Shown: positions 1-64,000 of the stretch, piece after piece | Numbering within the stretch: the stretch's first letter is position 1 | Layout: each line of letters opens with the position of its first letter | DNA from: Candidatus Colwellbacteria bacterium | GTDB lineage: Bacteria > Patescibacteriota > Minisyncoccia > UBA6257 > Colwellbacteraceae | Direction of reading: 5' to 3' | DNA: 64,000 bases | NCBI GenBank assembly: GCA_016176525.1 | Contig: JACOWZ010000003.1 | Span: forward strand, 128,001-192,000 | The notes under the pieces: generated by a model | The model's input: only the letters and a program-made list of their open reading frames with translations | The model's database searches: none | Told to the model about the DNA's origin: nothing | Program-made: the position numbers and the translations under genes

Positions 1-1
1 G

Positions 2-463
2 GTAACATTTTCTCCAAAAACAAAAGGCGGAACAACTGCTTTTGATAAAAGAATGATTGCTCGGGCTGCAAAAATAGCCGAATCCAGCTCCGACTGGTGG
101 AGGCAAGTCGGGGCACTTATCGTAAAAAATGGAAAGGTGATATTAGAATCTTTTAACAAACATGTGCCGTCTCAAGATATGCCGTATATAGACGGAGACC
201 CGCGGGATTTCATAGAAGCGGGCAAATCAACCGACATTACAACTGTACTGCACGCCGAGCAGGGCCTTGTTTCGGAGGCGGCAAACCGCGGAATAAGCCT
301 TAAAGGCGCGTCGCTCTATATAACAACATTCCCGTGCGCACTTTGCGCAAAAGCTATAGCTTACGCTGGCGTAAAAAAGTGCTACTTCCGCGAGGGCTGG
401 GCAAACCTAGACGGCGAGAGAATTTTAAAATTAAAGGGCGTAGAAATTATACAAGTAAAATAA
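2..463 (+). CDS. dCMP deaminase (ComEB-like), 5' end truncated by the window
   Basis: HAE and PCxxC zinc motifs (LHAEQ, TFPCALCA); frame is open from position 2. Confidence 0.85.
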   Translation, partial: VTFSPKTKGGTTAFDKRMIARAAKIAESSSDWWRQVGALIVKNGKVILESFNKHVPSQDMPYIDGDPRDFIEAGKSTDITTVLHAEQGLVSEAANRGISLKGASLYITTFPCALCAKAIAYAGVKKCYFREGWANLDGERILKLKGVEIIQVK

Positions 464-464
464 A

Positions 465-486
465 AGGCCTCTCGTTTGAGAGGCTT
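465..486. terminator. Hairpin between convergent genes
   Basis: GGCCTCTC-GTTT-GAGAGGCT stem-loop. Confidence 0.6.
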
Positions 487-495
487 GCCATTTTA

Positions 496-990
496 CTACC
501 CAATCGGGAAGTAGACAGCAGCTGGGTAGAACTTTCGTCTGCTACCGTCTACATCAACAAGCAGTGTTGGCTTTTCGTCTTCCCCCGGAATGCGCGGCAC
601 GATTAAATGCACGTGAGGGTGCATAATTGTGGCGCCGGAGAGTCTTGGATCACCAAAGCGCATACACAAGCCCCCGCCGGTTATATTTAATTTCTCGCGT
701 AGCGCACCGGCAACGCCGAACATATCCAACACATCCCTTTCCTGTATGTCACCCGTCGCATGCCAACGCGGCATAATAAGGAAATGATACTGCGGCGAAT
801 TACCACTCCAGTCCTTTGTCGGGTACTGGTTTTGTACTGCGATCCAACCACCGTGTTCTGCAATAACACGTTCTGGAGCTTGAAACTCCGGCTTACAGAA
901 TGGGCACTCGCCTGTTTTTTGCGCTTCCTGAAGCTTCTCGGCGTACTCTCCGCCGTACTGAACGTTGGCAACTACTGGTTCGTCTCCCGT
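496..990 (-). CDS. HIT-family nucleotide hydrolase, paralog 2; probable ACG start
   Basis: HPHVH triad and C-terminal VYFPIG shared with 1205..1642; frame stays open 72 codons upstream of ATG774 and contains CPFC; AAGGAGG lies 7 nt before an in-frame ACG at 990-988. Confidence 0.75.
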   Translation of the reverse strand, partial: TGDEPVVANVQYGGEYAEKLQEAQKTGECPFCKPEFQAPERVIAEHGGWIAVQNQYPTKDWSGNSPQYHFLIMPRWHATGDIQERDVLDMFGVAGALREKLNITGGGLCMRFGDPRLSGATIMHPHVHLIVPRIPGEDEKPTLLVDVDGSRRKFYPAAVYFPIG

Positions 991-1060
991 GTTTATTCCT
1001 CCTTATATAGAGCTGCTAACAAAATACTAATTATTATGTTAGAATTCAAGTAGATCTTGC

Positions 1061-1180
1061 ATGCAGGTTGTACAACAAATAGCAATGGTGGAGTGCCCGA
1101 CCTGTAGAGACCTTGTCTGTAAGCCGCCGGAGGGGCAAACCGAATGCAATCGTTGTCTCTCACGGAACAAGGGGCGATGA
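1061..1180 (+). CDS. Putative 39-aa zinc-finger microprotein
   Basis: MQVVQQIAMVECPTCRDLVCKPPEGQTECNRCLSRNKGR; two CxxC motifs; TGnTAGAAT upstream and terminator downstream. Confidence 0.45.
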   Translation: MQVVQQIAMVECPTCRDLVCKPPEGQTECNRCLSRNKGR

Positions 1181-1206
1181 ATCGTAAGATTCCGCCCCAT
1201 TTTTTT
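1171..1206 (+). terminator. Intrinsic terminator
   Basis: GGGGCG..AATC-GTAA-GATT..CGCCCC followed by a T run. Confidence 0.65.
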
Positions 1207-1642
1207 ATCCTATCGGGAAATATACTGCTTTAGCTCTGCCGCGCGAAACTTTTGGCACAATTAAGTGAGCGTGGAGATGGCGAACGGTAGCGCCTGTGTG
1301 TGTTGAGTCCCCAAAGCGCATAATAAACCCCCCGCCTTTAATCGAAAATTCTTTTATAACCCACTTAACTAAATAAGAAATATACCGCCAATCATTCGCA
1401 GTCACCTCTTTAAATTGCTCCTTATGTTTCGGCGCAACCATAATAAAGTGATATTTGCTATTTTTATATGGTTGCATGCTCTCGGTAATAATCCAGCCGC
1501 CGCGCACGCGCAATATCGGCTTTTTATGCCACTTAAAATGTTTTGGACAAAAAGGGCAAACACGAGATTCATTAATCTCTGTTAGTACTTCTTTGTAATA
1601 TTCGCTTTTTGCGTAACGCTTGTCTATAAACTTGTTGGCCAT
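1205..1642 (-). CDS. HIT-family protein
   Basis: CPFC motif and HLHAH histidine triad. Confidence 0.85.
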   Translation of the reverse strand: MANKFIDKRYAKSEYYKEVLTEINESRVCPFCPKHFKWHKKPILRVRGGWIITESMQPYKNSKYHFIMVAPKHKEQFKEVTANDWRYISYLVKWVIKEFSIKGGGFIMRFGDSTHTGATVRHLHAHLIVPKVSRGRAKAVYFPIG

Positions 1643-1653
1643 CAGCTATTAAA

Positions 1654-2481
1654 TTATAGCGCAACCGGAATTTTTATAGGCGGGTGCGGGTCGTAGTCTA
1701 AAAGCTCAAAGTCTTCAAATTTAAAGTCAAAAATATTTTTAACGTCGGGGTTAATCTTTACGCGCGGCAGTTTGCGGGGCTCGCGTGTAAGCAACTGCTT
1801 AACTGGTTCAATTTGGTCCAAATATATATGCGTATCGGACAATGTATGAATAAATTCTTTTGGTTTTAGACCCGTAGCCTGCGCTACCATCATCAAAAGA
1901 AGCGTATACTCTGCAATATTAAATGGCACGCCTATAGGCACATCTGCTGATCTCTGGAAAAGATGCAGGCTCAAATTGCCGTTTGAGTGGAAAAACTGGA
2001 AAAAGCAGTGGCATGGTGCGACAAAAACTTTCTCTACATCCACAGGGTTCCAAGAGCTTACAATCCATCTGCGAGAATCCGGATTTTTCTTGAGCCCATC
2101 TATAACCAAAGAGATTTGGTCAATAGGTTTATCTCCCCCGCCATCAAATGCCCTCCACTGTTTGCCGTAAATCGGCCCAAGTTCGCCGGGCGGTAGCCCC
2201 ATTTGTTTGCAAATCTCCGGGGTTGCCCATATGTCCCAAAGTTTTACACCGTGTTTGTTTAAATCTGCCACCTTAGTGGAACCGGATAAAAACCAAAGGA
2301 GCTCATAAACCATCGCTTTCCAAGAACCCTTCATAGAGCGCGTTGTAATTAATGGAAAACCATCATCTAAATTAAAGCGCATCTGGTAGCCACATACACC
2401 GATGTTACCCACACCCTGTGGGTCGGTTTTCTTAGTGCCGTTTTTTAGAACATGCTCAACTAAATCTAAGTATTGCCGCAT
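1654..2481 (-). CDS. thyA: Thymidylate synthase
   Basis: PCH active site, [18 protein letters not shown]. Confidence 0.97.
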
Positions 2482-2483
2482 AA

Positions 2484-2858
2484 TTAATTAATACCCAACA
2501 ACGTTTTAACTTTTGAGACAACCTCTTCAAGCTTCCAATTTGTTTTTACCAAAAAGGTAAATACACCATGCCTAATGCCTTCGTCCACACTTGTCGCAGA
2601 AGAAAGGTTAGTAAGAATCACCACTTTAGCGCTTTTACCCCATTCATCTTTTCTTAGTTCCCTTAGCATTGTTATGCCGTCCATTTTTGGCATTATAATA
2701 TCTAAAAGTATTAGATCTGGCTTATTTGACAGCGCATTTTTTAAACCCTCTTCGCCGTTTACGGCCTTTAGCACATTAAAGCCCTCTCGTCCAAACTTCT
2801 CGTATAAAACGTTTAAAAGAGGTAGCTCGTCTTCTACTATTAAAATAGTTTTGTTCAT
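2484..2858 (-). CDS. Single-domain response regulator (receiver only)
   Basis: [20 protein letters not shown], conserved T and K. Confidence 0.93.
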
Positions 2859-2870
2859 AAGTTAATTATA

Positions 2871-4283
2871 TCAAACCCCCCCCTCCGGCGAAAGTTTTCT
2901 GGTGCCAGATTTTTTCTCCATCCAGTTGACCGGCGCAGATATATAAAATGTAGTGCCTTTGTTTTCGACAGACTCAAACCAAATTCTGCCGGTGGTTTGG
3001 TCAAGAACTGATTTTATTATATACAAACCCAAGCCAGTTCCGCCAGAGTCAATAACACGTGCATTGTCCGCTCTAAAAAGTTTTTGAAATATTTTATTTT
3101 TTTGAGCCTCTGGAATGCCTATGCCCGTGTCCGATACCTTTATTAAAAGTTCTTTTTTGCCGCTCAAAGAAATATCAATATTAACTTTACCGCCTTCTGG
3201 AGTGTATTTAACGGCGTTAGATAATAGGTTTTGTAAGATTATGAGCACTAAATCTTTGTCTGCGGTAATCTTAGGAATCTTTGCACCATAATTTTCTATA
3301 AGCTCAATATTTTTCTTCTTCGCATCTATTCTTATTCCACTGCAAACACCTTTTGCAAAATCTTTAATATCTAATTGTTCCGGCTCCACAGTAAAAGAAC
3401 CTACTTCCAACCGCGACACATTTAGAAGTGCGTTTACAAGCTCAATCATGCGCCTGTTGCCTTCATTTACTTCTTCTAGATATTTCTTCTGGCTGATTGT
3501 TATTTTGCCAACGTCGCCGGAGAGAAGCATTTCTGTATACCAGCTTATTGCCGTAAGCGGGGTCCTTAATTGATGCGATGCTATAGCTATAAAATCTGCC
3601 TTTACTTTCTCAAGCTGAAGTTCTTCTGTAATATCTCTAAATACCAAGACAGCTCCTATTATTTTGCCGCTTAGAAATATCGGCGATACGGCCATATATA
3701 CGGGAAACTTATCTCCATTTCTCTTTTTTAAATATAAAGTGGTTTTTACCGAAACTGGGCCAGAAGAAACCATTTTTTTTAAACTAAAGGCCTTGCTGAT
3801 TAGCCTCTCTTTTTTGGGTAATTCTTTACCGTCTGCATTATATATATTTGTTATAGATAGCCAATTTTTGCCAATCATCTCATTATGCATAAAACCCAAC
3901 AATGTTTCAGCTGTCTCATTTACTTCAATCACATTATTATTTTCATCTATTGCAACAACGCCTTCTCCTATACTCGCCAAGATTGATTTTATTCTGGTGT
4001 TAATTGTTTCCAGCTCAACTTTCGTGATGTCTAGATCTTCTAAAATATTTAAAGCTGCAACTTTCGTATCTTCTAAATCTTTGTTTGCGCTAATCAGAGC
4101 TTGATTTCTTTCGTAGACTGCCTGTCTCGCCTCTTTAATTTCTGCCATAGACTTTTCAAAAGTTCTTGCTTCAGCGCCCAACCTCTCTAGCTTTTCTTTT
4201 AGCTTATTTCTACTTCTCCAAAAAAAGGATAAAATCCCCGCAAAAGCGGCTAAATTAAGCAATACAAATAGCAAAATTTGCAT
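2871..4283 (-). CDS. Membrane-anchored PAS histidine kinase (TM, coiled coil, PAS, HisKA, HATPase)
   Basis: ASHQLRTP H-box, NLLSNAVKY N-box, DTGIG and GTGLG G-boxes. Confidence 0.95.
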   Translation of the reverse strand: MQILLFVLLNLAAFAGILSFFWRSRNKLKEKLERLGAEARTFEKSMAEIKEARQAVYERNQALISANKDLEDTKVAALNILEDLDITKVELETINTRIKSILASIGEGVVAIDENNNVIEVNETAETLLGFMHNEMIGKNWLSITNIYNADGKELPKKERLISKAFSLKKMVSSGPVSVKTTLYLKKRNGDKFPVYMAVSPIFLSGKIIGAVLVFRDITEELQLEKVKADFIAIASHQLRTPLTAISWYTEMLLSGDVGKITISQKKYLEEVNEGNRRMIELVNALLNVSRLEVGSFTVEPEQLDIKDFAKGVCSGIRIDAKKKNIELIENYGAKIPKITADKDLVLIILQNLLSNAVKYTPEGGKVNIDISLSGKKELLIKVSDTGIGIPEAQKNKIFQKLFRADNARVIDSGGTGLGLYIIKSVLDQTTGRIWFESVENKGTTFYISAPVNWMEKKSGTRKLSPEGGV

Positions 4284-4289
4284 ATTCCT

Positions 4290-4661
4290 CTATTTTGCTT
4301 TTAAAAGCTGTGTTTTTACCTTTTCTATAACTTCTTTCAGCGGGTGGTTAGACTTTACAAAATAGTCCGCTGCACCAAGAGCCATTGATTTTTTAATATC
4401 TTCGTCGGTATCTAAGTTTGAAAGTATTATAACCGGCACCGATTTTAACTCTTCATCGTCTTTTATTTCTTTTAACACTTCGTACCCTCCTTTTTTGGGG
4501 AGTAAAAGATCTAAGAGCACGATATCCGGCTTAAATTCTTTGGCAGCTTTAAACGCAGAGCCTCCTTCGTAGACAACTTTTGTCTGATAACCTTCGTGCT
4601 TAAACTTATCGTCTAAGGCATCGGCTAAAGCCGCCTCATCTTCAACTATAAATATCTTCAT
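4290..4661 (-). CDS. Single-domain response regulator
   Basis: IFIVEDE, IVLLDLLLP, ILSN, YFVK. Confidence 0.93.
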   Translation of the reverse strand: MKIFIVEDEAALADALDDKFKHEGYQTKVVYEGGSAFKAAKEFKPDIVLLDLLLPKKGGYEVLKEIKDDEELKSVPVIILSNLDTDEDIKKSMALGAADYFVKSNHPLKEVIEKVKTQLLKAK

Positions 4662-4682
4662 GGGGTTTATTATAGCACGCGC

Positions 4683-6746
4683 CTAAACGTCTGTCTGCCG
4701 CCGTATTTTTTTGATAATATCTTTAGTAATTTGGTCTCTAGCTTTAGTTCGCTCTTCTGTGATTTTTTGCGCTGCCTTTTTACGCTCTGCTTTAAATATC
4801 TTTTCTTTCTCGGCTCTAAGTTTCGCTTGATCGCGCACTTCATCTTCAGCAAGTATTGCCCGCGTTTTTGTGCGTTCTACACGAAGAGCCGCAGACGCCT
4901 TTGCGCGTTCTTTTGCAACCGCAGATGCAACACGGATTTTCGCCGCATGCACTGCCTCATGCGCCCTCTCGCGTACACTCCTTAAAAGTTTTTCTGTTTT
5001 TCGTGCGCGTGCGAGTGCAGCCTTTGCTCTTTCTTTCTCTGCTTTAATTTCGCCTTCGGCCTTGCTCTTTACAGCTTTTAGGCGCGCTTCTTCTAACTTC
5101 TTGTGAGCAGCTATACGCTTTGCTTTTTGATTCTTTAGGCGGGTTAATTCCAGTTTAACTTTTGCGAGCTCTTTTAAGATATCTCTTTCTTTCTTTTTCT
5201 CTTCCATTAAAGCGAATTTGGTTGCTTTATTTACTCCGCTTAGTTTGATTTTTTTCTTTAGCGCAGCAATTTTTGTCTTGGCTCTCTCTTTTTGGCTTGC
5301 AATCAACTTTGACTCTTTCTCTAGCGTTTTAATCGCCTCCCTCGCGCGCTCGCGCGCATCTCTAATCGCGGCTTTTGCTTTATGCCTTGCCTCTGCAATA
5401 CTTTTTTGCTTTTCTTTGGTTTTTTCCGCGAGAAGTTTTTTAACCCTTTCATGCTCTTTTGCAAGCGCAAGTTCCGCCTCTTCTTTCTCTTTCTCTGCCT
5501 GCTCGGCAGCTTTTTTAGCTTCAATAAGCGAAGAGTCGCGCAGGTCGCGCTCAACATGCGTAGATTCGGCAAGTTTTTCTTCTGCAGAAAGCGCTGCCGC
5601 TTCCGCTTTTCTCTTCTCTTCAAATATTGCCTCTTCTGCATCTTTCTTTAGTTTTGCAAGCGTCTCTTCTGCGCGCCTTCTTTCGTCTGCGAGCGCGGTT
5701 TCTGCGCGTTCGCGTTCAATTGCAAGCTTTTCTTCAGCTACCTTTTTCTCAACAAGCGCCGCCTCTGCCATTTGCTTTGCACGCTCTGCCTCCTCTGCTT
5801 TCTTTTTAGCCTCCACTAGGGCCTTGCGAGCTTTTTCTATCTCTGCAGCCGCGGCTTTGGATTTTTTCTTCTCGCGTAAAAGCGCTTCTTGAAGTTTAAC
5901 CTTTTCCCCAAGCACTTCTTCGGTCGAAGTTGCCTTTACCGCTTTCTCCTCTGCGCGCTTTTTCTCAATGGCAATAGAAGCAGTAGTTCTTTTTCTCTCT
6001 TCAACAAGCGCCGCTTCAGCCCGTCTGCGCTCTTCTTTAAGGGCTTCTTCTGCGCGCTTATGCTCTTTTTCAAGCGCTTCTTCTTTGCGCTTAGCTTCTT
6101 CTTCTATTTTTTTGTGTTCTACTTCTCTCTCTGCTTCTGCTCTCTCGCGCTCTTTTGCTGAAGCCTCGGCCGCCCTTGCCCTCTCGGCTTCATGTGCTGC
6201 TTCTCTCTTTCTTCTCTCTTCTGCAAGCGCCTTTGCTGCATGCTTTCGCTCTGCATCAAGTGCTTCGCGAGCTTGGGCCTTTTCTTTTTCGTGCGCAGCT
6301 TCTTCCTCTTTATGGCGTTTTACCTCTAGCGCAGTTTTCGCATCTTCAATATCGGCAGTAGTTGGCAGCTGCACCCCGGCGCGCTCCATTATTTCACTAG
6401 CTTTCTCTACAACTTCTTTCAACGGATGGCTAGCTTTAACAAAATAATCCACAGCGCCCAACCGCAAGGCGCGTTTAATATCTTCATCGTTGCCGAGGTT
6501 TGAGAGCATTATTACATCGGCTTTCTTAAGCTCGTTGTCTCTTTTTAGTTCTTGTAAAACTTCAAAACCGTCTTTTATCGGCAACAGAATATCCAGCAAT
6601 ATAACATCTGGCAAAAAACGCCTTGCAATATCTACAGCCTCGCCGCCATTTTGCGCAATTTCAGCCTCAAAACCACTTGTTATAAATTTATCGCGTAAAG
6701 CTTCGGCGAGCGCAACCTCATCTTCTACAATAAGAACTTTCGCCAT
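4683..6746 (-). CDS. Receiver domain fused to a ~550-aa E/K/A/R coiled coil
   Basis: N-terminal REC (VLIVEDE, ILLDILLP, YFVK) followed by low-complexity charged helical sequence. Confidence 0.85.
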   Translation of the reverse strand: MAKVLIVEDEVALAEALRDKFITSGFEAEIAQNGGEAVDIARRFLPDVILLDILLPIKDGFEVLQELKRDNELKKADVIMLSNLGNDEDIKRALRLGAVDYFVKASHPLKEVVEKASEIMERAGVQLPTTADIEDAKTALEVKRHKEEEAAHEKEKAQAREALDAERKHAAKALAEERRKREAAHEAERARAAEASAKERERAEAEREVEHKKIEEEAKRKEEALEKEHKRAEEALKEERRRAEAALVEERKRTTASIAIEKKRAEEKAVKATSTEEVLGEKVKLQEALLREKKKSKAAAAEIEKARKALVEAKKKAEEAERAKQMAEAALVEKKVAEEKLAIERERAETALADERRRAEETLAKLKKDAEEAIFEEKRKAEAAALSAEEKLAESTHVERDLRDSSLIEAKKAAEQAEKEKEEAELALAKEHERVKKLLAEKTKEKQKSIAEARHKAKAAIRDARERAREAIKTLEKESKLIASQKERAKTKIAALKKKIKLSGVNKATKFALMEEKKKERDILKELAKVKLELTRLKNQKAKRIAAHKKLEEARLKAVKSKAEGEIKAEKERAKAALARARKTEKLLRSVRERAHEAVHAAKIRVASAVAKERAKASAALRVERTKTRAILAEDEVRDQAKLRAEKEKIFKAERKKAAQKITEERTKARDQITKDIIKKIRRQTDV

Positions 6747-6767
6747 ATTTAGATTTTAATTTTACTT

Positions 6768-8504
6768 TTACTTTTCAATTTCACCAATTTGTTCGCCTAT
6801 ATATTTGGCAGAATTTGCCGTGTTTTCTTTAAGGCGCAAAAGCATGGTTTTAATTTCGCGTGCTTCGCGCTCGTCAATCTTTTGGTCGGCATATTTTACC
6901 ATAATAGCGTCAATTTCTTTTTCAACATTCTTAAAGGCATTTACCACATCGCGGCGGGTAATAAACAAATCTCTTGATCTTTTTTCAGAGAGCTTTTTTT
7001 CAAACCAAAAGCCGCCTGCAAATGCCCCAGCAAGGAAAATTATAGCAAGAACAAAAAACCAAGTTTTTGAAATGTCTATGCCAAAGAGAGATAAGAGAGG
7101 CTTGTCTTTAACAGTTATCTTACTTGTTTCTGCAGGCAAGCTCTGCGCACCGCGGGAATCAACTGTGGTTGCAAGTATCACATAATTGCCGCGCCTAATT
7201 GAGGCCTCGCTAAATTCGCCGCTCCAATTTCCGAGCGGGTCAACAGCTACATCTTTTTGCGCCGCTACATCTCCGCGTTCCGAGCGCAGGACAAGGCGCA
7301 CTTTCTCTTCGGCAAGCGCAGTGCCAGCAATGCTAATATTCTGCTCATCTAAAATTACTCTCTCACTAAAAAACGTAATAACAGGAGACTCAATCGGCAA
7401 AATTTCTATATCCAAACTTGCTTCTGTTCTATTGCCTGCGTTATCAACCGCGGCAACAACTATCGTGTGCGCCCCGGGCGGAAGAGGTTTAATTTTATAA
7501 GTTGTTTCGTTGGTGTATTCCACTTCGCCGCCTATCGCACGGATTGCATAGTGTTCTAATCCCGACAAATCGTCGCCAGATTGATAAGTGAGTGTTGGCG
7601 ATGGGTTGTCTGTTACACCATCGACATCTGAACTAATATTGAATTCTACAGGTGGTGCCGTATCTATTGCTATTCTATAGTGTGTTGTGGGGCCCCAGCC
7701 AATATTATTGCGAAAGCGCACATGGAGATACCAAATGCCGTCATCAAGCGGCACAAATTCGCGCGCTTCAAAAAGGCCTTCGGAGGTTACAGGGCTTGAT
7801 GTAGGTATTTTGTTTATCAGCGTATCTACATTTGTTACATCATCTGGTAAGCTCCAAATTGCGGAAAACTTTGATTTTATATTAAACCAGCCCTCGGGGT
7901 CGGGATAAAGCGGCACCTGAACTTCCGGTTTAACAGGCAGATTGCCTGTTGGCACAGCGGGGCGCTCAATTTGCACAGGCGGAGCAACCGGAGAGGGTGT
8001 TACGCCCGGCACAACTTGTGAACCGGCTAAAATATTAACTGTTACACCCTGAAATTCGCGGAGCACATTGGTGCCACTGCCATCCGAGGCAGTTACGGCA
8101 CCATCTAGAAAGGTAATATTGCCTTCTCCGCCGCCCTTAACCCTAAATGTAATATTTAAAACCTGAAGTGACTGGCCGGATTTGCCAGAAGTTGCCCCGC
8201 CAACGAAAGTGACTCTGCCTTCAGTGTTATCAAATGCAGGCTCCTCTAACCAAAAATTAAAAATAGAATCGGTTTTACTCAGACTTGTTACCTCTAAAAT
8301 ACTCGTAGGAAAACTTATTGCAGCTTCGGCAGCGTTCACGCCAATCCCTTCTGAATTTATCTGGACATCAACTGTTATTGTATCCCCAATAGCTGCTGTT
8401 TCTTTGTCAGATGAAAGCTTTAAAATAGCCGCGCTTGCAGTATTTACTCCAAAAAACACTGTAAACGTTGCCGCTACCAAAACTAGTCTTAAAAATTTAT
8501 TCAT
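6768..8504 (-). CDS. Surface protein: signal peptide, cohesin-like domain, Ig-like domains, TM, cytoplasmic helical tail
   Basis: GDTITVDVQINS...VNAAEAAISFPTSILEV...LNITFRVK cohesin-type pattern; TM near the C-terminus. Confidence 0.75.
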   Translation of the reverse strand: MNKFLRLVLVAATFTVFFGVNTASAAILKLSSDKETAAIGDTITVDVQINSEGIGVNAAEAAISFPTSILEVTSLSKTDSIFNFWLEEPAFDNTEGRVTFVGGATSGKSGQSLQVLNITFRVKGGGEGNITFLDGAVTASDGSGTNVLREFQGVTVNILAGSQVVPGVTPSPVAPPVQIERPAVPTGNLPVKPEVQVPLYPDPEGWFNIKSKFSAIWSLPDDVTNVDTLINKIPTSSPVTSEGLFEAREFVPLDDGIWYLHVRFRNNIGWGPTTHYRIAIDTAPPVEFNISSDVDGVTDNPSPTLTYQSGDDLSGLEHYAIRAIGGEVEYTNETTYKIKPLPPGAHTIVVAAVDNAGNRTEASLDIEILPIESPVITFFSERVILDEQNISIAGTALAEEKVRLVLRSERGDVAAQKDVAVDPLGNWSGEFSEASIRRGNYVILATTVDSRGAQSLPAETSKITVKDKPLLSLFGIDISKTWFFVLAIIFLAGAFAGGFWFEKKLSEKRSRDLFITRRDVVNAFKNVEKEIDAIMVKYADQKIDEREAREIKTMLLRLKENTANSAKYIGEQIGEIEK

Positions 8505-8523
8505 AATTCTAATATTAAGTATA

Positions 8524-11370
8524 TCATCTTCTTAATCCTCGTATAAATATGGAAAAGTCCGAAATGTCGGTTTTGCCGTCTTGGTTGAGATCTAGCGTAC
8601 CGCGCAAAGAGGTGTCGGTTGATGCCCAACGGAACAAAAATATGCTCCAATCGCTGATATTGGCTTTGCCGTCGCCGTTTAAGTCGGTTGCCGGCACTAG
8701 TAAAGTGGAGATAATAAAACTCTTAACAATGGATTTAGGCGATCTGGGTCCGAGATTTCTGTCTTGTTGCCAAACGCTTATAGCGTGGGTGCCAACGCCC
8801 AGATCTGCAGTATTCACCAGCAGTTTATACGAGCCAGTATCCGGATATTCCGGATCTACACCACCCTCCACGCCGTCAATTTCGTATTTAATGCTTGAAG
8901 TTACAAATTTAGAGCCGCTAACCGCCAAGAAATCTCCCTTGCGCACAGTAGCCCGCGAGAGCAATATTGTTGGAGGTAAAAATATGTTTTCTACCGATGT
9001 TAAACCTCTTTGAATGTTTACTTCATAAAAAGTGGACTGTGCAGATGCCCCAAACTTGTCTGTGGCCCTAATTGCGTAATAAAAAACATCCGGCTGGGTG
9101 CTCGTAAATTCAATATAGAAAAAGCCCGAAGTTTGCACCGGAATATTGCTATCAACTTCGTAAGTCGGAGCAAAAGTACTTCCGCCGCGAGCAAGCAACG
9201 ATAGCGAGGCGTCTGGATATGCTTTGCCATGAAAATAAAGTCTGCCGATAGGAGTCGCCCCGCCTGGCGGAGGTGGTGGCGGAGGCGGAGGCGGTGGTGG
9301 CGGAGGTGGCGGTCCTGGAGGCGGAGGTGGAGGTGGCGGAGAGGTATTAGTAGTTCCGCTCGGCACATTTGAAATAGCGGAAACATTCGGCACTTCATCT
9401 GAAGTTTTAAGCGCAAAAAAGTATGTAGTGCTCTCGGAAAGCCCTGTAACAGTCATAGACTCGGAACTGCCAGCTACAGATGGCGTAGGCTCGCCGCTTA
9501 CAGCAGTTGCGGAAGAAAAATTGCCGTCAGTTATGGTAGAGGTTGAATACCTTATATCATAACTTGTGGCAGTCCCCGTACTTCCATCGTCCCCCGGCGC
9601 AGTCCAGTCGAGATCAAGTGTAGATGACGACGGGTTTGAAGCCGCTAGATCGCTTACTGCCGCAGGCGCGGTTGTGTCGGCAGATGCGGAAGTGGTGCCA
9701 CTTGGAATATTGGAAATAGCAGAAGTATTTGGCACTTCGTCAGATGTTTTGAGCGCAAAGAAGTATGTGGTACTCGCAGAGAGCCCCGTCACTGTTTTTG
9801 ATTCTGACGAACCAGCGACAGAAGGAGTAGGTTCTCCAGAAACTTGTGTAGCAGAAGAAAAATTGCCGTCGGTTATAGTTGAAGTAGAATAACGCAAATC
9901 ATAAGTAGTGGCAGTTCCCGTGTTTCCGTCGTCCCCTGGAGCCGTCCATGTAACTACAATAGACGAAGACGTAACCGAGCCGGTGGCTAAATCACTTACT
10001 GCTGCCGGCGCGGTAGTGTCCCCCGCTGCAGCAGGTGTAAATGGGCTTCCAGTCGGTACAACGCCGGTAGCGGAATAGTTCACATCATCGTCGCGGGTGT
10101 AGATGCGGTAATGGTACGCGGTGCCGTTTGTAAGGCCTGTATCCGTGCACGATGTAGACGATGTCACGCAGGCAACAGTTGAGGAACCGATGGTATTGCC
10201 GACTACATATGTTGTCCCCTCGGTTGGAGTATCGGAGGTGGCGGCGCCGGCTCTGCGCAAGATAATCGTGCTTGTATAGTCGGAATCGGCCGGGTTAGTC
10301 CAAGAAAGAGAAACCTGCGCGTCACCTGCCGTGCCAGTTGCGCCCGTGACATTTGCCGGCGACTCGTTGTCGATTGTGACTGTGGCGGAGTTGGTGTCGG
10401 TTCCTGCTTGTGTGTTGGTGCTTGTGAAAGCGGTAATTGTGCCGGTCACAGAATAAGTTGAGCCAGAAGGCGCGGGCATGTCGGCGTGTGATTTTGGAGT
10501 GATACGAATTTTGAATGAGGTGAGAGTTGTTGTGACAGGAATCCCGCAGCTTGTAAGCGAGACGGTGCTTGAGGCTGGGTCGACCTGCGAACAATACGTA
10601 GTAGAACCAGCGTTATTTGTTATCTCAACAAGCGAGAGACCGCCGGAAACGCCTGATGCTAAGGTTGCAGTCGCCGCTGTAACTGTGTCTGTGCCGGTTG
10701 AAGTTTGGAGAGTAAATGTATCAAGTTCGGTGGCAGAAGCGCCTGGGGCGATAGAGGAATTTGAGGGATTCGTGCCGTTGCCGATGGTCGTTGTCGCCGC
10801 GGGAGGAGTATATGTAACTGTTATCCATAAGTAATCAAAATGAATGGCGTCGGCTGCTCCGCCGTCGTTCGAGGTAAACTCAATATCAATATTTTGTATT
10901 TCGCTCAAGGTATCAACACCAGCCGAGAAAAGATTGTAGCTCTGCTCCGCGCTAAAACCAGTGATGTCGGTTGGAGTAATTGTTGTGTTTGTTAGCCCTC
11001 CGCCGTTGTCATAACGCACAGAATTTGTGCCGTTATACCCATCTTCAGCGCCGAACTGCAAACGGAGAGACACAGCAGTAATAGTAGAGCCAACTGGAAT
11101 CGACGAAACATCAAAAGTTATAAACTGCATAACAGCGCCTTTATCTACAGTGTAAACCCCATCGCTTGCAACAACCGCAGAAAGTGTGTCTGGGTCTACA
11201 GATGAATTATCGGTTGTAATTTCACTAAGCGCTTCGCCTGTGTTGTCGTTGGCATGCTTTGCATTAGGCACAGCGTTTAGCGTGTCTGCCAAAACCAGAG
11301 ATGTGCCATCAAAAAACCCAAACAAAACAACAATAGCAATAATAAATATAAAAAACTTAATTAACTTCAC
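8524..11370 (-). CDS. Secreted fibronectin-III repeat protein with polyproline linker and C-terminal dockerin
   Basis: Signal peptide; Fn3 motifs (LSWT/VTWTAP...YFFAL); duplicated DLNxDGKxxISDxSIF calcium loops. Confidence 0.8.
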   Translation of the reverse strand: MKLIKFFIFIIAIVVLFGFFDGTSLVLADTLNAVPNAKHANDNTGEALSEITTDNSSVDPDTLSAVVASDGVYTVDKGAVMQFITFDVSSIPVGSTITAVSLRLQFGAEDGYNGTNSVRYDNGGGLTNTTITPTDITGFSAEQSYNLFSAGVDTLSEIQNIDIEFTSNDGGAADAIHFDYLWITVTYTPPAATTTIGNGTNPSNSSIAPGASATELDTFTLQTSTGTDTVTAATATLASGVSGGLSLVEITNNAGSTTYCSQVDPASSTVSLTSCGIPVTTTLTSFKIRITPKSHADMPAPSGSTYSVTGTITAFTSTNTQAGTDTNSATVTIDNESPANVTGATGTAGDAQVSLSWTNPADSDYTSTIILRRAGAATSDTPTEGTTYVVGNTIGSSTVACVTSSTSCTDTGLTNGTAYHYRIYTRDDDVNYSATGVVPTGSPFTPAAAGDTTAPAAVSDLATGSVTSSSIVVTWTAPGDDGNTGTATTYDLRYSTSTITDGNFSSATQVSGEPTPSVAGSSESKTVTGLSASTTYFFALKTSDEVPNTSAISNIPSGTTSASADTTAPAAVSDLAASNPSSSTLDLDWTAPGDDGSTGTATSYDIRYSTSTITDGNFSSATAVSGEPTPSVAGSSESMTVTGLSESTTYFFALKTSDEVPNVSAISNVPSGTTNTSPPPPPPPPGPPPPPPPPPPPPPPPPGGATPIGRLYFHGKAYPDASLSLLARGGSTFAPTYEVDSNIPVQTSGFFYIEFTSTQPDVFYYAIRATDKFGASAQSTFYEVNIQRGLTSVENIFLPPTILLSRATVRKGDFLAVSGSKFVTSSIKYEIDGVEGGVDPEYPDTGSYKLLVNTADLGVGTHAISVWQQDRNLGPRSPKSIVKSFIISTLLVPATDLNGDGKANISDWSIFLFRWASTDTSLRGTLDLNQDGKTDISDFSIFIRGLRR
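9265..9339 (-). repeat. Polyproline tract P8-G-P16
   Basis: 24 Pro codons out of 25. Confidence 0.95.
9350..10020 (-). repeat. Two tandem near-identical Fn3 repeats, 342-nt period
   Basis: DTTAPAAVSDLA...WTAPGDDG...TTYFFALKTSDEVPN occurs twice. Confidence 0.85.
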
Positions 11371-11400
11371 GTTAGAGTAATTTTAGCACATCTAATACCC

Positions 11401-11922
11401 TTACTTTAAGCTCTTTATCTTTTTTTTCAGCTCAACCATCTTGAGCTCTCTGCCAACCATAAATTTATTCATTCTCTCAATCTCTTTTGTGTGACGCTCG
11501 GCTTCTTTCTGACTTTCCACCTCTTTTGTTATGTCTCTAAAAATCTCTATAGAGCCAATTGGCTTATTATCTAAAATAATCGGCGAGGCGGTTATAAAGA
11601 CCGGGAAAACACTGCCGTCTTTTCTAACATAGTTTGATGTGCCGCTTACAGACTCCCCCGTTTGCAAAGATTTAGTAACCAATCTATCTGTAGCCGGCAC
11701 CGGTCTGCCGTCATTATCTATATCTTTAACCACATCCGGAAACCACTTGCCTAAAAGGTCGCTTTCTTCGCATCCAAGGAAACTAAGGGCGGGTTTATTT
11801 ACTTTATTAATTTTCCCGCTCTCGTCTATTGCAATAAAGCCGTCGCCAATACTTTCTATTGTCGCCTCAAGACGCAAACGCTCTTCTGTAATTTTCGCGT
11901 TCTCATCTGTATTTTTAACCAT
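11401..11922 (-). CDS. Stand-alone PAS protein with C-terminal MVGRELKM coiled coil
   Basis: PAS/PAC motifs (IGDGFIAID, RKDGSVFPV, IFRDITKE); no kinase domain. Confidence 0.85.
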   Translation of the reverse strand: MVKNTDENAKITEERLRLEATIESIGDGFIAIDESGKINKVNKPALSFLGCEESDLLGKWFPDVVKDIDNDGRPVPATDRLVTKSLQTGESVSGTSNYVRKDGSVFPVFITASPIILDNKPIGSIEIFRDITKEVESQKEAERHTKEIERMNKFMVGRELKMVELKKKIKSLK

Positions 11923-11928
11923 TTTTTA

Positions 11929-12171
11929 TCAACGAGTAAGGCTTATAAGTCTGGAGGTGAATTTATTTACTACCTCTGGGTCATTAGTAAGCAAAGCAAC
12001 CGAAACTTTCATCCAATCTATAAGTTTTAATAAATCTTCTGTTGTCATCTCCGACGGAGCTTTATGCAAATGGGTTCTAATTTGCCTGTCTATAAACCTG
12101 CCAGAGGCAGGGCCCAAGAAGTCATCGGCAACTTTTACAACTTCATCATATAACATAACTGTTGAAACCAT
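11929..12171 (-). CDS. Small helical hypothetical protein (80 aa)
   Basis: Closely spaced within the minus-strand gene run; FLGPASGRFIDRQI motif. Confidence 0.7.
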   Translation of the reverse strand: MVSTVMLYDEVVKVADDFLGPASGRFIDRQIRTHLHKAPSEMTTEDLLKLIDWMKVSVALLTNDPEVVNKFTSRLISLTR

Positions 12172-12179
12172 GATTTGTA

Positions 12180-13133
12180 TTATACTGACTCAATTTTTGT
12201 TAGCTTTCTAACGCCAATTGCAAGTGATATGTATGCGACTGCAATAATAAATATTAAAATGTAAATAAGGGCCAGAATCTGCCATAAGCCAAGTTGCAAA
12301 ATAGCTGCTGAACCTATCGACCTTAATCCTTCCAAGAAAATCGACAAAAATACAAGAAAAACTATTCCTAAAGAGATCCAATTAAACATACTTTTGTAAA
12401 TTATTCCTGTAGCTTCTTTAACATACCTGGAGAAACCTTGAATTGAAGCAATACCCAAAAACCACGCAATAAAAGTTGGCACAATAAGAGTTAGTGTCGC
12501 CGCAGCTGGACCTATATAATATGTCGGCCTAATATCTCCAACTTGTTGAAAAGAAGCTTCGTGCGAGAAAATTAAAGTAAGAAAAATATAACCCAGAAGA
12601 CTAATGAATACTGATGCAGCAATGATAAATTTCTTGGTAAACTTCAACGTTTTACCATGCAGGTTAAAAAAACGCATCGATGAACGCAGAAAATAACTAA
12701 ACCCTATAAGATAAGGTATAACAAAGAAATATTGGCTTAAAGTTGAGGTAATTGGTCTCCAAGAAAAATCAGAAGCACCTTGGGCAAAATAAGAACTTGT
12801 TGTTGAAATAATAGAAGATAATATTCCCAACCAAACAATAAAACCAACACCTTTTAGCATATCGCGGAATGCTGGTTCTTCTTTGGTGTCACGTATTAAA
12901 TTTACATAACGCTTTAAAGCTGAAAAAGCGAAAACCCCAGCGAACCAGATAATAAACATTGGTATTGCGAGGGTAACTCTTATTATAAATAACCCTTGTT
13001 CGGAAATATTGTACAAAGCCGCGGATTGCGGGTTTACAGGTGTGTTAAGTATAAGTGTTGAATAGACCAGTATCCAGAGAACAAGTATCGTGTAATATAT
13101 ATTCCACCCCTTAGTTTTTGCGGGCATAGCCAT
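12180..13133 (-). CDS. Multi-pass membrane protein (about 7-8 TM), possible sensor
   Basis: Repeated hydrophobic segments; TGCTATAAT just upstream. Confidence 0.75.
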   Translation of the reverse strand: MAMPAKTKGWNIYYTILVLWILVYSTLILNTPVNPQSAALYNISEQGLFIIRVTLAIPMFIIWFAGVFAFSALKRYVNLIRDTKEEPAFRDMLKGVGFIVWLGILSSIISTTSSYFAQGASDFSWRPITSTLSQYFFVIPYLIGFSYFLRSSMRFFNLHGKTLKFTKKFIIAASVFISLLGYIFLTLIFSHEASFQQVGDIRPTYYIGPAAATLTLIVPTFIAWFLGIASIQGFSRYVKEATGIIYKSMFNWISLGIVFLVFLSIFLEGLRSIGSAAILQLGLWQILALIYILIFIIAVAYISLAIGVRKLTKIESV

Positions 13134-13166
13134 ATTATTATAGATTATAGCACATCTATTTTAGTT

Positions 13167-13240
13167 TGGTCGGGCTGCTGGGAATTGAACCCAGTCTTTA
13201 CGCACCCGAAGCGCACGTACTACCGGTATACTACAGCCCG
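13167..13240 (-). tRNA. tRNA-Pro(CGG)
   Basis: Cloverleaf; anticodon loop TT-CGG-GT; CCA encoded. Confidence 0.93.
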
Positions 13241-13251
13241 TGGCTCAAATA

Positions 13252-13653
13252 TTATGCTCGATCCTTCTTTTTGTGAAGCTCTTTTGATTTTTGAGTAATC
13301 GCAAAAAGCGTCAGCACGCCTAAGTAGACACCGACAATTACATCGGATGGAATATGATAATCCTCGCCTAAGATAAAGGCAGCGGCAAGAATAGCAACCA
13401 TCACAACGGTCCAGAGTATCACGAATAACTCTCCCGGATGGCGCGATTCATGATGTTCATACCACCTTTCAAACTCTTTTGTCGTAACATACAAACCTAA
13501 TACGCCGGTATATAGCATACTAAGCGGCACAACTAAAAAGTTGTATGCGTTGTGGTTTATAAAATTCCACACGATAAAGCTGAGCATAACGAAAGTCCAA
13601 AAATTGGTAAGCCGCCTCCAGAATCTTCCTTGGTTAAGAATAATGTCTGCCAT
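13252..13653 (-). CDS. Hypothetical 4-TM membrane protein
   Basis: Four hydrophobic stretches; overlaps the cca stop codon. Confidence 0.75.
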   Translation of the reverse strand: MADIILNQGRFWRRLTNFWTFVMLSFIVWNFINHNAYNFLVVPLSMLYTGVLGLYVTTKEFERWYEHHESRHPGELFVILWTVVMVAILAAAFILGEDYHIPSDVIVGVYLGVLTLFAITQKSKELHKKKDRA

Positions 13654-15152
13654 TACTTAATAAAATATTTCGTTTTTATTTCCTCGTCAATTCTGTTTTG
13701 CGCCTCTTCGGCACTTTTCTTTGCGCCCGCTGAAAGTTTGTTTAATTCCTTATCGCTTAACTTGTTTAGTTCCGCAGCTTTTTCTAAAAGCTTTGTTTTA
13801 GTGTTTTCCTTGGGCTCTGCTAAAACTTCTTCTAAGAGAATAGTGATAATTTGGCCTAGCCGCGGTCCTGCCTCAATTTTAATTTCTTTTATTAAATCGT
13901 TGCCGTTAATTTTTAGCATCTTAGGGCTAATCGGGTCGGACTTAACTTTCTCTATCATTGCTTGGAGCGCACGCAATCTGTATGGCTGGGCTTTTGGAAC
14001 GCCGGAACCAATGCGGTCTGCCTCGCGCACTTTTATTAAATCGCCTACATTTTCTTCGCCAACACGCTTTATAAGTCTGCGCACTCCAGCCGGAGTTACA
14101 ACCTCTGGGTCGTAAACAAACATATGCTCGCGCACCAATAAAGACACTTTATCTACAATCTCGCGCGAAAATTTTAGGCGCTCCAAGATTTTCTTCGCCA
14201 TTCGCTCACCCACAACCTGGTGGCCGTAAAAAGTGCAGTCTGGCCCCTCGCCTCTTTTACTCTTGGGCTTGCCAACATCGTGTAACAGCGAAGCAATTCG
14301 GACTTCCAACGAATAGCCCTTTTTTGCAGAATACTCTAGCGACTTAACATTGTGCTCGAAAACCGTATAGATATGGTGTTTGTTCTGCCCAACGCCAATT
14401 CCATCTCGAAGTTCCGGAATAATGTGTTTCAAAAGTCCGGAGACCTCTAATAATTCAACTCCCGCACGAGCATTTTCTGCCATAATAAGTTTTGCAAACT
14501 CATCTCTAATACGCTCTTTGGCAATTTTCTCTAATAAATCAGAATTATTGTTTATAGCAAACTGTGTTTGGGACTCTATACTAAAACTAAATTGAGTAGC
14601 AAAACGTACCGCACGCATCAGCCGCAGTGCGTCTTCGCTAAACCGTTCTTCTGCATTGCCCACAGCACGGATTATTTTATCTTTGAGGTCTTTCAAGCCA
14701 TTATATGGATCAACCAAAATTAGCCCTTTAACGGTGTTATGATGTGTCATAACACCGTTTAACTCGTTAGATAAGTTAAAAGCTATGGCATTGATTGTAA
14801 AATCTCTGCGAGAAAGATCTTCTTCTATAGTCTTGGCAAACTCAACTTTGTCTGGATGGCGCGCATCAGAATAGCTGCTTTCTTTGCGAAAGGTTGTAAC
14901 TTCTACAACTTTAAGTATTTCGTCATCGGAGTCGGTTTTTATGCCAACTGTGCCGAACTTGTTTTCGTAAACGCTATCTGAAAAAACTTTTTGTATTTCT
15001 TCCGGCCTAGCATCCGTAGCTATGTCCCAATCACTGGGAGTGCGGTTAATTAGTAAGTCGCGCAAACAACCGCCTACTAAATATGCCGAAAAATTATTTT
15101 TCGCGAGCTTTTCTGCAATTACTGAAACTTCTTTTGGAATGTTGAATTTCAT
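13653..15152 (-). CDS. cca: CCA tRNA nucleotidyltransferase with HD domain
   Basis: GGCLRD, DWDIAT, RRDFTINA, EDALR, LLHDVGK. Confidence 0.9.
   Translation of the reverse strand: MKFNIPKEVSVIAEKLAKNNFSAYLVGGCLRDLLINRTPSDWDIATDARPEEIQKVFSDSVYENKFGTVGIKTDSDDEILKVVEVTTFRKESSYSDARHPDKVEFAKTIEEDLSRRDFTINAIAFNLSNELNGVMTHHNTVKGLILVDPYNGLKDLKDKIIRAVGNAEERFSEDALRLMRAVRFATQFSFSIESQTQFAINNNSDLLEKIAKERIRDEFAKLIMAENARAGVELLEVSGLLKHIIPELRDGIGVGQNKHHIYTVFEHNVKSLEYSAKKGYSLEVRIASLLHDVGKPKSKRGEGPDCTFYGHQVVGERMAKKILERLKFSREIVDKVSLLVREHMFVYDPEVVTPAGVRRLIKRVGEENVGDLIKVREADRIGSGVPKAQPYRLRALQAMIEKVKSDPISPKMLKINGNDLIKEIKIEAGPRLGQIITILLEEVLAEPKENTKTKLLEKAAELNKLSDKELNKLSAGAKKSAEEAQNRIDEEIKTKYFIK
14730..14759. repeat. 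In-frame palindrome inside cca
   Basis: AACGGTGTTATGA-TGTG-TCATAACACCGTT; sister copy at 41040-41067. Confidence 0.85.
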
Positions 15153-15191
15153 GTGTTTTAATTATAACCTGTTCTTGAAAGTAAAAAACTT

Positions 15192-15263
15192 GCCCCTGTC
15201 GTTCAACGGATAGGATAACTGGCTTCGAACCAGTGGATGGGAGTTCGATTCTCTCCGGGGGCA
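15192..15263 (+). tRNA. tRNA-Arg(TCG)
   Basis: ACTGG-CTTCGAA-CCAGT anticodon arm; no encoded CCA. Confidence 0.93.
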
Positions 15264-15433
15264 CACAAACAAAAACAAACCCAATAAAAGTGGGTTTGTC
15301 TTTGTTTGATATGTTTTAGCGAATCGAAGACCGCAGCCGATTTTTAAGCTTCAAAAATCGGCGAGGGGCGGCCTGCGAGCGCGACGAGCGACGGCGAGGA
15401 GCGACTTGTAGGCGATTCTCTCCGGGGGCACAC
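15246..15433 (+). repeat. 21-bp direct repeat of the tRNA-Arg 3' end around a hairpin-rich spacer
   Basis: CGATTCTCTCCGGGGGCACAC at 15246-15266 and 15413-15433. Confidence 0.85.
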
Positions 15434-15462
15434 TTGACAATTTAGGTTAAATATGCCATACT
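15434..15462 (+). promoter_or_regulatory. Sigma70-type promoter
   Basis: TTGACA-17-CATACT. Confidence 0.65.
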
Positions 15463-15545
15463 AGTGGCAGTCCCTTTAATTAAAGGAGGAATGTTGTACG
15501 AACCAAACAGTAGAGAAAACCAACCAGCTTGGTCCTGCAGTACGA

Positions 15546-16151
15546 ATGGCTCTCGTGCAGATGGATTTTACTAATGAGGAGCTTGTGCCTCTCATTATTA
15601 AAAAACTCCAGCGCGAGAAGAAGCAACAGTTCGCAACCCGTAAAAGCAGACGAAGCGGCGCGCAACTCGTAGACATCCGGGATATTCTGGTGTCGGCAGA
15701 AACTCTCGCCGAAGGCCTGAAAAACGCCGGCTACGAGCTAACAGACGCGCACTACGAACCCCGGCAAGACCAGCGCAACCAAAACCGAACCTACCACATG
15801 GTGCGGTTCTGGTTTACGAGGAGTGAGCATGCAAAACCCTCCACAGACTTTCTGTCTGTGCGAGAGGGTGTGCTCTCCGAACTTGAGCGAATGCTTACAA
15901 CCAACTTCTGGAAGCAGTTGCGGGTATACCGCAACCCCTTCTACAGTCCGGAAACGGGCGAAGAAGTTGAAGAAGCGCGCACAATGTCGGTGAACCTCGG
16001 CGTGCCGGAACGGATCTTCGATGAAAAGAACGTCCGCCGCGAAGTATGGGTTCGGGACCAAAACGGGCTAAAAACCCACAAAACCGCGATCTCCCACGAT
16101 CTTAGCATCTACGCGGACAAAACCGCGATACATGCTGTAGGTCCGAGCTAG
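15546..16151 (+). CDS. Hypothetical protein; may start at ACG 15498
   Basis: 201-aa ORF with its own promoter and terminator; AAGGAGG 8 nt before an in-frame ACG. Confidence 0.7.
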   Translation: MALVQMDFTNEELVPLIIKKLQREKKQQFATRKSRRSGAQLVDIRDILVSAETLAEGLKNAGYELTDAHYEPRQDQRNQNRTYHMVRFWFTRSEHAKPSTDFLSVREGVLSELERMLTTNFWKQLRVYRNPFYSPETGEEVEEARTMSVNLGVPERIFDEKNVRREVWVRDQNGLKTHKTAISHDLSIYADKTAIHAVGPS

Positions 16152-16170
16152 CGGTATCTCTCCCCAACTA

Positions 16171-16208
16171 GGGGCACAAAGGCAATCGCCAATGTGCCCC
16201 ATTTTTTT
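16171..16208 (+). terminator. Intrinsic terminator
   Basis: GGGGCACA...TGTGCCCC followed by a T run. Confidence 0.75.
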
Positions 16209-16224
16209 ATCCACATATGGTGAC

Positions 16225-16253
16225 TTGACATAGAACAAGCTTTATGCTAACAT
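16225..16253 (+). promoter_or_regulatory. Sigma70-type promoter
   Basis: TTGACA-17-TAACAT with extended TG. Confidence 0.7.
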
Positions 16254-16330
16254 TAGAAGCAGAGTTGGAAGAGGGTCTTCCAACTAACAGTACCTAGACA
16301 AAAGAAAAAGAGACCGGTAAAGCCGGAAAA

Positions 16331-17089
16331 ATGAAGGAGAGAAGGGAAATGCAAAAACTGCAAAACGGAATAACCGTAAAGAACGACGACCAGCGAACGA
16401 AGGAAGCTCTGGAGCGGGCGGAAGCAAAGAAGGCGAGCGTGATGCCGTGCATCACGGTACGCCTTGCGAAGAGTTCCGCAAGGCTTCTCGATGAGCTCAA
16501 GGAGAAGGGCATCAAACTGATCCCCGACCTTGAAAGCGACGGGCATGTGCTCGCTGCGTTCAAGGATGGAGAGAAAGTTCCCCTCGTCCTGGAGAGCGCG
16601 GTTGCAACCGGAGGAGCTCGCCCCACGATCCTTGAGTTCATGGGGCCGAAAGAACTCCGAAGCACCTACACTCGCTTCGCCGTGTCGCAGAGGGACTTCA
16701 GGGAGAAGACCTTTGCTCCGACCAAGCGCACGCGCTACAACAACTCCGCTGGTGAAGACGAGGTGCGGTGCATGTCGGAAGGACATGGCAAGGTTCAGGC
16801 GCCAGCGAAAACCGAGCTTGTCGTGTCCGAGGTCAACACCGATGGAGGGTGTATCATCACGGAGTACACCTTCACCGTCTCCACGAAGGACGGCGCGGTC
16901 AGCATCACGGCTCGCAAACTCGCCCAGTTCCAGATGGTTCCCCGAGAACTTCTGGGTCTGAAGCCTGCCATGGACCACGCATACGACGAAGCAACGCGTG
17001 ACGTGGAATTCTGGCAAGAGCGAGACAGGCAGAACAGGATCGGCCGGAACGGGAGCAACCACTTCCGCAACGGCCACCAGCACCGCTAA
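16331..17089 (+). CDS. Hypothetical protein, GC-richer than its flanks
   Basis: 252-aa ORF; AAGGAG suggests a start at ATG 16349; promoter and terminator present. Confidence 0.7.
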   Translation: MKERREMQKLQNGITVKNDDQRTKEALERAEAKKASVMPCITVRLAKSSARLLDELKEKGIKLIPDLESDGHVLAAFKDGEKVPLVLESAVATGGARPTILEFMGPKELRSTYTRFAVSQRDFREKTFAPTKRTRYNNSAGEDEVRCMSEGHGKVQAPAKTELVVSEVNTDGGCIITEYTFTVSTKDGAVSITARKLAQFQMVPRELLGLKPAMDHAYDEATRDVEFWQERDRQNRIGRNGSNHFRNGHQHR

Positions 17090-17120
17090 GACCTTCGAAC
17101 TCTCTACCCACTCTTTTCCC

Positions 17121-17155
17121 GCCCAAACAGATTCGTCTGTTTGGGCACTTTTTTT
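17121..17155 (+). terminator. Intrinsic terminator
   Basis: GCCCAAACAGA-TTCG-TCTGTTTGGGC followed by a T run. Confidence 0.8.
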
Positions 17156-17239
17156 ATCCAAATATTATATATATTGACAATATAATATATTTATGCTAAA
17201 AAATAAGCAGTACTCCAAAAGATAGGGAGTCTGTTGTAG

Positions 17240-17881
17240 ATGAATGGAATGGAACTCGTGAGAACACTGCCGGTTTTAAAGCCGGTTGGAGTGCAGTTCC
17301 AAAAAGACACACTTGGGCAAGAAGAACTGCACCAAAACCTAAGGCATCTAGAAGATGCCGGTGTACCAGATACCGCCGTTAAAGTTGCCGAAACCAAAAA
17401 AGGCAGAGCTATAAGAGTTACGCTCTTAAACGGCATAGATGCACATGGATTGCAGAAAGACAATTCGTGGAAGCTGGGCGTAATCTTAGAGCTAGTGAGA
17501 AGCAAAGACCCGGACGAAAATTACGGAATCGGCCTTGCAGCCGTATACAGGATTCCGTTTGAGTATATCCAGGCACTTTGTTTACACCACAACGGAACCC
17601 GCAAATGGATAGCGCAGCTTAAGCGCAGCAACGCTTATGTTGTGCGAGCAAAAAAAGACGGCACATTAAACTTCTTCCACATTGATGCAAACTTTCCAGA
17701 TGGAAAGGTAAACGCTTTTTTGGAAGAAGACGAAGAACGCAGCCGAACTGATTATGCAGAAAGGCCACAACTCTTTACTGCTTTCGGCTTCGCTTTTCAG
17801 AACATGCAAACGAGACTGCCGGAACAATGGCAGCAATTTAGCCGCAACGGGCAGGCAAAAAGCTCTAGTGAAATTCACTAG
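17240..17881 (+). CDS. Hypothetical protein
   Basis: 213-aa ORF; TTGACA-17-TAAAAA at 17174-17202; GGGAG RBS. Confidence 0.7.
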   Translation: MNGMELVRTLPVLKPVGVQFQKDTLGQEELHQNLRHLEDAGVPDTAVKVAETKKGRAIRVTLLNGIDAHGLQKDNSWKLGVILELVRSKDPDENYGIGLAAVYRIPFEYIQALCLHHNGTRKWIAQLKRSNAYVVRAKKDGTLNFFHIDANFPDGKVNAFLEEDEERSRTDYAERPQLFTAFGFAFQNMQTRLPEQWQQFSRNGQAKSSSEIH

Positions 17882-17927
17882 AGCAATTTTTGTTTTGTAT
17901 TTGATGAAATATTCTAAATAGATAACG

Positions 17928-18527
17928 TTATAGACTAGATTGTTTATCTGCGATTCTCTTTTTAAGATCCGCTATTCTCAACTCCCTGGTGATCATATTT
18001 TTATTGAACTCCTTCAACTTGCTATTTTTCATAGAAATTTCCTTATAAACAGTCTCTAAAGATAAGGTTTCTGTGACTAATTCTTTTTCTATTTTCTTAA
18101 CGCCATCAACTTGCCTAGAAAGCTCTTTGTTTATTTCTCTGAGTTTTGTAGGACTAATTAGTTTTAACATAGAAGGAACGGCAACCGCATATGCGACAAA
18201 TGATGCAAAAGATATAAGACCCGTGCCGAGATCAATCGTACCGGCGAGATAATACGCCGGATAAAAAAATACTAAGGCGTTAATAAAATGGCTGGTGCTG
18301 CACCAAACCCCAAAGACGGTAATAACCAAAAAGACCCATCTAAAAGAGAAATCCTTCCTTTTGATATAGATATAAAAAAGCTCGGCTGGAATAACAAGAT
18401 AAGTGATGCCGATTAAAATATTGGCAATTATAAGCGTCCACATCAGCCCGATATTATTTGGAATAAAATGCGCACTGTGAGGCTCGAACCCGCCGGAGTT
18501 TAATATTAGATTAATAAAATCAAGCAT
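17928..18527 (-). CDS. Ethylene-receptor-like membrane domain plus coiled coil, no kinase
   Basis: ITYLVIPAELFY...FRWVF...WCSTSHF matches the ETR1 TM1-TM2 pattern; tail MITRELRI. Confidence 0.75.
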   Translation of the reverse strand: MLDFINLILNSGGFEPHSAHFIPNNIGLMWTLIIANILIGITYLVIPAELFYIYIKRKDFSFRWVFLVITVFGVWCSTSHFINALVFFYPAYYLAGTIDLGTGLISFASFVAYAVAVPSMLKLISPTKLREINKELSRQVDGVKKIEKELVTETLSLETVYKEISMKNSKLKEFNKNMITRELRIADLKKRIADKQSSL

Positions 18528-19116
18528 GTTTGTTGTCTATATCAACCAATTGGGCTTCTAATTCTTTGACGGCGCTATCGCGATTCGCCATGATTCTATT
18601 AAAATTTTCCAATTCCTCGTTTTTCAATATCAAATTCTCGCTGGCTTTTTTGAGCTCTTCTTTCTTTACCGCAAGTTCTCCTAATTTAGACTCTCGACTT
18701 TTAATTTCATCAGAGAGAGATTTGTTGGCTTGCTGCATTTGTTCCGGGCTTACCAAACTAACAATGATAGGCAAGAAGTAAAGCATAGCTACCGCGGTCG
18801 CGGCCGAAACCAAAAAAGTTACGACGCTGATTATCGCCTGCAGATAATATGCCGGATACCAGAAGATAAGAACATGCATTAAATGGGTAAGGCCGCATAA
18901 GAAGATAAAAGCCCCGAAAAGCAAAACCATCCAGTTCAGATACAAATCCCTTCTTTTTCTAACGAAATATATGATTACAACCGGGATTAAGAGATAAGCC
19001 AAGAAACTGAAGGCATTCCCATACACCGACAGATCCATTGCAATCGGAGTATCAAAAAAGTGTGCTCTATGAGGTTCAAAAACAGAACCATCAAAAATTA
19101 ATTTAAGAAAGTCCAT
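18520..19116 (-). CDS. Ethylene-receptor-like membrane domain plus coiled coil, no kinase
   Basis: LAYLLIPVVIIYFV...FGAFIFLCGLTHL versus ETR1 FGAFIVLCGATHL; start placed at ATG 19116 by paralog alignment. Confidence 0.8.
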   Translation of the reverse strand: MDFLKLIFDGSVFEPHRAHFFDTPIAMDLSVYGNAFSFLAYLLIPVVIIYFVRKRRDLYLNWMVLLFGAFIFLCGLTHLMHVLIFWYPAYYLQAIISVVTFLVSAATAVAMLYFLPIIVSLVSPEQMQQANKSLSDEIKSRESKLGELAVKKEELKKASENLILKNEELENFNRIMANRDSAVKELEAQLVDIDNKHA

Positions 19117-19275
19117 AGTAGAATACACAAAAAAATTATACCACGCGCTATTTAATAACAATCTAAAAAACACAACAGAAATCCGGTTTTGAATAATTTC
19201 CTATTCACCCCGACGCTACGTCGGGGCAAGCGGGAAACTCCCGTTTCCCGATCCCTTCCCAGTTCGATTCCCTAT

Positions 19276-19315
19276 AAATATAGAAACTTCACAATTATGT
19301 GAAGTTTCTATATTT
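19276..19315 (-). terminator. 18-bp perfect hairpin downstream of tRNA-Glu
   Basis: AAATATAGAAACTTCACA-ATTA-TGTGAAGTTTCTATATTT. Confidence 0.7.
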
Positions 19316-19318
19316 CAG

Positions 19319-19390
19319 TAGTCCCAAGGGGAATCGAACCCCTATTTGCGCCGTGAAAGGGCGCTGTCCTAGCCGTTAGACGATGAGACC
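19319..19390 (-). tRNA. tRNA-Glu(TTC)
   Basis: GCGCC-CTTTCAC-GGCGC arm; TAGACA-17-TACGAT promoter upstream. Confidence 0.93.
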
Positions 19391-19442
19391 TTACGCATTG
19401 AATCGTATATAAAAATATTTTGTTTGTCTATTATAAAAATAA

Positions 19443-20097
19443 TAGCCGGGTAGGATGCGCGCAAAGCTCTCCTCCCGGCTTTTGTGATAGGGATGCACTC
19501 ATCTTGCGGTTGCAAGACCCTCATAGTTCGCCCAAGATTCTATCGGAGCATGTACACGTTGCCGATTACTCTGTCATCTCCGAAGAGACGACGGTGGTAG
19601 CTCTTGGTTTTTATTTTTGAGGTGTCCAGCGTGTTGTGCTGGATTTAAGGCCCTGTGATTCCGGCTCGGATTAATCCTGTTGCTACTCCCTTCGGATTTA
19701 CAACAAGATTCACACCAAGCATTTGCCCTTGCTCCGCTGCTGACGGATGGGCCGCCTTTATCTTGATCTGCGATTGGGTAATTCTGCTAGCATGCTTCCT
19801 TTTACCCTATTTCGCACGTCGCTTCCAAAGCTGCTTCAAGGTTTAACCCGGAGGGTTGCTCCTTGGAGCCGCATAGCGTGGCGCTTTTAGCTTTAGCCTT
19901 TCGGCTTTGGCTTTTGGGCGTTGTTGCGCTATGGGTAGCGGCGCTTAATCAAGATTCAGCCAGGTTCGGACCTTAGACCTATCGGTCGGGTTCTTGCCTG
20001 GGTTCCCGTTCTTCTAAGTATTTTTTAGGTACTTAGGAAACGGGTTAGGCTACGGATGTCACTGTGATGTTAGGTGCTTTCGCTCTCTATCGGTACT
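19443..20097 (-). ncRNA. Candidate large structured ncRNA (~650 nt), class unknown, strand uncertain
   Basis: At least 10 stems including nested long-range helices; GAAA and UUCG loops on the minus strand; TTGACA-16-TAATAT at 20129-20102; no credible ORF. Confidence 0.6.
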
Positions 20098-20267
20098 CAC
20101 TATATTACTCTCGCTAAAAAAGCTGTCAATACCCCCAAAATCGCGAAAAATAGGGCTTTTTACCCTATAAAATGAATAACTTGTTTAGAACCCTGTGGAA
20201 AATTTGTGGAAAAATCGGCACTTTTTGGCTTTGCTTTCCATGAGAATCCAATTAACATATAGCTACT

Positions 20268-21296
20268 ATGCGGATTTTAGCAATAGAAACATCTTGCGAC
20301 GAGAGTGCAATAGCGTTGGTTGAGGCGACTGGAACTCTAATCAGGAATCCCCGCTTCAACGTGCTCGCTAACCTAATATCGTCTCAAGTAAAAGTACATC
20401 GCCCATTCGGCGGCGTAGTGCCAAACTTAGCAAAAAGAGAACATATTAAAAATTTGCCTCTGCTTCTACAGCAACTAGAAACTAAAAACTTAAAACTAGA
20501 AACCATTGACTTAATCGTAGTCACTGTAGGCCCTGGGCTTGAACCGGCGCTTTGGACAGGAATAAACTTTGCCGAAGATTTAGCTAAGAAACTAGAGAAA
20601 TCCATCTTGGGAGTAAATCACCTAGAAGGACACCTCTACAGCTTTTTATTGGAGCAAAAAGCTGGCTTACAGTTTCCGGCAATGGTGTTGTCTGTAAGTG
20701 GAGGACACACTATGTTAATTCATTTGGAAAAGCTCGGGCAAGCTAAAAAAATAGGCGAAACGCGCGACGACGCCGCAGGCGAGGCGTTTGATAAAGTTGC
20801 CCGCCTTCTTGGTTTGCCCTACCCCGGCGGGCCGGAGATTGAAAAATTAGCTAAAAAAGGCGACGAAAACGCAATAGATTTTCCGCGCCCGATGATACAC
20901 CAAAAGAACTTTGACTTTAGCTTCTCCGGCATAAAAACATCTGTTCTTTATTATATTAGAGACTTAAAACTGAAAACTTTAAACTTAAAACAAAAGGCGG
21001 ATATAGCCGCGAGCTTTCAGAAAGCGGTTTCAGAAACGCTTGTTGCAAAAACAATACGCGCTGCAGAAGAATTTGGAGTAAAATCAATTGCCCTTGTGGG
21101 AGGCGTTTCGGCAAATAAATATTTAACTAAAAAAATGGAAAAGGCAGCCAAGAATATTGGACTCGCATTTACCTCGCCACAGCTCCAATTCAATACCGAC
21201 AACGCCGCAATGATAGCCGCAGCGGCCTACATTAATACTTTAAAAAAGAAAAAAATAAAAAATAAAATTGAGGCAAATTCTAATTTAAATTTGTAA
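20268..21296 (+). CDS. tsaD: tRNA t6A threonylcarbamoyltransferase
   Basis: IETSCDE, HLEGH, SGGHT, DDAAGEAFDK, DNAAMI. Confidence 0.97.
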   Translation: MRILAIETSCDESAIALVEATGTLIRNPRFNVLANLISSQVKVHRPFGGVVPNLAKREHIKNLPLLLQQLETKNLKLETIDLIVVTVGPGLEPALWTGINFAEDLAKKLEKSILGVNHLEGHLYSFLLEQKAGLQFPAMVLSVSGGHTMLIHLEKLGQAKKIGETRDDAAGEAFDKVARLLGLPYPGGPEIEKLAKKGDENAIDFPRPMIHQKNFDFSFSGIKTSVLYYIRDLKLKTLNLKQKADIAASFQKAVSETLVAKTIRAAEEFGVKSIALVGGVSANKYLTKKMEKAAKNIGLAFTSPQLQFNTDNAAMIAAAAYINTLKKKKIKNKIEANSNLNL

Positions 21297-21313
21297 TAAA
21301 AAACCCAACTATT

Positions 21314-21952
21314 TTAGTTAGGTTTGGCGATTACTACAGTTCCCTCGACGCGAAGCTGCTGCTCCGGTATCACAAAGGCATTTATGTAGACTGGGCCTTG
21401 AATTACCTGAATCGTAGGAAGTGGTATCACCCAGAGCCACGAAGTCTCGTTTCTGCCTATCGGCTGCACTGGACCAATAAGCGCGAGAGGCGAACGACCC
21501 TTGGGCCAATCAGAGATCAATCTCCAGTCGGTCGAACCATCGGTCGCATTAATAGACTTGGCCCAAATACTTAGACCAAATCGTTCCGTGGTTGGAGAAA
21601 CCGCGCTCCATGTCATTGTAAAGTTCGCCTGGGTTATGTTCCCTAAAGGAAGCTCCAGTGACGGATTGGCGGTTTGCCCAAAAACGCTGCTGGTGCTAAA
21701 ACACTCGACCACCAAACAGCCAGCCACATAGGTCTGCATTTTTGCATCCCAGGGCCCAACCTCAATTGTTTTAGTCGAAGTTTCATTATCCTTGGTTGTT
21801 GAGTCTGCGTTAGCCGTGGCCGACACCGAAGTTACAGCCGCAACAACATTTTCCGAGCCGTTTTCTGAGCCGGAGAATTCATCATTGCCGCCTACGCACC
21901 CGGAAAGAGAAAGCGCAGCTGCGATAACTACGGTCACTGCTTGTTTTGTCAT
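21314..21952 (-). CDS. Hypothetical lipoprotein
   Basis: LSGC lipobox after a hydrophobic stretch; TTGACA-17-TACCCT at 22017-21989. Confidence 0.65.
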   Translation of the reverse strand: MTKQAVTVVIAAALSLSGCVGGNDEFSGSENGSENVVAAVTSVSATANADSTTKDNETSTKTIEVGPWDAKMQTYVAGCLVVECFSTSSVFGQTANPSLELPLGNITQANFTMTWSAVSPTTERFGLSIWAKSINATDGSTDWRLISDWPKGRSPLALIGPVQPIGRNETSWLWVIPLPTIQVIQGPVYINAFVIPEQQLRVEGTVVIAKPN

Positions 21953-22075
21953 TTTTCATCGTATCCTTGTTCTAAAAGAGCTGAAATTAGGGTATTAAAC
22001 CGACTGGCGCGTGTCAACCCCTGAAGATTTTGATTTTTAATTTTTAAACCTTACACTTTGTATACAGATAAAGAT

Positions 22076-24181
22076 ATGGAATCCCGCTACGATTTTAAAG
22101 TAATAGAAGAGAAAAATTACAAACTTTGGGAAAAGTCGGGTTTTTTTAATCCGGATAAACTCCCCGCTTCGCACAAAAAACCCTTCACAATAATAATGCC
22201 TCCGCCAAATGCAAATGGGCGGCTCCATGCCGGGCACGCACTCTTTATTACGCTTCAAGACATTGTCACCCGCTATAAACGTATGCGCGGTTATAAAGCC
22301 CTATGGGCTCCGGGCGCAGACCATGCAGGCTTTGAAACGCAAATTGTTTATGAAAAGAAATTAGAAAAAGAGGGGCGCTCTCGTTTTAAAATGACTCCGG
22401 ACGAACTCTTTAAAGAAATTATGGCCTTTACGCTTGAAAACAAAAAATATATGGAGGAAGACGTCCGTAAGCTTGGAGCCTCCTGCGACTGGTCAAGAGA
22501 AAAATTCACTCTTGATAAAGATGTGATTAAAGAAACTCAAAATACATTTAAGAAGATGTATGACGACGGATTGGTCTACCGCGGCAACCGCATTGTTAAT
22601 TGGTGCCCAAAACACCAAACATCACTATCTGACGTAGAAACCGAAAGCGTTGAAGAAAAATCTAAGCTTTATTACCTAAAATACGGCCCATTTACAATAG
22701 CAACCGCAAGGCCAGAGACAAAATTTGCAGATAAATATGTAGTAATGCACCCTAGCGACGCGCGTTACAAAAAATGGAAAGACGGCGACAAAATTGAAGT
22801 TAACTGGTTGAACGGCAAGGTAACAGCAACTATTATCAAAGATCCGGTTATAGATATGGACTTCGGAACCGGGGTTATGACTATGACACCATGGCACTCG
22901 CAAGTTGACTTTGATATAGCAGAAAAACACAAACTTGATATAGAACAAATTATAGACTGGAGAGGTAAACTACTGCCTATAGCCCACGAATTTGAAGGAA
23001 TGAAAATCGGCGAGGCGCGAGAGAAAATTGTAGAAAAACTAGAAAAGATGGGGCTAGTAGAGAAGATAGATGAAAATTACAGCAACGTTCTAAAAAAATG
23101 CTACAAGTGCTTAAACCCAATAGAGCCGCAGGTTCGCCCGCAATGGTTTGTAAAAATGAAGCCGCTCGCAGAGCTTGCCATAAAGGCAGTGAAATCAGGA
23201 GAGGTTAAATTTATCCCAGAAAACTACGAGAAAATTTTCTTGTACTGGATGGAAAACACAATTGACTGGAATATATCTCGTCAAATTGTGTGGGGTATAA
23301 AAATTCCTGCGAAGATTTGCGACAAATGCGGCAACGGAATTCCTGATTTAGAAGATAAATTATCTCAATGTGAAAATTGCAGCGGTGAACTGCGCGAAGA
23401 CAGCGACACATTTGACACCTGGTTTTCGTCCGGGCAATGGCCACTACTCGTTTTAGGCTACCCGAATGGAAAAGACTTTAAAAAATATTATCCAACTGAT
23501 GTTATGGAAACCGGGCACGATTTGATATTTAAATGGGTTCCGCGAATGGTAATATTCGGGCTCTATCTTACAAAAAAAGTTCCATTCCACACAGTTTATC
23601 TGCATGGACTTGTAAATGACGCCCAGGGCAGAAAAATGAGCAAGAGTAAAGGGAATGTTATAAATCCAATTGAACTTACGGAAAAATATGGAGTAGACGC
23701 GCTGCGTATGGCGCTTATCGTTGGCAACACCCCGGGAACTGATTTAGCTCTTTCAGAAGATAAAATCCGCGGTTACAGAAACTTTGGTACAAAAATTTGG
23801 AATATAGCACGGTTTATAATATCAAACCTAAAAGATAGTGATATAAAACCGAAGCTTTCCCAAGAAGACAAAAAGAATTTAAAAGAGCTGGAAGATGTAA
23901 AAGCTAAAATAACAAAATTAATTGATAAATATGACTTTAATCAGTCTTCTTATGAGATTTACCACTATGTCTGGCACACTTTTGCGGACAAAATTATTGA
24001 AAGTTATAAGCCGAGGCTTGCCGCAGAAGAGAGTGCAGGCCGCGCAGCAGCCCAAGAAACACTGTTAAAAATACTGGAGGGCTCTTTAAAAATGCTCCAC
24101 CCGTTTGTGCCGTTTGTTACAGAAGAAATCTGGAGCAAGCTGCCTGATAGGAAAAACCCTATTATAATAGAAAGGTGGTAA
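22076..24181 (+). CDS. valS: Valyl-tRNA synthetase, short form without the C-terminal coiled coil
   Basis: PPPNANGRLHAGH (HIGH), KMSKS, DWNISRQ, DTWFSS. Confidence 0.95.
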   Translation: MESRYDFKVIEEKNYKLWEKSGFFNPDKLPASHKKPFTIIMPPPNANGRLHAGHALFITLQDIVTRYKRMRGYKALWAPGADHAGFETQIVYEKKLEKEGRSRFKMTPDELFKEIMAFTLENKKYMEEDVRKLGASCDWSREKFTLDKDVIKETQNTFKKMYDDGLVYRGNRIVNWCPKHQTSLSDVETESVEEKSKLYYLKYGPFTIATARPETKFADKYVVMHPSDARYKKWKDGDKIEVNWLNGKVTATIIKDPVIDMDFGTGVMTMTPWHSQVDFDIAEKHKLDIEQIIDWRGKLLPIAHEFEGMKIGEAREKIVEKLEKMGLVEKIDENYSNVLKKCYKCLNPIEPQVRPQWFVKMKPLAELAIKAVKSGEVKFIPENYEKIFLYWMENTIDWNISRQIVWGIKIPAKICDKCGNGIPDLEDKLSQCENCSGELREDSDTFDTWFSSGQWPLLVLGYPNGKDFKKYYPTDVMETGHDLIFKWVPRMVIFGLYLTKKVPFHTVYLHGLVNDAQGRKMSKSKGNVINPIELTEKYGVDALRMALIVGNTPGTDLALSEDKIRGYRNFGTKIWNIARFIISNLKDSDIKPKLSQEDKKNLKELEDVKAKITKLIDKYDFNQSSYEIYHYVWHTFADKIIESYKPRLAAEESAGRAAAQETLLKILEGSLKMLHPFVPFVTEEIWSKLPDRKNPIIIERW

Positions 24182-24846
24182 ACGCTTATACAATTTGGGT
24201 TGCAATATTCGCGGTTATACCGCCTATACTTTGGCTCTTATTCTTTTTGCGGCAAGATAAGCTAAAACCCGAACCGCCGTGGGTACTCTCTAGAGTTTTT
24301 ATTGCAGGCGCAGTTTCCGCTTGGCTTGCCGGAATTCTGCAACTATATCTTATTGCCCGCTACCCGCAATTTAATGGGCTTCTCTCTGCAAGCTTATTCA
24401 CACTCCAACCTATAATTTTGGTTGGGCTTATAGGCCTTGCTTTTATTGAAGAGGTATTTAAATTCGTAGCAGTGTATATCACTGCCTCAAAAAGCAAATA
24501 CTTTGATGAATCAATAGACAGAATGATTTATATGATAACCGGCTCTTTGGGGTTTGCCGCGTTTGAGAATATTTTATATCTGCTCTCCGCAGGCGAGAGC
24601 TTTGTAAGCGTAAACATTTTTAGGGCAATCGGGGCAATACTCTTGCACGCCGTGGCCGGTGGATTTATCGGCTACTACTGGTCAAAAGGCAAAATAATTT
24701 TAGGCATAGTGCTTGCTGTTATAATCCATGCACTTTTCAATTATCTGCTGATTTATTCCGGCAACACGCTATATGCCGTAATGGCACTCACAATCTTTGC
24801 GCTTTTACTCTTTAAGGATTTTGCTATAATTAGAAGAAATGTATAA
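24175..24846 (+). CDS. prsW: PrsW-family intramembrane metalloprotease
   Basis: EPP, EEVFK, FAAFEN, LHA, IHALFN motifs. Confidence 0.85.
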   Translation: MVNAYTIWVAIFAVIPPILWLLFFLRQDKLKPEPPWVLSRVFIAGAVSAWLAGILQLYLIARYPQFNGLLSASLFTLQPIILVGLIGLAFIEEVFKFVAVYITASKSKYFDESIDRMIYMITGSLGFAAFENILYLLSAGESFVSVNIFRAIGAILLHAVAGGFIGYYWSKGKIILGIVLAVIIHALFNYLLIYSGNTLYAVMALTIFALLLFKDFAIIRRNV

Positions 24847-25210
24847 CGAAGAGAGTTTAGAGAAAATAACTGATGAAGGCGAGGGCCAGTTGGCGGTTGA
24901 TGTCTACCAAACGCCAAATGAAATTATAATTGAGTCCACTATTGCAGGCGTAAAGCCGGACGACATAGAAGTTGATGTAACAGGAGAGTCTGTAACAATA
25001 CGCGGGGAGCGCCACCAAGAAGACACAATAGACGAGAGTGACTATTTCTACCGCGAGTGTTTTTGGGGCAGGTTTTCGCGCTCAATAATACTGCCGCAAG
25101 AGGTAGACCCAGAAAAAGCGCATTCAACTCTAAAAAATGGCGTGCTTACAATTAAGCTGCCAAAAATCTATAGGGGTTCTTCGCGCAAAATCAAAGTAAA
25201 AGCTGAATAA
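24839..25210 (+). CDS. Hsp20/alpha-crystallin small heat shock protein
   Basis: VDVYQT...GVK...FSRSIILP...NGVLTIKLPK. Confidence 0.92.
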   Translation: MYNEESLEKITDEGEGQLAVDVYQTPNEIIIESTIAGVKPDDIEVDVTGESVTIRGERHQEDTIDESDYFYRECFWGRFSRSIILPQEVDPEKAHSTLKNGVLTIKLPKIYRGSSRKIKVKAE

Positions 25211-25218
25211 AAAACGAA

Positions 25219-25815
25219 TTAATCGGCAATACTAAACTCAATACTCGGATTGAGGGTTTTAATCTTTTCTACCGGAATTACATAAGCGGACTCAGGCTGG
25301 GTGATTAAAACAGACAATCCATCCATCTTTTCTCCCAGATTCATAAGCTTAGAAAGAAAATCAGTAATTCTTTTTTCTTCGTTATACAGCAAAAAAGCCA
25401 TTACAGAGTCAACAAACAAAAACTTTTTCTCGGATTTTATATTATTTATAGCTTCGGTGGCGCATTTATAGATATCATCCAGAGAAAACGGCCCTTCAAC
25501 AAAATCAACCCCATTTATATTGGTAACACCCTTTTCTGCAACTCCGTATGACACGGAAATTGCGTCAATTACCATAATATTGTCCGCCCAATGGATGCCG
25601 CGATCTTTTATCTGTTGCATAAACTCCGTGGCGCTTTTGAACGCGCTTAATAAAACACCTTTATAGCCCATAGAGATAAGTTCGGAGAGAACCCTGGAGG
25701 TTATTTCAAAATCGTCTCGGAGCGCGGCCTTTATAGTAATGATTCTTGGATTTTGAACCAAGGCTTTTTGAAGCTCAGACTCTATTTCCTTCTTTTTAAT
25801 TGCCTTCTGTAACAT
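25219..25815 (-). CDS. Degenerate RecA/KaiC-fold protein with no Walker A
   Basis: Walker-B-like FLFVDS(V)xxxLLYN and IDAIS; adjacent to a KaiC-like gene. Confidence 0.6.
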   Translation of the reverse strand: MLQKAIKKKEIESELQKALVQNPRIITIKAALRDDFEITSRVLSELISMGYKGVLLSAFKSATEFMQQIKDRGIHWADNIMVIDAISVSYGVAEKGVTNINGVDFVEGPFSLDDIYKCATEAINNIKSEKKFLFVDSVMAFLLYNEEKRITDFLSKLMNLGEKMDGLSVLITQPESAYVIPVEKIKTLNPSIEFSIAD

Positions 25816-25834
25816 TAATACTCTTATTTGCCGC

Positions 25835-27310
25835 TTATTTATTTAACGGCCCTGTAATACTGATTCCTTTTTTATTGATTTCATATTCTATAATTTCTTT
25901 TTCATGCCATGAGCCGCGAAGTTTTAAAATATTAAGAACGTTTATAATCTTTTTTTCGCGCTCTATATAGCGGGCTAGAATTACGCCGTCAACGAGCGAG
26001 CTTAGGCGAAGCGCTGTTGCGGATGTGGGCCCGAAGGTCTGTGGCGGAACAGATACGAATAAACTTGGCTCTAAGTGATTCACATACGCCGTGATGCCCT
26101 CGCTCTTTAAAAAGAAGTTTAGCTGGACTAAAAATTCGCGAACAAGTTCAAGAGGAATTTTACGCGATTCAATTGAAGATATTGAGTCAATTAAAATCCG
26201 TTTTGTATCCGGCTTATTTTTGGCTGCATTCACTATTTTATAGAGCAGCTTATCAAGATTGGTGTCTAGAAGACTCTCGCTAACAAATGCAAGTTGGCCG
26301 GATTTCTTAAATTTCTCGAGATCAAAGCCATATTCAGCCGCTGTTTTAACAATCTGTTCTGGCGGCTCTTCCATCGTCAGATAAATAACATCTTCTCCTT
26401 TTAGCAAGCCGTCCATAAGAAAATGCAGGCCAAAGGTTGTCTTGCCGGTGCCGGTGTTTCCGCTTATTAGCATTAAGTGCCCATAAGGAACTCCGCCACC
26501 CAGCATCTTGTCTAAAGCGGGCAGGCCGCTTGAGAGCCTTTCTGTAATATCAGTTTTAAAAGTGGAGCTGTAAGATGGAATTTTGGGGTAAATAATAACT
26601 CCATCGCCTGTGATATCAAAAATAACCTGACCGCTTCTGTAAGATACGCCGCGCATCTTTTCTACGTTCAACCTGCGGATCATAGACTGTTCCCCAAGAG
26701 TGTAGTTCAGCACAATAATTCCATCCGCCACAGAGTCTTCTACTCCGAATACCGACAAGCCCTGGTTATTTCTTTCAGCTATTAATAAGAGAGTCGCATT
26801 TCTAATTGACATAGCCCTTATAAGCCTTGAGAGAAATACCCTTGCCGTGGCCACATCTGTAAGCCTATATAAAAATCCTGTAATGTTGTCAAAAACCACT
26901 CGTTTTGAGCCAAGTTTATCAACTAAATTGGTAATAGCTTGAACAACTGCATTTATATCTTTTGAATCCAACTTTTTTTCCTCAAGATTCCGGCCTTTTA
27001 CCAAAATTTCTAAGTCAGAAAAATAAACTCCTGCTTCATCCACCGCGCTCTGGCTATAAAACCCAAGGGTTCTAGTATTTTTTATAGCCGAAGCAATAGG
27101 CTCCGTTGTGCTTATGTATACTCCCGGCTCTTTAAACTTTGTATAACCGGTAAATAGCCACTGCAAGCCAATAACAGTTTTTCCCGTACCGGGCTGACCA
27201 GAAAGTATAACAGAAGAACCTTCCACCAACCCGCCATTTAAAACCGAATCCAGGCCGGGAATTCCCATGGGCTGAATTTGCAATTTTTCCTCTACAAGCG
27301 GTTTTTTCAT
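25835..27310 (-). CDS. KaiC-like double-domain ATPase
   Basis: Two Walker A motifs (GQPGTGKT, GNTGTGKT), KMRG/KLRG fingers, LSSLVD phosphosite-like motif. Confidence 0.88.
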   Translation of the reverse strand: MKKPLVEEKLQIQPMGIPGLDSVLNGGLVEGSSVILSGQPGTGKTVIGLQWLFTGYTKFKEPGVYISTTEPIASAIKNTRTLGFYSQSAVDEAGVYFSDLEILVKGRNLEEKKLDSKDINAVVQAITNLVDKLGSKRVVFDNITGFLYRLTDVATARVFLSRLIRAMSIRNATLLLIAERNNQGLSVFGVEDSVADGIIVLNYTLGEQSMIRRLNVEKMRGVSYRSGQVIFDITGDGVIIYPKIPSYSSTFKTDITERLSSGLPALDKMLGGGVPYGHLMLISGNTGTGKTTFGLHFLMDGLLKGEDVIYLTMEEPPEQIVKTAAEYGFDLEKFKKSGQLAFVSESLLDTNLDKLLYKIVNAAKNKPDTKRILIDSISSIESRKIPLELVREFLVQLNFFLKSEGITAYVNHLEPSLFVSVPPQTFGPTSATALRLSSLVDGVILARYIEREKKIINVLNILKLRGSWHEKEIIEYEINKKGISITGPLNK

Positions 27311-27339
27311 TATTTGTCTTAGTCTTTTAGTTTATTATA

Positions 27340-27379
27340 CAAAATCCAATATGCCAACCAGCTGGCGTATTGGATTTTG
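27340..27379 (-). terminator. Hairpin downstream of tRNA-Leu
   Basis: CAAAATCCAATATGCCA...TGGCGTATTGGATTTTG. Confidence 0.65.
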
Positions 27380-27382
27380 TTT

Positions 27383-27469
27383 TGGTGCCCGGGGTGGGAT
27401 TTGAACCCACAACCCAAAATTTGGGCAAGGATTTTAAGTCCTCTGCGTAAACCATTCCGCCACCCGGGC
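27383..27469 (-). tRNA. tRNA-Leu(TAA)
   Basis: CT-TAA-AA loop, long variable arm, CCA encoded. Confidence 0.93.
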
Positions 27470-27529
27470 GTATTCGCACTCAAAAGTCTAAATCAGACTA
27501 AAAAAAATTTCAACAAAAAAGCCGCGTGC

Positions 27530-28063
27530 CTAATTGGCAAGCGGTGATTCGGTTTCGATAATCTCCTTTTTGAGAGAAAGCTGCAGCTTAAACTTCCCAT
27601 TGGTCGGGAAATTCCTGCGGATGATCTTTTCTTCGTCGGGAGTGAGAGACCAGACGAAATTGGAAAGCCTGGTTTTTTGTCCCGCGAAGCGCAGACCCAT
27701 ATGATCATGGGATTGATCTGCACTCATCAGTAGAATAGGGTGTCGCTCATCATCAATCTCAAGCGCGATCAATGTTAGAACGACGTCTTCAGGATTTCGC
27801 GCCTCCTTCATCATCAAGACGCTGGAGTCCAGAGTGCAAACGAGCGTGTGGCGCTCCGGGAAAAATTCGGTCGGTATCTTGGCTCGCTGACTGAAAAAGT
27901 GTTGGCTGACCATGATAAACTCTTCGCTGAATTCAATCCCATTGGGAAGGTTCAGTTCGCCCGGAATGTCCTGAGATTGGAAAATTATTTTCCGAAGACC
28001 ATCTCCGGTCAAGACTACTTCTCTCACTTCAAGTTCCTTCGTAATTTTTACCACAAAAACCAT
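27530..28063 (-). CDS. Hypothetical protein
   Basis: ORF with AAAGGAG RBS (likely start GTG 28054) and TTGACA-17-CATATT. Confidence 0.6.
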   Translation of the reverse strand: MVFVVKITKELEVREVVLTGDGLRKIIFQSQDIPGELNLPNGIEFSEEFIMVSQHFFSQRAKIPTEFFPERHTLVCTLDSSVLMMKEARNPEDVVLTLIALEIDDERHPILLMSADQSHDHMGLRFAGQKTRLSNFVWSLTPDEEKIIRRNFPTNGKFKLQLSLKKEIIETESPLAN

Positions 28064-28128
28064 CTCCTTTGATGGTAAAGTGCTGAAATTAATATGCTGT
28101 TATTCGCGATAAATGTCAACTTTATTTG

Positions 28129-28200
28129 AGGCCGCAGTCGGAATTGAACCGACGCATAGGGGATTTGCAGTCCCCTGCCTTACCACTTGGCTATGCGGCC
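28129..28200 (-). tRNA. tRNA-Cys(GCA)
   Basis: GGGGA-CTGCAAA-TCCCC arm; U73. Confidence 0.93.
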
Positions 28201-28213
28201 AAACATATAGATA

Positions 28214-28546
28214 TTACTCATCCATTAGCTTTTTTTCAATCTTCGCCGCATGCTCCACACCCTCATCTATAACAAAATTCAGTTGGGGCACTGTGCGTAT
28301 ATTTAATATTCTAATAAGTTTGTAATGCAAGCCGCCTGAAGATTTTTTCAGCTGATCAACTATTTCTACAGCTTTTCCGTCTGGAAATACGCTTACGCCA
28401 ATTTTTGCAGAGTTTAAGTCACTGGAGAGCTCAACACTCGTTAAGCTAACCAAAACTCCAGAGGGAAGATCAAGTTCGCGCGCAATAAGCTTGCTAAGCT
28501 CTTGCTCAATCAGGCTCTCCAACTTAGGCTGGCGTTTAATGTCCAT
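28214..28546 (-). CDS. rbfA: Ribosome-binding factor A
   Basis: VELSSDLNSAKI, IRTVPQLNFVID; directly downstream of infB. Confidence 0.9.
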   Translation of the reverse strand: MDIKRQPKLESLIEQELSKLIARELDLPSGVLVSLTSVELSSDLNSAKIGVSVFPDGKAVEIVDQLKKSSGGLHYKLIRILNIRTVPQLNFVIDEGVEHAAKIEKKLMDE

Positions 28547-29964
28547 TAATAAACTTTAATTATATCTCCCGGCTGCACCATAAAAACCGAATCCAGCATT
28601 ATTCCACACTCACCCTCACTTACTTCTCGCCTATCCTCTTTACCTTGCTGAAGGTTAACAATTCTTCCTTCGCCTACTTTTTCGCTACCCCGATGAATAT
28701 CTGCATCCGAATTATTCTGCACAACACCAGAGGCAACCTTACACCCTACAACTTGCTTTTTGCCCTTAACGCTAAATACTTTTAGAACCTCCAATTGCCC
28801 CCTGGCTTGCGAGCCAGACTCGCCCTTTATATAACTCTCTAAATCTTCTAAAAGCTTGTATATAATATCGTGTTTAATTATCTGAATATTCTGGACTCTG
28901 GCCAAGCTTTCGGCGCCCTTATCGGGCTCTACACCAAACCCCAAAATAACACTGCCGGTGTTTTTAGCCATATTTACATCATTGGATGTAATCTCTCCAA
29001 CCGATGCGTCCAACACCTGCACTTTTGCCCCAACTAGTTCGCGCAAGGCTTCTAAAGATCCTGCAACATCGGCTTTAAGCACTGCCTTTATTCTTTCTTC
29101 ACCTTCGCCACTCGGAGCAACTGCCGATGCTTCTTTTTGCAAACCTGGTTCTTTGCCAACCCCCCAAATTTCGCCAACTTTAGGAATAGCCTCCCAGCCA
29201 AGAATTCTAATGGGCATTGATGGTATAGCGTATTTAATTCTCTTGCCGAGAAAGTCTTCCATAATTTTTACTTTGCATGCTGCAGAGTCCGTGCCAATTT
29301 CGTCTCCTATTTTTAGTTCGCCGTCTTTTATAATACAGCTCGCTACAATCCCTCTGCGGCTGTCTTTGTGCGCTTCAATAATAAAGCCTTTACCTTTTGC
29401 TGCAGTATCATATTTTAATTCTTCAAGCTCGCCTAAAAGAACAATTAAACTTAAAAGCTCTTCAATCCCCTCGCCGCTAACAGTTGATGTGCCATGCCAG
29501 CTAACATCGCCCCCATATTTTTCTAGCATAACACCCATATGCCCTAGCTCGCGCGCAGCGCGCTCAATATCCGCATTGTTTTTATCTATTTTAGTGAGTG
29601 CAACTATAAAAGGCGTTTCAGTTTTTTTTAGAATCTCTATCGCTTCTTTTGTCTGCGGCTTTACGCCATCATCTGCGGCAACAACAAGTATTGCAACATC
29701 TGCCACAGCCGCACCGCGCCTGCGCATTGCAGAGAATGCCTCGTGGCCCGGGGTGTCAATAAATGTAATTTTTTTGCCGTCTTTTTCTACCTCATATGCG
29801 CCTGTTGCCTGCGTTATGCCGCCGGCTTCACGCGCAGCAATGTTGGTCTTGCGAATATAGTCCAGCAAACTAGTCTTGCCATGGTCAACATGGCCGACAA
29901 CAACGACCACGGGGGGCCTTGTAAGTAATGTTTCTTTAGTTTTAGTAGCAGTTTTTGAGGCCAT
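28546..29964 (-). CDS. infB: Translation initiation factor IF-2, lacking the long N-terminal domain
   Basis: RPPVV..GHVDHGKT, REAGGITQ, DTPGHEAF. Confidence 0.96.
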   Translation of the reverse strand: MASKTATKTKETLLTRPPVVVVVGHVDHGKTSLLDYIRKTNIAAREAGGITQATGAYEVEKDGKKITFIDTPGHEAFSAMRRRGAAVADVAILVVAADDGVKPQTKEAIEILKKTETPFIVALTKIDKNNADIERAARELGHMGVMLEKYGGDVSWHGTSTVSGEGIEELLSLIVLLGELEELKYDTAAKGKGFIIEAHKDSRRGIVASCIIKDGELKIGDEIGTDSAACKVKIMEDFLGKRIKYAIPSMPIRILGWEAIPKVGEIWGVGKEPGLQKEASAVAPSGEGEERIKAVLKADVAGSLEALRELVGAKVQVLDASVGEITSNDVNMAKNTGSVILGFGVEPDKGAESLARVQNIQIIKHDIIYKLLEDLESYIKGESGSQARGQLEVLKVFSVKGKKQVVGCKVASGVVQNNSDADIHRGSEKVGEGRIVNLQQGKEDRREVSEGECGIMLDSVFMVQPGDIIKVY

Positions 29965-30033
29965 AAGTTTCTACAAGATAGCAGAATAAATTGATTATTA
30001 CAATCGTTTACGATATTCTGTAATAAGAAATTT

Positions 30034-30122
30034 GGAGGGGACGCATAGCGGCTAGTGCAAAAGTTTGCTAAACTTTGGCCCCGGAAGGGACCAGGTGGGT
30101 TCGACTCCCACTCCCTCCGCCA
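30034..30122 (+). tRNA. tRNA-Ser(GCT)
   Basis: AAAGT-TTGCTAA-ACTTT arm, long variable arm, G73-CCA. Confidence 0.9.
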
Positions 30123-30125
30123 GCA

Positions 30126-30419
30126 ATGTTTAAGCTAATTGTAACAATTATGGGAGCCTTAATGTCTATCGGATATCTCCCACAGGCATATAAGATTATA
30201 AAGACGAAATCAGCTGAAGATGTCTCTGTTATTACTTATCTAATTTTAAGCATAGGTACACTTGTTTGGACAATATATGGTATACAAATTAGAGACCTGC
30301 CAATTATAATAGGATTCTCTATAGGGGTTTTTGGTTCCTGGCTTGTGTTAGGCGCAACACTATATTACAACTATAAAAATGGCAAAAAAGGTATCATTCA
30401 AGAGAAACCAAAGCCTTAG
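30126..30419 (+). CDS. SemiSWEET / PQ-loop transporter
   Basis: YLPQAYKIIKTKSAEDVS motif, 3 TM; start moved to ATG 30126. Confidence 0.85.
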   Translation: MFKLIVTIMGALMSIGYLPQAYKIIKTKSAEDVSVITYLILSIGTLVWTIYGIQIRDLPIIIGFSIGVFGSWLVLGATLYYNYKNGKKGIIQEKPKP

Positions 30420-31080
30420 GGAATTTCAGCGAATAAACGGAGAGATTTATAACGAGAACGACGATCGTCTGTATTCCCTGCCAGATATAATGGCTAACCA
30501 GCTGCGCTTTACAATGCGCGCCATAAAAGGCGTTCGCAAGAAAAATAAAAGCAGATTAGAAAATAATCTTCTTATTGCATTTTCATGGCTTATGACGCTT
30601 GCAAGTCGACTGCATATCGACGTTGAAGATTCTATTTGGAAAAGATTCCCGGGATATTGCCCATATTGCGGAGGATGCCCTTGCAAATGCCGCTTTAGAA
30701 AGGTTAAGCCGAAGAAAATGGTGCGCCTTGTGCGAAAAGATTCTAAGCGTCCAAAATCATTGGCCGAATTTCAAGAAATGGTTGAGTCAATATACCCACA
30801 AGGCGAAAAAACATTAATTGACTCTACAATTCACTTAGCGGAAGAAGCTGGAGAAGTGAGCGAGGCAATACAAATATATTACGGAGAGCATAAAGATAGC
30901 CAGTTTAAGGATGTAGCTAAAGAGATTGCCGATTTTGCCTGCCATTTTTTTAATGTTGCAAGCGCTGCAGGAATTGATATAGCAAGGGGGCTCGCAAAAC
31001 AATATAAAAATAATTGCCATGTTTGCCACAAGGCACCGTGTATATGCAAGTTTTCGTACGTAGCTAAATTTAAATCCTAA
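30379..31080 (+). CDS. Tandem MazG-like NTP pyrophosphohydrolase with Cys-rich tails
   Basis: LAEEAGEV...EIAD in the second half; CPYCGGCPCKC and CHVCHKAPCIC. Confidence 0.75.
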   Translation: MAKKVSFKRNQSLREFQRINGEIYNENDDRLYSLPDIMANQLRFTMRAIKGVRKKNKSRLENNLLIAFSWLMTLASRLHIDVEDSIWKRFPGYCPYCGGCPCKCRFRKVKPKKMVRLVRKDSKRPKSLAEFQEMVESIYPQGEKTLIDSTIHLAEEAGEVSEAIQIYYGEHKDSQFKDVAKEIADFACHFFNVASAAGIDIARGLAKQYKNNCHVCHKAPCICKFSYVAKFKS

Positions 31081-31926
31081 ATGAAATTCTCTATCGGCCT
31101 ACTTGGGCTTTCACTCGCGATTATTGGGCTTTTTACACTTACAATTTTTACTCCGACAGAAAAAATAAACATTAAAACATCCGCCTCTGCAAACAAAACA
31201 GAACTGGCTATAAAATATGACCCACGCCTACTGCCGGACCTTATACCCTACCCGGCAAAAGATTTAGAGATTCAAGAAGAAGACGACAATATATATCTGC
31301 TCTTTACCACAATGTTTTATAACAATGGCCGCGGGCCATTGGAACTCATTGCAGACCCGGCGACAAAGGGAATAAGAGCCGACATTGAAAGAAATGTCTT
31401 ACAAAGAATATACAACGAAAATGGCACATATGAAGATAAAATAGCCGGCACATTTCTATGGCATCAAGAACATTTACACTACCACTACAAAGATTTTGTA
31501 ATTTATGATCTAGAGCCGATTAAGGCCCTCGGCGCAACTGACCTAGAAGGTAATCGCGTAAAATCTACTTTTTGTATAAGGGATGTAAGCAAAACTGATG
31601 CAATTCTAGAAAATACGCTGGAAAAGGCAAAATATCTAATCTGCGGCAAAGAACTGCAGGGAATATCAGTGGGCTGGGCAGATACATACTTTAACTATTA
31701 CCCCGACCAGCGACTGAACATCACCGATTTGCCAAGCGGCACATATCGCCTTAGTTTTATAGTAAACCCAGAAAGTATCTTAGAAGAGTCTGACAGTACA
31801 AATAACATAAGCAGTATAGAGTTTAGATATAATAAGAATTCAGGTGAAGTAAAAATATTAGATGAATCGCCTGCAGACTTGCCGAACTTTGAACACGTGC
31901 ATATTGACCAACAATTTGAGCAATGA
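31081..31926 (+). CDS. Lysyl-oxidase-like secreted or anchored protein
   Basis: WHQEHLHYHY Cu motif, KSTFCIRD, QGISVGWADTY, NITDLPSGTY, ESDSTNN. Confidence 0.8.
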   Translation: MKFSIGLLGLSLAIIGLFTLTIFTPTEKINIKTSASANKTELAIKYDPRLLPDLIPYPAKDLEIQEEDDNIYLLFTTMFYNNGRGPLELIADPATKGIRADIERNVLQRIYNENGTYEDKIAGTFLWHQEHLHYHYKDFVIYDLEPIKALGATDLEGNRVKSTFCIRDVSKTDAILENTLEKAKYLICGKELQGISVGWADTYFNYYPDQRLNITDLPSGTYRLSFIVNPESILEESDSTNNISSIEFRYNKNSGEVKILDESPADLPNFEHVHIDQQFEQ

Positions 31927-33038
31927 GAATAAAAATAATAATTTTAATAATAATTGCAGCTGTAATAGGTGTGTTTCTAATAAACCGCGGTGGGGAGGAT
32001 GAAATAATTGTGGTAACAGGTGAGCCAGCAGAAACCGCAGCAGAATCGGTAAAAGTAATAGCCGAGGGCCTTGAAATACCATGGGATATAGCATTTTTGC
32101 CTTATGGTGATTTACTTGTAACAGAGCGGCCCGGGCGGCTTGTTAGGATCGACGTGGATGGCACACGCACGCAAATTCCTGTTGAATCGGTGCGCCACGC
32201 TGGCGAAGGAGGCCTTTTGGGTTTGGTTCTACATCCAAATTTTACCCAAAATAATTGGCTGTACATTTATCTTTCTTCTCCCGAAGCGGGAGGCGAGACA
32301 ATAAATCGTGTTGAGCAATATAAGCTTGTAAACAATATTTTAACGAAAAAGAAAATAATTATTGATAATATTCCGGGCGCTCCATACCACGACGGCGGGC
32401 GAATTGAGTTTGGCCCTGATGACAAGCTTTATATTTCAACAGGCGACGCAACCCGGCCAGAGATTGCGCAAGACTTAAACTCACTTGGCGGCAAAATACT
32501 GCGCCTAAACGAGAATGGTACAAGCGAAGTTTATTCATACGGCCATAGAAATCCGCAGGGCTTAGCGTGGGACAATAAGGGTAATTTATGGGAAACAGAG
32601 CACGGCCCATCCGCTGTGGTTTTCCCAAATTGCTGCCAAGACGAGCTTAATTTAATTAAGCCTGGCGCAAACTATGGCTGGCCTGATAGCGTTGGCGATA
32701 AAGTGCTTACAGAAACTATAGCTCCAGCGTTACACTCGGGCCGCGACACATGGGCGCCTGCAAGTTTGGTTTATTGGAAGAACCCCGACGCTTCGGTCGG
32801 GGCAGGTAGTTTATTCTTCGGCGGGCTAAAAGGCGAGGCGCTATACGAAGCGGTGTTAGATGGCGACAAAGTTAGAGAACTCAAAACCCATTTTAAGAAT
32901 GAATTCGGCCGCATACGCACTGTGCGCATAGGGCCGGATAATATGCTCTATATTACGACCTCCAACCGCGACGGCCGCGGCGCTGTGCGTACTGGAGACG
33001 ATAAGATAATCAGAATTAACCCTAGATTTCTAGATTAG
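31923..33038 (+). CDS. PQQ-dependent glucose/sorbosone dehydrogenase
   Basis: PWDIAF, TERPG, GEGGLLG, HDGGRI, YGHRNPQG, NYGWP. Confidence 0.9.
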   Translation: MRIKIIILIIIAAVIGVFLINRGGEDEIIVVTGEPAETAAESVKVIAEGLEIPWDIAFLPYGDLLVTERPGRLVRIDVDGTRTQIPVESVRHAGEGGLLGLVLHPNFTQNNWLYIYLSSPEAGGETINRVEQYKLVNNILTKKKIIIDNIPGAPYHDGGRIEFGPDDKLYISTGDATRPEIAQDLNSLGGKILRLNENGTSEVYSYGHRNPQGLAWDNKGNLWETEHGPSAVVFPNCCQDELNLIKPGANYGWPDSVGDKVLTETIAPALHSGRDTWAPASLVYWKNPDASVGAGSLFFGGLKGEALYEAVLDGDKVRELKTHFKNEFGRIRTVRIGPDNMLYITTSNRDGRGAVRTGDDKIIRINPRFLD

Positions 33039-33055
33039 TGTGCTAGAATTATTCT

Positions 33056-33199
33056 ATGCATAAGTGCTTTCATTGCCATAGACCACTTGTTAAAGAAATA
33101 AAATCTGATAGACCCGTATTTGCAAAATTGTGTTATAACTGCGGCAGAGTGCAGGCTCCGCGCAGATCAGAAAAACCACAAAAACCACGCAGCAAATAG
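33056..33199 (+). CDS. Putative 47-aa zinc-ribbon microprotein
   Basis: MHKCFHCH...LCYNCGRVQ; TGCTAGAAT immediately upstream. Confidence 0.55.
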   Translation: MHKCFHCHRPLVKEIKSDRPVFAKLCYNCGRVQAPRRSEKPQKPRSK

Positions 33200-33201
33200 A
33201 T

Positions 33202-33498
33202 ATGGAGTACTTTTCAGGTATAAATTGGTTTGCTGTTTTCGGAGTGGCCGCAATAGGGCTTGCGATAAGAATTATTTGGAAAAAAGATAATGGTTTAGCC
33301 GCAGCCGCGCTTGCCCTAATTAGCTCGTTTGTACTTGCTACTCTTATTGCAAACCTTGGGGTTGCAAATCCGCTAAAAGGCGCAGCTTTCGGTGCGCTTA
33401 TATGGCTCGGTTTTGTGGCACCAACACGTGCGCAAGACCTTGGGTTGCACCTTACAACGCTTGTGATAATGGGGCTTGCGCTAACTTGGTGGCAATAA
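33202..33498 (+). CDS. Small membrane protein, DUF1761-like
   Basis: INWFAV...GAAFGALIWLGFVAPT pattern. Confidence 0.6.
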   Translation: MEYFSGINWFAVFGVAAIGLAIRIIWKKDNGLAAAALALISSFVLATLIANLGVANPLKGAAFGALIWLGFVAPTRAQDLGLHLTTLVIMGLALTWWQ

Positions 33499-33510
33499 AT
33501 TTTTATAGCG

Positions 33511-34500
33511 TTACTTACGCTTTACAACACGCCTTACTGCAGAGACAATATCTTTTACACCCATACCGTATTTTTCTATAACCTCGTTTGGCGGGCCAGA
33601 TTCACCGAACACTCCCTGCATACCTATAAACTCTTGAGGAGTCGGATAATTCTTAGCTAACACCTCTGCGACTGCAGAACCCATGCCTCCCGCAACTTGG
33701 TGCTCTTCAACAGTTACAACCGCACCGCATTTTTTAGCAACTTCTATAATCTTTCTCTCGTCCATCGGCTTAACAGTATGGTTATTTAAAACGATTGTGC
33801 CTATTTTTATTTTCTCCAGCTCTTTAGCGGCTAAAAGCGCGTTGTACAAAAGCGGGCCGCAGCCAATAATCGCGCACTGCGGCTTTTTAGATTCCCAAAA
33901 AACTTCGGCTTTGCCCGGCGTATAAGGCGTAGATTCGGTTGTAAAAACCGGAGACTTTTCGCGGGCAAAACGTATGTAAATCGGGCCCCAGATTTTGGCT
34001 GCGGCGACGGTCGCCTTTTTGGCCTCAACTGCATCGCAAGGCACAAAAACTTTCATATTTGCCATAACACGCATTGTCGCGATGTCTTCCACTGCTTGGT
34101 GCGTTGCGCCGTCTGGGCCGACCGAGACTCCCGCGTGCGAACCGGCAATTTTAACATTAGAATCATTGTAAGAAATAGTGGTTCTAATTTGCTCCCAATT
34201 TCTGCCTGGAGAAAAAGTTGCATAAGAAGAAATAAATGGAACTTTGCCGGAAATTCCCAAACCAGCTGCAATAGTTGCCATATTTTGTTCGGCAACGCCC
34301 ATTTCTATAAATCTCTCCGGGTATTTTTTAGAAAAAGCTTCTGAACGCGTAGACTCTGTTAAATCTGCGCAGAGCACTACAACGTTTTTGTCTGCCTCGC
34401 CTGCGACAAGTAGGCCTTCACCATAACCATTGCGTGTAGGCGCTTGTTTTATATCATCCTTAAATACTTCCGGGCTCAATTTTGCTTCTTTGTTTATCAT
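33511..34500 (-). CDS. Transketolase C-terminal subunit
   Basis: MGVAEQNM, GPDGATHQ, TVEEH. Confidence 0.92.
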   Translation of the reverse strand: MINKEAKLSPEVFKDDIKQAPTRNGYGEGLLVAGEADKNVVVLCADLTESTRSEAFSKKYPERFIEMGVAEQNMATIAAGLGISGKVPFISSYATFSPGRNWEQIRTTISYNDSNVKIAGSHAGVSVGPDGATHQAVEDIATMRVMANMKVFVPCDAVEAKKATVAAAKIWGPIYIRFAREKSPVFTTESTPYTPGKAEVFWESKKPQCAIIGCGPLLYNALLAAKELEKIKIGTIVLNNHTVKPMDERKIIEVAKKCGAVVTVEEHQVAGGMGSAVAEVLAKNYPTPQEFIGMQGVFGESGPPNEVIEKYGMGVKDIVSAVRRVVKRK

Positions 34501-35384
34501 TCGTGTTCTGATTTAATTTTACCGCCTAATGTGCGCAGTTCTTTCAGCGCCAACTTTGCCTGCTCGGCTTTCGGCGGCTCGCCAGGCATATCACTTGCTC
34601 CTGGCGGCGTGCCATGCCATTTAAAATCATTTTCCATAAAGCTAACGCCTTTGCCCGGAATAGTATGCGCTATTATCACTGTAGGCTTTTCGTAAATTGC
34701 TTTAGCTTCGTTTACTGCATCAACAATTGCTTGCATGTTGTGGCCATCAATCTCTAGTACATGCCATCCGAAAGATTCATATTTATCGCGCAGAGACTCC
34801 AAAGGCATAACGTTTTCTGTAAAACCATCTATCTGAATATTATTGCGGTCTATTACCGCAGTAAGATTATTCAGTTTGTTGTTCGCTATAAACATTGCGG
34901 ATTCCCAAGTATTGCCGGCATCGTGTTCGCCATCCGACATAAAACAATAGGTTCTATACTTTTTCCCGTCCATCTTCGCAGCAAGGGCAACGCCGGCGGC
35001 TTGCCCTAATCCAGAACCCAAAGGGCCAGAAGTGGTTTCCACACCCGGCAAAGCTGTGCGGTGCGGATGCCCCTGTAGACGAGAGTTGATTTTGCGCAAA
35101 GTCATCAATTCTTTTTTCGGGAAATAGCCGGCCTCTGCCATTGTTACATAGCGCACGGGGCAAATATGGCCGTTGGAGAGAATTAACCTGTCTCTATCTT
35201 CCCAATTAGGGTTCTTAGGGTCATGGTTAAGTATATGGAAATAAAAAGCAGTAAAAATATCTGCCATGCCTAAAGGGCCGGCAGTATGGCCGCTTTTTGC
35301 CTCAACCAGCACCTCAATAATAGTTTTGCGAATCTTATTCGCCGTTTCTTCCAAAAACCTTATTTTAGATTCGTGTAAGTTCAT
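34497..35384 (-). CDS. Transketolase N-terminal subunit
   Basis: SGH, DRLILSNGH, LQGHP, SDGE TPP motif; start placed at ATG 35384. Confidence 0.92.
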   Translation of the reverse strand: MNLHESKIRFLEETANKIRKTIIEVLVEAKSGHTAGPLGMADIFTAFYFHILNHDPKNPNWEDRDRLILSNGHICPVRYVTMAEAGYFPKKELMTLRKINSRLQGHPHRTALPGVETTSGPLGSGLGQAAGVALAAKMDGKKYRTYCFMSDGEHDAGNTWESAMFIANNKLNNLTAVIDRNNIQIDGFTENVMPLESLRDKYESFGWHVLEIDGHNMQAIVDAVNEAKAIYEKPTVIIAHTIPGKGVSFMENDFKWHGTPPGASDMPGEPPKAEQAKLALKELRTLGGKIKSEHE

Positions 35385-36009
35385 TATATGCTCTTTGTGG
35401 ACTCCTACTTTTAAATATGTAAGATGCCGAGACCGCGATATCTGCGCCGGCGTCTTTCGCGAGTTTTGCAACTTCCGGCTCTACACCACCATCAACTTCA
35501 ATTTTAACATGTCTTTGCTCCCCACGTAAGAATTTAATTTTTTTAAGTGCAGATACATCAAACTTTTGGCCCGCAAAACCGGGCTCAACCGCCAAAAACT
35601 GGAAAGAGTCAAAAATACCAAAATATTTCTTTAGCCACTCTGCCGGAGTACGCACGCCGCAAGCGAGCATTGCCTCAACCCCATGTTTTTTACAAAGCGC
35701 GGCCACACGGACAGGGTCGCGCAAAGATTCTATATGGAATATAAGCCTCTTCGCGCCAGATTTGAGCCAGCTTTTAAGCACGACTTCTGGGTGCGCGACC
35801 ATAAGATGAATTTCAAAATTGATATGGCTGTACTTGTGAGTGAGTTCTATAACTTCACCTGGGCTGCCCCAAGTCACAACATTTGCAAACTCACCATCTA
35901 CAACATCAATATGCACCCAGCCCGACGCGCTAAAAAAACTGTCTGCTTTTTTTATTTGCTTTAATGCAGAGTCTCTATCTTTGCAGTTTATTGCAGGTAT
36001 AACCAACAT
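35365..36009 (-). CDS. rpe: Ribulose-phosphate 3-epimerase
   Basis: HIDVVDG, EIHLM, PGFAGQKF, EVDGG. Confidence 0.93.
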   Translation of the reverse strand: MLVIPAINCKDRDSALKQIKKADSFFSASGWVHIDVVDGEFANVVTWGSPGEVIELTHKYSHINFEIHLMVAHPEVVLKSWLKSGAKRLIFHIESLRDPVRVAALCKKHGVEAMLACGVRTPAEWLKKYFGIFDSFQFLAVEPGFAGQKFDVSALKKIKFLRGEQRHVKIEVDGGVEPEVAKLAKDAGADIAVSASYIFKSRSPQRAYNELTRI

Positions 36010-36017
36010 AAATCTGA

Positions 36018-36656
36018 TTATACCATTCGCAGAAGCCGATTTAACAGAAAATCACTAAACAAAAATATGCCCAAAATTCCGAAAATCACTTTGCTAAAAT
36101 GCCATATTGGCAAAATTGATACAACCCATAATAACTCTATAGAAATTAGAGCAGTTGCCGCAGGCAAGATCTTGTTTTTTTCATTGCCTAAAATCCAGAA
36201 AAATTCTTTTGATAAGAAAAACACAGCTATAAACAAACCTATTTGTGCAAATATGCTAGAACCTAAACGAATATAAAAATAAAGTGCGCTAAGCGAGCCA
36301 ATGCCGGCGGCATATACAATATAATACAAAACATCTCGCCTTAAAAAGACCAGGTTTTTTACTCCCACTAATAGAGAAAACGCTGCTGCATAAAATACGG
36401 CTATAAAGCCCGATACAAAGCCAGAAATAAACTTTGGGAATAGGATTAGTGAGATAGTAAGCACAAAAAAAGAAGTCAGAAATTTTTGCAAATCCATCGG
36501 GGGCCTAAAATAGAACCACAAAAGCGCACCGGCAAGGAATATCATCCAAAAACCTGATTCCAGACGAGTGTAATATATAATTAAGGCTAGTGTTAGCGCT
36601 TTAAGCGCCAACCTTAACTCCTGATTTTTCCAGACTAATTTTAACTTTTCCGCCAT
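36018..36656 (-). CDS. Hypothetical polytopic membrane protein
   Basis: Highly hydrophobic; lies between clpB and rpe on the same strand. Confidence 0.65.
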   Translation of the reverse strand: MAEKLKLVWKNQELRLALKALTLALIIYYTRLESGFWMIFLAGALLWFYFRPPMDLQKFLTSFFVLTISLILFPKFISGFVSGFIAVFYAAAFSLLVGVKNLVFLRRDVLYYIVYAAGIGSLSALYFYIRLGSSIFAQIGLFIAVFFLSKEFFWILGNEKNKILPAATALISIELLWVVSILPIWHFSKVIFGILGIFLFSDFLLNRLLRMV

Positions 36657-39237
36657 TCTTTATGTCGCCGCTTATTAGCTTGTCTGCTAATTTGTCCAAA
36701 ATAACTTTTTGTATAATGCGCTTAAGCGGCCTTGCGCCATACTCGGGGCTAAACCCATGTTCAATTATATGTTTGCGAACAGACGGGTCTATTTGAAGCT
36801 TTAGATTTTTATTTTTCAGCATTTCAAGGAGCTTCTCAAGCTGAATATCTACAATAGCTTCTATATTTTTGCGCGAGAGCGTGTTGAAAACAATAACATC
36901 ATCAATCCTGTTTAAAAACTCCGGACGGAAATGGTCTTTTAATTCGCTCATAACGCGGGATTTATAATCTTCTGACGTCGCTTCTGTAGATGTTTTATCC
37001 TCTCCGCTAAAACCGAGTTTAGACATTTCTCTTAAGTGTTCGCTGCCCACATTAGAAGTCATAACTATAATTGTATTTTTAAAGTTAACTACCCTGCCTT
37101 TGCCGTCTGTTAACCTGCCGTTGTCTAGCACCTGCAAAAGCACATTAAACACCTCTGGATGGGCTTTCTCAATTTCGTCAAAAAGGATAAGGCTATACGG
37201 CTTGTGGCGCACAATCTCTGTTAGCTGACCGCCTTCTTCGTGCCCAACATAGCCTGGGGGCGAGCCGATAAGCCTAGAAACTGCGTGCTTCTCCATATAC
37301 TCAGACATATCAATGCGGACTAAGAATTTTTCGTCGTTAAACATAAACTCCGCAAGCGCGCGCACAAGCTCCGTTTTGCCGACGCCGGTGGGGCCCAAGA
37401 ACATAAAAGATGCAATGGGCTTATCTTCTGGAGAAAGGCCGGTGCGCGCTCTGCGCAGTGCGCTTGATACCGTCGTTATCGCCTCCTCTTGGCCTACAAC
37501 GCGCCCGCCTAAAACTTTTTCAATTCTTTTTAGCTTGTCCGCTTCGGATTCTAAGATTCTCTGCACAGGAATGCCCGTCCAGCGCGCGATAACAGATGCG
37601 ATGTCTTCCACATCAACTTCTTCTTTTAGAAACTTCCCCTTAGACCCTTTTGGAGAAGTAAAGTATTTTTTCTCATAAGCGTCGTATTCCCTCTGGGCCT
37701 CCGGCAATTCGCCATAAATTATCTTGGCAACGCGCTCAAGCTGGCCTTCGCGCTCGGCAACTTCTTTCTCTCTTTTTAGAGATTCAAGGCGGCCGCGCAA
37801 TGCGTTTAATTTTTCAAAAACCATTTTTTCCGCTTTCCAATCGCCTGAAAGCTCGTCGTTCTTGTTTTTTAACATCTCAATGTTTTTCTCAAGCTCTTGC
37901 AAACGCTTAGTGTTGGACGCAGACTTTCTGGTTTTGCTCTCTAGCGCCGCGCGCTCAATCTCAAGGTTTGTAATTTCTCTGCGAGTTTTATCAATCTCTG
38001 CCGGCAAGCTTTCTGTATCAATTTTTCTGGCTGATGCCGCCTCGTCAACTACATCTACCGCCTTGTCGGGCAAAAATCTGTCTGTTATATAACGCGCAGA
38101 CAAATTAACCGCTGCAGTTAGCGCCTCGTCTGAAATACGCAAACCGTGATGAAGCTCATATTTTTCTTTTAAGCCGCGCAGAATTGTTACAGTGTCTCTT
38201 ATAGAAGGCTCTTCAACCATAACAGGTTGAAACCTGCGTTCCAAGGCCGCGTCACGTTCTATGTGGCGGTTGTACTCTTTTATTGTGGTTGCTCCAACAG
38301 CATGTAGTTCGCCGCGGGCAAGGGCTGGCTTTAAAAGATTAGAGGCATCCACCGCGCCTTCTGCGGCGCCAGCGCCCACAATCATGTGTATTTCGTCTAT
38401 AAACAATATTATCCGCCCCGAAGAATTCTGCACTTCTTTTATAAAAGCTTTAAGTCTGTCTTCAAACTCACCGCGGAATTTCGTGCCGGCTATAAGCGAA
38501 CCTAAATCTAGCGCAATAATTTCTTTGCCTTTTAATATCTCTGGAACATCATTGGATATAATCCTTTGCGCGAGCCCCTCAACAATCGCAGTTTTACCAA
38601 CTCCAGGTTCACCGATTAAAACCGGGTTGTTCTTGGTTCTCCGCGACAAAATCTGGATTACTCTTCTCAACTCTTCTTCACGGCCAACCAAAGGATCTAG
38701 CTTACCCTCTTTTGCACGAGTCGTTAGGTTTATGCCGTATTTCTCTAAAACCTGGAATTTGCTTTCAGGAGTCTCGTCTGTTACGCGCGCACCACCGCGC
38801 AGGCCAGAGAGCGTAGAAAAAGCTATATCTTTTTTAACTCCAAAACTTTCTAATATTTCTTTTGCGGAAGAATCCACTTCTAAAATTCCCAAAAGAAGGT
38901 GTTCGCATGATATAAACTCGTCTTTGTTGGCAAGCGCAGTTTTTGCAGCTCTGTCTAAAACGCGCAGCACTTCGTGCGACAAATAAAGCTGGCCGGTTGA
39001 AGAAGTTGAAAATACCTTTGGTAGTTTCTTTAAATGCAAGTTTATCTCTTTATCTAATTCTTCTAAATTAACTCCGAGTTTCACAATAACCGGCCGCACA
39101 AGCGAATCTGCATCTGCAATTAAGGCAGACAAAAGATGCAAGGTTTTAAACTCGCCATGACCCTGCGCACCGGCCAAATCTTGTGCGTTCTGGAGTGCCT
39201 CCTGCGCCTTTATTGTAAAACGATTAAAGTGGTTCAT
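36601..39237 (-). CDS. clpB: ClpB chaperone
   Basis: Two AAA+ modules ([16 protein letters not shown]) and a long middle coiled coil. Confidence 0.92.
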
Positions 39238-39251
39238 CTTTCACTTATAGA

Positions 39252-40385
39252 CTACTCTGATTCCGGCCTTTCTTCAAGAGTTGCGCTTATAAACAAAACC
39301 TGTTCGTCTCTCTGTACTTTTAGAGAAACTCTGTCTCCAACGTTATATTTCTGTATAACAAACGCAAGGCTTCTATTCTCGCTAAGGCGCTCTCCACCCA
39401 TTTCTAATATTATGTCTCCGTCTTTAAGGCCCGCCCGCTCTGCCGGAGAATCCGGAACAATACCAGGGCTATCGCCGCTTACAATCTCTGCGCCGTCTTC
39501 TGTCATTTGATACCTAACCCCTAGGTAGGGCACAGAAATAGTGCCGGTTCGCCGGACAGACTCTATGGCGCGCTTTGCATGATTTATAGGTATTGCAAAG
39601 CCAACATTTTGTGCATCCAAAGCCACTGCGGTATTTATGCCTATTACTTCTCCTTTAAGGTTTAAAAGCGGCCCGCCGGAATTGCCCGGGTTAATTGCCG
39701 AATCTGTTTGTATTAAATCTTCAATAAATTCGCTACCGCCATTGCCGGAAGCCGTAATATTTCTTGAAAGACCCGAAACAACGCCAACAGAAACCGTATT
39801 TCTAAACTCACCTAAGGCATTGCCTATAGCAATAGAGGTTTGCCCTAAGCGGATAGTAGAGGAATCGCCTAATTTAGCTGGTTTTAAATCTTTAGGAGGC
39901 TCAATAAACTTTAAAACAGCTATATCTAAAACAGGATGCTTAGCAAGAACCTGCGCCTCGTATTTTTTACCATCGTTTGTAAGCACGGTGTACTCGGCTT
40001 TAACGTCGGCAACCACATGTTTATTTGTAACTACAAGCCCGTCGGGAGAAACCACGAATCCGCTCCCGCCTCCAACCTCGCGCTTTTCGGTGCCTTTCTC
40101 ACAAGGCACAAAGAAGTTAAAGCCTGGCGCCGGGCTATACGGGCATCGTTCGATAACCGGCAAATCTTTAGAAACTATAACAGAAACAACACTATTCTCC
40201 GCAGACTCAACTGCGCTGATTACAGTTTTTTCATAATCTTCTGTAGAGAGATATACAATCTCCTCACCAGACTCTTGCAGTTGGTTTTCTGGAACAATAC
40301 TTTTAAGCCCAACAACACCGACAAATGCAATAGAAAGCAAAAGTATTCCACCCAATAAAGTAAATACTGAAAGTTTAGCCCTCAT
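39252..40385 (-). CDS. htrA: HtrA/DegP serine protease with PDZ domain
   Basis: TNKHV, LDIAV, GNSGGPL; C-terminal PDZ. Confidence 0.92.
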   Translation of the reverse strand: MRAKLSVFTLLGGILLLSIAFVGVVGLKSIVPENQLQESGEEIVYLSTEDYEKTVISAVESAENSVVSVIVSKDLPVIERCPYSPAPGFNFFVPCEKGTEKREVGGGSGFVVSPDGLVVTNKHVVADVKAEYTVLTNDGKKYEAQVLAKHPVLDIAVLKFIEPPKDLKPAKLGDSSTIRLGQTSIAIGNALGEFRNTVSVGVVSGLSRNITASGNGGSEFIEDLIQTDSAINPGNSGGPLLNLKGEVIGINTAVALDAQNVGFAIPINHAKRAIESVRRTGTISVPYLGVRYQMTEDGAEIVSGDSPGIVPDSPAERAGLKDGDIILEMGGERLSENRSLAFVIQKYNVGDRVSLKVQRDEQVLFISATLEERPESE

Positions 40386-40393
40386 CTTGATGA

Positions 40394-41611
40394 CTATTTT
40401 AAAACCTCGGTTAGAATAGTCAATACTTTATCTAACTCCTTTTTAGTAGTAAGCCTACCTAACGTTATACGCAAACTACTTTTTGCCCTTGCGTTTGGAT
40501 AACCCAATGCATTTAGAACATAAGAAGGCTCTAATGAGCGCGCTGTGCAAGCAGAACCAGCAGAAACTGCAACACCCGCAAGGTCTAGTTTTATAATCAA
40601 CTGCTCTGCGGCAAACCCATTAAAGTAGATGTTGAGATTATTAGGTAATCGATTTTTAGCATCTCCGTTTAGTTCAATTTTTGGATAAGTTTTTCTAAGG
40701 CGACCAAAAAAATAGTCGCGCAAGGCCTGCACTCTTTTAGCTTCCTTATTTCTATTTTGAGCCGCAATTTCTACAGCACTCGCAAACCCTACAATTGCCG
40801 GAACGTTTTCTGTGCCAGAACGCATGCCAAATTCTTGACCGCCACCAGTAAGAATAGTTTTAAGTTCTAAGTTTCTAGTATTTAGATCGCCTTGGCCGCG
40901 AATATATAATGCGCCGGCACCCTTGGGCCCATATATTTTGTGGGAAGATATAGTCATCAAATCCACACCGAGTTTATCTACATTGCAGTCTAAGTATTGA
41001 AAAGCCTGCGTCGCATCCGTGTGTAACAACGGATAGCTCGCGGTGTTATGATTAATCATAACACCGCTTAGCTTGTTAGTGTCTTTGGAATTTCTAATAA
41101 TTTTTGCGATCTTAGGGATATCTTGAATAACACCGATTTCGTTATTCGCATAGATTATAGAGACCAAAACTGTGTTTTTTGTTAAAGATTTCTCCAGTTT
41201 CTTTAAATCAATCAAGCCGTTTTTATCAACTGGAATATAGATTACTTCAACGCCTTGCTTCTCTAGATCTTTTGCAGTTTCTAAAATTGATTCGTGCTCA
41301 ATAGCAGAAACAACTATTCTAGGCACAAGTTTTAAGTTTTTAGTTTTCAGTTGAGATGCAACTCCTCTTAAAGCTAGATTGTTCGCTTCCGTTGCACTAC
41401 TCGTAAAAACTATCTCATCAAACTTTGCGCCGATTGCCTTTGCTATAGTTTCGCGGCTCTTATCAACCGCGGCAATTGCCTCCTGCCCAAAAGAGTGTAT
41501 TGAGCCCGGGTTACCGAATTTTTCCGCAAAATACGGCTGCATAGCCTTGAGAACTCGCGAGTCAACGGGAGTAGTGGAGGCGTAATCCAAATATATTCGC
41601 TTATCGCTCAT
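40394..41611 (-). CDS. iscS: Cysteine desulfurase (IscS/NifS)
   Basis: YLDYASTTP, SSHKIYGPKG, SAGSAC; start placed at ATG 41611. Confidence 0.92.
   Translation of the reverse strand: MSDKRIYLDYASTTPVDSRVLKAMQPYFAEKFGNPGSIHSFGQEAIAAVDKSRETIAKAIGAKFDEIVFTSSATEANNLALRGVASQLKTKNLKLVPRIVVSAIEHESILETAKDLEKQGVEVIYIPVDKNGLIDLKKLEKSLTKNTVLVSIIYANNEIGVIQDIPKIAKIIRNSKDTNKLSGVMINHNTASYPLLHTDATQAFQYLDCNVDKLGVDLMTISSHKIYGPKGAGALYIRGQGDLNTRNLELKTILTGGGQEFGMRSGTENVPAIVGFASAVEIAAQNRNKEAKRVQALRDYFFGRLRKTYPKIELNGDAKNRLPNNLNIYFNGFAAEQLIIKLDLAGVAVSAGSACTARSLEPSYVLNALGYPNARAKSSLRITLGRLTTKKELDKVLTILTEVLK
41040..41067. repeat. Perfect 28-bp in-frame palindrome inside iscS
   Basis: GCGGTGTTATGATT/AATCATAACACCGC. 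Confidence 0.88.
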
Positions 41612-41749
41612 AATTTTTAATTTAGAATTTTCAATTTTCAATAAATGTATCAATTTTTAATTACTAAAACAAATAGAATAAAAAAGACCCAGCAGAACGA
41701 ATCTTGCGGGGGGAGTAGTTTTTGAAGAACTGCTCAAATCAGGCTTGAA

Positions 41750-42337
41750 TTAGAATAACGTGCCGTTTTTTATTTCGGCTGGCGCTATAGCGCTTAAATC
41801 TGGAAATTCAAATTCTACTTTCTTTAAGTTGCCGCCCCAGCGCTCTGGCACTATTAAATAACCTTGGCGCTCGGCCAGGTCATACAAATCTTTTGTAACT
41901 TTTACGTCTTGCAAACAATATTTCTCTAGTGCTTCCCAGTCGCCCATCGCGTAATATTTGATGGCATCTAGGCCATGGCCGGTTTTGCCGAACCCTAGAT
42001 TCGTGCGCGCCAGAATATCTAAAGACACGCGCTTGCCTGTAGTCCGCTCTATTTCTTCTAAAATATCAAAACTAGGTAAACTCATTACATCAAAATTAAA
42101 ATGTTTTTTAAGCACCGGCAGGTCAAACCTGTTGCTTGAAAAGCCGATTATAAGCCCGGCGTTTTTGAATTGGTCTGCCAGAGACTCAATATTCCCCTCA
42201 CGTATGGCAAAAAATCTGTCGCTGTTGTAAGAATAAACACCGACTAAAGAAACAGAAAGTTTTTCTAAATTATGCTTGCCGCCAACATCATCAAAAGTGT
42301 TAGACGTTTCTATATCTATTACCAACTTATCTTTCAT
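41750..42337 (-). CDS. RNase H-like (DEDD/YprB-type) exonuclease domain protein
   Basis: IDIET, FDLP, SLD, YCLQDV. Confidence 0.8.
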   Translation of the reverse strand: MKDKLVIDIETSNTFDDVGGKHNLEKLSVSLVGVYSYNSDRFFAIREGNIESLADQFKNAGLIIGFSSNRFDLPVLKKHFNFDVMSLPSFDILEEIERTTGKRVSLDILARTNLGFGKTGHGLDAIKYYAMGDWEALEKYCLQDVKVTKDLYDLAERQGYLIVPERWGGNLKKVEFEFPDLSAIAPAEIKNGTLF

Positions 42338-42388
42338 AGTAATTATTTATAACAGATCAAAGTCGCTCGGGCAATATATCTTAAACTC

Positions 42389-42548
42389 ACCAAACCCACA
42401 GTATCTCGCGGCACCGCGATAAATCTGCTCCAGCGGCAGATTTTCGCTTCTACTCGGCCAGTGGTCTCCGTAGGACCTTACGGCCTATATAACGGAGTAC
42501 CAAGCTCCACTGGCCTCCGTAAATGCCGCTCGACACAATGGGTTTGGT
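42389..42548 (-). ncRNA. Rod-shaped RNA with central bubble, 6S RNA candidate
   Basis: Closing stem ACCAAACCCA/TGGGTTTGGT; inner GGCCAGTGG/CCACTGGCC and CTCCGT/ACGGAG; apical GTAA loop on the minus strand. Confidence 0.45.
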
Positions 42549-42566
42549 TCGTGGAAAGTTAATGAA

Positions 42567-42676
42567 GCCGCCCAGCTATGCTCGTAAAGTCATCTTCGGA
42601 GCGCGACGGCGCGAGAAAAAGGCGAAAATTCAGTAAGAATTTTATGCCGGTGACTTGTAGAGTATGGGTGGGTGGC
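42567..42676. repeat. ~110-bp element with imperfect terminal inverted repeats (REP/MITE-like)
   Basis: GCCGCCCA..TATGCTC..AAGTCATC pairs with GGTGACTT..GAGTATG..TGGGTGGC. Confidence 0.5.
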
Positions 42677-42688
42677 GAATAAATATAT

Positions 42689-43165
42689 CTAGACGTGCCT
42701 GTCGGCAACTGAAGTTGCTGCGTAGCTTTCTGGTTTTGTGCGCACTTCGTAATTTAGCGAACGGATCATGCCGGTAAGCTCTTGAATCATAGCGCGAGTT
42801 TCACCGTGCTCGCCAATATCTACGTGTATCTCAAAGCTAAAATTAGGAGGGTCTAGTTCTTTTATCGCAGCTAAGGTTTCTTTTGCAACATCAAGCGACA
42901 TTATAACTTCTTTTATTATTCTGTCGCGCAAAGTATGAAAATTTTTTAACTCTGTTCTCCGCCAAAAATAACGCGCCCCGTTGCCAACGCGGTGCACAAC
43001 AATAGCGGTTATAAAATCCGCTTTGCTTTTTTCATATAAAGCGGAGTCTGTGCCGATGGTAACGCGGTACTCGCGGTTTTTGTCTTCGGACATAAAATCA
43101 ACTGTGGCTTTAGCCACGGCGCTTATATCAAACTTCATTCCATATGGGCCGTTAAAACTAGACAT
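42689..43165 (-). CDS. RNase H-like YkuK (DUF458) family protein
   Basis: IGTDS, TAIVVHR, EIHVDIG, KPESYAA...AD. Confidence 0.85.
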   Translation of the reverse strand: MSSFNGPYGMKFDISAVAKATVDFMSEDKNREYRVTIGTDSALYEKSKADFITAIVVHRVGNGARYFWRRTELKNFHTLRDRIIKEVIMSLDVAKETLAAIKELDPPNFSFEIHVDIGEHGETRAMIQELTGMIRSLNYEVRTKPESYAATSVADRHV

Positions 43166-43179
43166 AACTTAAAATTACT

Positions 43180-44103
43180 CTATTTAAACCGCTTTATCAA
43201 GATAATTAGATTTTTCCTAAGTGCAGAGAGTGTTTTTTTGTCTTTAGCCTCGGCGGTAATCCTTATTACAGACTCGGTTTTAGACAAACGAACGTTAAAC
43301 CAATACCCCGGCTCACGTACAGTAATCCCATCCGCCGTTGAAACTTTTTTCCCGCTTCGGCGAAAGTGTTCTATAAGCTTTTTTACAACTACCCCCCTGT
43401 CTTTTGCATTAACTTCACCCCTAAACCTAAAATAGAGTGTTCTAAACTTATTAGCCCACTTTGCGGGCGTTAGACCCCTCTTTTTTATTTCAGAAAAAGC
43501 GTTAATTACAAAAACGGCGGAAAGTATTCCAGAATTTAGATAGATATATTTAGGCTTGCCGCGCAATCTAGGGCACTTTAAATGGAAGTAATAGTGGCCG
43601 GATCTCTCGGATCCATAGGAGGCCCCGCGGGCACGCATTACTCCCACAATATAATAAGGCCCTGGTTTGGAGGCGAATACTTTAATGTCTTTACTAAAAG
43701 CCTTACGCACAACATCGCTAGTGGAGGTGTCTATTACAACCTTTTTTGGTTTTAAATAATTTATAAGAAGGCGGCTTATTATGTCTTGGTCTATAAGCCT
43801 GCCTAAATTATCAACAAAAAGCGCCCTATCGCCATCTCCATCGAAGATGACGCCCAAATCAGCTTTTTGTTTTAAAACTGTTTTTTTAAGCTGTGTTGTA
43901 GAGCCATGGTCCAGAGGGTTGGGGCCGTGTGCCGGAAACCGCCCATCCGGCTTGTCATTTAAAAACTTTAATTCCAGCGCTCTGTGCTTAAAAGCGCCTT
44001 TTGCAAACTCCCCCGTGCTGCCGTTTGAATTGTCTACCACAACCTTAAGCGGTTCCGAAACATCCAAAAAACTGTTTAAAAATTCCGCGTAAACAGATTT
44101 CAT
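43180..44103 (-). CDS. Phosphomannomutase/phosphoglucomutase, C-terminal part (domains II-IV)
   Basis: DGRFP, FDGDGDR metal loop, SERSGH, VRLSKTE. Confidence 0.8.
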   Translation of the reverse strand: MKSVYAEFLNSFLDVSEPLKVVVDNSNGSTGEFAKGAFKHRALELKFLNDKPDGRFPAHGPNPLDHGSTTQLKKTVLKQKADLGVIFDGDGDRALFVDNLGRLIDQDIISRLLINYLKPKKVVIDTSTSDVVRKAFSKDIKVFASKPGPYYIVGVMRARGASYGSERSGHYYFHLKCPRLRGKPKYIYLNSGILSAVFVINAFSEIKKRGLTPAKWANKFRTLYFRFRGEVNAKDRGVVVKKLIEHFRRSGKKVSTADGITVREPGYWFNVRLSKTESVIRITAEAKDKKTLSALRKNLIILIKRFK

Positions 44104-44519
44104 TTTAATTGATGCAATGCCTTCAATATTTGCTTGCCGCTTATTGGGTTATTGTCGGCACCCACTACTTTAATGCCGTTGTAATCTTTAGGGCTGTGTG
44201 ATGCAGTTATTGCAACACCTAAATCCGCTCCAAAATAATTGGCTAAGAAATACATCATAGGTGTGGTTATTAAACCTGCAGATATTATGCGTACACGCTT
44301 GCCAAGGGTATGCTCTAAACCCTTTATAAACGAGTGGTAAAGCGCAGGCGAGCTAACCCGAGCATCGTGCCCTACTAAAATAAACGGGCGCGCAGAACCA
44401 GCGATTTTTTTGGCTAAAACTTCTGCAACTAAATGAGCAGTTTTTACATTTAACTCATCTGGGTAGCGGCCGCGGATGTCATAAGCCCTAAATATTGACT
44501 CGTCTATTTGCAAATTCAT
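44100..44519 (-). CDS. Phosphomannomutase/phosphoglucomutase, N-terminal part (domain I)
   Basis: FRAYDIRG, GHDAR, TTP, ITASHSP..YNGIK; start placed at ATG 44519. Confidence 0.82.
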   Translation of the reverse strand: MNLQIDESIFRAYDIRGRYPDELNVKTAHLVAEVLAKKIAGSARPFILVGHDARVSSPALYHSFIKGLEHTLGKRVRIISAGLITTPMMYFLANYFGADLGVAITASHSPKDYNGIKVVGADNNPISGKQILKALHQLK

Positions 44520-44540
44520 GTGATAAGATATTACAAGATA

Positions 44541-46616
44541 ATGACAAAAAAACGAAAATCTAAAAACTCGAATTCGGCGCTTCACCCCGAAACTAAGGCG
44601 AGTATCACCGCCCTTACGCTCACATCAACCGCCATAATACTAATGCTCTCGGCGCTTGGTTGGGCCGGGTCTGTGGGCAAAGTAATATTCGAGATACTTT
44701 ATAAATTTTTTGGTGTTGGATATTACCTACTGCCCTTGGTTTTGGCGGGCGTAAGTTTGGGCCTTGTTTCGGGCAGAAAACAAAAAAGAGTGGGTGTTGC
44801 CGCAATAGGAGGAGGAATATTTCTTATAGCAGCATTGGGAATAATCGAAGTAATAAACCCAGATGGCGGAGGCTTAATTGGAAAAATATTAGGAAGCCTA
44901 AAATTTGTGTTTGGCGCACCGGCAACTGTGGTCTTAGGCGTTACTACGCTAATAATTTCAATTTTAATTGGTTTAAACACATCTCTAAAAATACACCTTA
45001 CAAAAAAGAGGGGTGATTATGCCGAAGAAGAAAAACTAAAAATAACCGGTGCAACGGAAGAATCAGAAGAAGAACAAGAAGATGAGGATAAAAGAAAACC
45101 TGAAGAAGACGAAGAACCCGAGGAAGAAGATGAAAAAGATAAAGAAATAGAAATTAAGATTACCGAAGGACAAAAGAATATGCGCATGCAAGCCGTAGCG
45201 CCTGTAAATTGGGAAAACTATGTTCCCCCGCCGGCCAATCTTTTGCACTCTGCCGTAGAAAAACCAACTGTGGGCGACCTAAGAGCGAATGCAAATATAA
45301 TAAAACGCACACTAGAGGGCTTTGGTATACCGGTTGAAATGGGAGAAATAACAATCGGACCTAAAGTTACCCGCTACACTCTAAAACCGGCAGAGGGTGT
45401 AAAGCTCTCCAAAATAACGGCCTTGAACCAAGATTTGTCCTTAGCTGTAGCGGCCCACCCGATACGCATTGAGGCCCCAATACCCGGAAAGTCCTTGGTA
45501 GGCATTGAGATACCAAACAAAACCGCAAGCTTGGTAAGACTTGGCAGTCTTATAACATATGCAGATTTTGTAAAAGCCCCGAACCTTACATTTGCGCTTG
45601 GCAGGGATGTCGCCGGCGAAGCGGTGCTTGCGAACCTTGCTAAAATGCCGCACCTGCTTATCGCCGGCACAACCGGAAGCGGCAAATCAATAATGATTCA
45701 CAGCCTTTTGATATCTCTAATATACAAAAATTCTCCAGAGACTATGCGGATGTTATTAATTGACCCGAAGCGAGTTGAGCTTTCTATCTACGAAGGAATC
45801 CCGCACTTAATGACGCCTGTTATAACAGAGGGTAAAAAAGTTGTGTCAATCTTGCGGTTTGCAATAGAAGAAATGGAAAGAAGGTACAACACGTTGCTTG
45901 CCGCAGGCAAAAGAGATATAGCTTCTTACAACAGCGGGCGCAAAAACGACATAATGCCATATATTGTAATAGTGGTAGACGAACTTGCAGATTTGATGAT
46001 GTCTTACGGCCGCGAGATAGAAAACTCTATAATACGCCTTGCGCAGATGGCCCGCGCTACCGGCATTCACTTAGTGCTTTCTACCCAGCGGCCCTCGGTT
46101 GAAGTTATAACAGGGCTTATAAAAGCAAACATTACCTCGCGCATAGCCTTGCAAGTTGCCTCGCAAGTTGACTCGCGAACCATATTAGACATGGCCGGGG
46201 CCGAAAAACTTTTGGGCGGCGGAGATTTACTTTTTGTATCATCGGATCTTGGAAAACCTAAAAGGATACAGGGGGCCTATGTTTCTAACGAAGAACTTAA
46301 GAAAGTGGTAGATTTTATAAAAAACAAAAATACATTTGATTCTACCGGTGAACTAGAAACAAAAATACAAGAAAGCTTAGAAAATAAAAATATGAATCTA
46401 GGTGGGGTGGAAGGTGAAGATGAACTCTACGACGAGGCAGTGCAGGTTGTACGCGAATCTAAAAAAGCTTCTGCGTCGCTTCTGCAAAGGCGCTTAAAAG
46501 TAGGATATGCAAGAGCCGCCAGGCTTCTAGACCTTATGGAAGAAGCGGGTATAATAGGCCCGGGAGAGGGCGCAAAACCAAGAGAAGTTTTTCTAAGCGA
46601 AGAAAATGAATCCTAA
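44541..46616 (+). CDS. ftsK: DNA translocase FtsK/SpoIIIE
   Basis: N-terminal TMs, GTTGSGKS, DELADLM, TQRPS, gamma domain LQRRLKVGYARAAR. Confidence 0.95.
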   Translation: MTKKRKSKNSNSALHPETKASITALTLTSTAIILMLSALGWAGSVGKVIFEILYKFFGVGYYLLPLVLAGVSLGLVSGRKQKRVGVAAIGGGIFLIAALGIIEVINPDGGGLIGKILGSLKFVFGAPATVVLGVTTLIISILIGLNTSLKIHLTKKRGDYAEEEKLKITGATEESEEEQEDEDKRKPEEDEEPEEEDEKDKEIEIKITEGQKNMRMQAVAPVNWENYVPPPANLLHSAVEKPTVGDLRANANIIKRTLEGFGIPVEMGEITIGPKVTRYTLKPAEGVKLSKITALNQDLSLAVAAHPIRIEAPIPGKSLVGIEIPNKTASLVRLGSLITYADFVKAPNLTFALGRDVAGEAVLANLAKMPHLLIAGTTGSGKSIMIHSLLISLIYKNSPETMRMLLIDPKRVELSIYEGIPHLMTPVITEGKKVVSILRFAIEEMERRYNTLLAAGKRDIASYNSGRKNDIMPYIVIVVDELADLMMSYGREIENSIIRLAQMARATGIHLVLSTQRPSVEVITGLIKANITSRIALQVASQVDSRTILDMAGAEKLLGGGDLLFVSSDLGKPKRIQGAYVSNEELKKVVDFIKNKNTFDSTGELETKIQESLENKNMNLGGVEGEDELYDEAVQVVRESKKASASLLQRRLKVGYARAARLLDLMEEAGIIGPGEGAKPREVFLSEENES

Positions 46617-47280
46617 TATAAATAAAAACGATTTGGGCGAAGTTTTAGAAGAATTAATGCAAGCCCACGGCACAGATGACGAAAAGCTTGCCCAAATTAC
46701 AGAAATACCCCTGCGCTTTATAAAAGCGCTAAAAACCGGAGATTATAAAATTCTTCCTGCGTCTCCATATGTGCGCGGGTATATTAAAAAAATCGCTATT
46801 GCACTAAAAACTGACCCTGCAGAACTTATCGCTATATATAAAAGCACGGCGCAAATGAAAAAATCCGGCAGTCAGGATTTGCTGCCCAGTAATAGATTCG
46901 CAAGTGTGCCTTTAAGAAGGGGTGTAATAATTTTTATTATCGTGGCATTAGCCGCCGCACTAATAATAGTATTACGGTTTAACCAAGTGTTCGGCCTGCC
47001 AACGCTAAATGTAGAAGTTCCGGGAACTACAGCTCTTAGCACACTAGAGATAAGTGGCAGTATTAACCCGAAAGACAAACTAACCATAAACGAAGAGGCA
47101 ATTTACACGGATGAAAACGGAGTTTTCAATAAACTTGTATTCTTGGAACCAGGCTTAAATATTCTTGAATTTAAAGTTAAAAGGTTTTTGGGTAAAGAAA
47201 AAACTGTTGTAAAACAGGTTTATTACGAACCCTCGGTGGAGAATACTACCATTCCACAATTAGACAACAGCTTATTTTAA
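46606..47280 (+). CDS. RodZ-like HTH membrane protein
   Basis: HTH with YVRGYIKK, one TM, Ig-like C-terminus; ftsK-rodZ-recA context. Confidence 0.75.
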   Translation: MNPNINKNDLGEVLEELMQAHGTDDEKLAQITEIPLRFIKALKTGDYKILPASPYVRGYIKKIAIALKTDPAELIAIYKSTAQMKKSGSQDLLPSNRFASVPLRRGVIIFIIVALAAALIIVLRFNQVFGLPTLNVEVPGTTALSTLEISGSINPKDKLTINEEAIYTDENGVFNKLVFLEPGLNILEFKVKRFLGKEKTVVKQVYYEPSVENTTIPQLDNSLF

Positions 47281-47304
47281 GCTGCGTGGTATCATAACTA
47301 TCAC

Positions 47305-48306
47305 ATGGCTAAGAAAAAAGAACCTCAAAAGAATGGGCAGTTAGACACGCTACTCCAATCTCTTCGCGAGAAATATGGCGAAGAATCAATTATGAAGTTG
47401 GGCGAAGCCCGCAGGGTGGATGTAGATACTGTGCCTTCCGGCTCTTTTTCTCTTGATTTGGCTTTGGGAGTTGGCGGCTTGCCGCGCGGGAGAGTTATAG
47501 AAATATACGGCCCGGAATCCAGCGGCAAAACAACGCTAGCCTTGTCTGTTGTGGCACAAGTTCAAAAACGCGGAGGCAAGGCCGCTTTTATTGATGCAGA
47601 ACACGCTTTAGACCCGGAATATGCCGCAAAAATCGGAGTGCAAACCAAAGATTTGATAATTTCCCAGCCGGATTCCGGCGAAGATGCGCTAAATATACTA
47701 GAGAGCCTGGTACGCTCCGGAATAATAAGCGTTGTTGTAGTAGACTCTGTCGCCGCGCTTACGCCGAAAACAGAAATTGAGGGCGAAATGGGGGCGCAAT
47801 ACGTTGGGTTGCAAGCCCGTATGATGTCTCAAGCACTGCGTAAACTTACAGCAATTACTTCAAAATCAAACACAATGATAATTTTTATAAACCAACTGCG
47901 CGAGAAGGTTGGTATTATGTTCGGCAACCCAGAAACAACTCCGGGAGGCCGCGCCCTAAAATTCTACTCTTCGGTGCGGCTAGATGTGCGGCGAATCGCT
48001 CAAGTTAAGAAGGGAGAGGAAATAGTGGGCAACAGAGTTAAGGTAAAGGTTGTTAAAAATAAGGTTGCTCCGCCGTTCCAAGTTGCAGAATTTGACATAA
48101 TATACGGCGAAGGCATTTCTTACGAAGGCGATGTGCTAAATGCTGCACTCTCTCGCGGAGTTATAACAAAATCCGGCGCCAGCTACAGTTTTGAGAGCGA
48201 AAAATTGGGTGTAGGTTTTGAAAACGTGCGCGAAAAGCTTAAATCGGATTCAAAACTTTTAGATAGAATAAAAAATAAAATAACTGCGGAGGTAGAGTTA
48301 GAATAA
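47305..48306 (+). CDS. recA: Recombinase A
   Basis: [33 protein letters not shown]. Confidence 0.98.
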
Positions 48307-48642
48307 ATAAGGCCAGAAGATAATTACTCCGACTATTGCGGCACCAACACTCGCCAAAAGCACAATAAAGGCCATTATATCTTTTACTTCCTTGATAGTT
48401 TGATGGTGCTCCATTTGAATAAAATCCATAATACGCTCAATAACAGAATTAATAAGCTCTAAAGCCAAAAGCATAAAAATCGTAACTATTAAGATTAGTT
48501 TTTCTATTGTTGTAGTCGGAAAATAAACCATTGCCGCTATAACTAATCCGGCTACAACAACAAATATTCTGAAATTTTTCTCATACATGAGCGCATCCTT
48601 TAGGCCATCTAATGCATATTTAATACTTTTAAGAATTCTCAT
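48298..48642 (-). CDS. dgkA: Diacylglycerol/undecaprenol kinase (DgkA family)
   Basis: YALDG...[15 protein letters not shown]. Confidence 0.85.
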
Positions 48643-49456
48643 TTAATTTGTAGAAATTTTCAAAGAGTTTTGACACAAGTATAGGGCCTGTTCCGCCGGG
48701 GGTTGGAGTGTAGAAATTAGTTTTAAGTTCTAAGTTCTTAGTTTTAAGTTTCGGCGGAGAAAAATCTCCGAGCATCTTACCATTATGGAAAGAATAGCCG
48801 AAGTCAATAACGCTTGCTCCAGGTTTTAGCATCTCCGGCATAATTATCCCCGCCTTGCCAACGCCGGAGATTACAACATCTGCATCTTTAATATCTTTAA
48901 TATCTCTTTTGGAATCTATAACAATTACCTCTTTTGCCACGCCTAGTAACCAAGTTGCCACTGGCCTGCCAATTAAAAAACCGAACCCAACAACAGCTAC
49001 GATTGAATGCTGCCAGTCAATTTTATAGAGCTTGGCTAGTTCTTCCACAACCCCAATAGCAGGCGGTAAAACTTTGCTTTTCCCAACATAAAACATACCA
49101 AGTGCGTCTCTGCCTAGAACATCAACGTCTTTCTCTTCCGGAACAGCGGTCAAAACCATATGCTTATTAATCTTCTCTGGCAGTGGAAGCTGAATTACTA
49201 TGCCGCCGACATCGTTACTTGCACCCAGACTTGAAACCTCGCTTATTAATTCGTCTTCTGGAATATCAGAGGCAAAATTCATCACCCGGAAAGAAAGGCC
49301 CAACGATTTGGCCACGTTTTCTTTTTCTTTAATAAAATTAAGTGAAATTGGGTAAGTTCCAACTTGGACCACCACAAGTTTTTTGTCTATCGGCACCCGC
49401 TTTTTAAGTTTTGATATTAGCTTTTTAGAAATCTCTTGGCCGGAAACTGCTTGCAT
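48629..49456 (-). CDS. folD: Methylenetetrahydrofolate dehydrogenase/cyclohydrolase
   Basis: GIVIQLPLP, KDVD, VIDFG, TPTPGGTGP. Confidence 0.9.
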   Translation of the reverse strand: MQAVSGQEISKKLISKLKKRVPIDKKLVVVQVGTYPISLNFIKEKENVAKSLGLSFRVMNFASDIPEDELISEVSSLGASNDVGGIVIQLPLPEKINKHMVLTAVPEEKDVDVLGRDALGMFYVGKSKVLPPAIGVVEELAKLYKIDWQHSIVAVVGFGFLIGRPVATWLLGVAKEVIVIDSKRDIKDIKDADVVISGVGKAGIIMPEMLKPGASVIDFGYSFHNGKMLGDFSPPKLKTKNLELKTNFYTPTPGGTGPILVSKLFENFYKLNENS

Positions 49457-50634
49457 AATTTTACAACTCTCGCTTTTATATCTCGACCTAACAGAGCTTG
49501 GTAAATAAAGAATGCTAAAATTTTCATTTCACGTTCTTTCATGCCGCGCGATGTTATAGAAGGTGTGCCAAGCCTTACACCAGACGGCTTAAACGGTGAT
49601 GGATCACCCGGCACGGTGTTGCGGTTGGCAATAATGCCCGATTTTTCTAATCTATTTTGCGCCTCCATACCATCTATTCCTAAGTTTCTAACATCCAACA
49701 AAAGCAAGTGGCTGTCTGTGCCTCCGCTAACAAGCTGGATGCCAAATTGTTTTAACTCTTTTGCAAGCGCACGAGCATTTTTTATAATCTGCGCCGCATA
49801 TTTCTTAAACGGCCTCTGCATAGCCTCGTAGAGCGCAACCGCAATGCCTGCGGTCGTATTGTTGTGCGGCCCGCCCTGCAGACCCGGGAAAACCGCTTTA
49901 TCAATTTTTTCTGAAAGTTCTTTTTTGGAAAATATCATGGCGCCTCGCGGCCCGCGAAGAGTTTTGTGCGTGGTAGTTGTTACAACATCTGCGTATGGAA
50001 ATGGCGTTGGATACACTCCACCGGCAATCAAGCCCGCAATGTGGGCCATATCTACCATATGGTATGCGCCTACTTCGTCGGCAATAGCCTTAAATTTTTT
50101 AAAATCAATTTTGCGAGGGTATGCGCTAAAGCCCGAGATTATAATTTTAGGCTTGTGTTTGTGCGCTAAACGCTTAACTTCTTTGTAGTCAACAATGCCT
50201 TCGCCATCTACGCCATACTGCACCGCCTTCCAATGTTTGCCGGTTATAGAAACTTTGTGCCCGTGGGTTAAGTGCCCGCCAGAAGAGAGTTTTAGCCCCA
50301 TCAACGTATCACCGGGCTCTAAAAGCGCGAAATAAACCGCAAGGTTTGCAGGCGAACCAGAAAGCGGCTGAACATTAACGCTCCACTTTTTAGGATTAAG
50401 TTTAAAAAGCTTAAGTGCGCGCTTACGGGCGAGGTTCTCTACCATGTCGCAATAAACGTTCCCGGGGTAATAACGCTTGCCCGGGTAGCCTTCGGAATAT
50501 TTGTTTGTGAAGGGCGATCCCAGCGCTTCTAAAATATCGTGCGATGCAAAATTCTCGGAGGCTATAAGGTCTAAAGTCTCTGTCTGCCTTTTTGATTCTT
50601 TCTTTATTAAATTAGAAATAGCCTTATCTTTCAT
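49417..50634 (-). CDS. glyA: Serine hydroxymethyltransferase
   Basis: LIASEN, KYSEGYPGKRYY, TTTHKTLRGPRG. Confidence 0.97.
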   Translation of the reverse strand: MKDKAISNLIKKESKRQTETLDLIASENFASHDILEALGSPFTNKYSEGYPGKRYYPGNVYCDMVENLARKRALKLFKLNPKKWSVNVQPLSGSPANLAVYFALLEPGDTLMGLKLSSGGHLTHGHKVSITGKHWKAVQYGVDGEGIVDYKEVKRLAHKHKPKIIISGFSAYPRKIDFKKFKAIADEVGAYHMVDMAHIAGLIAGGVYPTPFPYADVVTTTTHKTLRGPRGAMIFSKKELSEKIDKAVFPGLQGGPHNNTTAGIAVALYEAMQRPFKKYAAQIIKNARALAKELKQFGIQLVSGGTDSHLLLLDVRNLGIDGMEAQNRLEKSGIIANRNTVPGDPSPFKPSGVRLGTPSITSRGMKEREMKILAFFIYQALLGRDIKARVVKLCKQFPAKRFLKS

Positions 50635-50667
50635 AGGCTAGATTATAGCATAATTCACACCCTTGAC

Positions 50668-50696
50668 TTGACATAAAGTTTGTTGTGTGCTATACT
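50668..50696 (+). promoter_or_regulatory. Near-consensus sigma70 promoter
   Basis: TTGACA-17-TATACT with extended TG. Confidence 0.8.
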
Positions 50697-50749
50697 TACC
50701 AAAGGACGATAAGGTATCGTCCATACAGTACCCCAAGGAGGGATATGAA

Positions 50750-50854
50750 GTGGAGAACAAGCAAGCACAACGTGGGATGACTATGGAGGAAACGAGACAG
50801 AGACTGAAAGATTTGGGCTTCCCATACTGGAAGAAGCCACAACCATCTGACTAA
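50750..50854 (+). CDS. Putative 34-aa microprotein
   Basis: AAGGAGG then GTG; MENKQAQRGMTMEETRQRLKDLGFPYWKKPQPSD; own promoter and terminator. Confidence 0.55.
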   Translation: MENKQAQRGMTMEETRQRLKDLGFPYWKKPQPSD

Positions 50855-50874
50855 CCTCTCTACCCAACCCTACC

Positions 50875-50908
50875 AGGCGAGCCGCAATTGCGACTCGCCT
50901 CTTTTTTT
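50875..50908 (+). terminator. Intrinsic terminator
   Basis: AGGCGAGCCGCA/TGCGACTCGCCT followed by a T run. Confidence 0.75.
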
Positions 50909-51572
50909 ACCACGGCATCCGTTCACTCTTAAACCAAAAACCGCCAGTTTCCGGGTTTGAAAACGCGAATTTATAAATATCGTCGGCGACCTCCTTGCAT
51001 GTATATGTCGCTTCCATTCCGCCAATGTCAGTTTGCACCCAACCCGGGTGCACAGAAGAAACAACAATACCTTTAAGTCTCTTAGAAAGAGTGGCCGTGT
51101 ACATATTAAGCGCGGCTTTAGACATTTTATAACTCGGGTAATACCCGGGGAAGTGGCTCTCGCCTTTTATTGTTTTATCCAACGAGCCTGCCCGCGAAGT
51201 TATATTTATTATGTGCCCGCCGCGCGCTATAAGCGGAATAAGCCGTTCGGTAAAATCAATGGTTCCGATAAGATTTACTTCCAATGTCGCTCTTAATTTT
51301 TCCACAATTACTGTAGCGTCATATTCGTCTAAAAGCACGCCGGCGTTGTTTATAAGAATATCTATTTTCTTACCTAGACTCTTAATTTTATCTACACAAT
51401 CGCTAATACTTTGCGGATTATTTAGATCTAACGACAGCGCAACCAAATTCTCGTCTTTAAAATCTATAGACTTATGGTATGTTCCGATTACAAAATCGCC
51501 TTCTTTCAAAAATTTTTCTGCAAGGGCTTTGCCAATACCTTTGTCTATGCCGGTTATTACAACAACGCGCAT
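50907..51572 (-). CDS. SDR-family oxidoreductase
   Basis: TGxxxGIG, NNAG, YKMSK, HPGWVQTD. Confidence 0.92.
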   Translation of the reverse strand: MRVVVITGIDKGIGKALAEKFLKEGDFVIGTYHKSIDFKDENLVALSLDLNNPQSISDCVDKIKSLGKKIDILINNAGVLLDEYDATVIVEKLRATLEVNLIGTIDFTERLIPLIARGGHIINITSRAGSLDKTIKGESHFPGYYPSYKMSKAALNMYTATLSKRLKGIVVSSVHPGWVQTDIGGMEATYTCKEVADDIYKFAFSNPETGGFWFKSERMPW

Positions 51573-51616
51573 AGAGAAAGTATATCAAATGGGTCGGATT
51601 GTGGAGAATATTAGAA

Positions 51617-52156
51617 CTATATTTGCTTCTCTTTCTTATCAGTCGTAACACGCCCTCCCTGCCATTGCCCCCGATACTTACTCCCACCGCCATCTACTCT
51701 ATAAAACTGCGCATGCACAATTCTAGCTCCTAATTCCAACGTCACAGGCACAGGACCTTCGTTCTTCAGTGCAAACGTAAAGTTACCTTTATATCCAGGC
51801 GCAGCATTCCCCATTCGTATATAGAGACCGCTTCTATATGTTGTTGAGCGCGGCTCAAGATTAACAGTGATGTCTTTCGGGAGATTCACTTCTTCTATGG
51901 TTGTAATTAAATAAAAATCACCTGGATTGATAGTAAATTTTTCACGAACCCCCTTTTTATATGAAGCAACTAACTTGGTTTTAGGAGTCTCCCGATAATC
52001 TATCCCTAAAAATGCTTCACCCTCAATGGAATAAATTTCTTTTAATCTCAAATCGAACCCCGCGCCCTCTGGGTTTGTCAACTCACGCTCACTCAAATTT
52101 TTAACAAGTCCCTTTTCCTTTACTAATCTTAATAACTCATCTGTGCCGATAATCAT
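51617..52156 (-). CDS. dCTP deaminase / trimeric dUTPase-fold protein
   Basis: GFDLRL, PRST.YRSG, PGYKG, YRGQWQ. Confidence 0.8.
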   Translation of the reverse strand: MIIGTDELLRLVKEKGLVKNLSERELTNPEGAGFDLRLKEIYSIEGEAFLGIDYRETPKTKLVASYKKGVREKFTINPGDFYLITTIEEVNLPKDITVNLEPRSTTYRSGLYIRMGNAAPGYKGNFTFALKNEGPVPVTLELGARIVHAQFYRVDGGGSKYRGQWQGGRVTTDKKEKQI

Positions 52157-52185
52157 AAAAGAATTATATCAAACCCGACATTAGT

Positions 52186-52734
52186 TTAACTTATCAGTTT
52201 CCTTGCTCGCAGAGCAGAAAACAGTTTATTATATTCATCTTTATGTGGGACGAAAACAGATTTCTTATCGCAGTCCTTTAGTAACTCATCTAAACTAACG
52301 AACTTAACTTTCTGCACTTCTTCTTTTTGTAGTTTTAGTTTAGATAAGTCCAGGTCTTTTCTAACTAAGAAAATATCGTGAAACTCCCTTTCAATATATG
52401 TTCCGTTGTTTAATACTACATCGGTGGTAGTTACAAAAAGGTGTTCGAACTCATTCTTGCTTAACTTAATCCCAAGTTCTTCCTTGGCTTCCCTTATACC
52501 CCCTTCAATTGATGTCTCACCAGTAAATATATGCCCCGCAGCTGAGATATCCCATAGATCAGGGTAATTGACTTTTATTTTAGACCTTTTTTGGACAAGA
52601 ATCTTACCGTCAGAATTAATAATCCAAATATGCGTGCTTTTATGCCAGTCTCCATCCTTATGAACGTTGTCCCTTAGTTTACTTTCTCCAGTTGGATTGC
52701 CTAGTTCGTCCAATATATCTATGTATTCCATCAC
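52186..52734 (-). CDS. Nudix hydrolase (IDI-like subfamily)
   Basis: GETSIEGGIREAKEELG Nudix box; HKDGDWH, WDISAAGH. Confidence 0.88.
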   Translation of the reverse strand: MMEYIDILDELGNPTGESKLRDNVHKDGDWHKSTHIWIINSDGKILVQKRSKIKVNYPDLWDISAAGHIFTGETSIEGGIREAKEELGIKLSKNEFEHLFVTTTDVVLNNGTYIEREFHDIFLVRKDLDLSKLKLQKEEVQKVKFVSLDELLKDCDKKSVFVPHKDEYNKLFSALRARKLIS

Positions 52735-52860
52735 AAAATACTACCAAAGCTGGCATAAAAAATCACACGACCAAAAACTTTTCTAAAATCTTTAATAGTA
52801 GGTCGGAACCATTATAGCAAGGCAGGATGGGTATATTTATGTGCCTGACCTTGGAAATAT

Positions 52861-53403
52861 TTAGTCGGCGTTATTTGTTAAATCGTAAGTAAATAATTGT
52901 ACGGGTATCCCTTTCTGATGTGCCTTTTCAACGGTATCTTCTGTCCCTAAACTCTCACTCATTTCAGTTTTAACTCGGAACGCGACTAACTCATCTGAAG
53001 CATTTACCACCTTTGCGTTCCTTTCATAGTATCTTGCTTTTTTGTTTTCCTCATTAAAATCTGTATCTGGATTTTCCATAAGACTACTTGAATTTGTGTT
53101 CTTTAATTTATTGAGTTGGTTTATTAAGTTCTCTGCCTGTTCTTTTGTGATATTTCCTAAGCTAGCGTGCTTGCGATAATGTTCTGAATATTTCTCTAAT
53201 GTTGTAGGTAAAAAAATTCTAATTTGAGTTGCTTCTGGATTATGTTTAAGTGCTTCATCGGTTGCTATAAAGTCAACTCCCAATGCACCGCCAGAGACAA
53301 CACCATCTCCTCTTTGAATAATGTCCTTAACTATTCCTCTTAATTTCTCTTCAATTTCTTGGTTAATTTTTCTCCAACTGCCACTAATTCCAATCCATTT
53401 CAT
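52861..53403 (-). CDS. SLOG (SMF/DprA/LOG) superfamily protein
   Basis: IGISGS, VVSGGALGVD, ERN, GTEDTV. Confidence 0.75.
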   Translation of the reverse strand: MKWIGISGSWRKINQEIEEKLRGIVKDIIQRGDGVVSGGALGVDFIATDEALKHNPEATQIRIFLPTTLEKYSEHYRKHASLGNITKEQAENLINQLNKLKNTNSSSLMENPDTDFNEENKKARYYERNAKVVNASDELVAFRVKTEMSESLGTEDTVEKAHQKGIPVQLFTYDLTNNAD

Positions 53404-53448
53404 AGTTAAAATTATATCACCCCGCCCCGCTGCTCACTATTTCTGTAT

Positions 53449-53859
53449 CTACTTTTTTAGAAATGCTATCAACTCTTCTGGGTCTTCAAACACTTTGGTA
53501 TAAATTGACTCGATCCAATCTTGAACTTTCTGGCCAAAATCAAGCAATCTCGGAGTCCGAACTCCATAAAGCGGCTTGCCGATACCATTGGCGTAGCCAC
53601 TCTCTGCATATATTCCGGGAGTGTTGCCCATCAGCACAATAACACCCTTTGCATCTTTAATGAGTTGAAACTCCTTTTCTCTCAGCCAAGCTCCGCTTTT
53701 TTTCTGTGGCAAATCTCTAAAAGCAACCACTATTTTCAAACCAGAGCTCTCTAATTTCTTCACGACGCTCTCCCAACCTTTATGCATCTCCTCATCCCAA
53801 ACCAGTTTACTGCCATTCCAAGAATAAAGTGGAGTGCATAGAAAATAATAATCCTTCAT
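53449..53859 (-). CDS. Nucleoside 2'-deoxyribosyltransferase-like protein
   Basis: TPGIYAESGYANGIGKP matches the G-x-x-x-E-x-G-Y-A...GKP signature. Confidence 0.65.
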   Translation of the reverse strand: MKDYYFLCTPLYSWNGSKLVWDEEMHKGWESVVKKLESSGLKIVVAFRDLPQKKSGAWLREKEFQLIKDAKGVIVLMGNTPGIYAESGYANGIGKPLYGVRTPRLLDFGQKVQDWIESIYTKVFEDPEELIAFLKK

Positions 53860-53896
53860 AAATTAAATTTTACTACAGTTCTAATGTCATCTACTT

Positions 53897-53970
53897 TGGG
53901 TGCCTAACGGGAGTCGAACCCGTATCAAAAGCTCCACAAGCTTCTGTGTTGCCGCTACACCATAGGCACC
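53897..53970 (-). tRNA. tRNA-His(GTG)
   Basis: G-1 and C73; TT-GTG-GA loop; CCA encoded. Confidence 0.93.
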
Positions 53971-54042
53971 ATAAAAACCCTAAAAACTATACCTACCTTT
54001 CCGGATTTTGCCAAGTAAACAGGTTTATAGTAGGATGACTAT

Positions 54043-54423
54043 ATGAGAGAAAAAATTAAGTTCCCCACAGAGGGCGAAAACAAAAAAGAGGAAGAGATTA
54101 AGATAAATCCAAAAAATCCAGAAGACAAAAAGCTTATGGAAAACGCTGATAAGCTTATTAAGGAAGCTGAAGCCGAGCAAGAGGTTCTAAATGAAATATT
54201 AGAGTTAGATCCAAAAACACGAGTTGATGATGCCGAGAGCCTTGTTACAGAAAGGTGGGCTAAGGGTTTGTATAAACAACTAGGCGGTAATGTAAAAGAT
54301 TTTAGCTGGGAGAATTTTAAGAAGACTTGGAAAAAAGTTAAAAAAGAAGCTCCGGAAAGACGAAAAGTATTGGCAGATCTGCGAAAAAACGTAGACGAAA
54401 CCAGCTGGAAATCTTATACATAA
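54043..54423 (+). CDS. Hypothetical charged protein
   Basis: 126-aa ORF followed by a terminator. Confidence 0.65.
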   Translation: MREKIKFPTEGENKKEEEIKINPKNPEDKKLMENADKLIKEAEAEQEVLNEILELDPKTRVDDAESLVTERWAKGLYKQLGGNVKDFSWENFKKTWKKVKKEAPERRKVLADLRKNVDETSWKSYT

Positions 54424-54430
54424 GCACAAT

Positions 54431-54458
54431 AAAAAAATCCCCGGAGGGGGATTTTTTT
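54431..54458. terminator. Bidirectional terminator
   Basis: AAAAAAATCCCC-GGAG-GGGGATTTTTTT. Confidence 0.8.
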
Positions 54459-54462
54459 ATTG

Positions 54463-54534
54463 TGCCGCGGGGGTGAATCGAACACCCGACGCCAGCCTCT
54501 TCAGGGCTGCGCTCTACCACTGAGCTACCACGGC
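54463..54534 (-). tRNA. tRNA-Phe(GAA)
   Basis: CAGCC-CTGAAGA-GGCTG arm. Confidence 0.93.
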
Positions 54535-54611
54535 ATTTAAAGAATATAAACATCTTAAACTTTAAGTTTTAAAATTGCAATTAGAAAAAACACAATGTAT
54601 TCTCTCTGTAA

Positions 54612-54686
54612 GCCCCTGTCGTTCAATGGATAGGACGGAGGTTTCCTAAACCTCAAATCCAAGTTCGATTCTTGGTGGGGGCACCA
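54612..54686 (+). tRNA. tRNA-Arg(CCT)
   Basis: GAGGT-TTCCTAA-ACCTC arm; CCA encoded. Confidence 0.93.
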
Positions 54687-54691
54687 GAATT

Positions 54692-55639
54692 TTACCTAAG
54701 CGCTCCTTCAATTTGAAGTTCCCGCTTTGATAGGTAGAAGAAAAGCCCCACAACCAGAAATGTTATTAGCGGCGCCGTTAAGGATGATATATGTATTCCC
54801 AAGCTTTCACCTGTCATTATAAGCCCCAGAAATCCCACAGAATACATCGCTCCATTCTTAAGATAACGGTATTTCTTCACGGTTTTAATGCCATGGATGG
54901 TGAACCACCTTACAACAAAAGCGCCTAGCCCGTTTCCGAGAAGTATTAGCGGCACCGATATAGTAAATGCGAAAGCGCCAAGCACACCGTCAATTGAAAA
55001 AGTTGTGTCAATAACTTCCAAATACATAATTTTGCTTACGTCAGAAAAGTGGGCGTGCTTAAGCTCTCTTTCTTTCTGCTCTGCATTCTCTTTAAAGCCA
55101 GTGGTTATGAAAAACGCGGTTGAGCCGATAACTGCACCTAGCGCGATGAGTGGATTTATATAAATTGTTGTCCACACAACTGTAAGAAGTATTATTGATG
55201 CAAGAGCATAGAACCAAAACGAGTAATTCTTGTGTATGTGTTTTTCTAAAAAAAATGCATACTCTTTTGTTTGTAAGAAAAGCCAGTGTAGAAACAAAAA
55301 TATAAGATATATTCCCCCTCCGGCCAAAAGTATGGGCTTAGACCGCTCGATACTCTCCATTACTGCCGGGTCGGAACTGAACATTGCGGTAAATGCGCCC
55401 CAAATCCCCAAAGATGGGTTCGCTGCATAAACTATGGCAAGAGGCAAAAGGCCGCGAACAACTACAACCGCTATTATTATTCCATATAAAAGAAACCAGC
55501 GCCTCGCACGCTCCGACATAGTGGACAGTACATCTGCGTTGATTACCGCGTTGTCAACGCTTGAAATTGTTTCAAAGAGAACAAGCCCGACAACAATCAA
55601 TATAATCTCTAAAATGTCCATTGTAGGAGTATTAAACAA
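54692..55639 (-). CDS. TerC-like / DUF475 membrane protein
   Basis: FETISSVDNAVINA, YLEVIDTTFSIDGVLGAFA, YLKNGAMY. Confidence 0.85.
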   Translation of the reverse strand: MFNTPTMDILEIILIVVGLVLFETISSVDNAVINADVLSTMSERARRWFLLYGIIIAVVVVRGLLPLAIVYAANPSLGIWGAFTAMFSSDPAVMESIERSKPILLAGGGIYLIFLFLHWLFLQTKEYAFFLEKHIHKNYSFWFYALASIILLTVVWTTIYINPLIALGAVIGSTAFFITTGFKENAEQKERELKHAHFSDVSKIMYLEVIDTTFSIDGVLGAFAFTISVPLILLGNGLGAFVVRWFTIHGIKTVKKYRYLKNGAMYSVGFLGLIMTGESLGIHISSLTAPLITFLVVGLFFYLSKRELQIEGALR

Positions 55640-55685
55640 TAATTATACAAAATAGAAAATTTGTTTTAAACTTCTAAAAGTTTAT

Positions 55686-55757
55686 GCTCCTGTAGTTCAA
55701 TGGACAGAACAGAAGGTTTCTAACCTTTTAATGGGGGTTCGATTCCCTCCGGGAGCA
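55686..55757 (+). tRNA. tRNA-Arg(TCT)
   Basis: GAAGG-TTTCTAA-CCTTT arm. Confidence 0.92.
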
Positions 55758-55764
55758 CAAGCTA

Positions 55765-55835
55765 CGGGCTGTCGTATAATGGCAGTATACGTGTTTTGGG
55801 AACACGCGGCCTGGGTTCGATTCCCAGCAGCCCGA
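55765..55835 (+). tRNA. tRNA-Pro(TGG)
   Basis: CGTGT-TTTGGGA-ACACG arm. Confidence 0.92.
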
Positions 55836-55896
55836 CAAAAATAAAATATCTCGAGCGAGCAGTGAGAAGCGCAGCGTCCCAGCAGACCGACCAAAA

Positions 55897-55923
55897 GCGA
55901 AACCCCCTATTCGGGGGTTTCGC
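55897..55923. terminator. Hairpin between the tRNA pair and a convergent gene
   Basis: GCGAAACCCCC-TATTC-GGGGGTTTCGC. Confidence 0.75.
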
Positions 55924-55933
55924 ATATAAATTT

Positions 55934-56332
55934 TTACATCTGACCTCCTTGTCGCGAAGGTGGGGTCTGCATTGGCATAGCTCCACTTTTTCTGCCTGCA
56001 AAACCTGCCCACAAAAGGACAACTGCTACAACAAGCTGCAACCAACTTGAGGCCGCGTTTGTAGCGACTAGCCCCAAAATTTTACCGTCTTGCGCAAAGA
56101 ATCCTAAAACTGCCAAAATCACGTAAATTACGCCCAAGGCCTTAAGGTACATCGCACCGGACGCGCCGCCTTTAGCAGCCCACAAAACCACGATGCCTGT
56201 GGCAAGAAGCAGTATTCCATGTGTGGCGTCTGCCGCGAAAAATGCTCCTTCTCCAACTATCGGGTTGCCTATAAAACTAAGAAGCCCCAAAAGCGCAAGT
56301 ATAGCGCCTGTTGCCATTACTACATTCTTCAT
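55934..56332 (-). CDS. DUF4383-like 4-TM membrane protein
   Basis: Pattern G.LL.LLGLL.F...H..L.L.TG...GVIYVILAVLGF. Confidence 0.65.
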   Translation of the reverse strand: MKNVVMATGAILALLGLLSFIGNPIVGEGAFFAADATHGILLLATGIVVLWAAKGGASGAMYLKALGVIYVILAVLGFFAQDGKILGLVATNAASSWLQLVVAVVLLWAGFAGRKSGAMPMQTPPSRQGGQM

Positions 56333-56416
56333 GATGATTGAATTGTTAAAAGAAGTAATAAATCGACCTTTACATTGTAAATTATAACAAATTAGGTAAA
56401 ATCAAAACTATTGCTA

Positions 56417-56487
56417 CCCCCCATAGCTTAGTGGTAAAGCTACGGACTCTTAATCCGCAGATCAAGGTTCGATTCCTTGTGGGGGGA
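56417..56487 (+). tRNA. tRNA-Lys(CTT)
   Basis: CT-CTT-AA loop; CCCCCCA/TGGGGGG acceptor stem. Confidence 0.9.
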
Positions 56488-56489
56488 CA

Positions 56490-56828
56490 ATGAATTTAGT
56501 AAATAAAAAATGTGTGCCGTGCAAGGGGGGAACACCTCCGATAGAATACGGTGAGGCAAAAAAACTGCACGAACAAATACCTTCTTGGCAATTAATAGAA
56601 GAATACAAAATTTGGCGGCTAAAGAAGACTTACAAATTCAAAGAATTTGCGCAAGCGATGCAATTTGTAAATAAAGTTGCCGATATCGCAGAGCGCGAGG
56701 GGCACCACCCAAACATCAATATACATGATTGGAATAGAGTGGATTTAGAAATCTATACACATAAAATAAAGGGCTTGCACGAAAACGACTTTATACTGGC
56801 GGCAAAAATTGAACAGCTGGCTCTATAA
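56490..56828 (+). CDS. Pterin-4a-carbinolamine dehydratase
   Basis: CVPC, EGHHPNI, THKIKGLHENDFILAAKI. Confidence 0.92.
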   Translation: MNLVNKKCVPCKGGTPPIEYGEAKKLHEQIPSWQLIEEYKIWRLKKTYKFKEFAQAMQFVNKVADIAEREGHHPNINIHDWNRVDLEIYTHKIKGLHENDFILAAKIEQLAL

Positions 56829-56835
56829 TTAAGAT

Positions 56836-58983
56836 ATGCTTGTAAAGCTGGAGACTCCATTAGGCGAAATTCGCGGTATTGGGCCACATTTTTTGCCTCG
56901 CCTGAAAAAGCTAGGGATTTTAACAGCGCGTGACCTTTTGTACCATTTTCCTTCCCGCTACGAAGACTGGAGTGAAATTGTTAATATTGCGGAATTAAAA
57001 TCAGAGACAGCCTCCTCCGCTAAAGCTACGGGCGGCCAAAGTAAAACAATACGCGCAAGGGTTATAAAAATTGAATCCCGCAGAGCTTGGACAAGGCGAA
57101 AAATGCTAATTATTGAAGGCCTTCTCGCAGACGACTCTGGCGAAATACAAGCAGTTTGGTTTAACCAGCCATATATAAAAAATATATTAAAACCCGGTAC
57201 ACTTGCGAACTTTGCGGGAAAAATCTCGGCGCGCAACAGCAAATTAATTCTCTCAAATCCGACTTATGAATTGGTTGGCAAAACAGAGGCAAAACACACC
57301 GGCCGGCTTGTGCCAATTTATCCAGAAACTAAAGGACTAACATCCAAAGGATTAAGATTTGTTATAAAAGGCGTGTTGGATCACCTAGAAGAAATAGGCG
57401 ACTTTATCCCACCAGAAATTCTTAAATCGGAGAAGATTCCAGAGATAAATAAAGCTCTGCAAAACATACATTTCCCAAAAACTTCTAAAAGCGCGGGAGA
57501 TGCAAAAAACAGGTTCGCATTTGAAGAGCTCTTTTTATTGCAGCTGCGCAACTTACGCGAAAAACTTGCTATTCGCCGCGAGCGCGCACATAAGATAGCA
57601 CACACAAACGATGAAATTAAAGATATATTAAAGGGACTGCCGTTTGAGCTTACAATATCGCAAAAGAAAGCTCTTGTAGAAATATTAAAAGATTTAGACC
57701 AAAACCACCCAATGAACCGCCTGCTCCAAGGCGACGTGGGTTCCGGCAAAACAGTTGTGGCGGGTATTGCTGCGCTTATTGCCGGCAAAGTTGGGCAGGT
57801 TGCAATTATGGCCCCAACCGAAATTTTAGCCCGCCAGCACTACAAAACACTTGTCAAACTCTTTGGTGACGCACACACAAATATCGCACTCTTAATTGGA
57901 AAAGAAGCACGCATACATTACGGCAAAGAACTAGAGACAGCATCAACAAAATCAGATTTAATAAAAAAAATTGCCTCCGGCGAGATAAAAATAGTCGTTG
58001 GCACGCATGCTTTAATACAAAAGAATGTAAAGTTCAAGAATCTCGGCTTAGTTGTTATTGACGAACAGCATAGATTTGGAGTTAGCCAAAGAGCACAGCT
58101 TACCCATTCGACAAGCTCAGGGCAAACTATGCCGCATTTTTTAAGTATGTCTGCAACACCAATACCTAGAACACTAATGCTCTCTATATTCGGCGATTTA
58201 GACTTATCAATAATAGATGAGCTCCCAAAAGGAAGAAAGACAATTTTAACTAAAGTCGTATCCCCTCATAACCGCGACAAAGCATACGCTTTTATACGCG
58301 GACAAGTGCGCCGCGGCAGGCAGGTATTTGTGGTATGCCCACGAATAACAATAAATAATCAAGAACAAGTAACCAAGAATAAATTAGAATTACAGGACAT
58401 AAAAAATGTTGAAGAAGAATATAAAAAGCTGTCTAAAAATGTATTCCCAGACCTAATGGTTCAAATGCTGCACGGTAAGTTAAAAAGTGAAGAAAAGAAA
58501 AAAGTAATGTCTGATTTTACAGATGGCAAAATTGACATACTTGTAACAACTTCTGTTATTGAAGTTGGCGTTGATGTGCCCAATGCCACAATTATGATGA
58601 TAGAAGGGGCAGAAAGGTTCGGACTCGCACAACTTTACCAATTTCGTGGGCGCGTTGGCCGAGGCGAGCACCAATCTTTTTGTTTTTTGTTTACAGAGGC
58701 GGAGTCTAAAACTGCAGAAAAACGCCTTGAGGCAATTGCAAAGGCGAAAAATGGATTTGAATTAGCAGAAGTTGACTTAAAAATACGCGGGCCGGGAGAA
58801 TTTTTGGGCCAATCTCAAACCGGAATACCGGATATCGCCATGGAATCCTTAAAAAATCCGGAGTTACTTGGGCGCGTCCGCACTACAGCGCTAGAAATAA
58901 TTGCGAAAGACCCAGACCTTAAAACACACACCGCCTTATTAGAAAAACTGCGAGAATTCAAACAAAGAGTGCACTTAGAATAA
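56836..58983 (+). CDS. recG: ATP-dependent DNA helicase RecG
   Basis: LLQGDVGSGKT, DEQHRFG, SATPIPR, QFRGRVGRG, RGPGE. Confidence 0.97.
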   Translation: MLVKLETPLGEIRGIGPHFLPRLKKLGILTARDLLYHFPSRYEDWSEIVNIAELKSETASSAKATGGQSKTIRARVIKIESRRAWTRRKMLIIEGLLADDSGEIQAVWFNQPYIKNILKPGTLANFAGKISARNSKLILSNPTYELVGKTEAKHTGRLVPIYPETKGLTSKGLRFVIKGVLDHLEEIGDFIPPEILKSEKIPEINKALQNIHFPKTSKSAGDAKNRFAFEELFLLQLRNLREKLAIRRERAHKIAHTNDEIKDILKGLPFELTISQKKALVEILKDLDQNHPMNRLLQGDVGSGKTVVAGIAALIAGKVGQVAIMAPTEILARQHYKTLVKLFGDAHTNIALLIGKEARIHYGKELETASTKSDLIKKIASGEIKIVVGTHALIQKNVKFKNLGLVVIDEQHRFGVSQRAQLTHSTSSGQTMPHFLSMSATPIPRTLMLSIFGDLDLSIIDELPKGRKTILTKVVSPHNRDKAYAFIRGQVRRGRQVFVVCPRITINNQEQVTKNKLELQDIKNVEEEYKKLSKNVFPDLMVQMLHGKLKSEEKKKVMSDFTDGKIDILVTTSVIEVGVDVPNATIMMIEGAERFGLAQLYQFRGRVGRGEHQSFCFLFTEAESKTAEKRLEAIAKAKNGFELAEVDLKIRGPGEFLGQSQTGIPDIAMESLKNPELLGRVRTTALEIIAKDPDLKTHTALLEKLREFKQRVHLE

Positions 58984-58984
58984 G

Positions 58985-60532
58985 CTAACGTTCTTCACTC
59001 TGGTAATCTTGGTACTGTTGATCCTGGTATTGTTGGTCTTGATATTGCTGATCATATTCCTCTTGATGCTGTTCATCGTAATACTGCTGAGACTGCTCCT
59101 CGTATTGCCTTTGATATTCTTCGCGCTTCGGGAAAACACACTGGCCTTCCTGCCAATATCCCCCTTGTTCAGCGCAGACTCTGGCAGCTTCGTCCTCGCG
59201 CCCTCCGCGCTCTTCACTATTGCCATAACCTCCACAGTCTTGTGGGTTTGCCTCACAATAAGCACGACATTCTTCCTGAGTACTACACCCGCCAGGCCCA
59301 GAAGATTCAAAACCTCCACCCTCTCGCTGAGCTCCGCTTTCATTTGAGCCAGGGCCAAAACCACGGCATTCTTCTGGGTTTTCCTTACAATAAGCCATAC
59401 ATTCCTCTTCGGTTTGGCAACCTCCAGGTCCAGAAAAACCGCCCTCGTGATCTCCAAACCCCTCTGGACCGGGCTGGAAACTTTGGAAACACGCCTCCAT
59501 TTTTTCACCCAATTGCGGAGTTGGGAAACCCTCGCCATTCAACAGCCGGTTAAACTCCGCCTCACCTATACTTTGTTTCAAGCACTCTATAACTTCGGGC
59601 GGAGCTTGCTCCAAACCGCGAGAAAATTCTTGTAAGCCCTCTTTCATACGAGCCTTATCTTCGTCGGATATAAAGCCAGCTTCTTCTGCAAAACGGAAAC
59701 ACTCTTCTACATTATTCTCGTCGTTGCAATACGCCTCGCACTGCTCTTTAGTTCTACAGCCACCCGGCATCTTGCCTTCTTTCATAAAAGTAAGCATCTT
59801 GCGAGCTTGCGATGCCTCCTCCTCATTCATAAGTCCCATCTTTAAACCAAACTCCATACATTCCTCTATGTTTTCGCCCTCAAAACAATACGCTTCACAT
59901 TCTCTTTGCGTACGACATCCACCAGGGGTTTCGCCGTTTCTCATAAGCTCCATAGCGCGCTTTGCGGTTTCCAGTTCGCCCTTATCCATAAAGCCGGCTT
60001 CTTCGGCAAAGGCCAAACATTCTTCCATATTGTCCGGGTTCATGCAGTATTCTTCGCAAGCTTCTTTGTTTGTGCAGCCTGCTGGAATTTGCACACCGCG
60101 CTTGATAGCCGACCGGATTTTTTTAGCTTCGTCTAAATCTTCATTGTCAATAAACCCGTGACGTTCTGCAAACTCTATGCACTCATCTAAGTTTTGGACA
60201 TTATTGCAGTAAGCCTCACAAGAAACATGACTTGTGCAACCTCCAGGACCACCCTCTTTCATCGCACTAGCAAACTTATCTAGGTCTTCTTCTTTTTGCT
60301 CTGCAATAGGCCCTTCAACTAAATTGTGCTTTTTAGCAAAAGCAAAACATGCGCGGAAATTATCCGGATTGTCGCAATACGAGCGGCACTCCTCCTCGCT
60401 TGTGCAACCACCAAGTTCTTCAACTGGGAATACAATATCATCTTTGGAGGCGGCATCTGCAATAGACACGAGAGATGCAACAAAGAGCGGTAAAAAAGCT
60501 AGCGCTAAAACAAGTGTAATGCGTTTATTCAT
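58985..60532 (-). CDS. Secreted cysteine-repeat protein
   Basis: Signal peptide; 7 copies of GGC-x5-C-x2-YC-x6/8-C; QQYQD-repeat tail. Confidence 0.8.
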   Translation of the reverse strand: MNKRITLVLALAFLPLFVASLVSIADAASKDDIVFPVEELGGCTSEEECRSYCDNPDNFRACFAFAKKHNLVEGPIAEQKEEDLDKFASAMKEGGPGGCTSHVSCEAYCNNVQNLDECIEFAERHGFIDNEDLDEAKKIRSAIKRGVQIPAGCTNKEACEEYCMNPDNMEECLAFAEEAGFMDKGELETAKRAMELMRNGETPGGCRTQRECEAYCFEGENIEECMEFGLKMGLMNEEEASQARKMLTFMKEGKMPGGCRTKEQCEAYCNDENNVEECFRFAEEAGFISDEDKARMKEGLQEFSRGLEQAPPEVIECLKQSIGEAEFNRLLNGEGFPTPQLGEKMEACFQSFQPGPEGFGDHEGGFSGPGGCQTEEECMAYCKENPEECRGFGPGSNESGAQREGGGFESSGPGGCSTQEECRAYCEANPQDCGGYGNSEERGGREDEAARVCAEQGGYWQEGQCVFPKREEYQRQYEEQSQQYYDEQHQEEYDQQYQDQQYQDQQYQDYQSEER

Positions 60533-60755
60533 TAAAAGGATTTTGATATGTTTGGGTAAAGGGATTAGTTTCTCTAAGCGGGTTGGTATCTGGCAAATCG
60601 GAAGCTGGGTTTTGTTCTATAGGGGCAAGGATAGACGGGGTTGTTAAATCTTCCAGCGTTGCAGGCGCGCTTTGTTTTTTGAAGAAAAATAAATAATAAA
60701 TGGCCGCAGCTACAAGCACCAATATGGCAATTAGAACAATAGTGTTCTTCTGCAT
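60525..60755 (-). CDS. Small single-TM protein
   Basis: N-terminal TM with an NP-rich tail; TGATATAAT upstream; overlaps the start of the next gene. Confidence 0.7.
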   Translation of the reverse strand: MQKNTIVLIAILVLVAAAIYYLFFFKKQSAPATLEDLTTPSILAPIEQNPASDLPDTNPLRETNPFTQTYQNPFNE

Positions 60756-60813
60756 GTTATAGAAATTATATCATAATTGATTTTTATTACAGAGTGGATA
60801 TTATTATATGTAC

Positions 60814-60885
60814 GCGGGTATCGTATAGTGGCTATTATACCTCGTTGCCAACGAGGAGATGGCGGTTCGATTCCGCTTACCCGCT
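60814..60885 (+). tRNA. tRNA-Gly(GCC)
   Basis: CCTCG-TTGCCAA-CGAGG arm; U73. Confidence 0.93.
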
Positions 60886-61971
60886 CTGTTTGTTTTTGAG
60901 TTTTTCTAACTCTTCTTTTAGCTTTATCATCTTTAGTTCTCTTCCTATCATTAGTTTGTTCATTGTTTCTAACTCATTGATTTTTTCTTGTAGTTCCTGT
61001 GTTCGCTCTTTTACTTGTTTTTCTAATTGTATTTTTAAAGAAGCCAATATCTCTTTTTTTTCTCTTTCAGTCTGCTCCGCTTCTTTTAAAACTGCTTTTT
61101 CTCTTTCGCGCCGTTTAACCTCTTCGGTGCGATCGTTTACAAAAAATGCAATTCCAATTTGCCTGTTATGGCCGTTTTGCACCGGCGAGAGTGCAGTAGA
61201 AATTATTAAATCTTCTCCTTTACGGTTTTTGGTTTTAACCTCCAAAGCGGTAGTTGATTTGTTTTTTATGGCTTCTTTAAAAAGACCGAGTAATTTATCT
61301 TTAAACTCGCCAACCGCTTTATCAAAAATTAATTTTCCAGAAACATCAACTTCGCTCAAGCCAAAAAGTTTTTGCGCACTCACGTTCCACTGAGTAATTC
61401 TTCCATCCAAATCTGTGATAAATATAGCCTCTCCGGCGTTGTCTAAAACATTTTTAAAATAACGCGATGAGAGCAAAAGACGGCGATATTCGGGTACGTC
61501 AAGCGGCGGGTCTGTACGTATTTGTTCGCGCACCGCGCCGATTGTAGTGCGCATTCTTCTTTTCTGTTTTATGCCTTGAATAAGCTCTAAAACTCGGTTT
61601 TTAAAATCGAAAATGGAATTTATATCTATAACAAGCCAAGAATCGCCTACTCGCGCGGCATATTTAAAATCTCGCTCCATATCTTCTTTTCTTTTTTTAT
61701 TTTCTGTTAAAAATATATAAACCATATCTGGTTCAAGCGAATAAAAATAACGTGCCAATTCAAGTGAAGCAGCCAAATCTTGCTCAAAAATAACTATGAG
61801 GGGGTGCCTCCGCTCATCAAAAAGTTGCTTAAATATTTCTTTAGCTTTATCCCTCTTTGCTATTACACAATCTAAGCTTTCTACAAATAAATCTTTAAAA
61901 AGAATGCGTTCTTTATCCGAAATTTTTCCGGATTCGTTTACATATAAATAACAATCACTTTTAGTCTGCAT
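60877..61971 (-). CDS. PAS protein with a degenerate receiver-like N-terminus and MIGRELKM tail
   Basis: AGEAIFITDLDGRITQWN...FFVNDRTE PAS/PAC; no kinase domain. Confidence 0.8.
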   Translation of the reverse strand: MQTKSDCYLYVNESGKISDKERILFKDLFVESLDCVIAKRDKAKEIFKQLFDERRHPLIVIFEQDLAASLELARYFYSLEPDMVYIFLTENKKRKEDMERDFKYAARVGDSWLVIDINSIFDFKNRVLELIQGIKQKRRMRTTIGAVREQIRTDPPLDVPEYRRLLLSSRYFKNVLDNAGEAIFITDLDGRITQWNVSAQKLFGLSEVDVSGKLIFDKAVGEFKDKLLGLFKEAIKNKSTTALEVKTKNRKGEDLIISTALSPVQNGHNRQIGIAFFVNDRTEEVKRREREKAVLKEAEQTEREKKEILASLKIQLEKQVKERTQELQEKINELETMNKLMIGRELKMIKLKEELEKLKNKQSG

Positions 61972-61977
61972 AATTTA

Positions 61978-63150
61978 TTACAATAACGGTAAACCCAAAA
62001 GATATCTTCCAAGCCATTCTTTTAAAATCTGTGTTGTGGGGGCCATAACATGACTCGCACGCACGTCCCTTAATAATCGCGAGAGATATGAATTCTGGGC
62101 ATAAGCCCTGCCGCCGGCAAGCGACATTGCTTCGTTTACAACATACACTGCCATATCGGCAACATCTGCCTTACAGCCAAGGATAGAAGAAAGCGCGCCG
62201 GGGTCTGCGACATCTCCTCTTTGTCCTGCATCATAAATAAGGCCGCGAGTTTTCTCTACCTGAATCCAAAGATCTGCTAAAGAAATCTGGAGCGCCTGCA
62301 CATTTGAAAGCGAAGTGCCAGAGTGGCTATAGCGGCGAGCTTTAAGATGTTCTTTTACATAATCCAGCGCACCTTGAGCGGCGCCCAAATAACTGCCGGA
62401 CATAGAGAGTAAAAAATAAGGCGCGACTACTTCAAAGACATACCATGTTTGGTCACCTTCTTCGCCTAAAAGATTTTCAACAGGAATTTCTGTATTTTTT
62501 AGCATCATACCGCGCGATGAGTTGCCGCGCATACCAAAACCGTTCCATGCCGGCCCCCATTCAATACCACGCGCACGCTTATCTAAAATAAGCATATTGA
62601 ATTTGCCTTCTCCAGCTTCGCCCTGCAATTCTTCGCTAATATGTGTAGATACAACGTACGAATCGGCGTACCCGCCGTTGGTAATAAAATCTTTCTCCCC
62701 ATTCGCCAAAAATTTTTTGCCGGATTTTGTAAGTTTAGTTTCTGGAAAATAAAAGTGCGCTCCGGAACCGGACTCGGACAAAGCAAGCGTGGTAATATGC
62801 TTGCCTTCGGCTATTGGTTTTAAATAATTCTCCTCTTGGTACGGAGTTGCCTTTGCCGCGATAACTGCAGTACCTACGCAATGCATACCAAAGCAAAGCG
62901 CACAAGAAGGGTCAACCTTACCAATTTCTTCGGAAATTACAGCCAAGGCCTGCAAGCCTTGTTCGTGCCCGCCAAAACGTTTGGGCACATTTAAGCCTAA
63001 GAGGCCTGCATCGCCTAAAGCACGCATGCCCTCTTCGGGCCACCGCGCTTCGCGGTCGTTGCGCTCGGAGTGCGGCCGAATATATTTTTCGCTAACTTCT
63101 CGTGCAACGTCGCGCAAATCTAATATTGTTTTAGATAAAAAGCCCTCCAT
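61978..63150 (-). CDS. Acyl-CoA dehydrogenase-family flavoprotein
   Basis: LALSESGSG, NGEKDFITNG, GMRG, RLLRD; start placed at ATG 63150. Confidence 0.88.
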   Translation of the reverse strand: MEGFLSKTILDLRDVAREVSEKYIRPHSERNDREARWPEEGMRALGDAGLLGLNVPKRFGGHEQGLQALAVISEEIGKVDPSCALCFGMHCVGTAVIAAKATPYQEENYLKPIAEGKHITTLALSESGSGAHFYFPETKLTKSGKKFLANGEKDFITNGGYADSYVVSTHISEELQGEAGEGKFNMLILDKRARGIEWGPAWNGFGMRGNSSRGMMLKNTEIPVENLLGEEGDQTWYVFEVVAPYFLLSMSGSYLGAAQGALDYVKEHLKARRYSHSGTSLSNVQALQISLADLWIQVEKTRGLIYDAGQRGDVADPGALSSILGCKADVADMAVYVVNEAMSLAGGRAYAQNSYLSRLLRDVRASHVMAPTTQILKEWLGRYLLGLPLL

Positions 63151-63220
63151 ATTACAACTATAAGTATACAATATCAGCACAAAAAGAAGCTCCGACCCAA
63201 ATCGGAGCTTATGCGCTTTA

Positions 63221-63685
63221 TTAGTGCCTGTGCGCAATGGGTAGAGGGGGGAGCGTTGCCGCAACGTCGGCATGGCGGTGCTCGAGTTGCGCAAAGCTCC
63301 TTTTGAGTTCTTCGCTCTGCGGATGTTCGCGGCGCGAAGCAGTGTTCTCCTGCATCGCGGCAGTGTAGAACGAGACTTCACGTTCTTTCGGCCCCATCAA
63401 CTCATCGGGGCCGTGGTGATGGTCTCGAACCTGCTCAACCAAGAGCTTTGCCAAGAGTTCGCCAGGATCAAGCTCCAAGCTCATCTCTCCGTACCGGAGT
63501 GCAGCGTGGTCTGTCTTCTCGCCACCGGTGACGTACACGTGCCAACCCTTAAGGGCGAAGAGCGTAGATCGGGTGCTAACGATGATATCTGGCGGCAACC
63601 CTAACGCTTCCTCCAGCTCTTCTCTGGCTTCGTGGAACCGGCCGTTTTCCATCAGCATACGTACCTTCTCTGCATACGTTGGCAT
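63221..63685 (-). CDS. Hypothetical helical (TPR-like) protein
   Basis: GAGGAGG then ATG 63685; TTGACA-17-TAAGCT at 63776-63748. Confidence 0.6.
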   Translation of the reverse strand: MPTYAEKVRMLMENGRFHEAREELEEALGLPPDIIVSTRSTLFALKGWHVYVTGGEKTDHAALRYGEMSLELDPGELLAKLLVEQVRDHHHGPDELMGPKEREVSFYTAAMQENTASRREHPQSEELKRSFAQLEHRHADVAATLPPLPIAHRH

Positions 63686-63826
63686 TTTTTCTTCCTCCTC
63701 TTCTTTTTTTAACCTAGCCAACCACCTTAGTTGGCCTGCTGCTTTGCAGCTTAGCAGATTTTTAACGCTTTGTCAAGATTGGCGTTTGATTTTATACAAA
63801 TTCCGTAGTAATTTTTCAGAGTACAA

Positions 63827-63897
63827 GGGCCCATAGTTCAATGGCAGAATGACGGTCTCCAAAACCGTTGATCTAGGTTCAAATCCTGGTGGGCCCG
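63827..63897 (+). tRNA. tRNA-Trp(CCA)
   Basis: ACGGT-CTCCAAA-ACCGT arm; G73. Confidence 0.93.
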
Positions 63898-63926
63898 CCG
63901 ACTGCTGCACATTAAAAGGTGAATAC

Positions 63927-64000
63927 ATGGACAACAACAAAATCTTAGAAGTAATAGCTAAATACCGAGAAATGTTTGAGCGGAAAAATATCCCTAAAAA
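63927..64000 (+). CDS. Start of a hypothetical protein, runs off the window
   Basis: AGGTGA RBS then ATG; MDNNKILEVIAKYREMFERKNIPK... Confidence 0.5.
   Translation, partial: MDNNKILEVIAKYREMFERKNIPK

Follow-up and report, generated by a model that had tools for sequence, protein, structure and literature searches.

A conserved C-terminal helix of enzyme-less sensors in a Colwellbacteria genome and its candidate docking site on separate signalling enzymes

Tail-bearing sensors and a socket-bearing kinase in the window

The window, by which we mean the whole 64,000-nucleotide stretch of Candidatus Colwellbacteria DNA that was analysed, contains sensor genes that end in a short "RELK" tail and a histidine kinase with a motif of its own, which we refer to as the socket (Table 1). 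The clear tail consensus, ELExxNKxMVGRELKMxELKKEI, ends three of the four sensor open reading frames (ORFs), and the fourth, at 18520, which overlaps the 17928 gene by 8 bp, has RDSAV for RELKM. When the 3,816 ORFs of this genome were ranked with a profile trained on 115 tails, all from other genomes, the five best matches were the 60877 gene (E 2e-18), the 11401 gene (5e-15), a fifth tail gene outside the window at C1:54267-54803 (2e-13), the 17928 gene (7e-8) and the 18520 gene (0.017), followed by a sixth-ranked ORF at E 1.6. The 18520 tail is therefore a degenerate copy. The initial annotation had described four genes at three loci sharing a tail of ~25 residues; its coordinates and quoted tails hold, as does the assignment of 11401, 17928 and 60877, but 18520 has to be set apart as degenerate. 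Its description of differing inputs with no catalytic output stands, with PAS in 11401 and 60877, ETR1_N in 17928 and 18520, and no catalytic domain detected in any of the four by domain search.

Table 1. Positions of the sensor, kinase and receiver features within the window
Feature	Position	Strand	Detail
Stand-alone receiver (REC)	2484..2858	minus	domain search
Histidine kinase: membrane anchor, coiled coil with socket, PAS, HisKA, HATPase	2871..4283	minus	His237 at 3573-3575
Socket motif LEDTKVAALNILEDLD	4029..4076	minus	socket profile E 2e-12
Stand-alone receiver (REC)	4290..4661	minus	domain search
REC with charged helical tail of about 550 aa	4683..6746	minus	domain search, tail profile
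PAS sensor with RELK tail, 173 aa	11401..11922	minus	tail 11404..11481
ETR1_N membrane sensor with tail, 199 aa	17928..18527	minus	tail 17931..18017 (TRELRIADLKK)
ETR1_N paralogue with decayed tail	18520..19116	minus	tail 18523..18612 (NRDSAVKELE)
Unassigned 165-aa N-domain, PAS, S-helix-like linker (ERT) and tail, 364 aa	60877..61971	minus	tail 60880..60972

The 11401 gene opens a tight minus-strand run, with gaps of 2-30 bp, that extends to the kinase and thyA, and its invariant tail Arg (11449-11451) lies 28 residues, or four heptads, past the PAS-terminal DIT. The N-domain of the 60877 protein was considered as a decayed receiver; this is unsupported (hhalign probability 0.1%).

Judged from its sequence, the kinase has a single N-terminal hydrophobic anchor and no outside domain. 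It thus fits its earlier description as a kinase with an acidic coiled coil and no extracytoplasmic sensor, and both motifs quoted at the time are present. Its acidic helix supplies the second conserved motif, AxLNILED, that is the socket, located inside one continuous predicted helix that enters the PAS domain (model helix 2-62, pLDDT about 90). A socket profile was derived from kinases adjoining tails, and this kinase is the only socket carrier among the 6 HisKA genes of the genome; when only the socket region was used as a word query, 23 candidates yielded nothing beyond the query itself. The two stand-alone receivers are likely the phospho-acceptors of the kinase. The tail-profile scan found no RELK motif in the longer REC protein at 4683..6746.

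Tail and socket across genomes

The tail profile matches 15,250 protein clusters. The tail is preceded by folds as varied as PAS, HAMP/Cache, CHASE, GAF, REC, ETR1_N and HisKA_7TM. No family in Pfam, NCBIfam or PDB was matched by the tail; a PDB sequence search gave five matches, the best at E 1.1, and the ESM Atlas gave only unnamed or PAS/HAMP clusters, with no family over the aligned part. In viral contigs none of nine pattern matches was confirmed, and a literature search by motif strings and concepts found no paper on a tail-kinase pairing. The initial annotation had allowed that the tail might prove to be a generic coiled coil lacking a conserved RE, or that its orthologs might run on into full kinases. 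Over 116 tail rows the R, E and K columns are invariant and hydrophobic residues off the heptad core are also conserved; in 113 of the 116 closed ORFs the tail lies at the C-terminus, with a stop within 30 residues, and none of 273 proteins from the tail search carries an H-box. These data support reading the tail as an output helix that is conserved at the C-terminus of sensors lacking an enzyme part, and not as a truncated kinase. An RNA-level signal or internal start within the tail was rejected, as the Arg and Glu codons equal background in 116 genes.

Tail-bearing genomes tend to be socket-bearing genomes. Within Patescibacteria, the socket was found in 12/15 tail-bearing versus 1/106 tail-less genomes in one sample, where HisKA itself is present in 118/121, and in 27/30 versus 4/221 in a second. 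The corresponding counts are 19/28 versus 2/123 in the phylum that contains Geobacter and 14/17 versus 2/184 in an archaeal phylum, so the association with LNILED kinases that the annotation had proposed to look for is present in all four sets. Fisher values for co-occurrence (5e-13, 9e-29 and 2e-15) are overstated, because adjacent genes co-occur by co-transfer alone and kin are counted as independent. Five tail-bearing genomes gave no convincing socket, and five socket-bearing genomes gave no tail at E<=0.5; in two of the latter the match sits at a contig start, and in a third the socket belongs to a GGDEF gene, with no tail found up to 7 kb away.

A socket protein is present at 52 of 75 tail loci. 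A tail gene (n=117) is followed by a socket kinase in 35 cases, by a further tail gene in 23, by a kinase lacking the socket in 2 and by an unrelated gene in 44. Adjacent tail/socket pairs (n=33) are spaced by -26 to +44 bp in all three frames; programmed read-through from tail gene into kinase was rejected, with downstream frames distributed 16/11/6 over the three frames. Usually several tails accompany one socket: Geobacter sp. OR-1 has seven tails followed by one socket kinase, plus a second 1:1 pair, and four other genomes have 5, 6, 2 and 3 tails per single socket. In some kinases only about 30 residues or fewer precede the socket, and no input lies upstream of it. The socket also lies upstream of GGDEF at two loci, at one of them directly after a tail gene, upstream of HisKA_3 at two others, and, in diverged form, upstream of HD-GYP in a gene directly after a tail gene. 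Therefore, the common target would be the socket and not the DHp domain.

Tail and socket occur in one chain in 7 of the 149 best-scoring tail proteins. In genome G218 a tail, linker, socket, PAS and kinase form one frame, and in its sister G525 they are two genes 5 bp apart. The G218 fusion is known from one genome, is one base from the split state, and is concurred in by two assemblies of the same sample; no further fusion was seen in 154 metagenome stretches. AlphaFold2, run on the fused segment with no alignment, gave helix-linker-helix (pTM 0.40) with the helices not placed relative to each other.

Both helices hold a fixed heptad phase, the tail with its sensor and the socket with its catalytic domain. 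Counting close relatives, 137 of 150 cases have the tail Arg 7n or 7n+4 residues after the PAS D[IV][TS], and in 18 of 20 cases the socket Asp precedes the His by 24, 31 or 38 residues.

A proposed docking of tail on socket

The co-occurrence of the two helices makes them likely plug and socket. We propose, with a probability of roughly two in three, that the RELK tail is a plug for the AxLNILED socket helix and docks there on a signalling enzyme encoded by another gene, which in the window is the kinase at 2871..4283. The sensor dimer would end as a parallel coiled coil, loosened by the Arg at a core position and bearing a conserved outer stripe (V-G..L..I-E). This coiled coil would pack onto the socket helix pair, which has a small Ala, extra hydrophobic e/b positions and invariant N, E/D and D, and the assembly would probably be a four-helix bundle with Arg/Lys-Asp/Glu pairs. 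Ligand binding would move the tail and the tail the socket helix, from which a change of register may pass into HisKA, GGDEF or HD-GYP. The five tails of this genome would then all act on a single kinase with its two receivers. A complex prediction with two copies each of kinase residues 43-299 and the tail, using own alignments, scored 0.07 versus a mark of 0.32 with the controls not folded, and counts neither for nor against the docking. The earlier suggestion that a shared helix lets many sensors regulate one kinase is borne out as to the output helix, the link to socket kinases and the several tails per socket, but the direct docking is something we only infer.

An alternative that we regard as unlikely is that a common third factor, such as a receiver, a scaffold or an enzyme acting on Glu, Arg or Asp, couples tail and socket without mutual contact. 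Co-occurrence and adjacency fit it as well, and stand-alone REC genes are found at 42 of 76 tail loci. However, every other neighbour family reaches at most 11 of 76, GGDEF and HD-GYP proteins use the socket too, and the complementary charges and outer hydrophobic stripes in our heptad reading suit direct packing.

It is quite improbable that the tail is a dead HisKA helix 1, a pseudo-kinase that pairs with the kinase DHp as a heterodimer or titrates away receivers, with Arg replacing the phospho-His. The tail starts at the point expected for HisKA, following PAS, HAMP or an ERT linker, the ELExF prefix is common to tails and some kinases, and archaeal "HisKA, no HATPase" proteins exist (PMC5847659). 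The initial annotation had accordingly aligned MVGRELKM with the H-box IASHQLRT, but this eight-residue likeness by eye is not significant and leaves the Arg one residue off register. ELExF lies 6 residues from the His in 5/5 kinases and 7 from the Arg in 139/139 tails, and DIT lies 20 from the His in 40/48 and 21, 28 or 35 from the Arg; since the spacings differ by one, it is Gly, not Arg, that falls at the His position. The profile comparison that the annotation had suggested went against it as well, with an hhalign probability of at most 1% and the H-box register not recovered, and a profile search found a HisKA match in 0/21 tails. The 116-tail column profile has no His column, and the tail has no H+4 Thr/Asn, no Pro, and no helix 2, with no second antiparallel helix before the stop. 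Neither would a dead HisKA explain sockets on GGDEF and HD-GYP proteins or co-occurrence with socket kinases only. A related candidate, tail and socket as the two helices of a split DHp, is unsupported (socket versus HisKA, hhalign 1.1%).

Still less probable is a generic dimerisation cap or truncated-kinase stump, with the link to socket kinases due to cassette co-transfer only. The tail is a plain amphipathic helix with weak bZIP/SlyX-type matches, and the genes adjoin. Against this stand the invariant R-E and K, the near-invariant G, M, E and L across two domains of life, the terminal position and missing H-box described above, and the retention of tails remote from the socket gene in socket genomes, this one included.

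The annotation had also proposed the KaiC-like ATPase (25835..27310) as a target; that the tails control it together with its inactive partner (25219..25815) is scarcely credible: both genes lie inside the window and KaiC-like ATPases have been proposed as archaeal signalling hubs (as cited in PMC5847659), but PF06745 (E<=1e-25) occurs in 2/121 genomes, this one and a tail-less one, and in none of the other 14 tail genomes, and the neighbours of 76 tail loci include no KaiC cluster and two weak P-loop matches only, so KaiC as a general tail partner is largely refuted.

Wider scope and comparison with known systems

The arrangement may, with somewhat better than even odds, be a general and so far undescribed prokaryotic wiring rule. 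A split signalling helix would have its RELK plug at the end of thousands of unrelated sensors and its AxLNILED socket ahead of histidine kinases, diguanylate cyclases and HD-GYP phosphodiesterases in bacteria and archaea, and proteins with both halves would chain into cascades. With the halves so divided between sensors and enzymes, cells would add inputs to one enzyme by adding genes. Entries now named "PAS domain protein" or "hypothetical" in Patescibacteria, Geobacter relatives, Bacteroidota, Nitrospirota and DPANN/methanogen-related archaea would gain a defined output and a predictable target, and it would become clear how organisms with very small genomes and few kinases combine many inputs. 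The system would amount to a minimal chemoreceptor-like integrator and a ready-made part for modular synthetic sensors. It is simple to test, with two short helices, invariant residues in each, and a cultured carrier in Geobacter sp. OR-1.

Chemoreceptors (MCP) are varied-input sensors that share an enzyme-less C-terminal helical output and converge with CheW/CheA on one kinase. The tail proteins resemble them in combining many sensors, a common C-terminal helical output and one kinase; unlike the long MCP hairpin, the tail has about 25 residues, and its proposed targets comprise class I kinases as well as GGDEF and HD-GYP proteins. MCPsignal, CheW, CheA, CheR and CheB are not among the recurring neighbours of the 76 tail loci, and MCPsignal is absent from the four window proteins and among the 120 relatives listed.

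Archaeal non-enzymatic "HisKA, no HATPase" proteins (Galperin et al. 2018, PMC5847659) retain a HisKA-like domain with its conserved His. Like the tail proteins, they have sensor domains, then a helical element at the C-terminus, and lack an ATPase domain, but the tail is without a His and shows no detectable similarity to HisKA. The S-helix, in the account of Anantharaman, Balaji and Aravind (2006, PMC1592074), is a parallel coiled coil that has a polar residue in its core and relays a sensor signal to a catalytic domain; the tail, as proposed here, is alike in this. Its ERT signature appears upstream of the tail in many tail proteins, about 20 residues before the tail Arg (R in 77/116 and T in 84/116 rows); it is present in 60877, is absent from 11401, 17928 and 18520, and belongs to the linker and not the tail. 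In contrast to the S-helix, which in that account is set between two signalling domains of one chain, the tail is terminal.

In the H-NOX/HqsK and NosP/VpsS pairs, a stand-alone accessory sensor acts in trans on a sensor-less kinase (PMC6769237). In common with these, the tail systems have a separate co-cistronic, enzyme-less sensor encoded beside a kinase or c-di-GMP enzyme that has no sensor of its own. However, where the H-NOX or NosP sensor fold, as presented there, binds one partner, here unrelated folds share a portable helix and the proposed targets share its counterpart.

Tail genes in the window genome

The window covers positions 128001-192000 of contig C1. Five genes of this genome (656 kb in four contigs, completeness rating 100%) carry the tail, the conserved C-terminal helix of enzyme-less sensors. 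The initial annotation described four of them, designated here by their start positions, together with the motifs of a histidine kinase (the window kinase), and all ORFs, tails and kinase motifs are present as described. Pfam assigns PAS domains to 11401 and 60877 and ETR1_N domains to 17928 and 18520, but neither Pfam nor NCBIfam searches place a family over the four tails. When the 3,816 ORFs of the genome were searched with a profile of 115 tails, all from other genomes, the five tail genes took ranks 1 to 5. The proposal that the four share one tail holds for 11401, 17928 and 60877; 18520 is marginal (E = 0.017), with the E, L, K and M that follow the Arg absent.

Gene 11401 heads a minus-strand run with intergenic gaps of 2-30 bp that contains two surface proteins, a REC-coiled-coil protein, a REC protein, the window kinase, another REC protein and thyA. 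For the 165-aa N-domain of the 60877 protein, neither a family nor a relative turned up among the sequences compared. Both ETR1_N proteins keep the helix II CxxxH motif (CSTSH and CGLTH), and by eye an Asn appears to align with ETR1 Asp25. According to PMC10266040, Cys65 and His69 of ETR1 are copper ligands and Asp-to-Asn is a rare natural variant of lower ethylene affinity.

Features of the window, the contig (C1) and tail loci fetched from other genomes (L)
Position	Strand	Feature	Observation
2871..4283	minus	Window kinase	
4683..6746		Receiver domain, then ~550 Ala/Glu/Lys-rich helical residues	Inside kinase operon; acidic, then strongly basic
6768..11370		Cohesin-domain protein; dockerin/FN3 surface protein	Between PAS-tail gene and kinase, same run
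12180..13133		317-aa multi-pass membrane protein	Immediately upstream of 11401; no Pfam or NCBIfam match, no relative in fetched loci
17928..19116	minus	Tandem ethylene-receptor-like sensors	In a tiny-genome bacterium; adjoin tRNA gene; one tail of two decayed
25219..27310		Two-domain KaiC-like ATPase and adjacent short KaiC-like protein, probably inactive	No kaiA/kaiB seen
58985..60532		515-aa secreted-looking protein	Many Cys-containing repeats (C..EEEC..YC), Gln/Tyr-rich end; no Pfam match
60877..63381		Acyl-CoA dehydrogenase, then PAS-tail gene 60877	Gap 6 bp; best NCBIfam model Rv1679/FadE16, below cut-off
C1:54267-54803		Fifth tail gene, PAS	Flanked by DoxX-like and msrA/msrB-like genes
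L026:1725-2045		107-aa family	Sits between a tail gene and a kinase gene in 2 loci
L027:6145-6744		200-aa family, 12 relatives in 7 loci	Found repeatedly between tail gene and socket kinase; no Pfam match; C-terminal Cys/Phe pattern may resemble V4R-type ligand-binding domains
L053:7182-8345; L088:7620-8327; L101:7497-8345; proteins P0030, P0077		Related 70-80-residue helical extension after tail	Minority of tails
L132:766-1830		Kinase lacking its own sensor domain, with four socket-like repeats in tandem	Follows directly on a tail gene

The tail as a protein family

The tail ends all nine non-self relatives of the 11401 protein. In the 121-genome sample of the order, real tails account for 18 of the 19 non-self matches, and 17 of these stop within a further 14 residues. 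Among 1.84 billion representatives the tail profile gave 15,250 matches at E ≤ 0.001; in the 149 highest-ranking proteins examined, the chain runs on for no more than 30 residues past the last tail in 136, for up to 60 in 9 and for longer in 4. A pattern scan of GTDB confirmed at least 487 stretches, from which we retained 76 loci, hosted by Patescibacteria, Geobacter relatives, Bacteroidota, Nitrospirota, Omnitrophota and several archaea.

Across 116 tail rows the R, E and K never vary, and in our heptad reading of the column profile the Arg sits on a core position and an outer stripe of V, G, L, I/V and E is conserved. Such a stripe would be superfluous in a generic coiled coil. Codon use at the tail is ordinary, so the constraint acts on the protein. 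Nor are these proteins truncated kinases: the tail lies within 30 residues of the ORF end in 113 of 116 closed tail ORFs. Input domains among 120 of 2,080 relatives include PAS, HAMP, Cache, GAF, REC and HisKA_7TM, with no HisKA, HATPase or GGDEF, and among 274 proteins compared only the window kinase has an H-box. The tail had also been read as a pseudo-HisKA in which Arg replaces the phospho-acceptor His. This reading is not supported: Pfam and profile comparison detect no HisKA similarity, and two independent anchors place the Arg one residue past the His position, which holds Gly. Given a shared ELExF prefix, the tail may derive remotely from the linker leading into HisKA. The KaiC-like ATPase is not supported as a target either, since only 2 of the 121 order genomes have KaiC and the other 14 genomes with tails all lack it.

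The socket and its co-occurrence with the tail

Kinases are clustered in 54 of the 76 tail loci, and their AxLNILED helix (the socket) is a second conserved motif. The strict form, AxxN[ILMV][LM]ED, occurs in 38 of 71 kinases, mostly directly downstream of the tail gene, and a relaxed profile, which also picks up the ALMNIVEDL-type variants of Geobacter relatives, finds sockets in 52 of 75 tail loci. An AlphaFold2 model places the window socket inside one continuous helix running into PAS. Since GGDEF and HisKA_3 domains are also preceded by a socket, as is HD-GYP by a diverged copy, the socket is what the targets have in common.

The predicted co-occurrence of tails with LNILED-type kinases was found in four genome samples (tails at E ≤ 0.001, sockets at E ≤ 0.01): sockets are present in 12/15 tail-bearing versus 1/106 tail-less genomes of the order, 27/30 versus 4/221 of the phylum, 19/28 versus 2/123 of the phylum of Geobacter sp. 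OR-1 and 14/17 versus 2/184 of the phylum of a Woesearchaeota record, all counts being inflated by kinship and co-transfer. HisKA is present in 118 of the 121 order genomes. The order and phylum samples share G000 and G026, and both profiles contain a G000 row. On inspection, 12 of 14 order-level socket matches are socket motifs in kinase frames; for another the frame stops short of the kinase, and the last could not be recovered locally. Ten of 18 tail-only genomes were examined further: in G515, G396, G716 and G059 the next gene holds a diverged socket, G160 gives a match in a 73-aa frame, and G019, G092, G201, G483 and G433 have no convincing socket. Five of nine socket-only genomes, re-examined, have no tail at E ≤ 0.5; two of their socket matches lie at contig starts. 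Tails to sockets number 5:1 in the window genome and 8:2, 5:1, 6:1, 2:1 and 3:1 in five genomes picked for having tails.

Proposed docking in trans and related systems

Tail and socket are a real, large and unannotated motif pair, and the most likely mechanism, with a probability of roughly two in three, is that the tail docks on the socket in trans, as a plug; we infer the docking, its geometry and the sign of regulation. Counted from the PAS-terminal D[IV][TS], the tail Arg comes 7n or 7n+4 residues later in 137 of 150 proteins; counted from the socket Asp, the kinase His follows at 24, 31 or 38 residues in all but two of 20 direct cases. These fixed spacings indicate that each helix keeps a constant phase relative to the domain beside it, as would be expected of signal-carrying coiled coils, for which the S-helix offers a precedent (PMC1592074). 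Seven of the 149 top proteins hold both motifs in one chain, often around a PocR domain. In genome G218 tail, linker, socket, PAS and kinase share a single frame, whereas G525, of the same genus, has two genes separated by 5 bp, the socket lying close to the N-terminus of the kinase. The G218 fusion carries little weight because a single base change separates it from the split arrangement and its only confirmation is from two assemblies of one sample.

Searches of the open literature yielded no account of the motif strings or of the concept, and the available portion of PMC13725321, on GGDEF linkers, contains no motif of this type. The pair would be a variant of sensor-enzyme signalling in trans and is possibly a general wiring rule. 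Chemoreceptor arrays are among the systems closest to it in logic. So too are the H-NOX/NosP accessory sensors (PMC6769237), the S-helix and the archaeal HisKA-without-HATPase proteins (PMC5847659).

Follow-up and report, generated by a model that had tools for sequence, protein, structure and literature searches.

A predicted large, structured "ornate orphan" RNA without an Rfam 15 match in the tRNA-Glu to tsaD gap of a Colwellbacteria genome

We analysed a 64,000-nt stretch of DNA (the window) from a Candidatus Colwellbacteria bacterium whose genome of 655,788 bases, in four contigs with a main contig (C1) of 645 kb, is rated 100% complete. The element under study sits between tRNA-Glu(TTC) and tsaD, in a gap of 877 nt. 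The window has three gaps of at least 330 nt without an ORF (ORFs of at least 90 aa considered), and this one exceeds the other two, in agreement with the earlier note, which had singled it out as the longest gene-free stretch. Stop-free frames of 48–72 codons exist within the gap, 72 codons being the longest. The element is present in a single copy in the host genome, and no terminal inverted repeats were found around it. The other neighbours are ETR1_N membrane proteins and ORFans; no prophage was found near the element, six neighbour proteins giving only two weak PHROG matches and no clear phage families. Among the matches listed with names, the best matches of TsaD were to Parcubacteria/Paceibacteria-group genomes, at 56–60% identity. 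The runs carrying the stretch nearly whole are groundwater metagenomes, with no RNA run among the listed runs that carry it. The genes and predicted signals of the locus, in window coordinates, are these:

19318–19390, minus strand: tRNA-Glu(TTC), 50 nt from the 3' hairpin and here in tandem with the element
19402–19430, minus strand: promoter-like site of tRNA-Glu (9/12 matches), separate from that of the element
19436–19480, minus strand: 3' hairpin with a U-rich tail; TTTT also follows the hairpin on the plus strand
19484–20095, minus strand: predicted ncRNA body of about 610 nt, 50% G+C (genome 42.5%), with estimated ends
20102–20129, minus strand: sigma70-type promoter TTGACA-N16-TAATAT of predicted activity, then TACCGAT at the likely start
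20268–21296, plus strand: tsaD, the divergent neighbour (PF00814, E 2e-88)

The surroundings hold several further features. Three G+C-rich ORFs (201, 252 and 213 aa) at 15546–17881, without a Pfam or PHROG match, stand between tRNA-Arg and two tandem genes for ETR1_N (ethylene-receptor-like N-terminal) membrane proteins at 17928–19173; this segment looks like a small island, and its ORF at 17240–17881 had no relative in viral contigs. Behind tRNA-Glu, an 18-bp palindrome without mismatches lies within 19197–19315, together with another hairpin and 11 nt of the tRNA T-arm repeated in inverted orientation, and part of this segment is found again beside tRNA-Leu at C1:201009–201073. Another ORF-free stretch, of 689 nt and 54% G+C, adjoins tRNA-Met at C1:16161–16849. 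A 3.7-kb ORF-free block, C1:120940–124652, probably contains the 23S gene, and the 16S gene (C1:362242) is at a distance from it. At C1:61113–62503 (locus L310, 685–2075, minus strand) there is a solo retron-like reverse transcriptase of 401 aa, with what we read as a YVDG motif; about 150 nt upstream of it are bounded by GTGGGAT/ATCCCAC inverted repeats, and its locus showed no Rfam match and no evident effector gene.

The earlier note had described the gap as almost fully tiled by stems, and every stem it listed is present. We combined these with a predicted fold of the minus strand, which divides the body into three domains:

20091–20087/19490–19486, minus strand: predicted helix closing the body
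19960–20062, minus strand: 5' domain, with two hairpin arms (20044–20005 and 20001–19960) of pair probabilities 0.6–1.0
19960–19964/19997–20001 and 20005–20010/20039–20044: stems of these two arms
19760–19955, minus strand: central multibranch domain, with the GAAA arm, arm 19869–19833 and arm 19807–19776, the last with a 20-nt loop
19760–19767/19948–19955: long-range helix enclosing several arms
19776–19781/19802–19807: stem inside the long-range helix
19833–19841/19861–19869: stem inside the long-range helix
19872–19878/19927–19933: stem with a GAAA loop (19902–19899) on minus
19484–19757, minus strand: 3' domain, the best conserved part, with a folding z of -3.8 on minus vs -0.7 on plus
19673–19682/19701–19710: stem, one C.A on plus and G-U on minus
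19625–19630/19638–19643: stem in arm 19643–19625
19532–19537/19602–19607: stem enclosing 19573–19592, with a cUUCGg loop on minus
19502–19507/19512–19517: stem in hairpin 19518–19501
19444–19450/19474–19480: stem, part of the 3' hairpin
19796–19791 with 19552–19547, minus strand: candidate loop-loop pairing of 6 bp, found by eye

The 5' domain is also predicted to hold the 5' strands of long-range helices pairing with 19757–19754 and 19663–19652. The 3' domain is made up of arms 19752–19725, 19720–19664 and 19643–19625, an A-rich strand, the UUCG arm and hairpin 19518–19501. Several loops contain palindromes (GCAUGC, GCUAGC, UGUACA). The candidate pairing of 19796–19791 with 19552–19547 is of a length at which chance matches among large loops are not rare; it competes with the local helix 19571–19567/19550–19546, a change at 19548 in one relative leaves a G-U pair in it, and a loop-loop scan returned nothing at its thresholds. 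The 3' hairpin, with its U-rich tail, is likely a terminator; the terminator scan did not call it, its loop being too long; the similarity of two relatives (runs X6 and X7) stops at 19470.

Folding energies place the region well outside its genomic background. The z-scores against shuffles were -7.7 on plus and -6.0 on minus, with 0/20 shuffles reaching the observed value on each strand, and the two halves on their better strand reached -31 and -27.5 kcal/mol vs -19.8 for the best control, exceeding 91/91 windows of 331 nt taken at even intervals along the main contig. The z-score alone is no proof of an RNA gene because z of -6 to -8 is also seen in CPR tRNA flanks that are unrelated to the element and rich in REP-like hairpins. 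As evidence for an RNA gene, covariation does more.

Contigs 84–99% alike to parts of the element were found in four runs, which belong to three other studies (X5; X6; X7 together with X8), and a contig in a further run (X3), from what may be the source study, spans the element without a difference. The contigs of the relatives are short and have a depth of only 2–12, so that single differences may be errors, and they cover almost nothing of 19956–20058. We compared all 44 listed substitutions, from five relative contigs, with the predicted pairs. Four double changes keep predicted pairs: at 19514/19505 a U-A pair becomes C-G in X6, with a U-G intermediate in X7, and the other three lie at 19905/19896, 19703/19680 and 19694/19689. 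With random placement, at least four doubles of this kind arose in 0.17% of 100,000 trials (mean 0.60; P ~0.002). Without the indel-rich stretches, which were chosen for exclusion after the data had been seen, two doubles are left vs a mean of 0.07 (P 0.0016). Eleven substitutions break a minus-strand pair, 9 of them within the excluded stretches.

The changes in length fall mostly in distal arms and hairpins: X5 has lost 30 nt, mainly in 19829–19866, X8 has lost 18 nt in 19680–19703, and 7 nt change in X6 in 19574–19595. Both of the longer losses are multiples of three; single-base losses at 19497 and 19636 break reading frames. A change at 20092 in X6 lengthens the closing helix, no difference is listed in 19776–19815 for X5, X7 record 22 or X8, and the 3' domain has 96% identity in X7 record 20. 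The evidence of structure is good but thin.

The likely direction of transcription follows from a predicted promoter. The TTGACA-16-TAATAT that the earlier note saw pointing in from the right is present at 20129–20102 on minus. The exact 12-base pattern, which the note had picked from the element's locus alone, has two copies in the 645-kb contig vs 0.22 expected; the second lies 272 nt upstream of 16S rRNA, and TACCGAT follows both. We infer from this sequence pattern that the promoter is active. Given its position, the RNA would therefore start near 20095 on minus, and the likely RNA comprises the body between about 20095 and 19484 and the hairpin that follows, down to about 19440. No plus-strand promoter was found. 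Unpaired bases are 57% A and 11% U on minus and 53% U on plus; in the sense strands of the host RNase P RNA, tmRNA and three 16S pieces, 39–49% of unpaired bases are A. The minus strand carries cUUCGg and cGAAAg loops, and the plus strand has no standard tetraloops. In well-aligned stretches, single changes keep and break pairs 7 and 2 times on minus and 4 and 5 times on plus; over all 44 substitutions the same count is flat (10/11 on minus, 9/13 on plus). Overall, we consider it quite likely that minus is the functional strand.

The earlier note had cautioned that stems gaining G-U pairs on plus leave the strand unsettled. This caution was justified: minus is favoured, yet the plus-strand G-U excess in 19760–20096 is real. 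The whole fold reaches -259.6 on plus vs -232.5 on minus, with 25 vs 8 G-U pairs, and without G-U pairs the two strands are equal (-209.5 and -208.0). Within 19760–20096, which includes the central domain that folds better on plus for this reason, G-U pairs add -38.6 kcal/mol on plus and -3.3 on minus. Five of five control pieces of stable RNA gain more G-U energy on their sense strand, the reverse of 19760–20096. When the unpaired letters were permuted, the result was -21 to -22 (sd 5–6), and the observed value was reached in 0/150 permutations under either scaffold. In a minus-strand RNA, A.C oppositions thus often occupy places at which G-U would be expected from other RNAs. Of the 19 G-U pairs on plus, three (19996/19965, 19909/19892 and 19858/19844) correspond on minus to the C.A of a recurrent 3x3 loop in which one C.A stands beside A.A or A.G pairs; these may be a non-canonical motif, a case outside the permutation model. 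The remaining A.C oppositions could stem from protonated pairs, from a different fold or from copying of the strand. With DNA energies the preference for plus shrinks to 2–3 kcal/mol.

We then compared the element with known families. With Rfam 15, only tRNAs matched at gathering score in the window, and over 19300–20300 at E<=10 the matches were limited to an IMES-2 fragment of 10 bits and, over the hairpin, STnc310 at 16 bits. The earlier note had seen no hallmark of RNase P, tmRNA, SRP or introns, and this held up. The host encodes its RNase P RNA at C1:499086–499460 and its tmRNA at C1:257935–258260; at E<=1 there was no match in the whole genome to SRP RNA (RF00169; controls positive in 13/14 genomes) or 6S RNA (RF00013; controls positive in 5/14 genomes), nor any at E<=1 to group II domain V/VI (RF00029; controls positive in 5/14 genomes). 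A group I intron was rejected, with no Rfam match and with the flanking tRNA and tsaD whole. For GOLLD (RF02032) there was no match at E<=10 in the 1-kb region or the genome, for ROOL (RF03087) none at E<=10 in the region or the genome, the control genomes being without a positive as well, and for OLE (RF01071) none in the region or the genome, where the controls were likewise negative. It belongs to none of the GOLLD, ROOL and OLE families.

The comparison with GOLLD and ROOL that the earlier note had drawn is an analogy and not membership; it stands for size and tRNA context and fails as to model matches. According to the sources cited, GOLLD and ROOL often lie near tRNAs, and GOLLD, ROOL and OLE make RNA-only multimers via A-minor contacts and kissing loops (PMC12286853, PMC5737381); ROOL is given there as averaging 581 nt (PMC5737381). 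The element resembles ROOL in being about 600 nt long, multibranched, adjacent to a tRNA and without an associated protein gene. It differs in that no prophage context was found and in occurring in one narrow CPR lineage so far, vs three phyla for ROOL. ROOL has three pseudoknots; for the element, several multibranch junctions are predicted and there are candidate pseudoknots. With GOLLD it has in common a nearby tRNA, a GAAA loop, A-rich internal loops and a 3' region that looks better conserved than the rest, as described for GOLLD (PMC12286853). Unlike GOLLD it has no phage or prophage setting, is shorter than many GOLLDs, and has its own predicted promoter; in a contig of one relative, the tRNA and the element read towards each other, so that they are not co-transcribed there. 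Like OLE it would be a chromosomal orphan RNA of about 600 nt, and its palindromic loops could kiss symmetrically, as is described at OLE L9.3 (PMC12286853); unlike OLE it occurs in another phylum and has tsaD and tRNA-Glu as neighbours.

Searches for homologues beyond the metagenomic relatives gave nothing. BLAST of the element had no real match in 60 relatives, 400 class genomes, phages or plasmids (two matches among the 60 relatives were spurious), nor did BLAST of the 3' part in 400 order genomes (one match lay inside an ORF). Exact patterns gave chance matches only in genome and metagenome contigs (three of the genome-contig matches being the region behind a TPP riboswitch) and in viral contigs, where the result for one scan covers 120 of about 200 matching stretches. 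A single-sequence covariance model of the 3' domain (R1) found no homologue in 52 family and 150 order genomes, and a model of the centre (R3) gave four matches of 16–19 bits in 120 relatives, which we judged to be chance. No homologue was found by nhmmer, R1 or R3 in the flanks of tRNA-Glu at 195 loci (including 3 duplicates and 4 other tRNAs), or by nhmmer at 29 tsaD loci, of which R1 covered 25 and R3 only one (L024); at 80 TsaD loci listed from 4 of 64 parts of the genome contigs, neither nhmmer (80) nor R1 (17) had a match. A loose promoter pattern matched three times in 52 family genomes, always in or before ORFs. These models and patterns are insensitive below about 70–75% identity, so blanks mean "not found" and not "absent". 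The RNA family would appear to be either narrow or fast-diverging.

The tsaD loci of relatives bear on the origin of the element. Upstream of tsaD, tRNA-Glu occurs in 12 of 29 relatives' loci; it shares the strand of tsaD in every case, at a distance of at most 80 nt in 8, and the RNA is absent from all 12; it is therefore likely an insertion. In a 373-nt contig of X7 (record 20), the 3' end of the RNA is joined to tRNA-Glu in convergent orientation, 35 nt apart, and in X6 (record 17, 20059–20311) its 5' end is joined to tsaD with the linkage kept. Read most simply, these single contigs suggest that the RNA was inserted at the 3' end of tRNA-Glu, that its hairpin stops transcription arriving from both sides, and that an inversion followed in this genome.

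Other tRNA-Glu loci of relatives show arrangements of their own. L024 (G051:C3) was not counted as a homologue (z -2.5, no model match); at about 3270–3640 it has tRNA-Glu, a hairpin, a terminator-like hairpin and a convergent ORF-free segment of about 300 nt with TTGACA, in a layout like that of the element. An ORF-free stretch upstream of tRNA-Glu in L156 (G295:C31, 484–1095) contains what appears to be a 23S rRNA fragment, by our own assignment. In L102, L169, L091, L390 and L048, the full tRNA-Glu is directly preceded by incomplete copies of itself, which hairpin cassettes and a small nuclease-like ORF interrupt; in L102 the arrangement is duplicated in tandem. In L002 (G022:C20, 1871–3029), a relative's 23S rRNA has insertions when compared with the Rfam model, and one of them measures about 100 nt.

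The element is likely the gene of a separately transcribed minus-strand ncRNA of about 610 bases, predicted to be abundant; we propose, at even odds (a probability of about 0.5), that this RNA acts as a compact RNA-only scaffold by analogy with ROOL and GOLLD. The proposal starts from the stems, the covariation, the lack of a long frame, the promoter pattern common with 16S and the absence of the RNA from relatives' loci. The RNA would have arrived as cargo at the 3' end of tRNA-Glu. Transcription would run from about 20095 to the hairpin at 19480–19444, quite probably on minus, and the transcript would be stable and highly abundant. Arms built of a stem, an A-rich 3x3 loop, a short stem and a tetraloop would dock into helices by A-minor contacts, and the 19796–19791/19552–19547 pairing and the palindromic loop hexamers could act within or between molecules. 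Through A-rich loops and loop-loop pairing the RNA might assemble with itself, possibly into multimers, as its analogues do.

The split between the strands allows for another role of the minus transcript, as a template whose 5'/central half is copied into a folding strand while the 3' domain folds as RNA; the copier could be a reverse transcriptase in trans or an RNA polymerase. The 3' domain does fold only on minus, the 5'/central half has a plus G-U excess beyond composition, and the host encodes the retron-like reverse transcriptase mentioned above. The folding of one part best as the transcript's complement is a likeness to retron and other reverse-transcriptase-associated ncRNAs; in retrons, however, the template is the 3' part, whereas here the complement-folding part is 5'/central, and no reverse transcriptase is adjacent. 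The only PF00078 gene lies about 86 kb off with an upstream inverted-repeat segment of its own, the small preference for plus under DNA energies speaks against copying, and so does the possibility that 3/19 plus G-U pairs are non-canonical C.A motif pairs on minus. We regard a template as unlikely. Equally doubtful to us is its extension to a two-half stable RNA of opposite polarity, a stand-alone template copied in trans that might belong to a wider fast-diverging CPR class. It is likewise rather unlikely that the minus RNA works with proteins, as an OLE-like ribonucleoprotein scaffold or a protein sponge in step with rRNA. The promoter is common only to 16S rRNA, and OLE, described as of similar size, binds proteins; but OLE had no match, no partner gene travels along (relatives keep only tsaD and tRNA-Glu near), and no long complement to other genes was found (best 14–18 nt, E>=1.3).

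The remaining readings fare less well. An element selected at the DNA level as folded single-stranded DNA, be it of REP/MITE type or what is left of a mobile islet that targeted a tRNA, would fit the insertion at tRNA-Glu, the equal Watson-Crick energies of the strands and the strongly folding hairpin stacks often seen in CPR tRNA flanks. Its single copy without terminal inverted repeats, nested multibranch fold, RNA tetraloops and rRNA-type promoter make this improbable, as does the 3' domain being 96% identical in X7 vs 87–88% for tsaD pieces of the same run, which may come from a different organism. A functional RNA on plus has lower energy and more G-U pairs to recommend it, and in one relative tRNA-Glu reads towards the RNA from the left; yet plus has no promoter, begins with a hairpin with TTTT at its 5' end, leaves U-rich loops without standard tetraloops and scores only -0.7 in the 3' domain, so that we think it very improbable. 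Hardly any weight is left for a chance-folding spacer or a hidden small protein gene, a reading already largely refuted: the stop-free frames of 48–72 codons and the two deletions in multiples of three are outweighed by compensatory changes, frame-breaking one-base losses and folding beyond 91/91 controls.

The ncRNA reading therefore carries forward the earlier note's "candidate new large ncRNA", which gains support from the lack of a known-family match, the compensatory changes and the promoter pattern common with 16S. On sequence grounds, this predicted large structured RNA of the "ornate orphan" kind is new, being absent from Rfam 15. We found no description of such a CPR RNA in the literature; motif catalogues outside Rfam could hold one. 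To our knowledge, few bacterial ncRNAs exceed 500 nt; besides ribozymes and core machinery, they comprise the OLE, ROOL and GOLLD classes, which await an explanation. The RNA can be made in vitro and is a ready target for probing and cryo-EM. Such work would show whether an unrelated family has evolved RNA-only cages anew, and the strand split could reveal an unusual C.A-rich architecture or a copying step. That a 0.66-Mb genome without detectable SRP or 6S RNA keeps a predicted 610-nt RNA under a 16S-type promoter pattern suggests a real benefit to its host.
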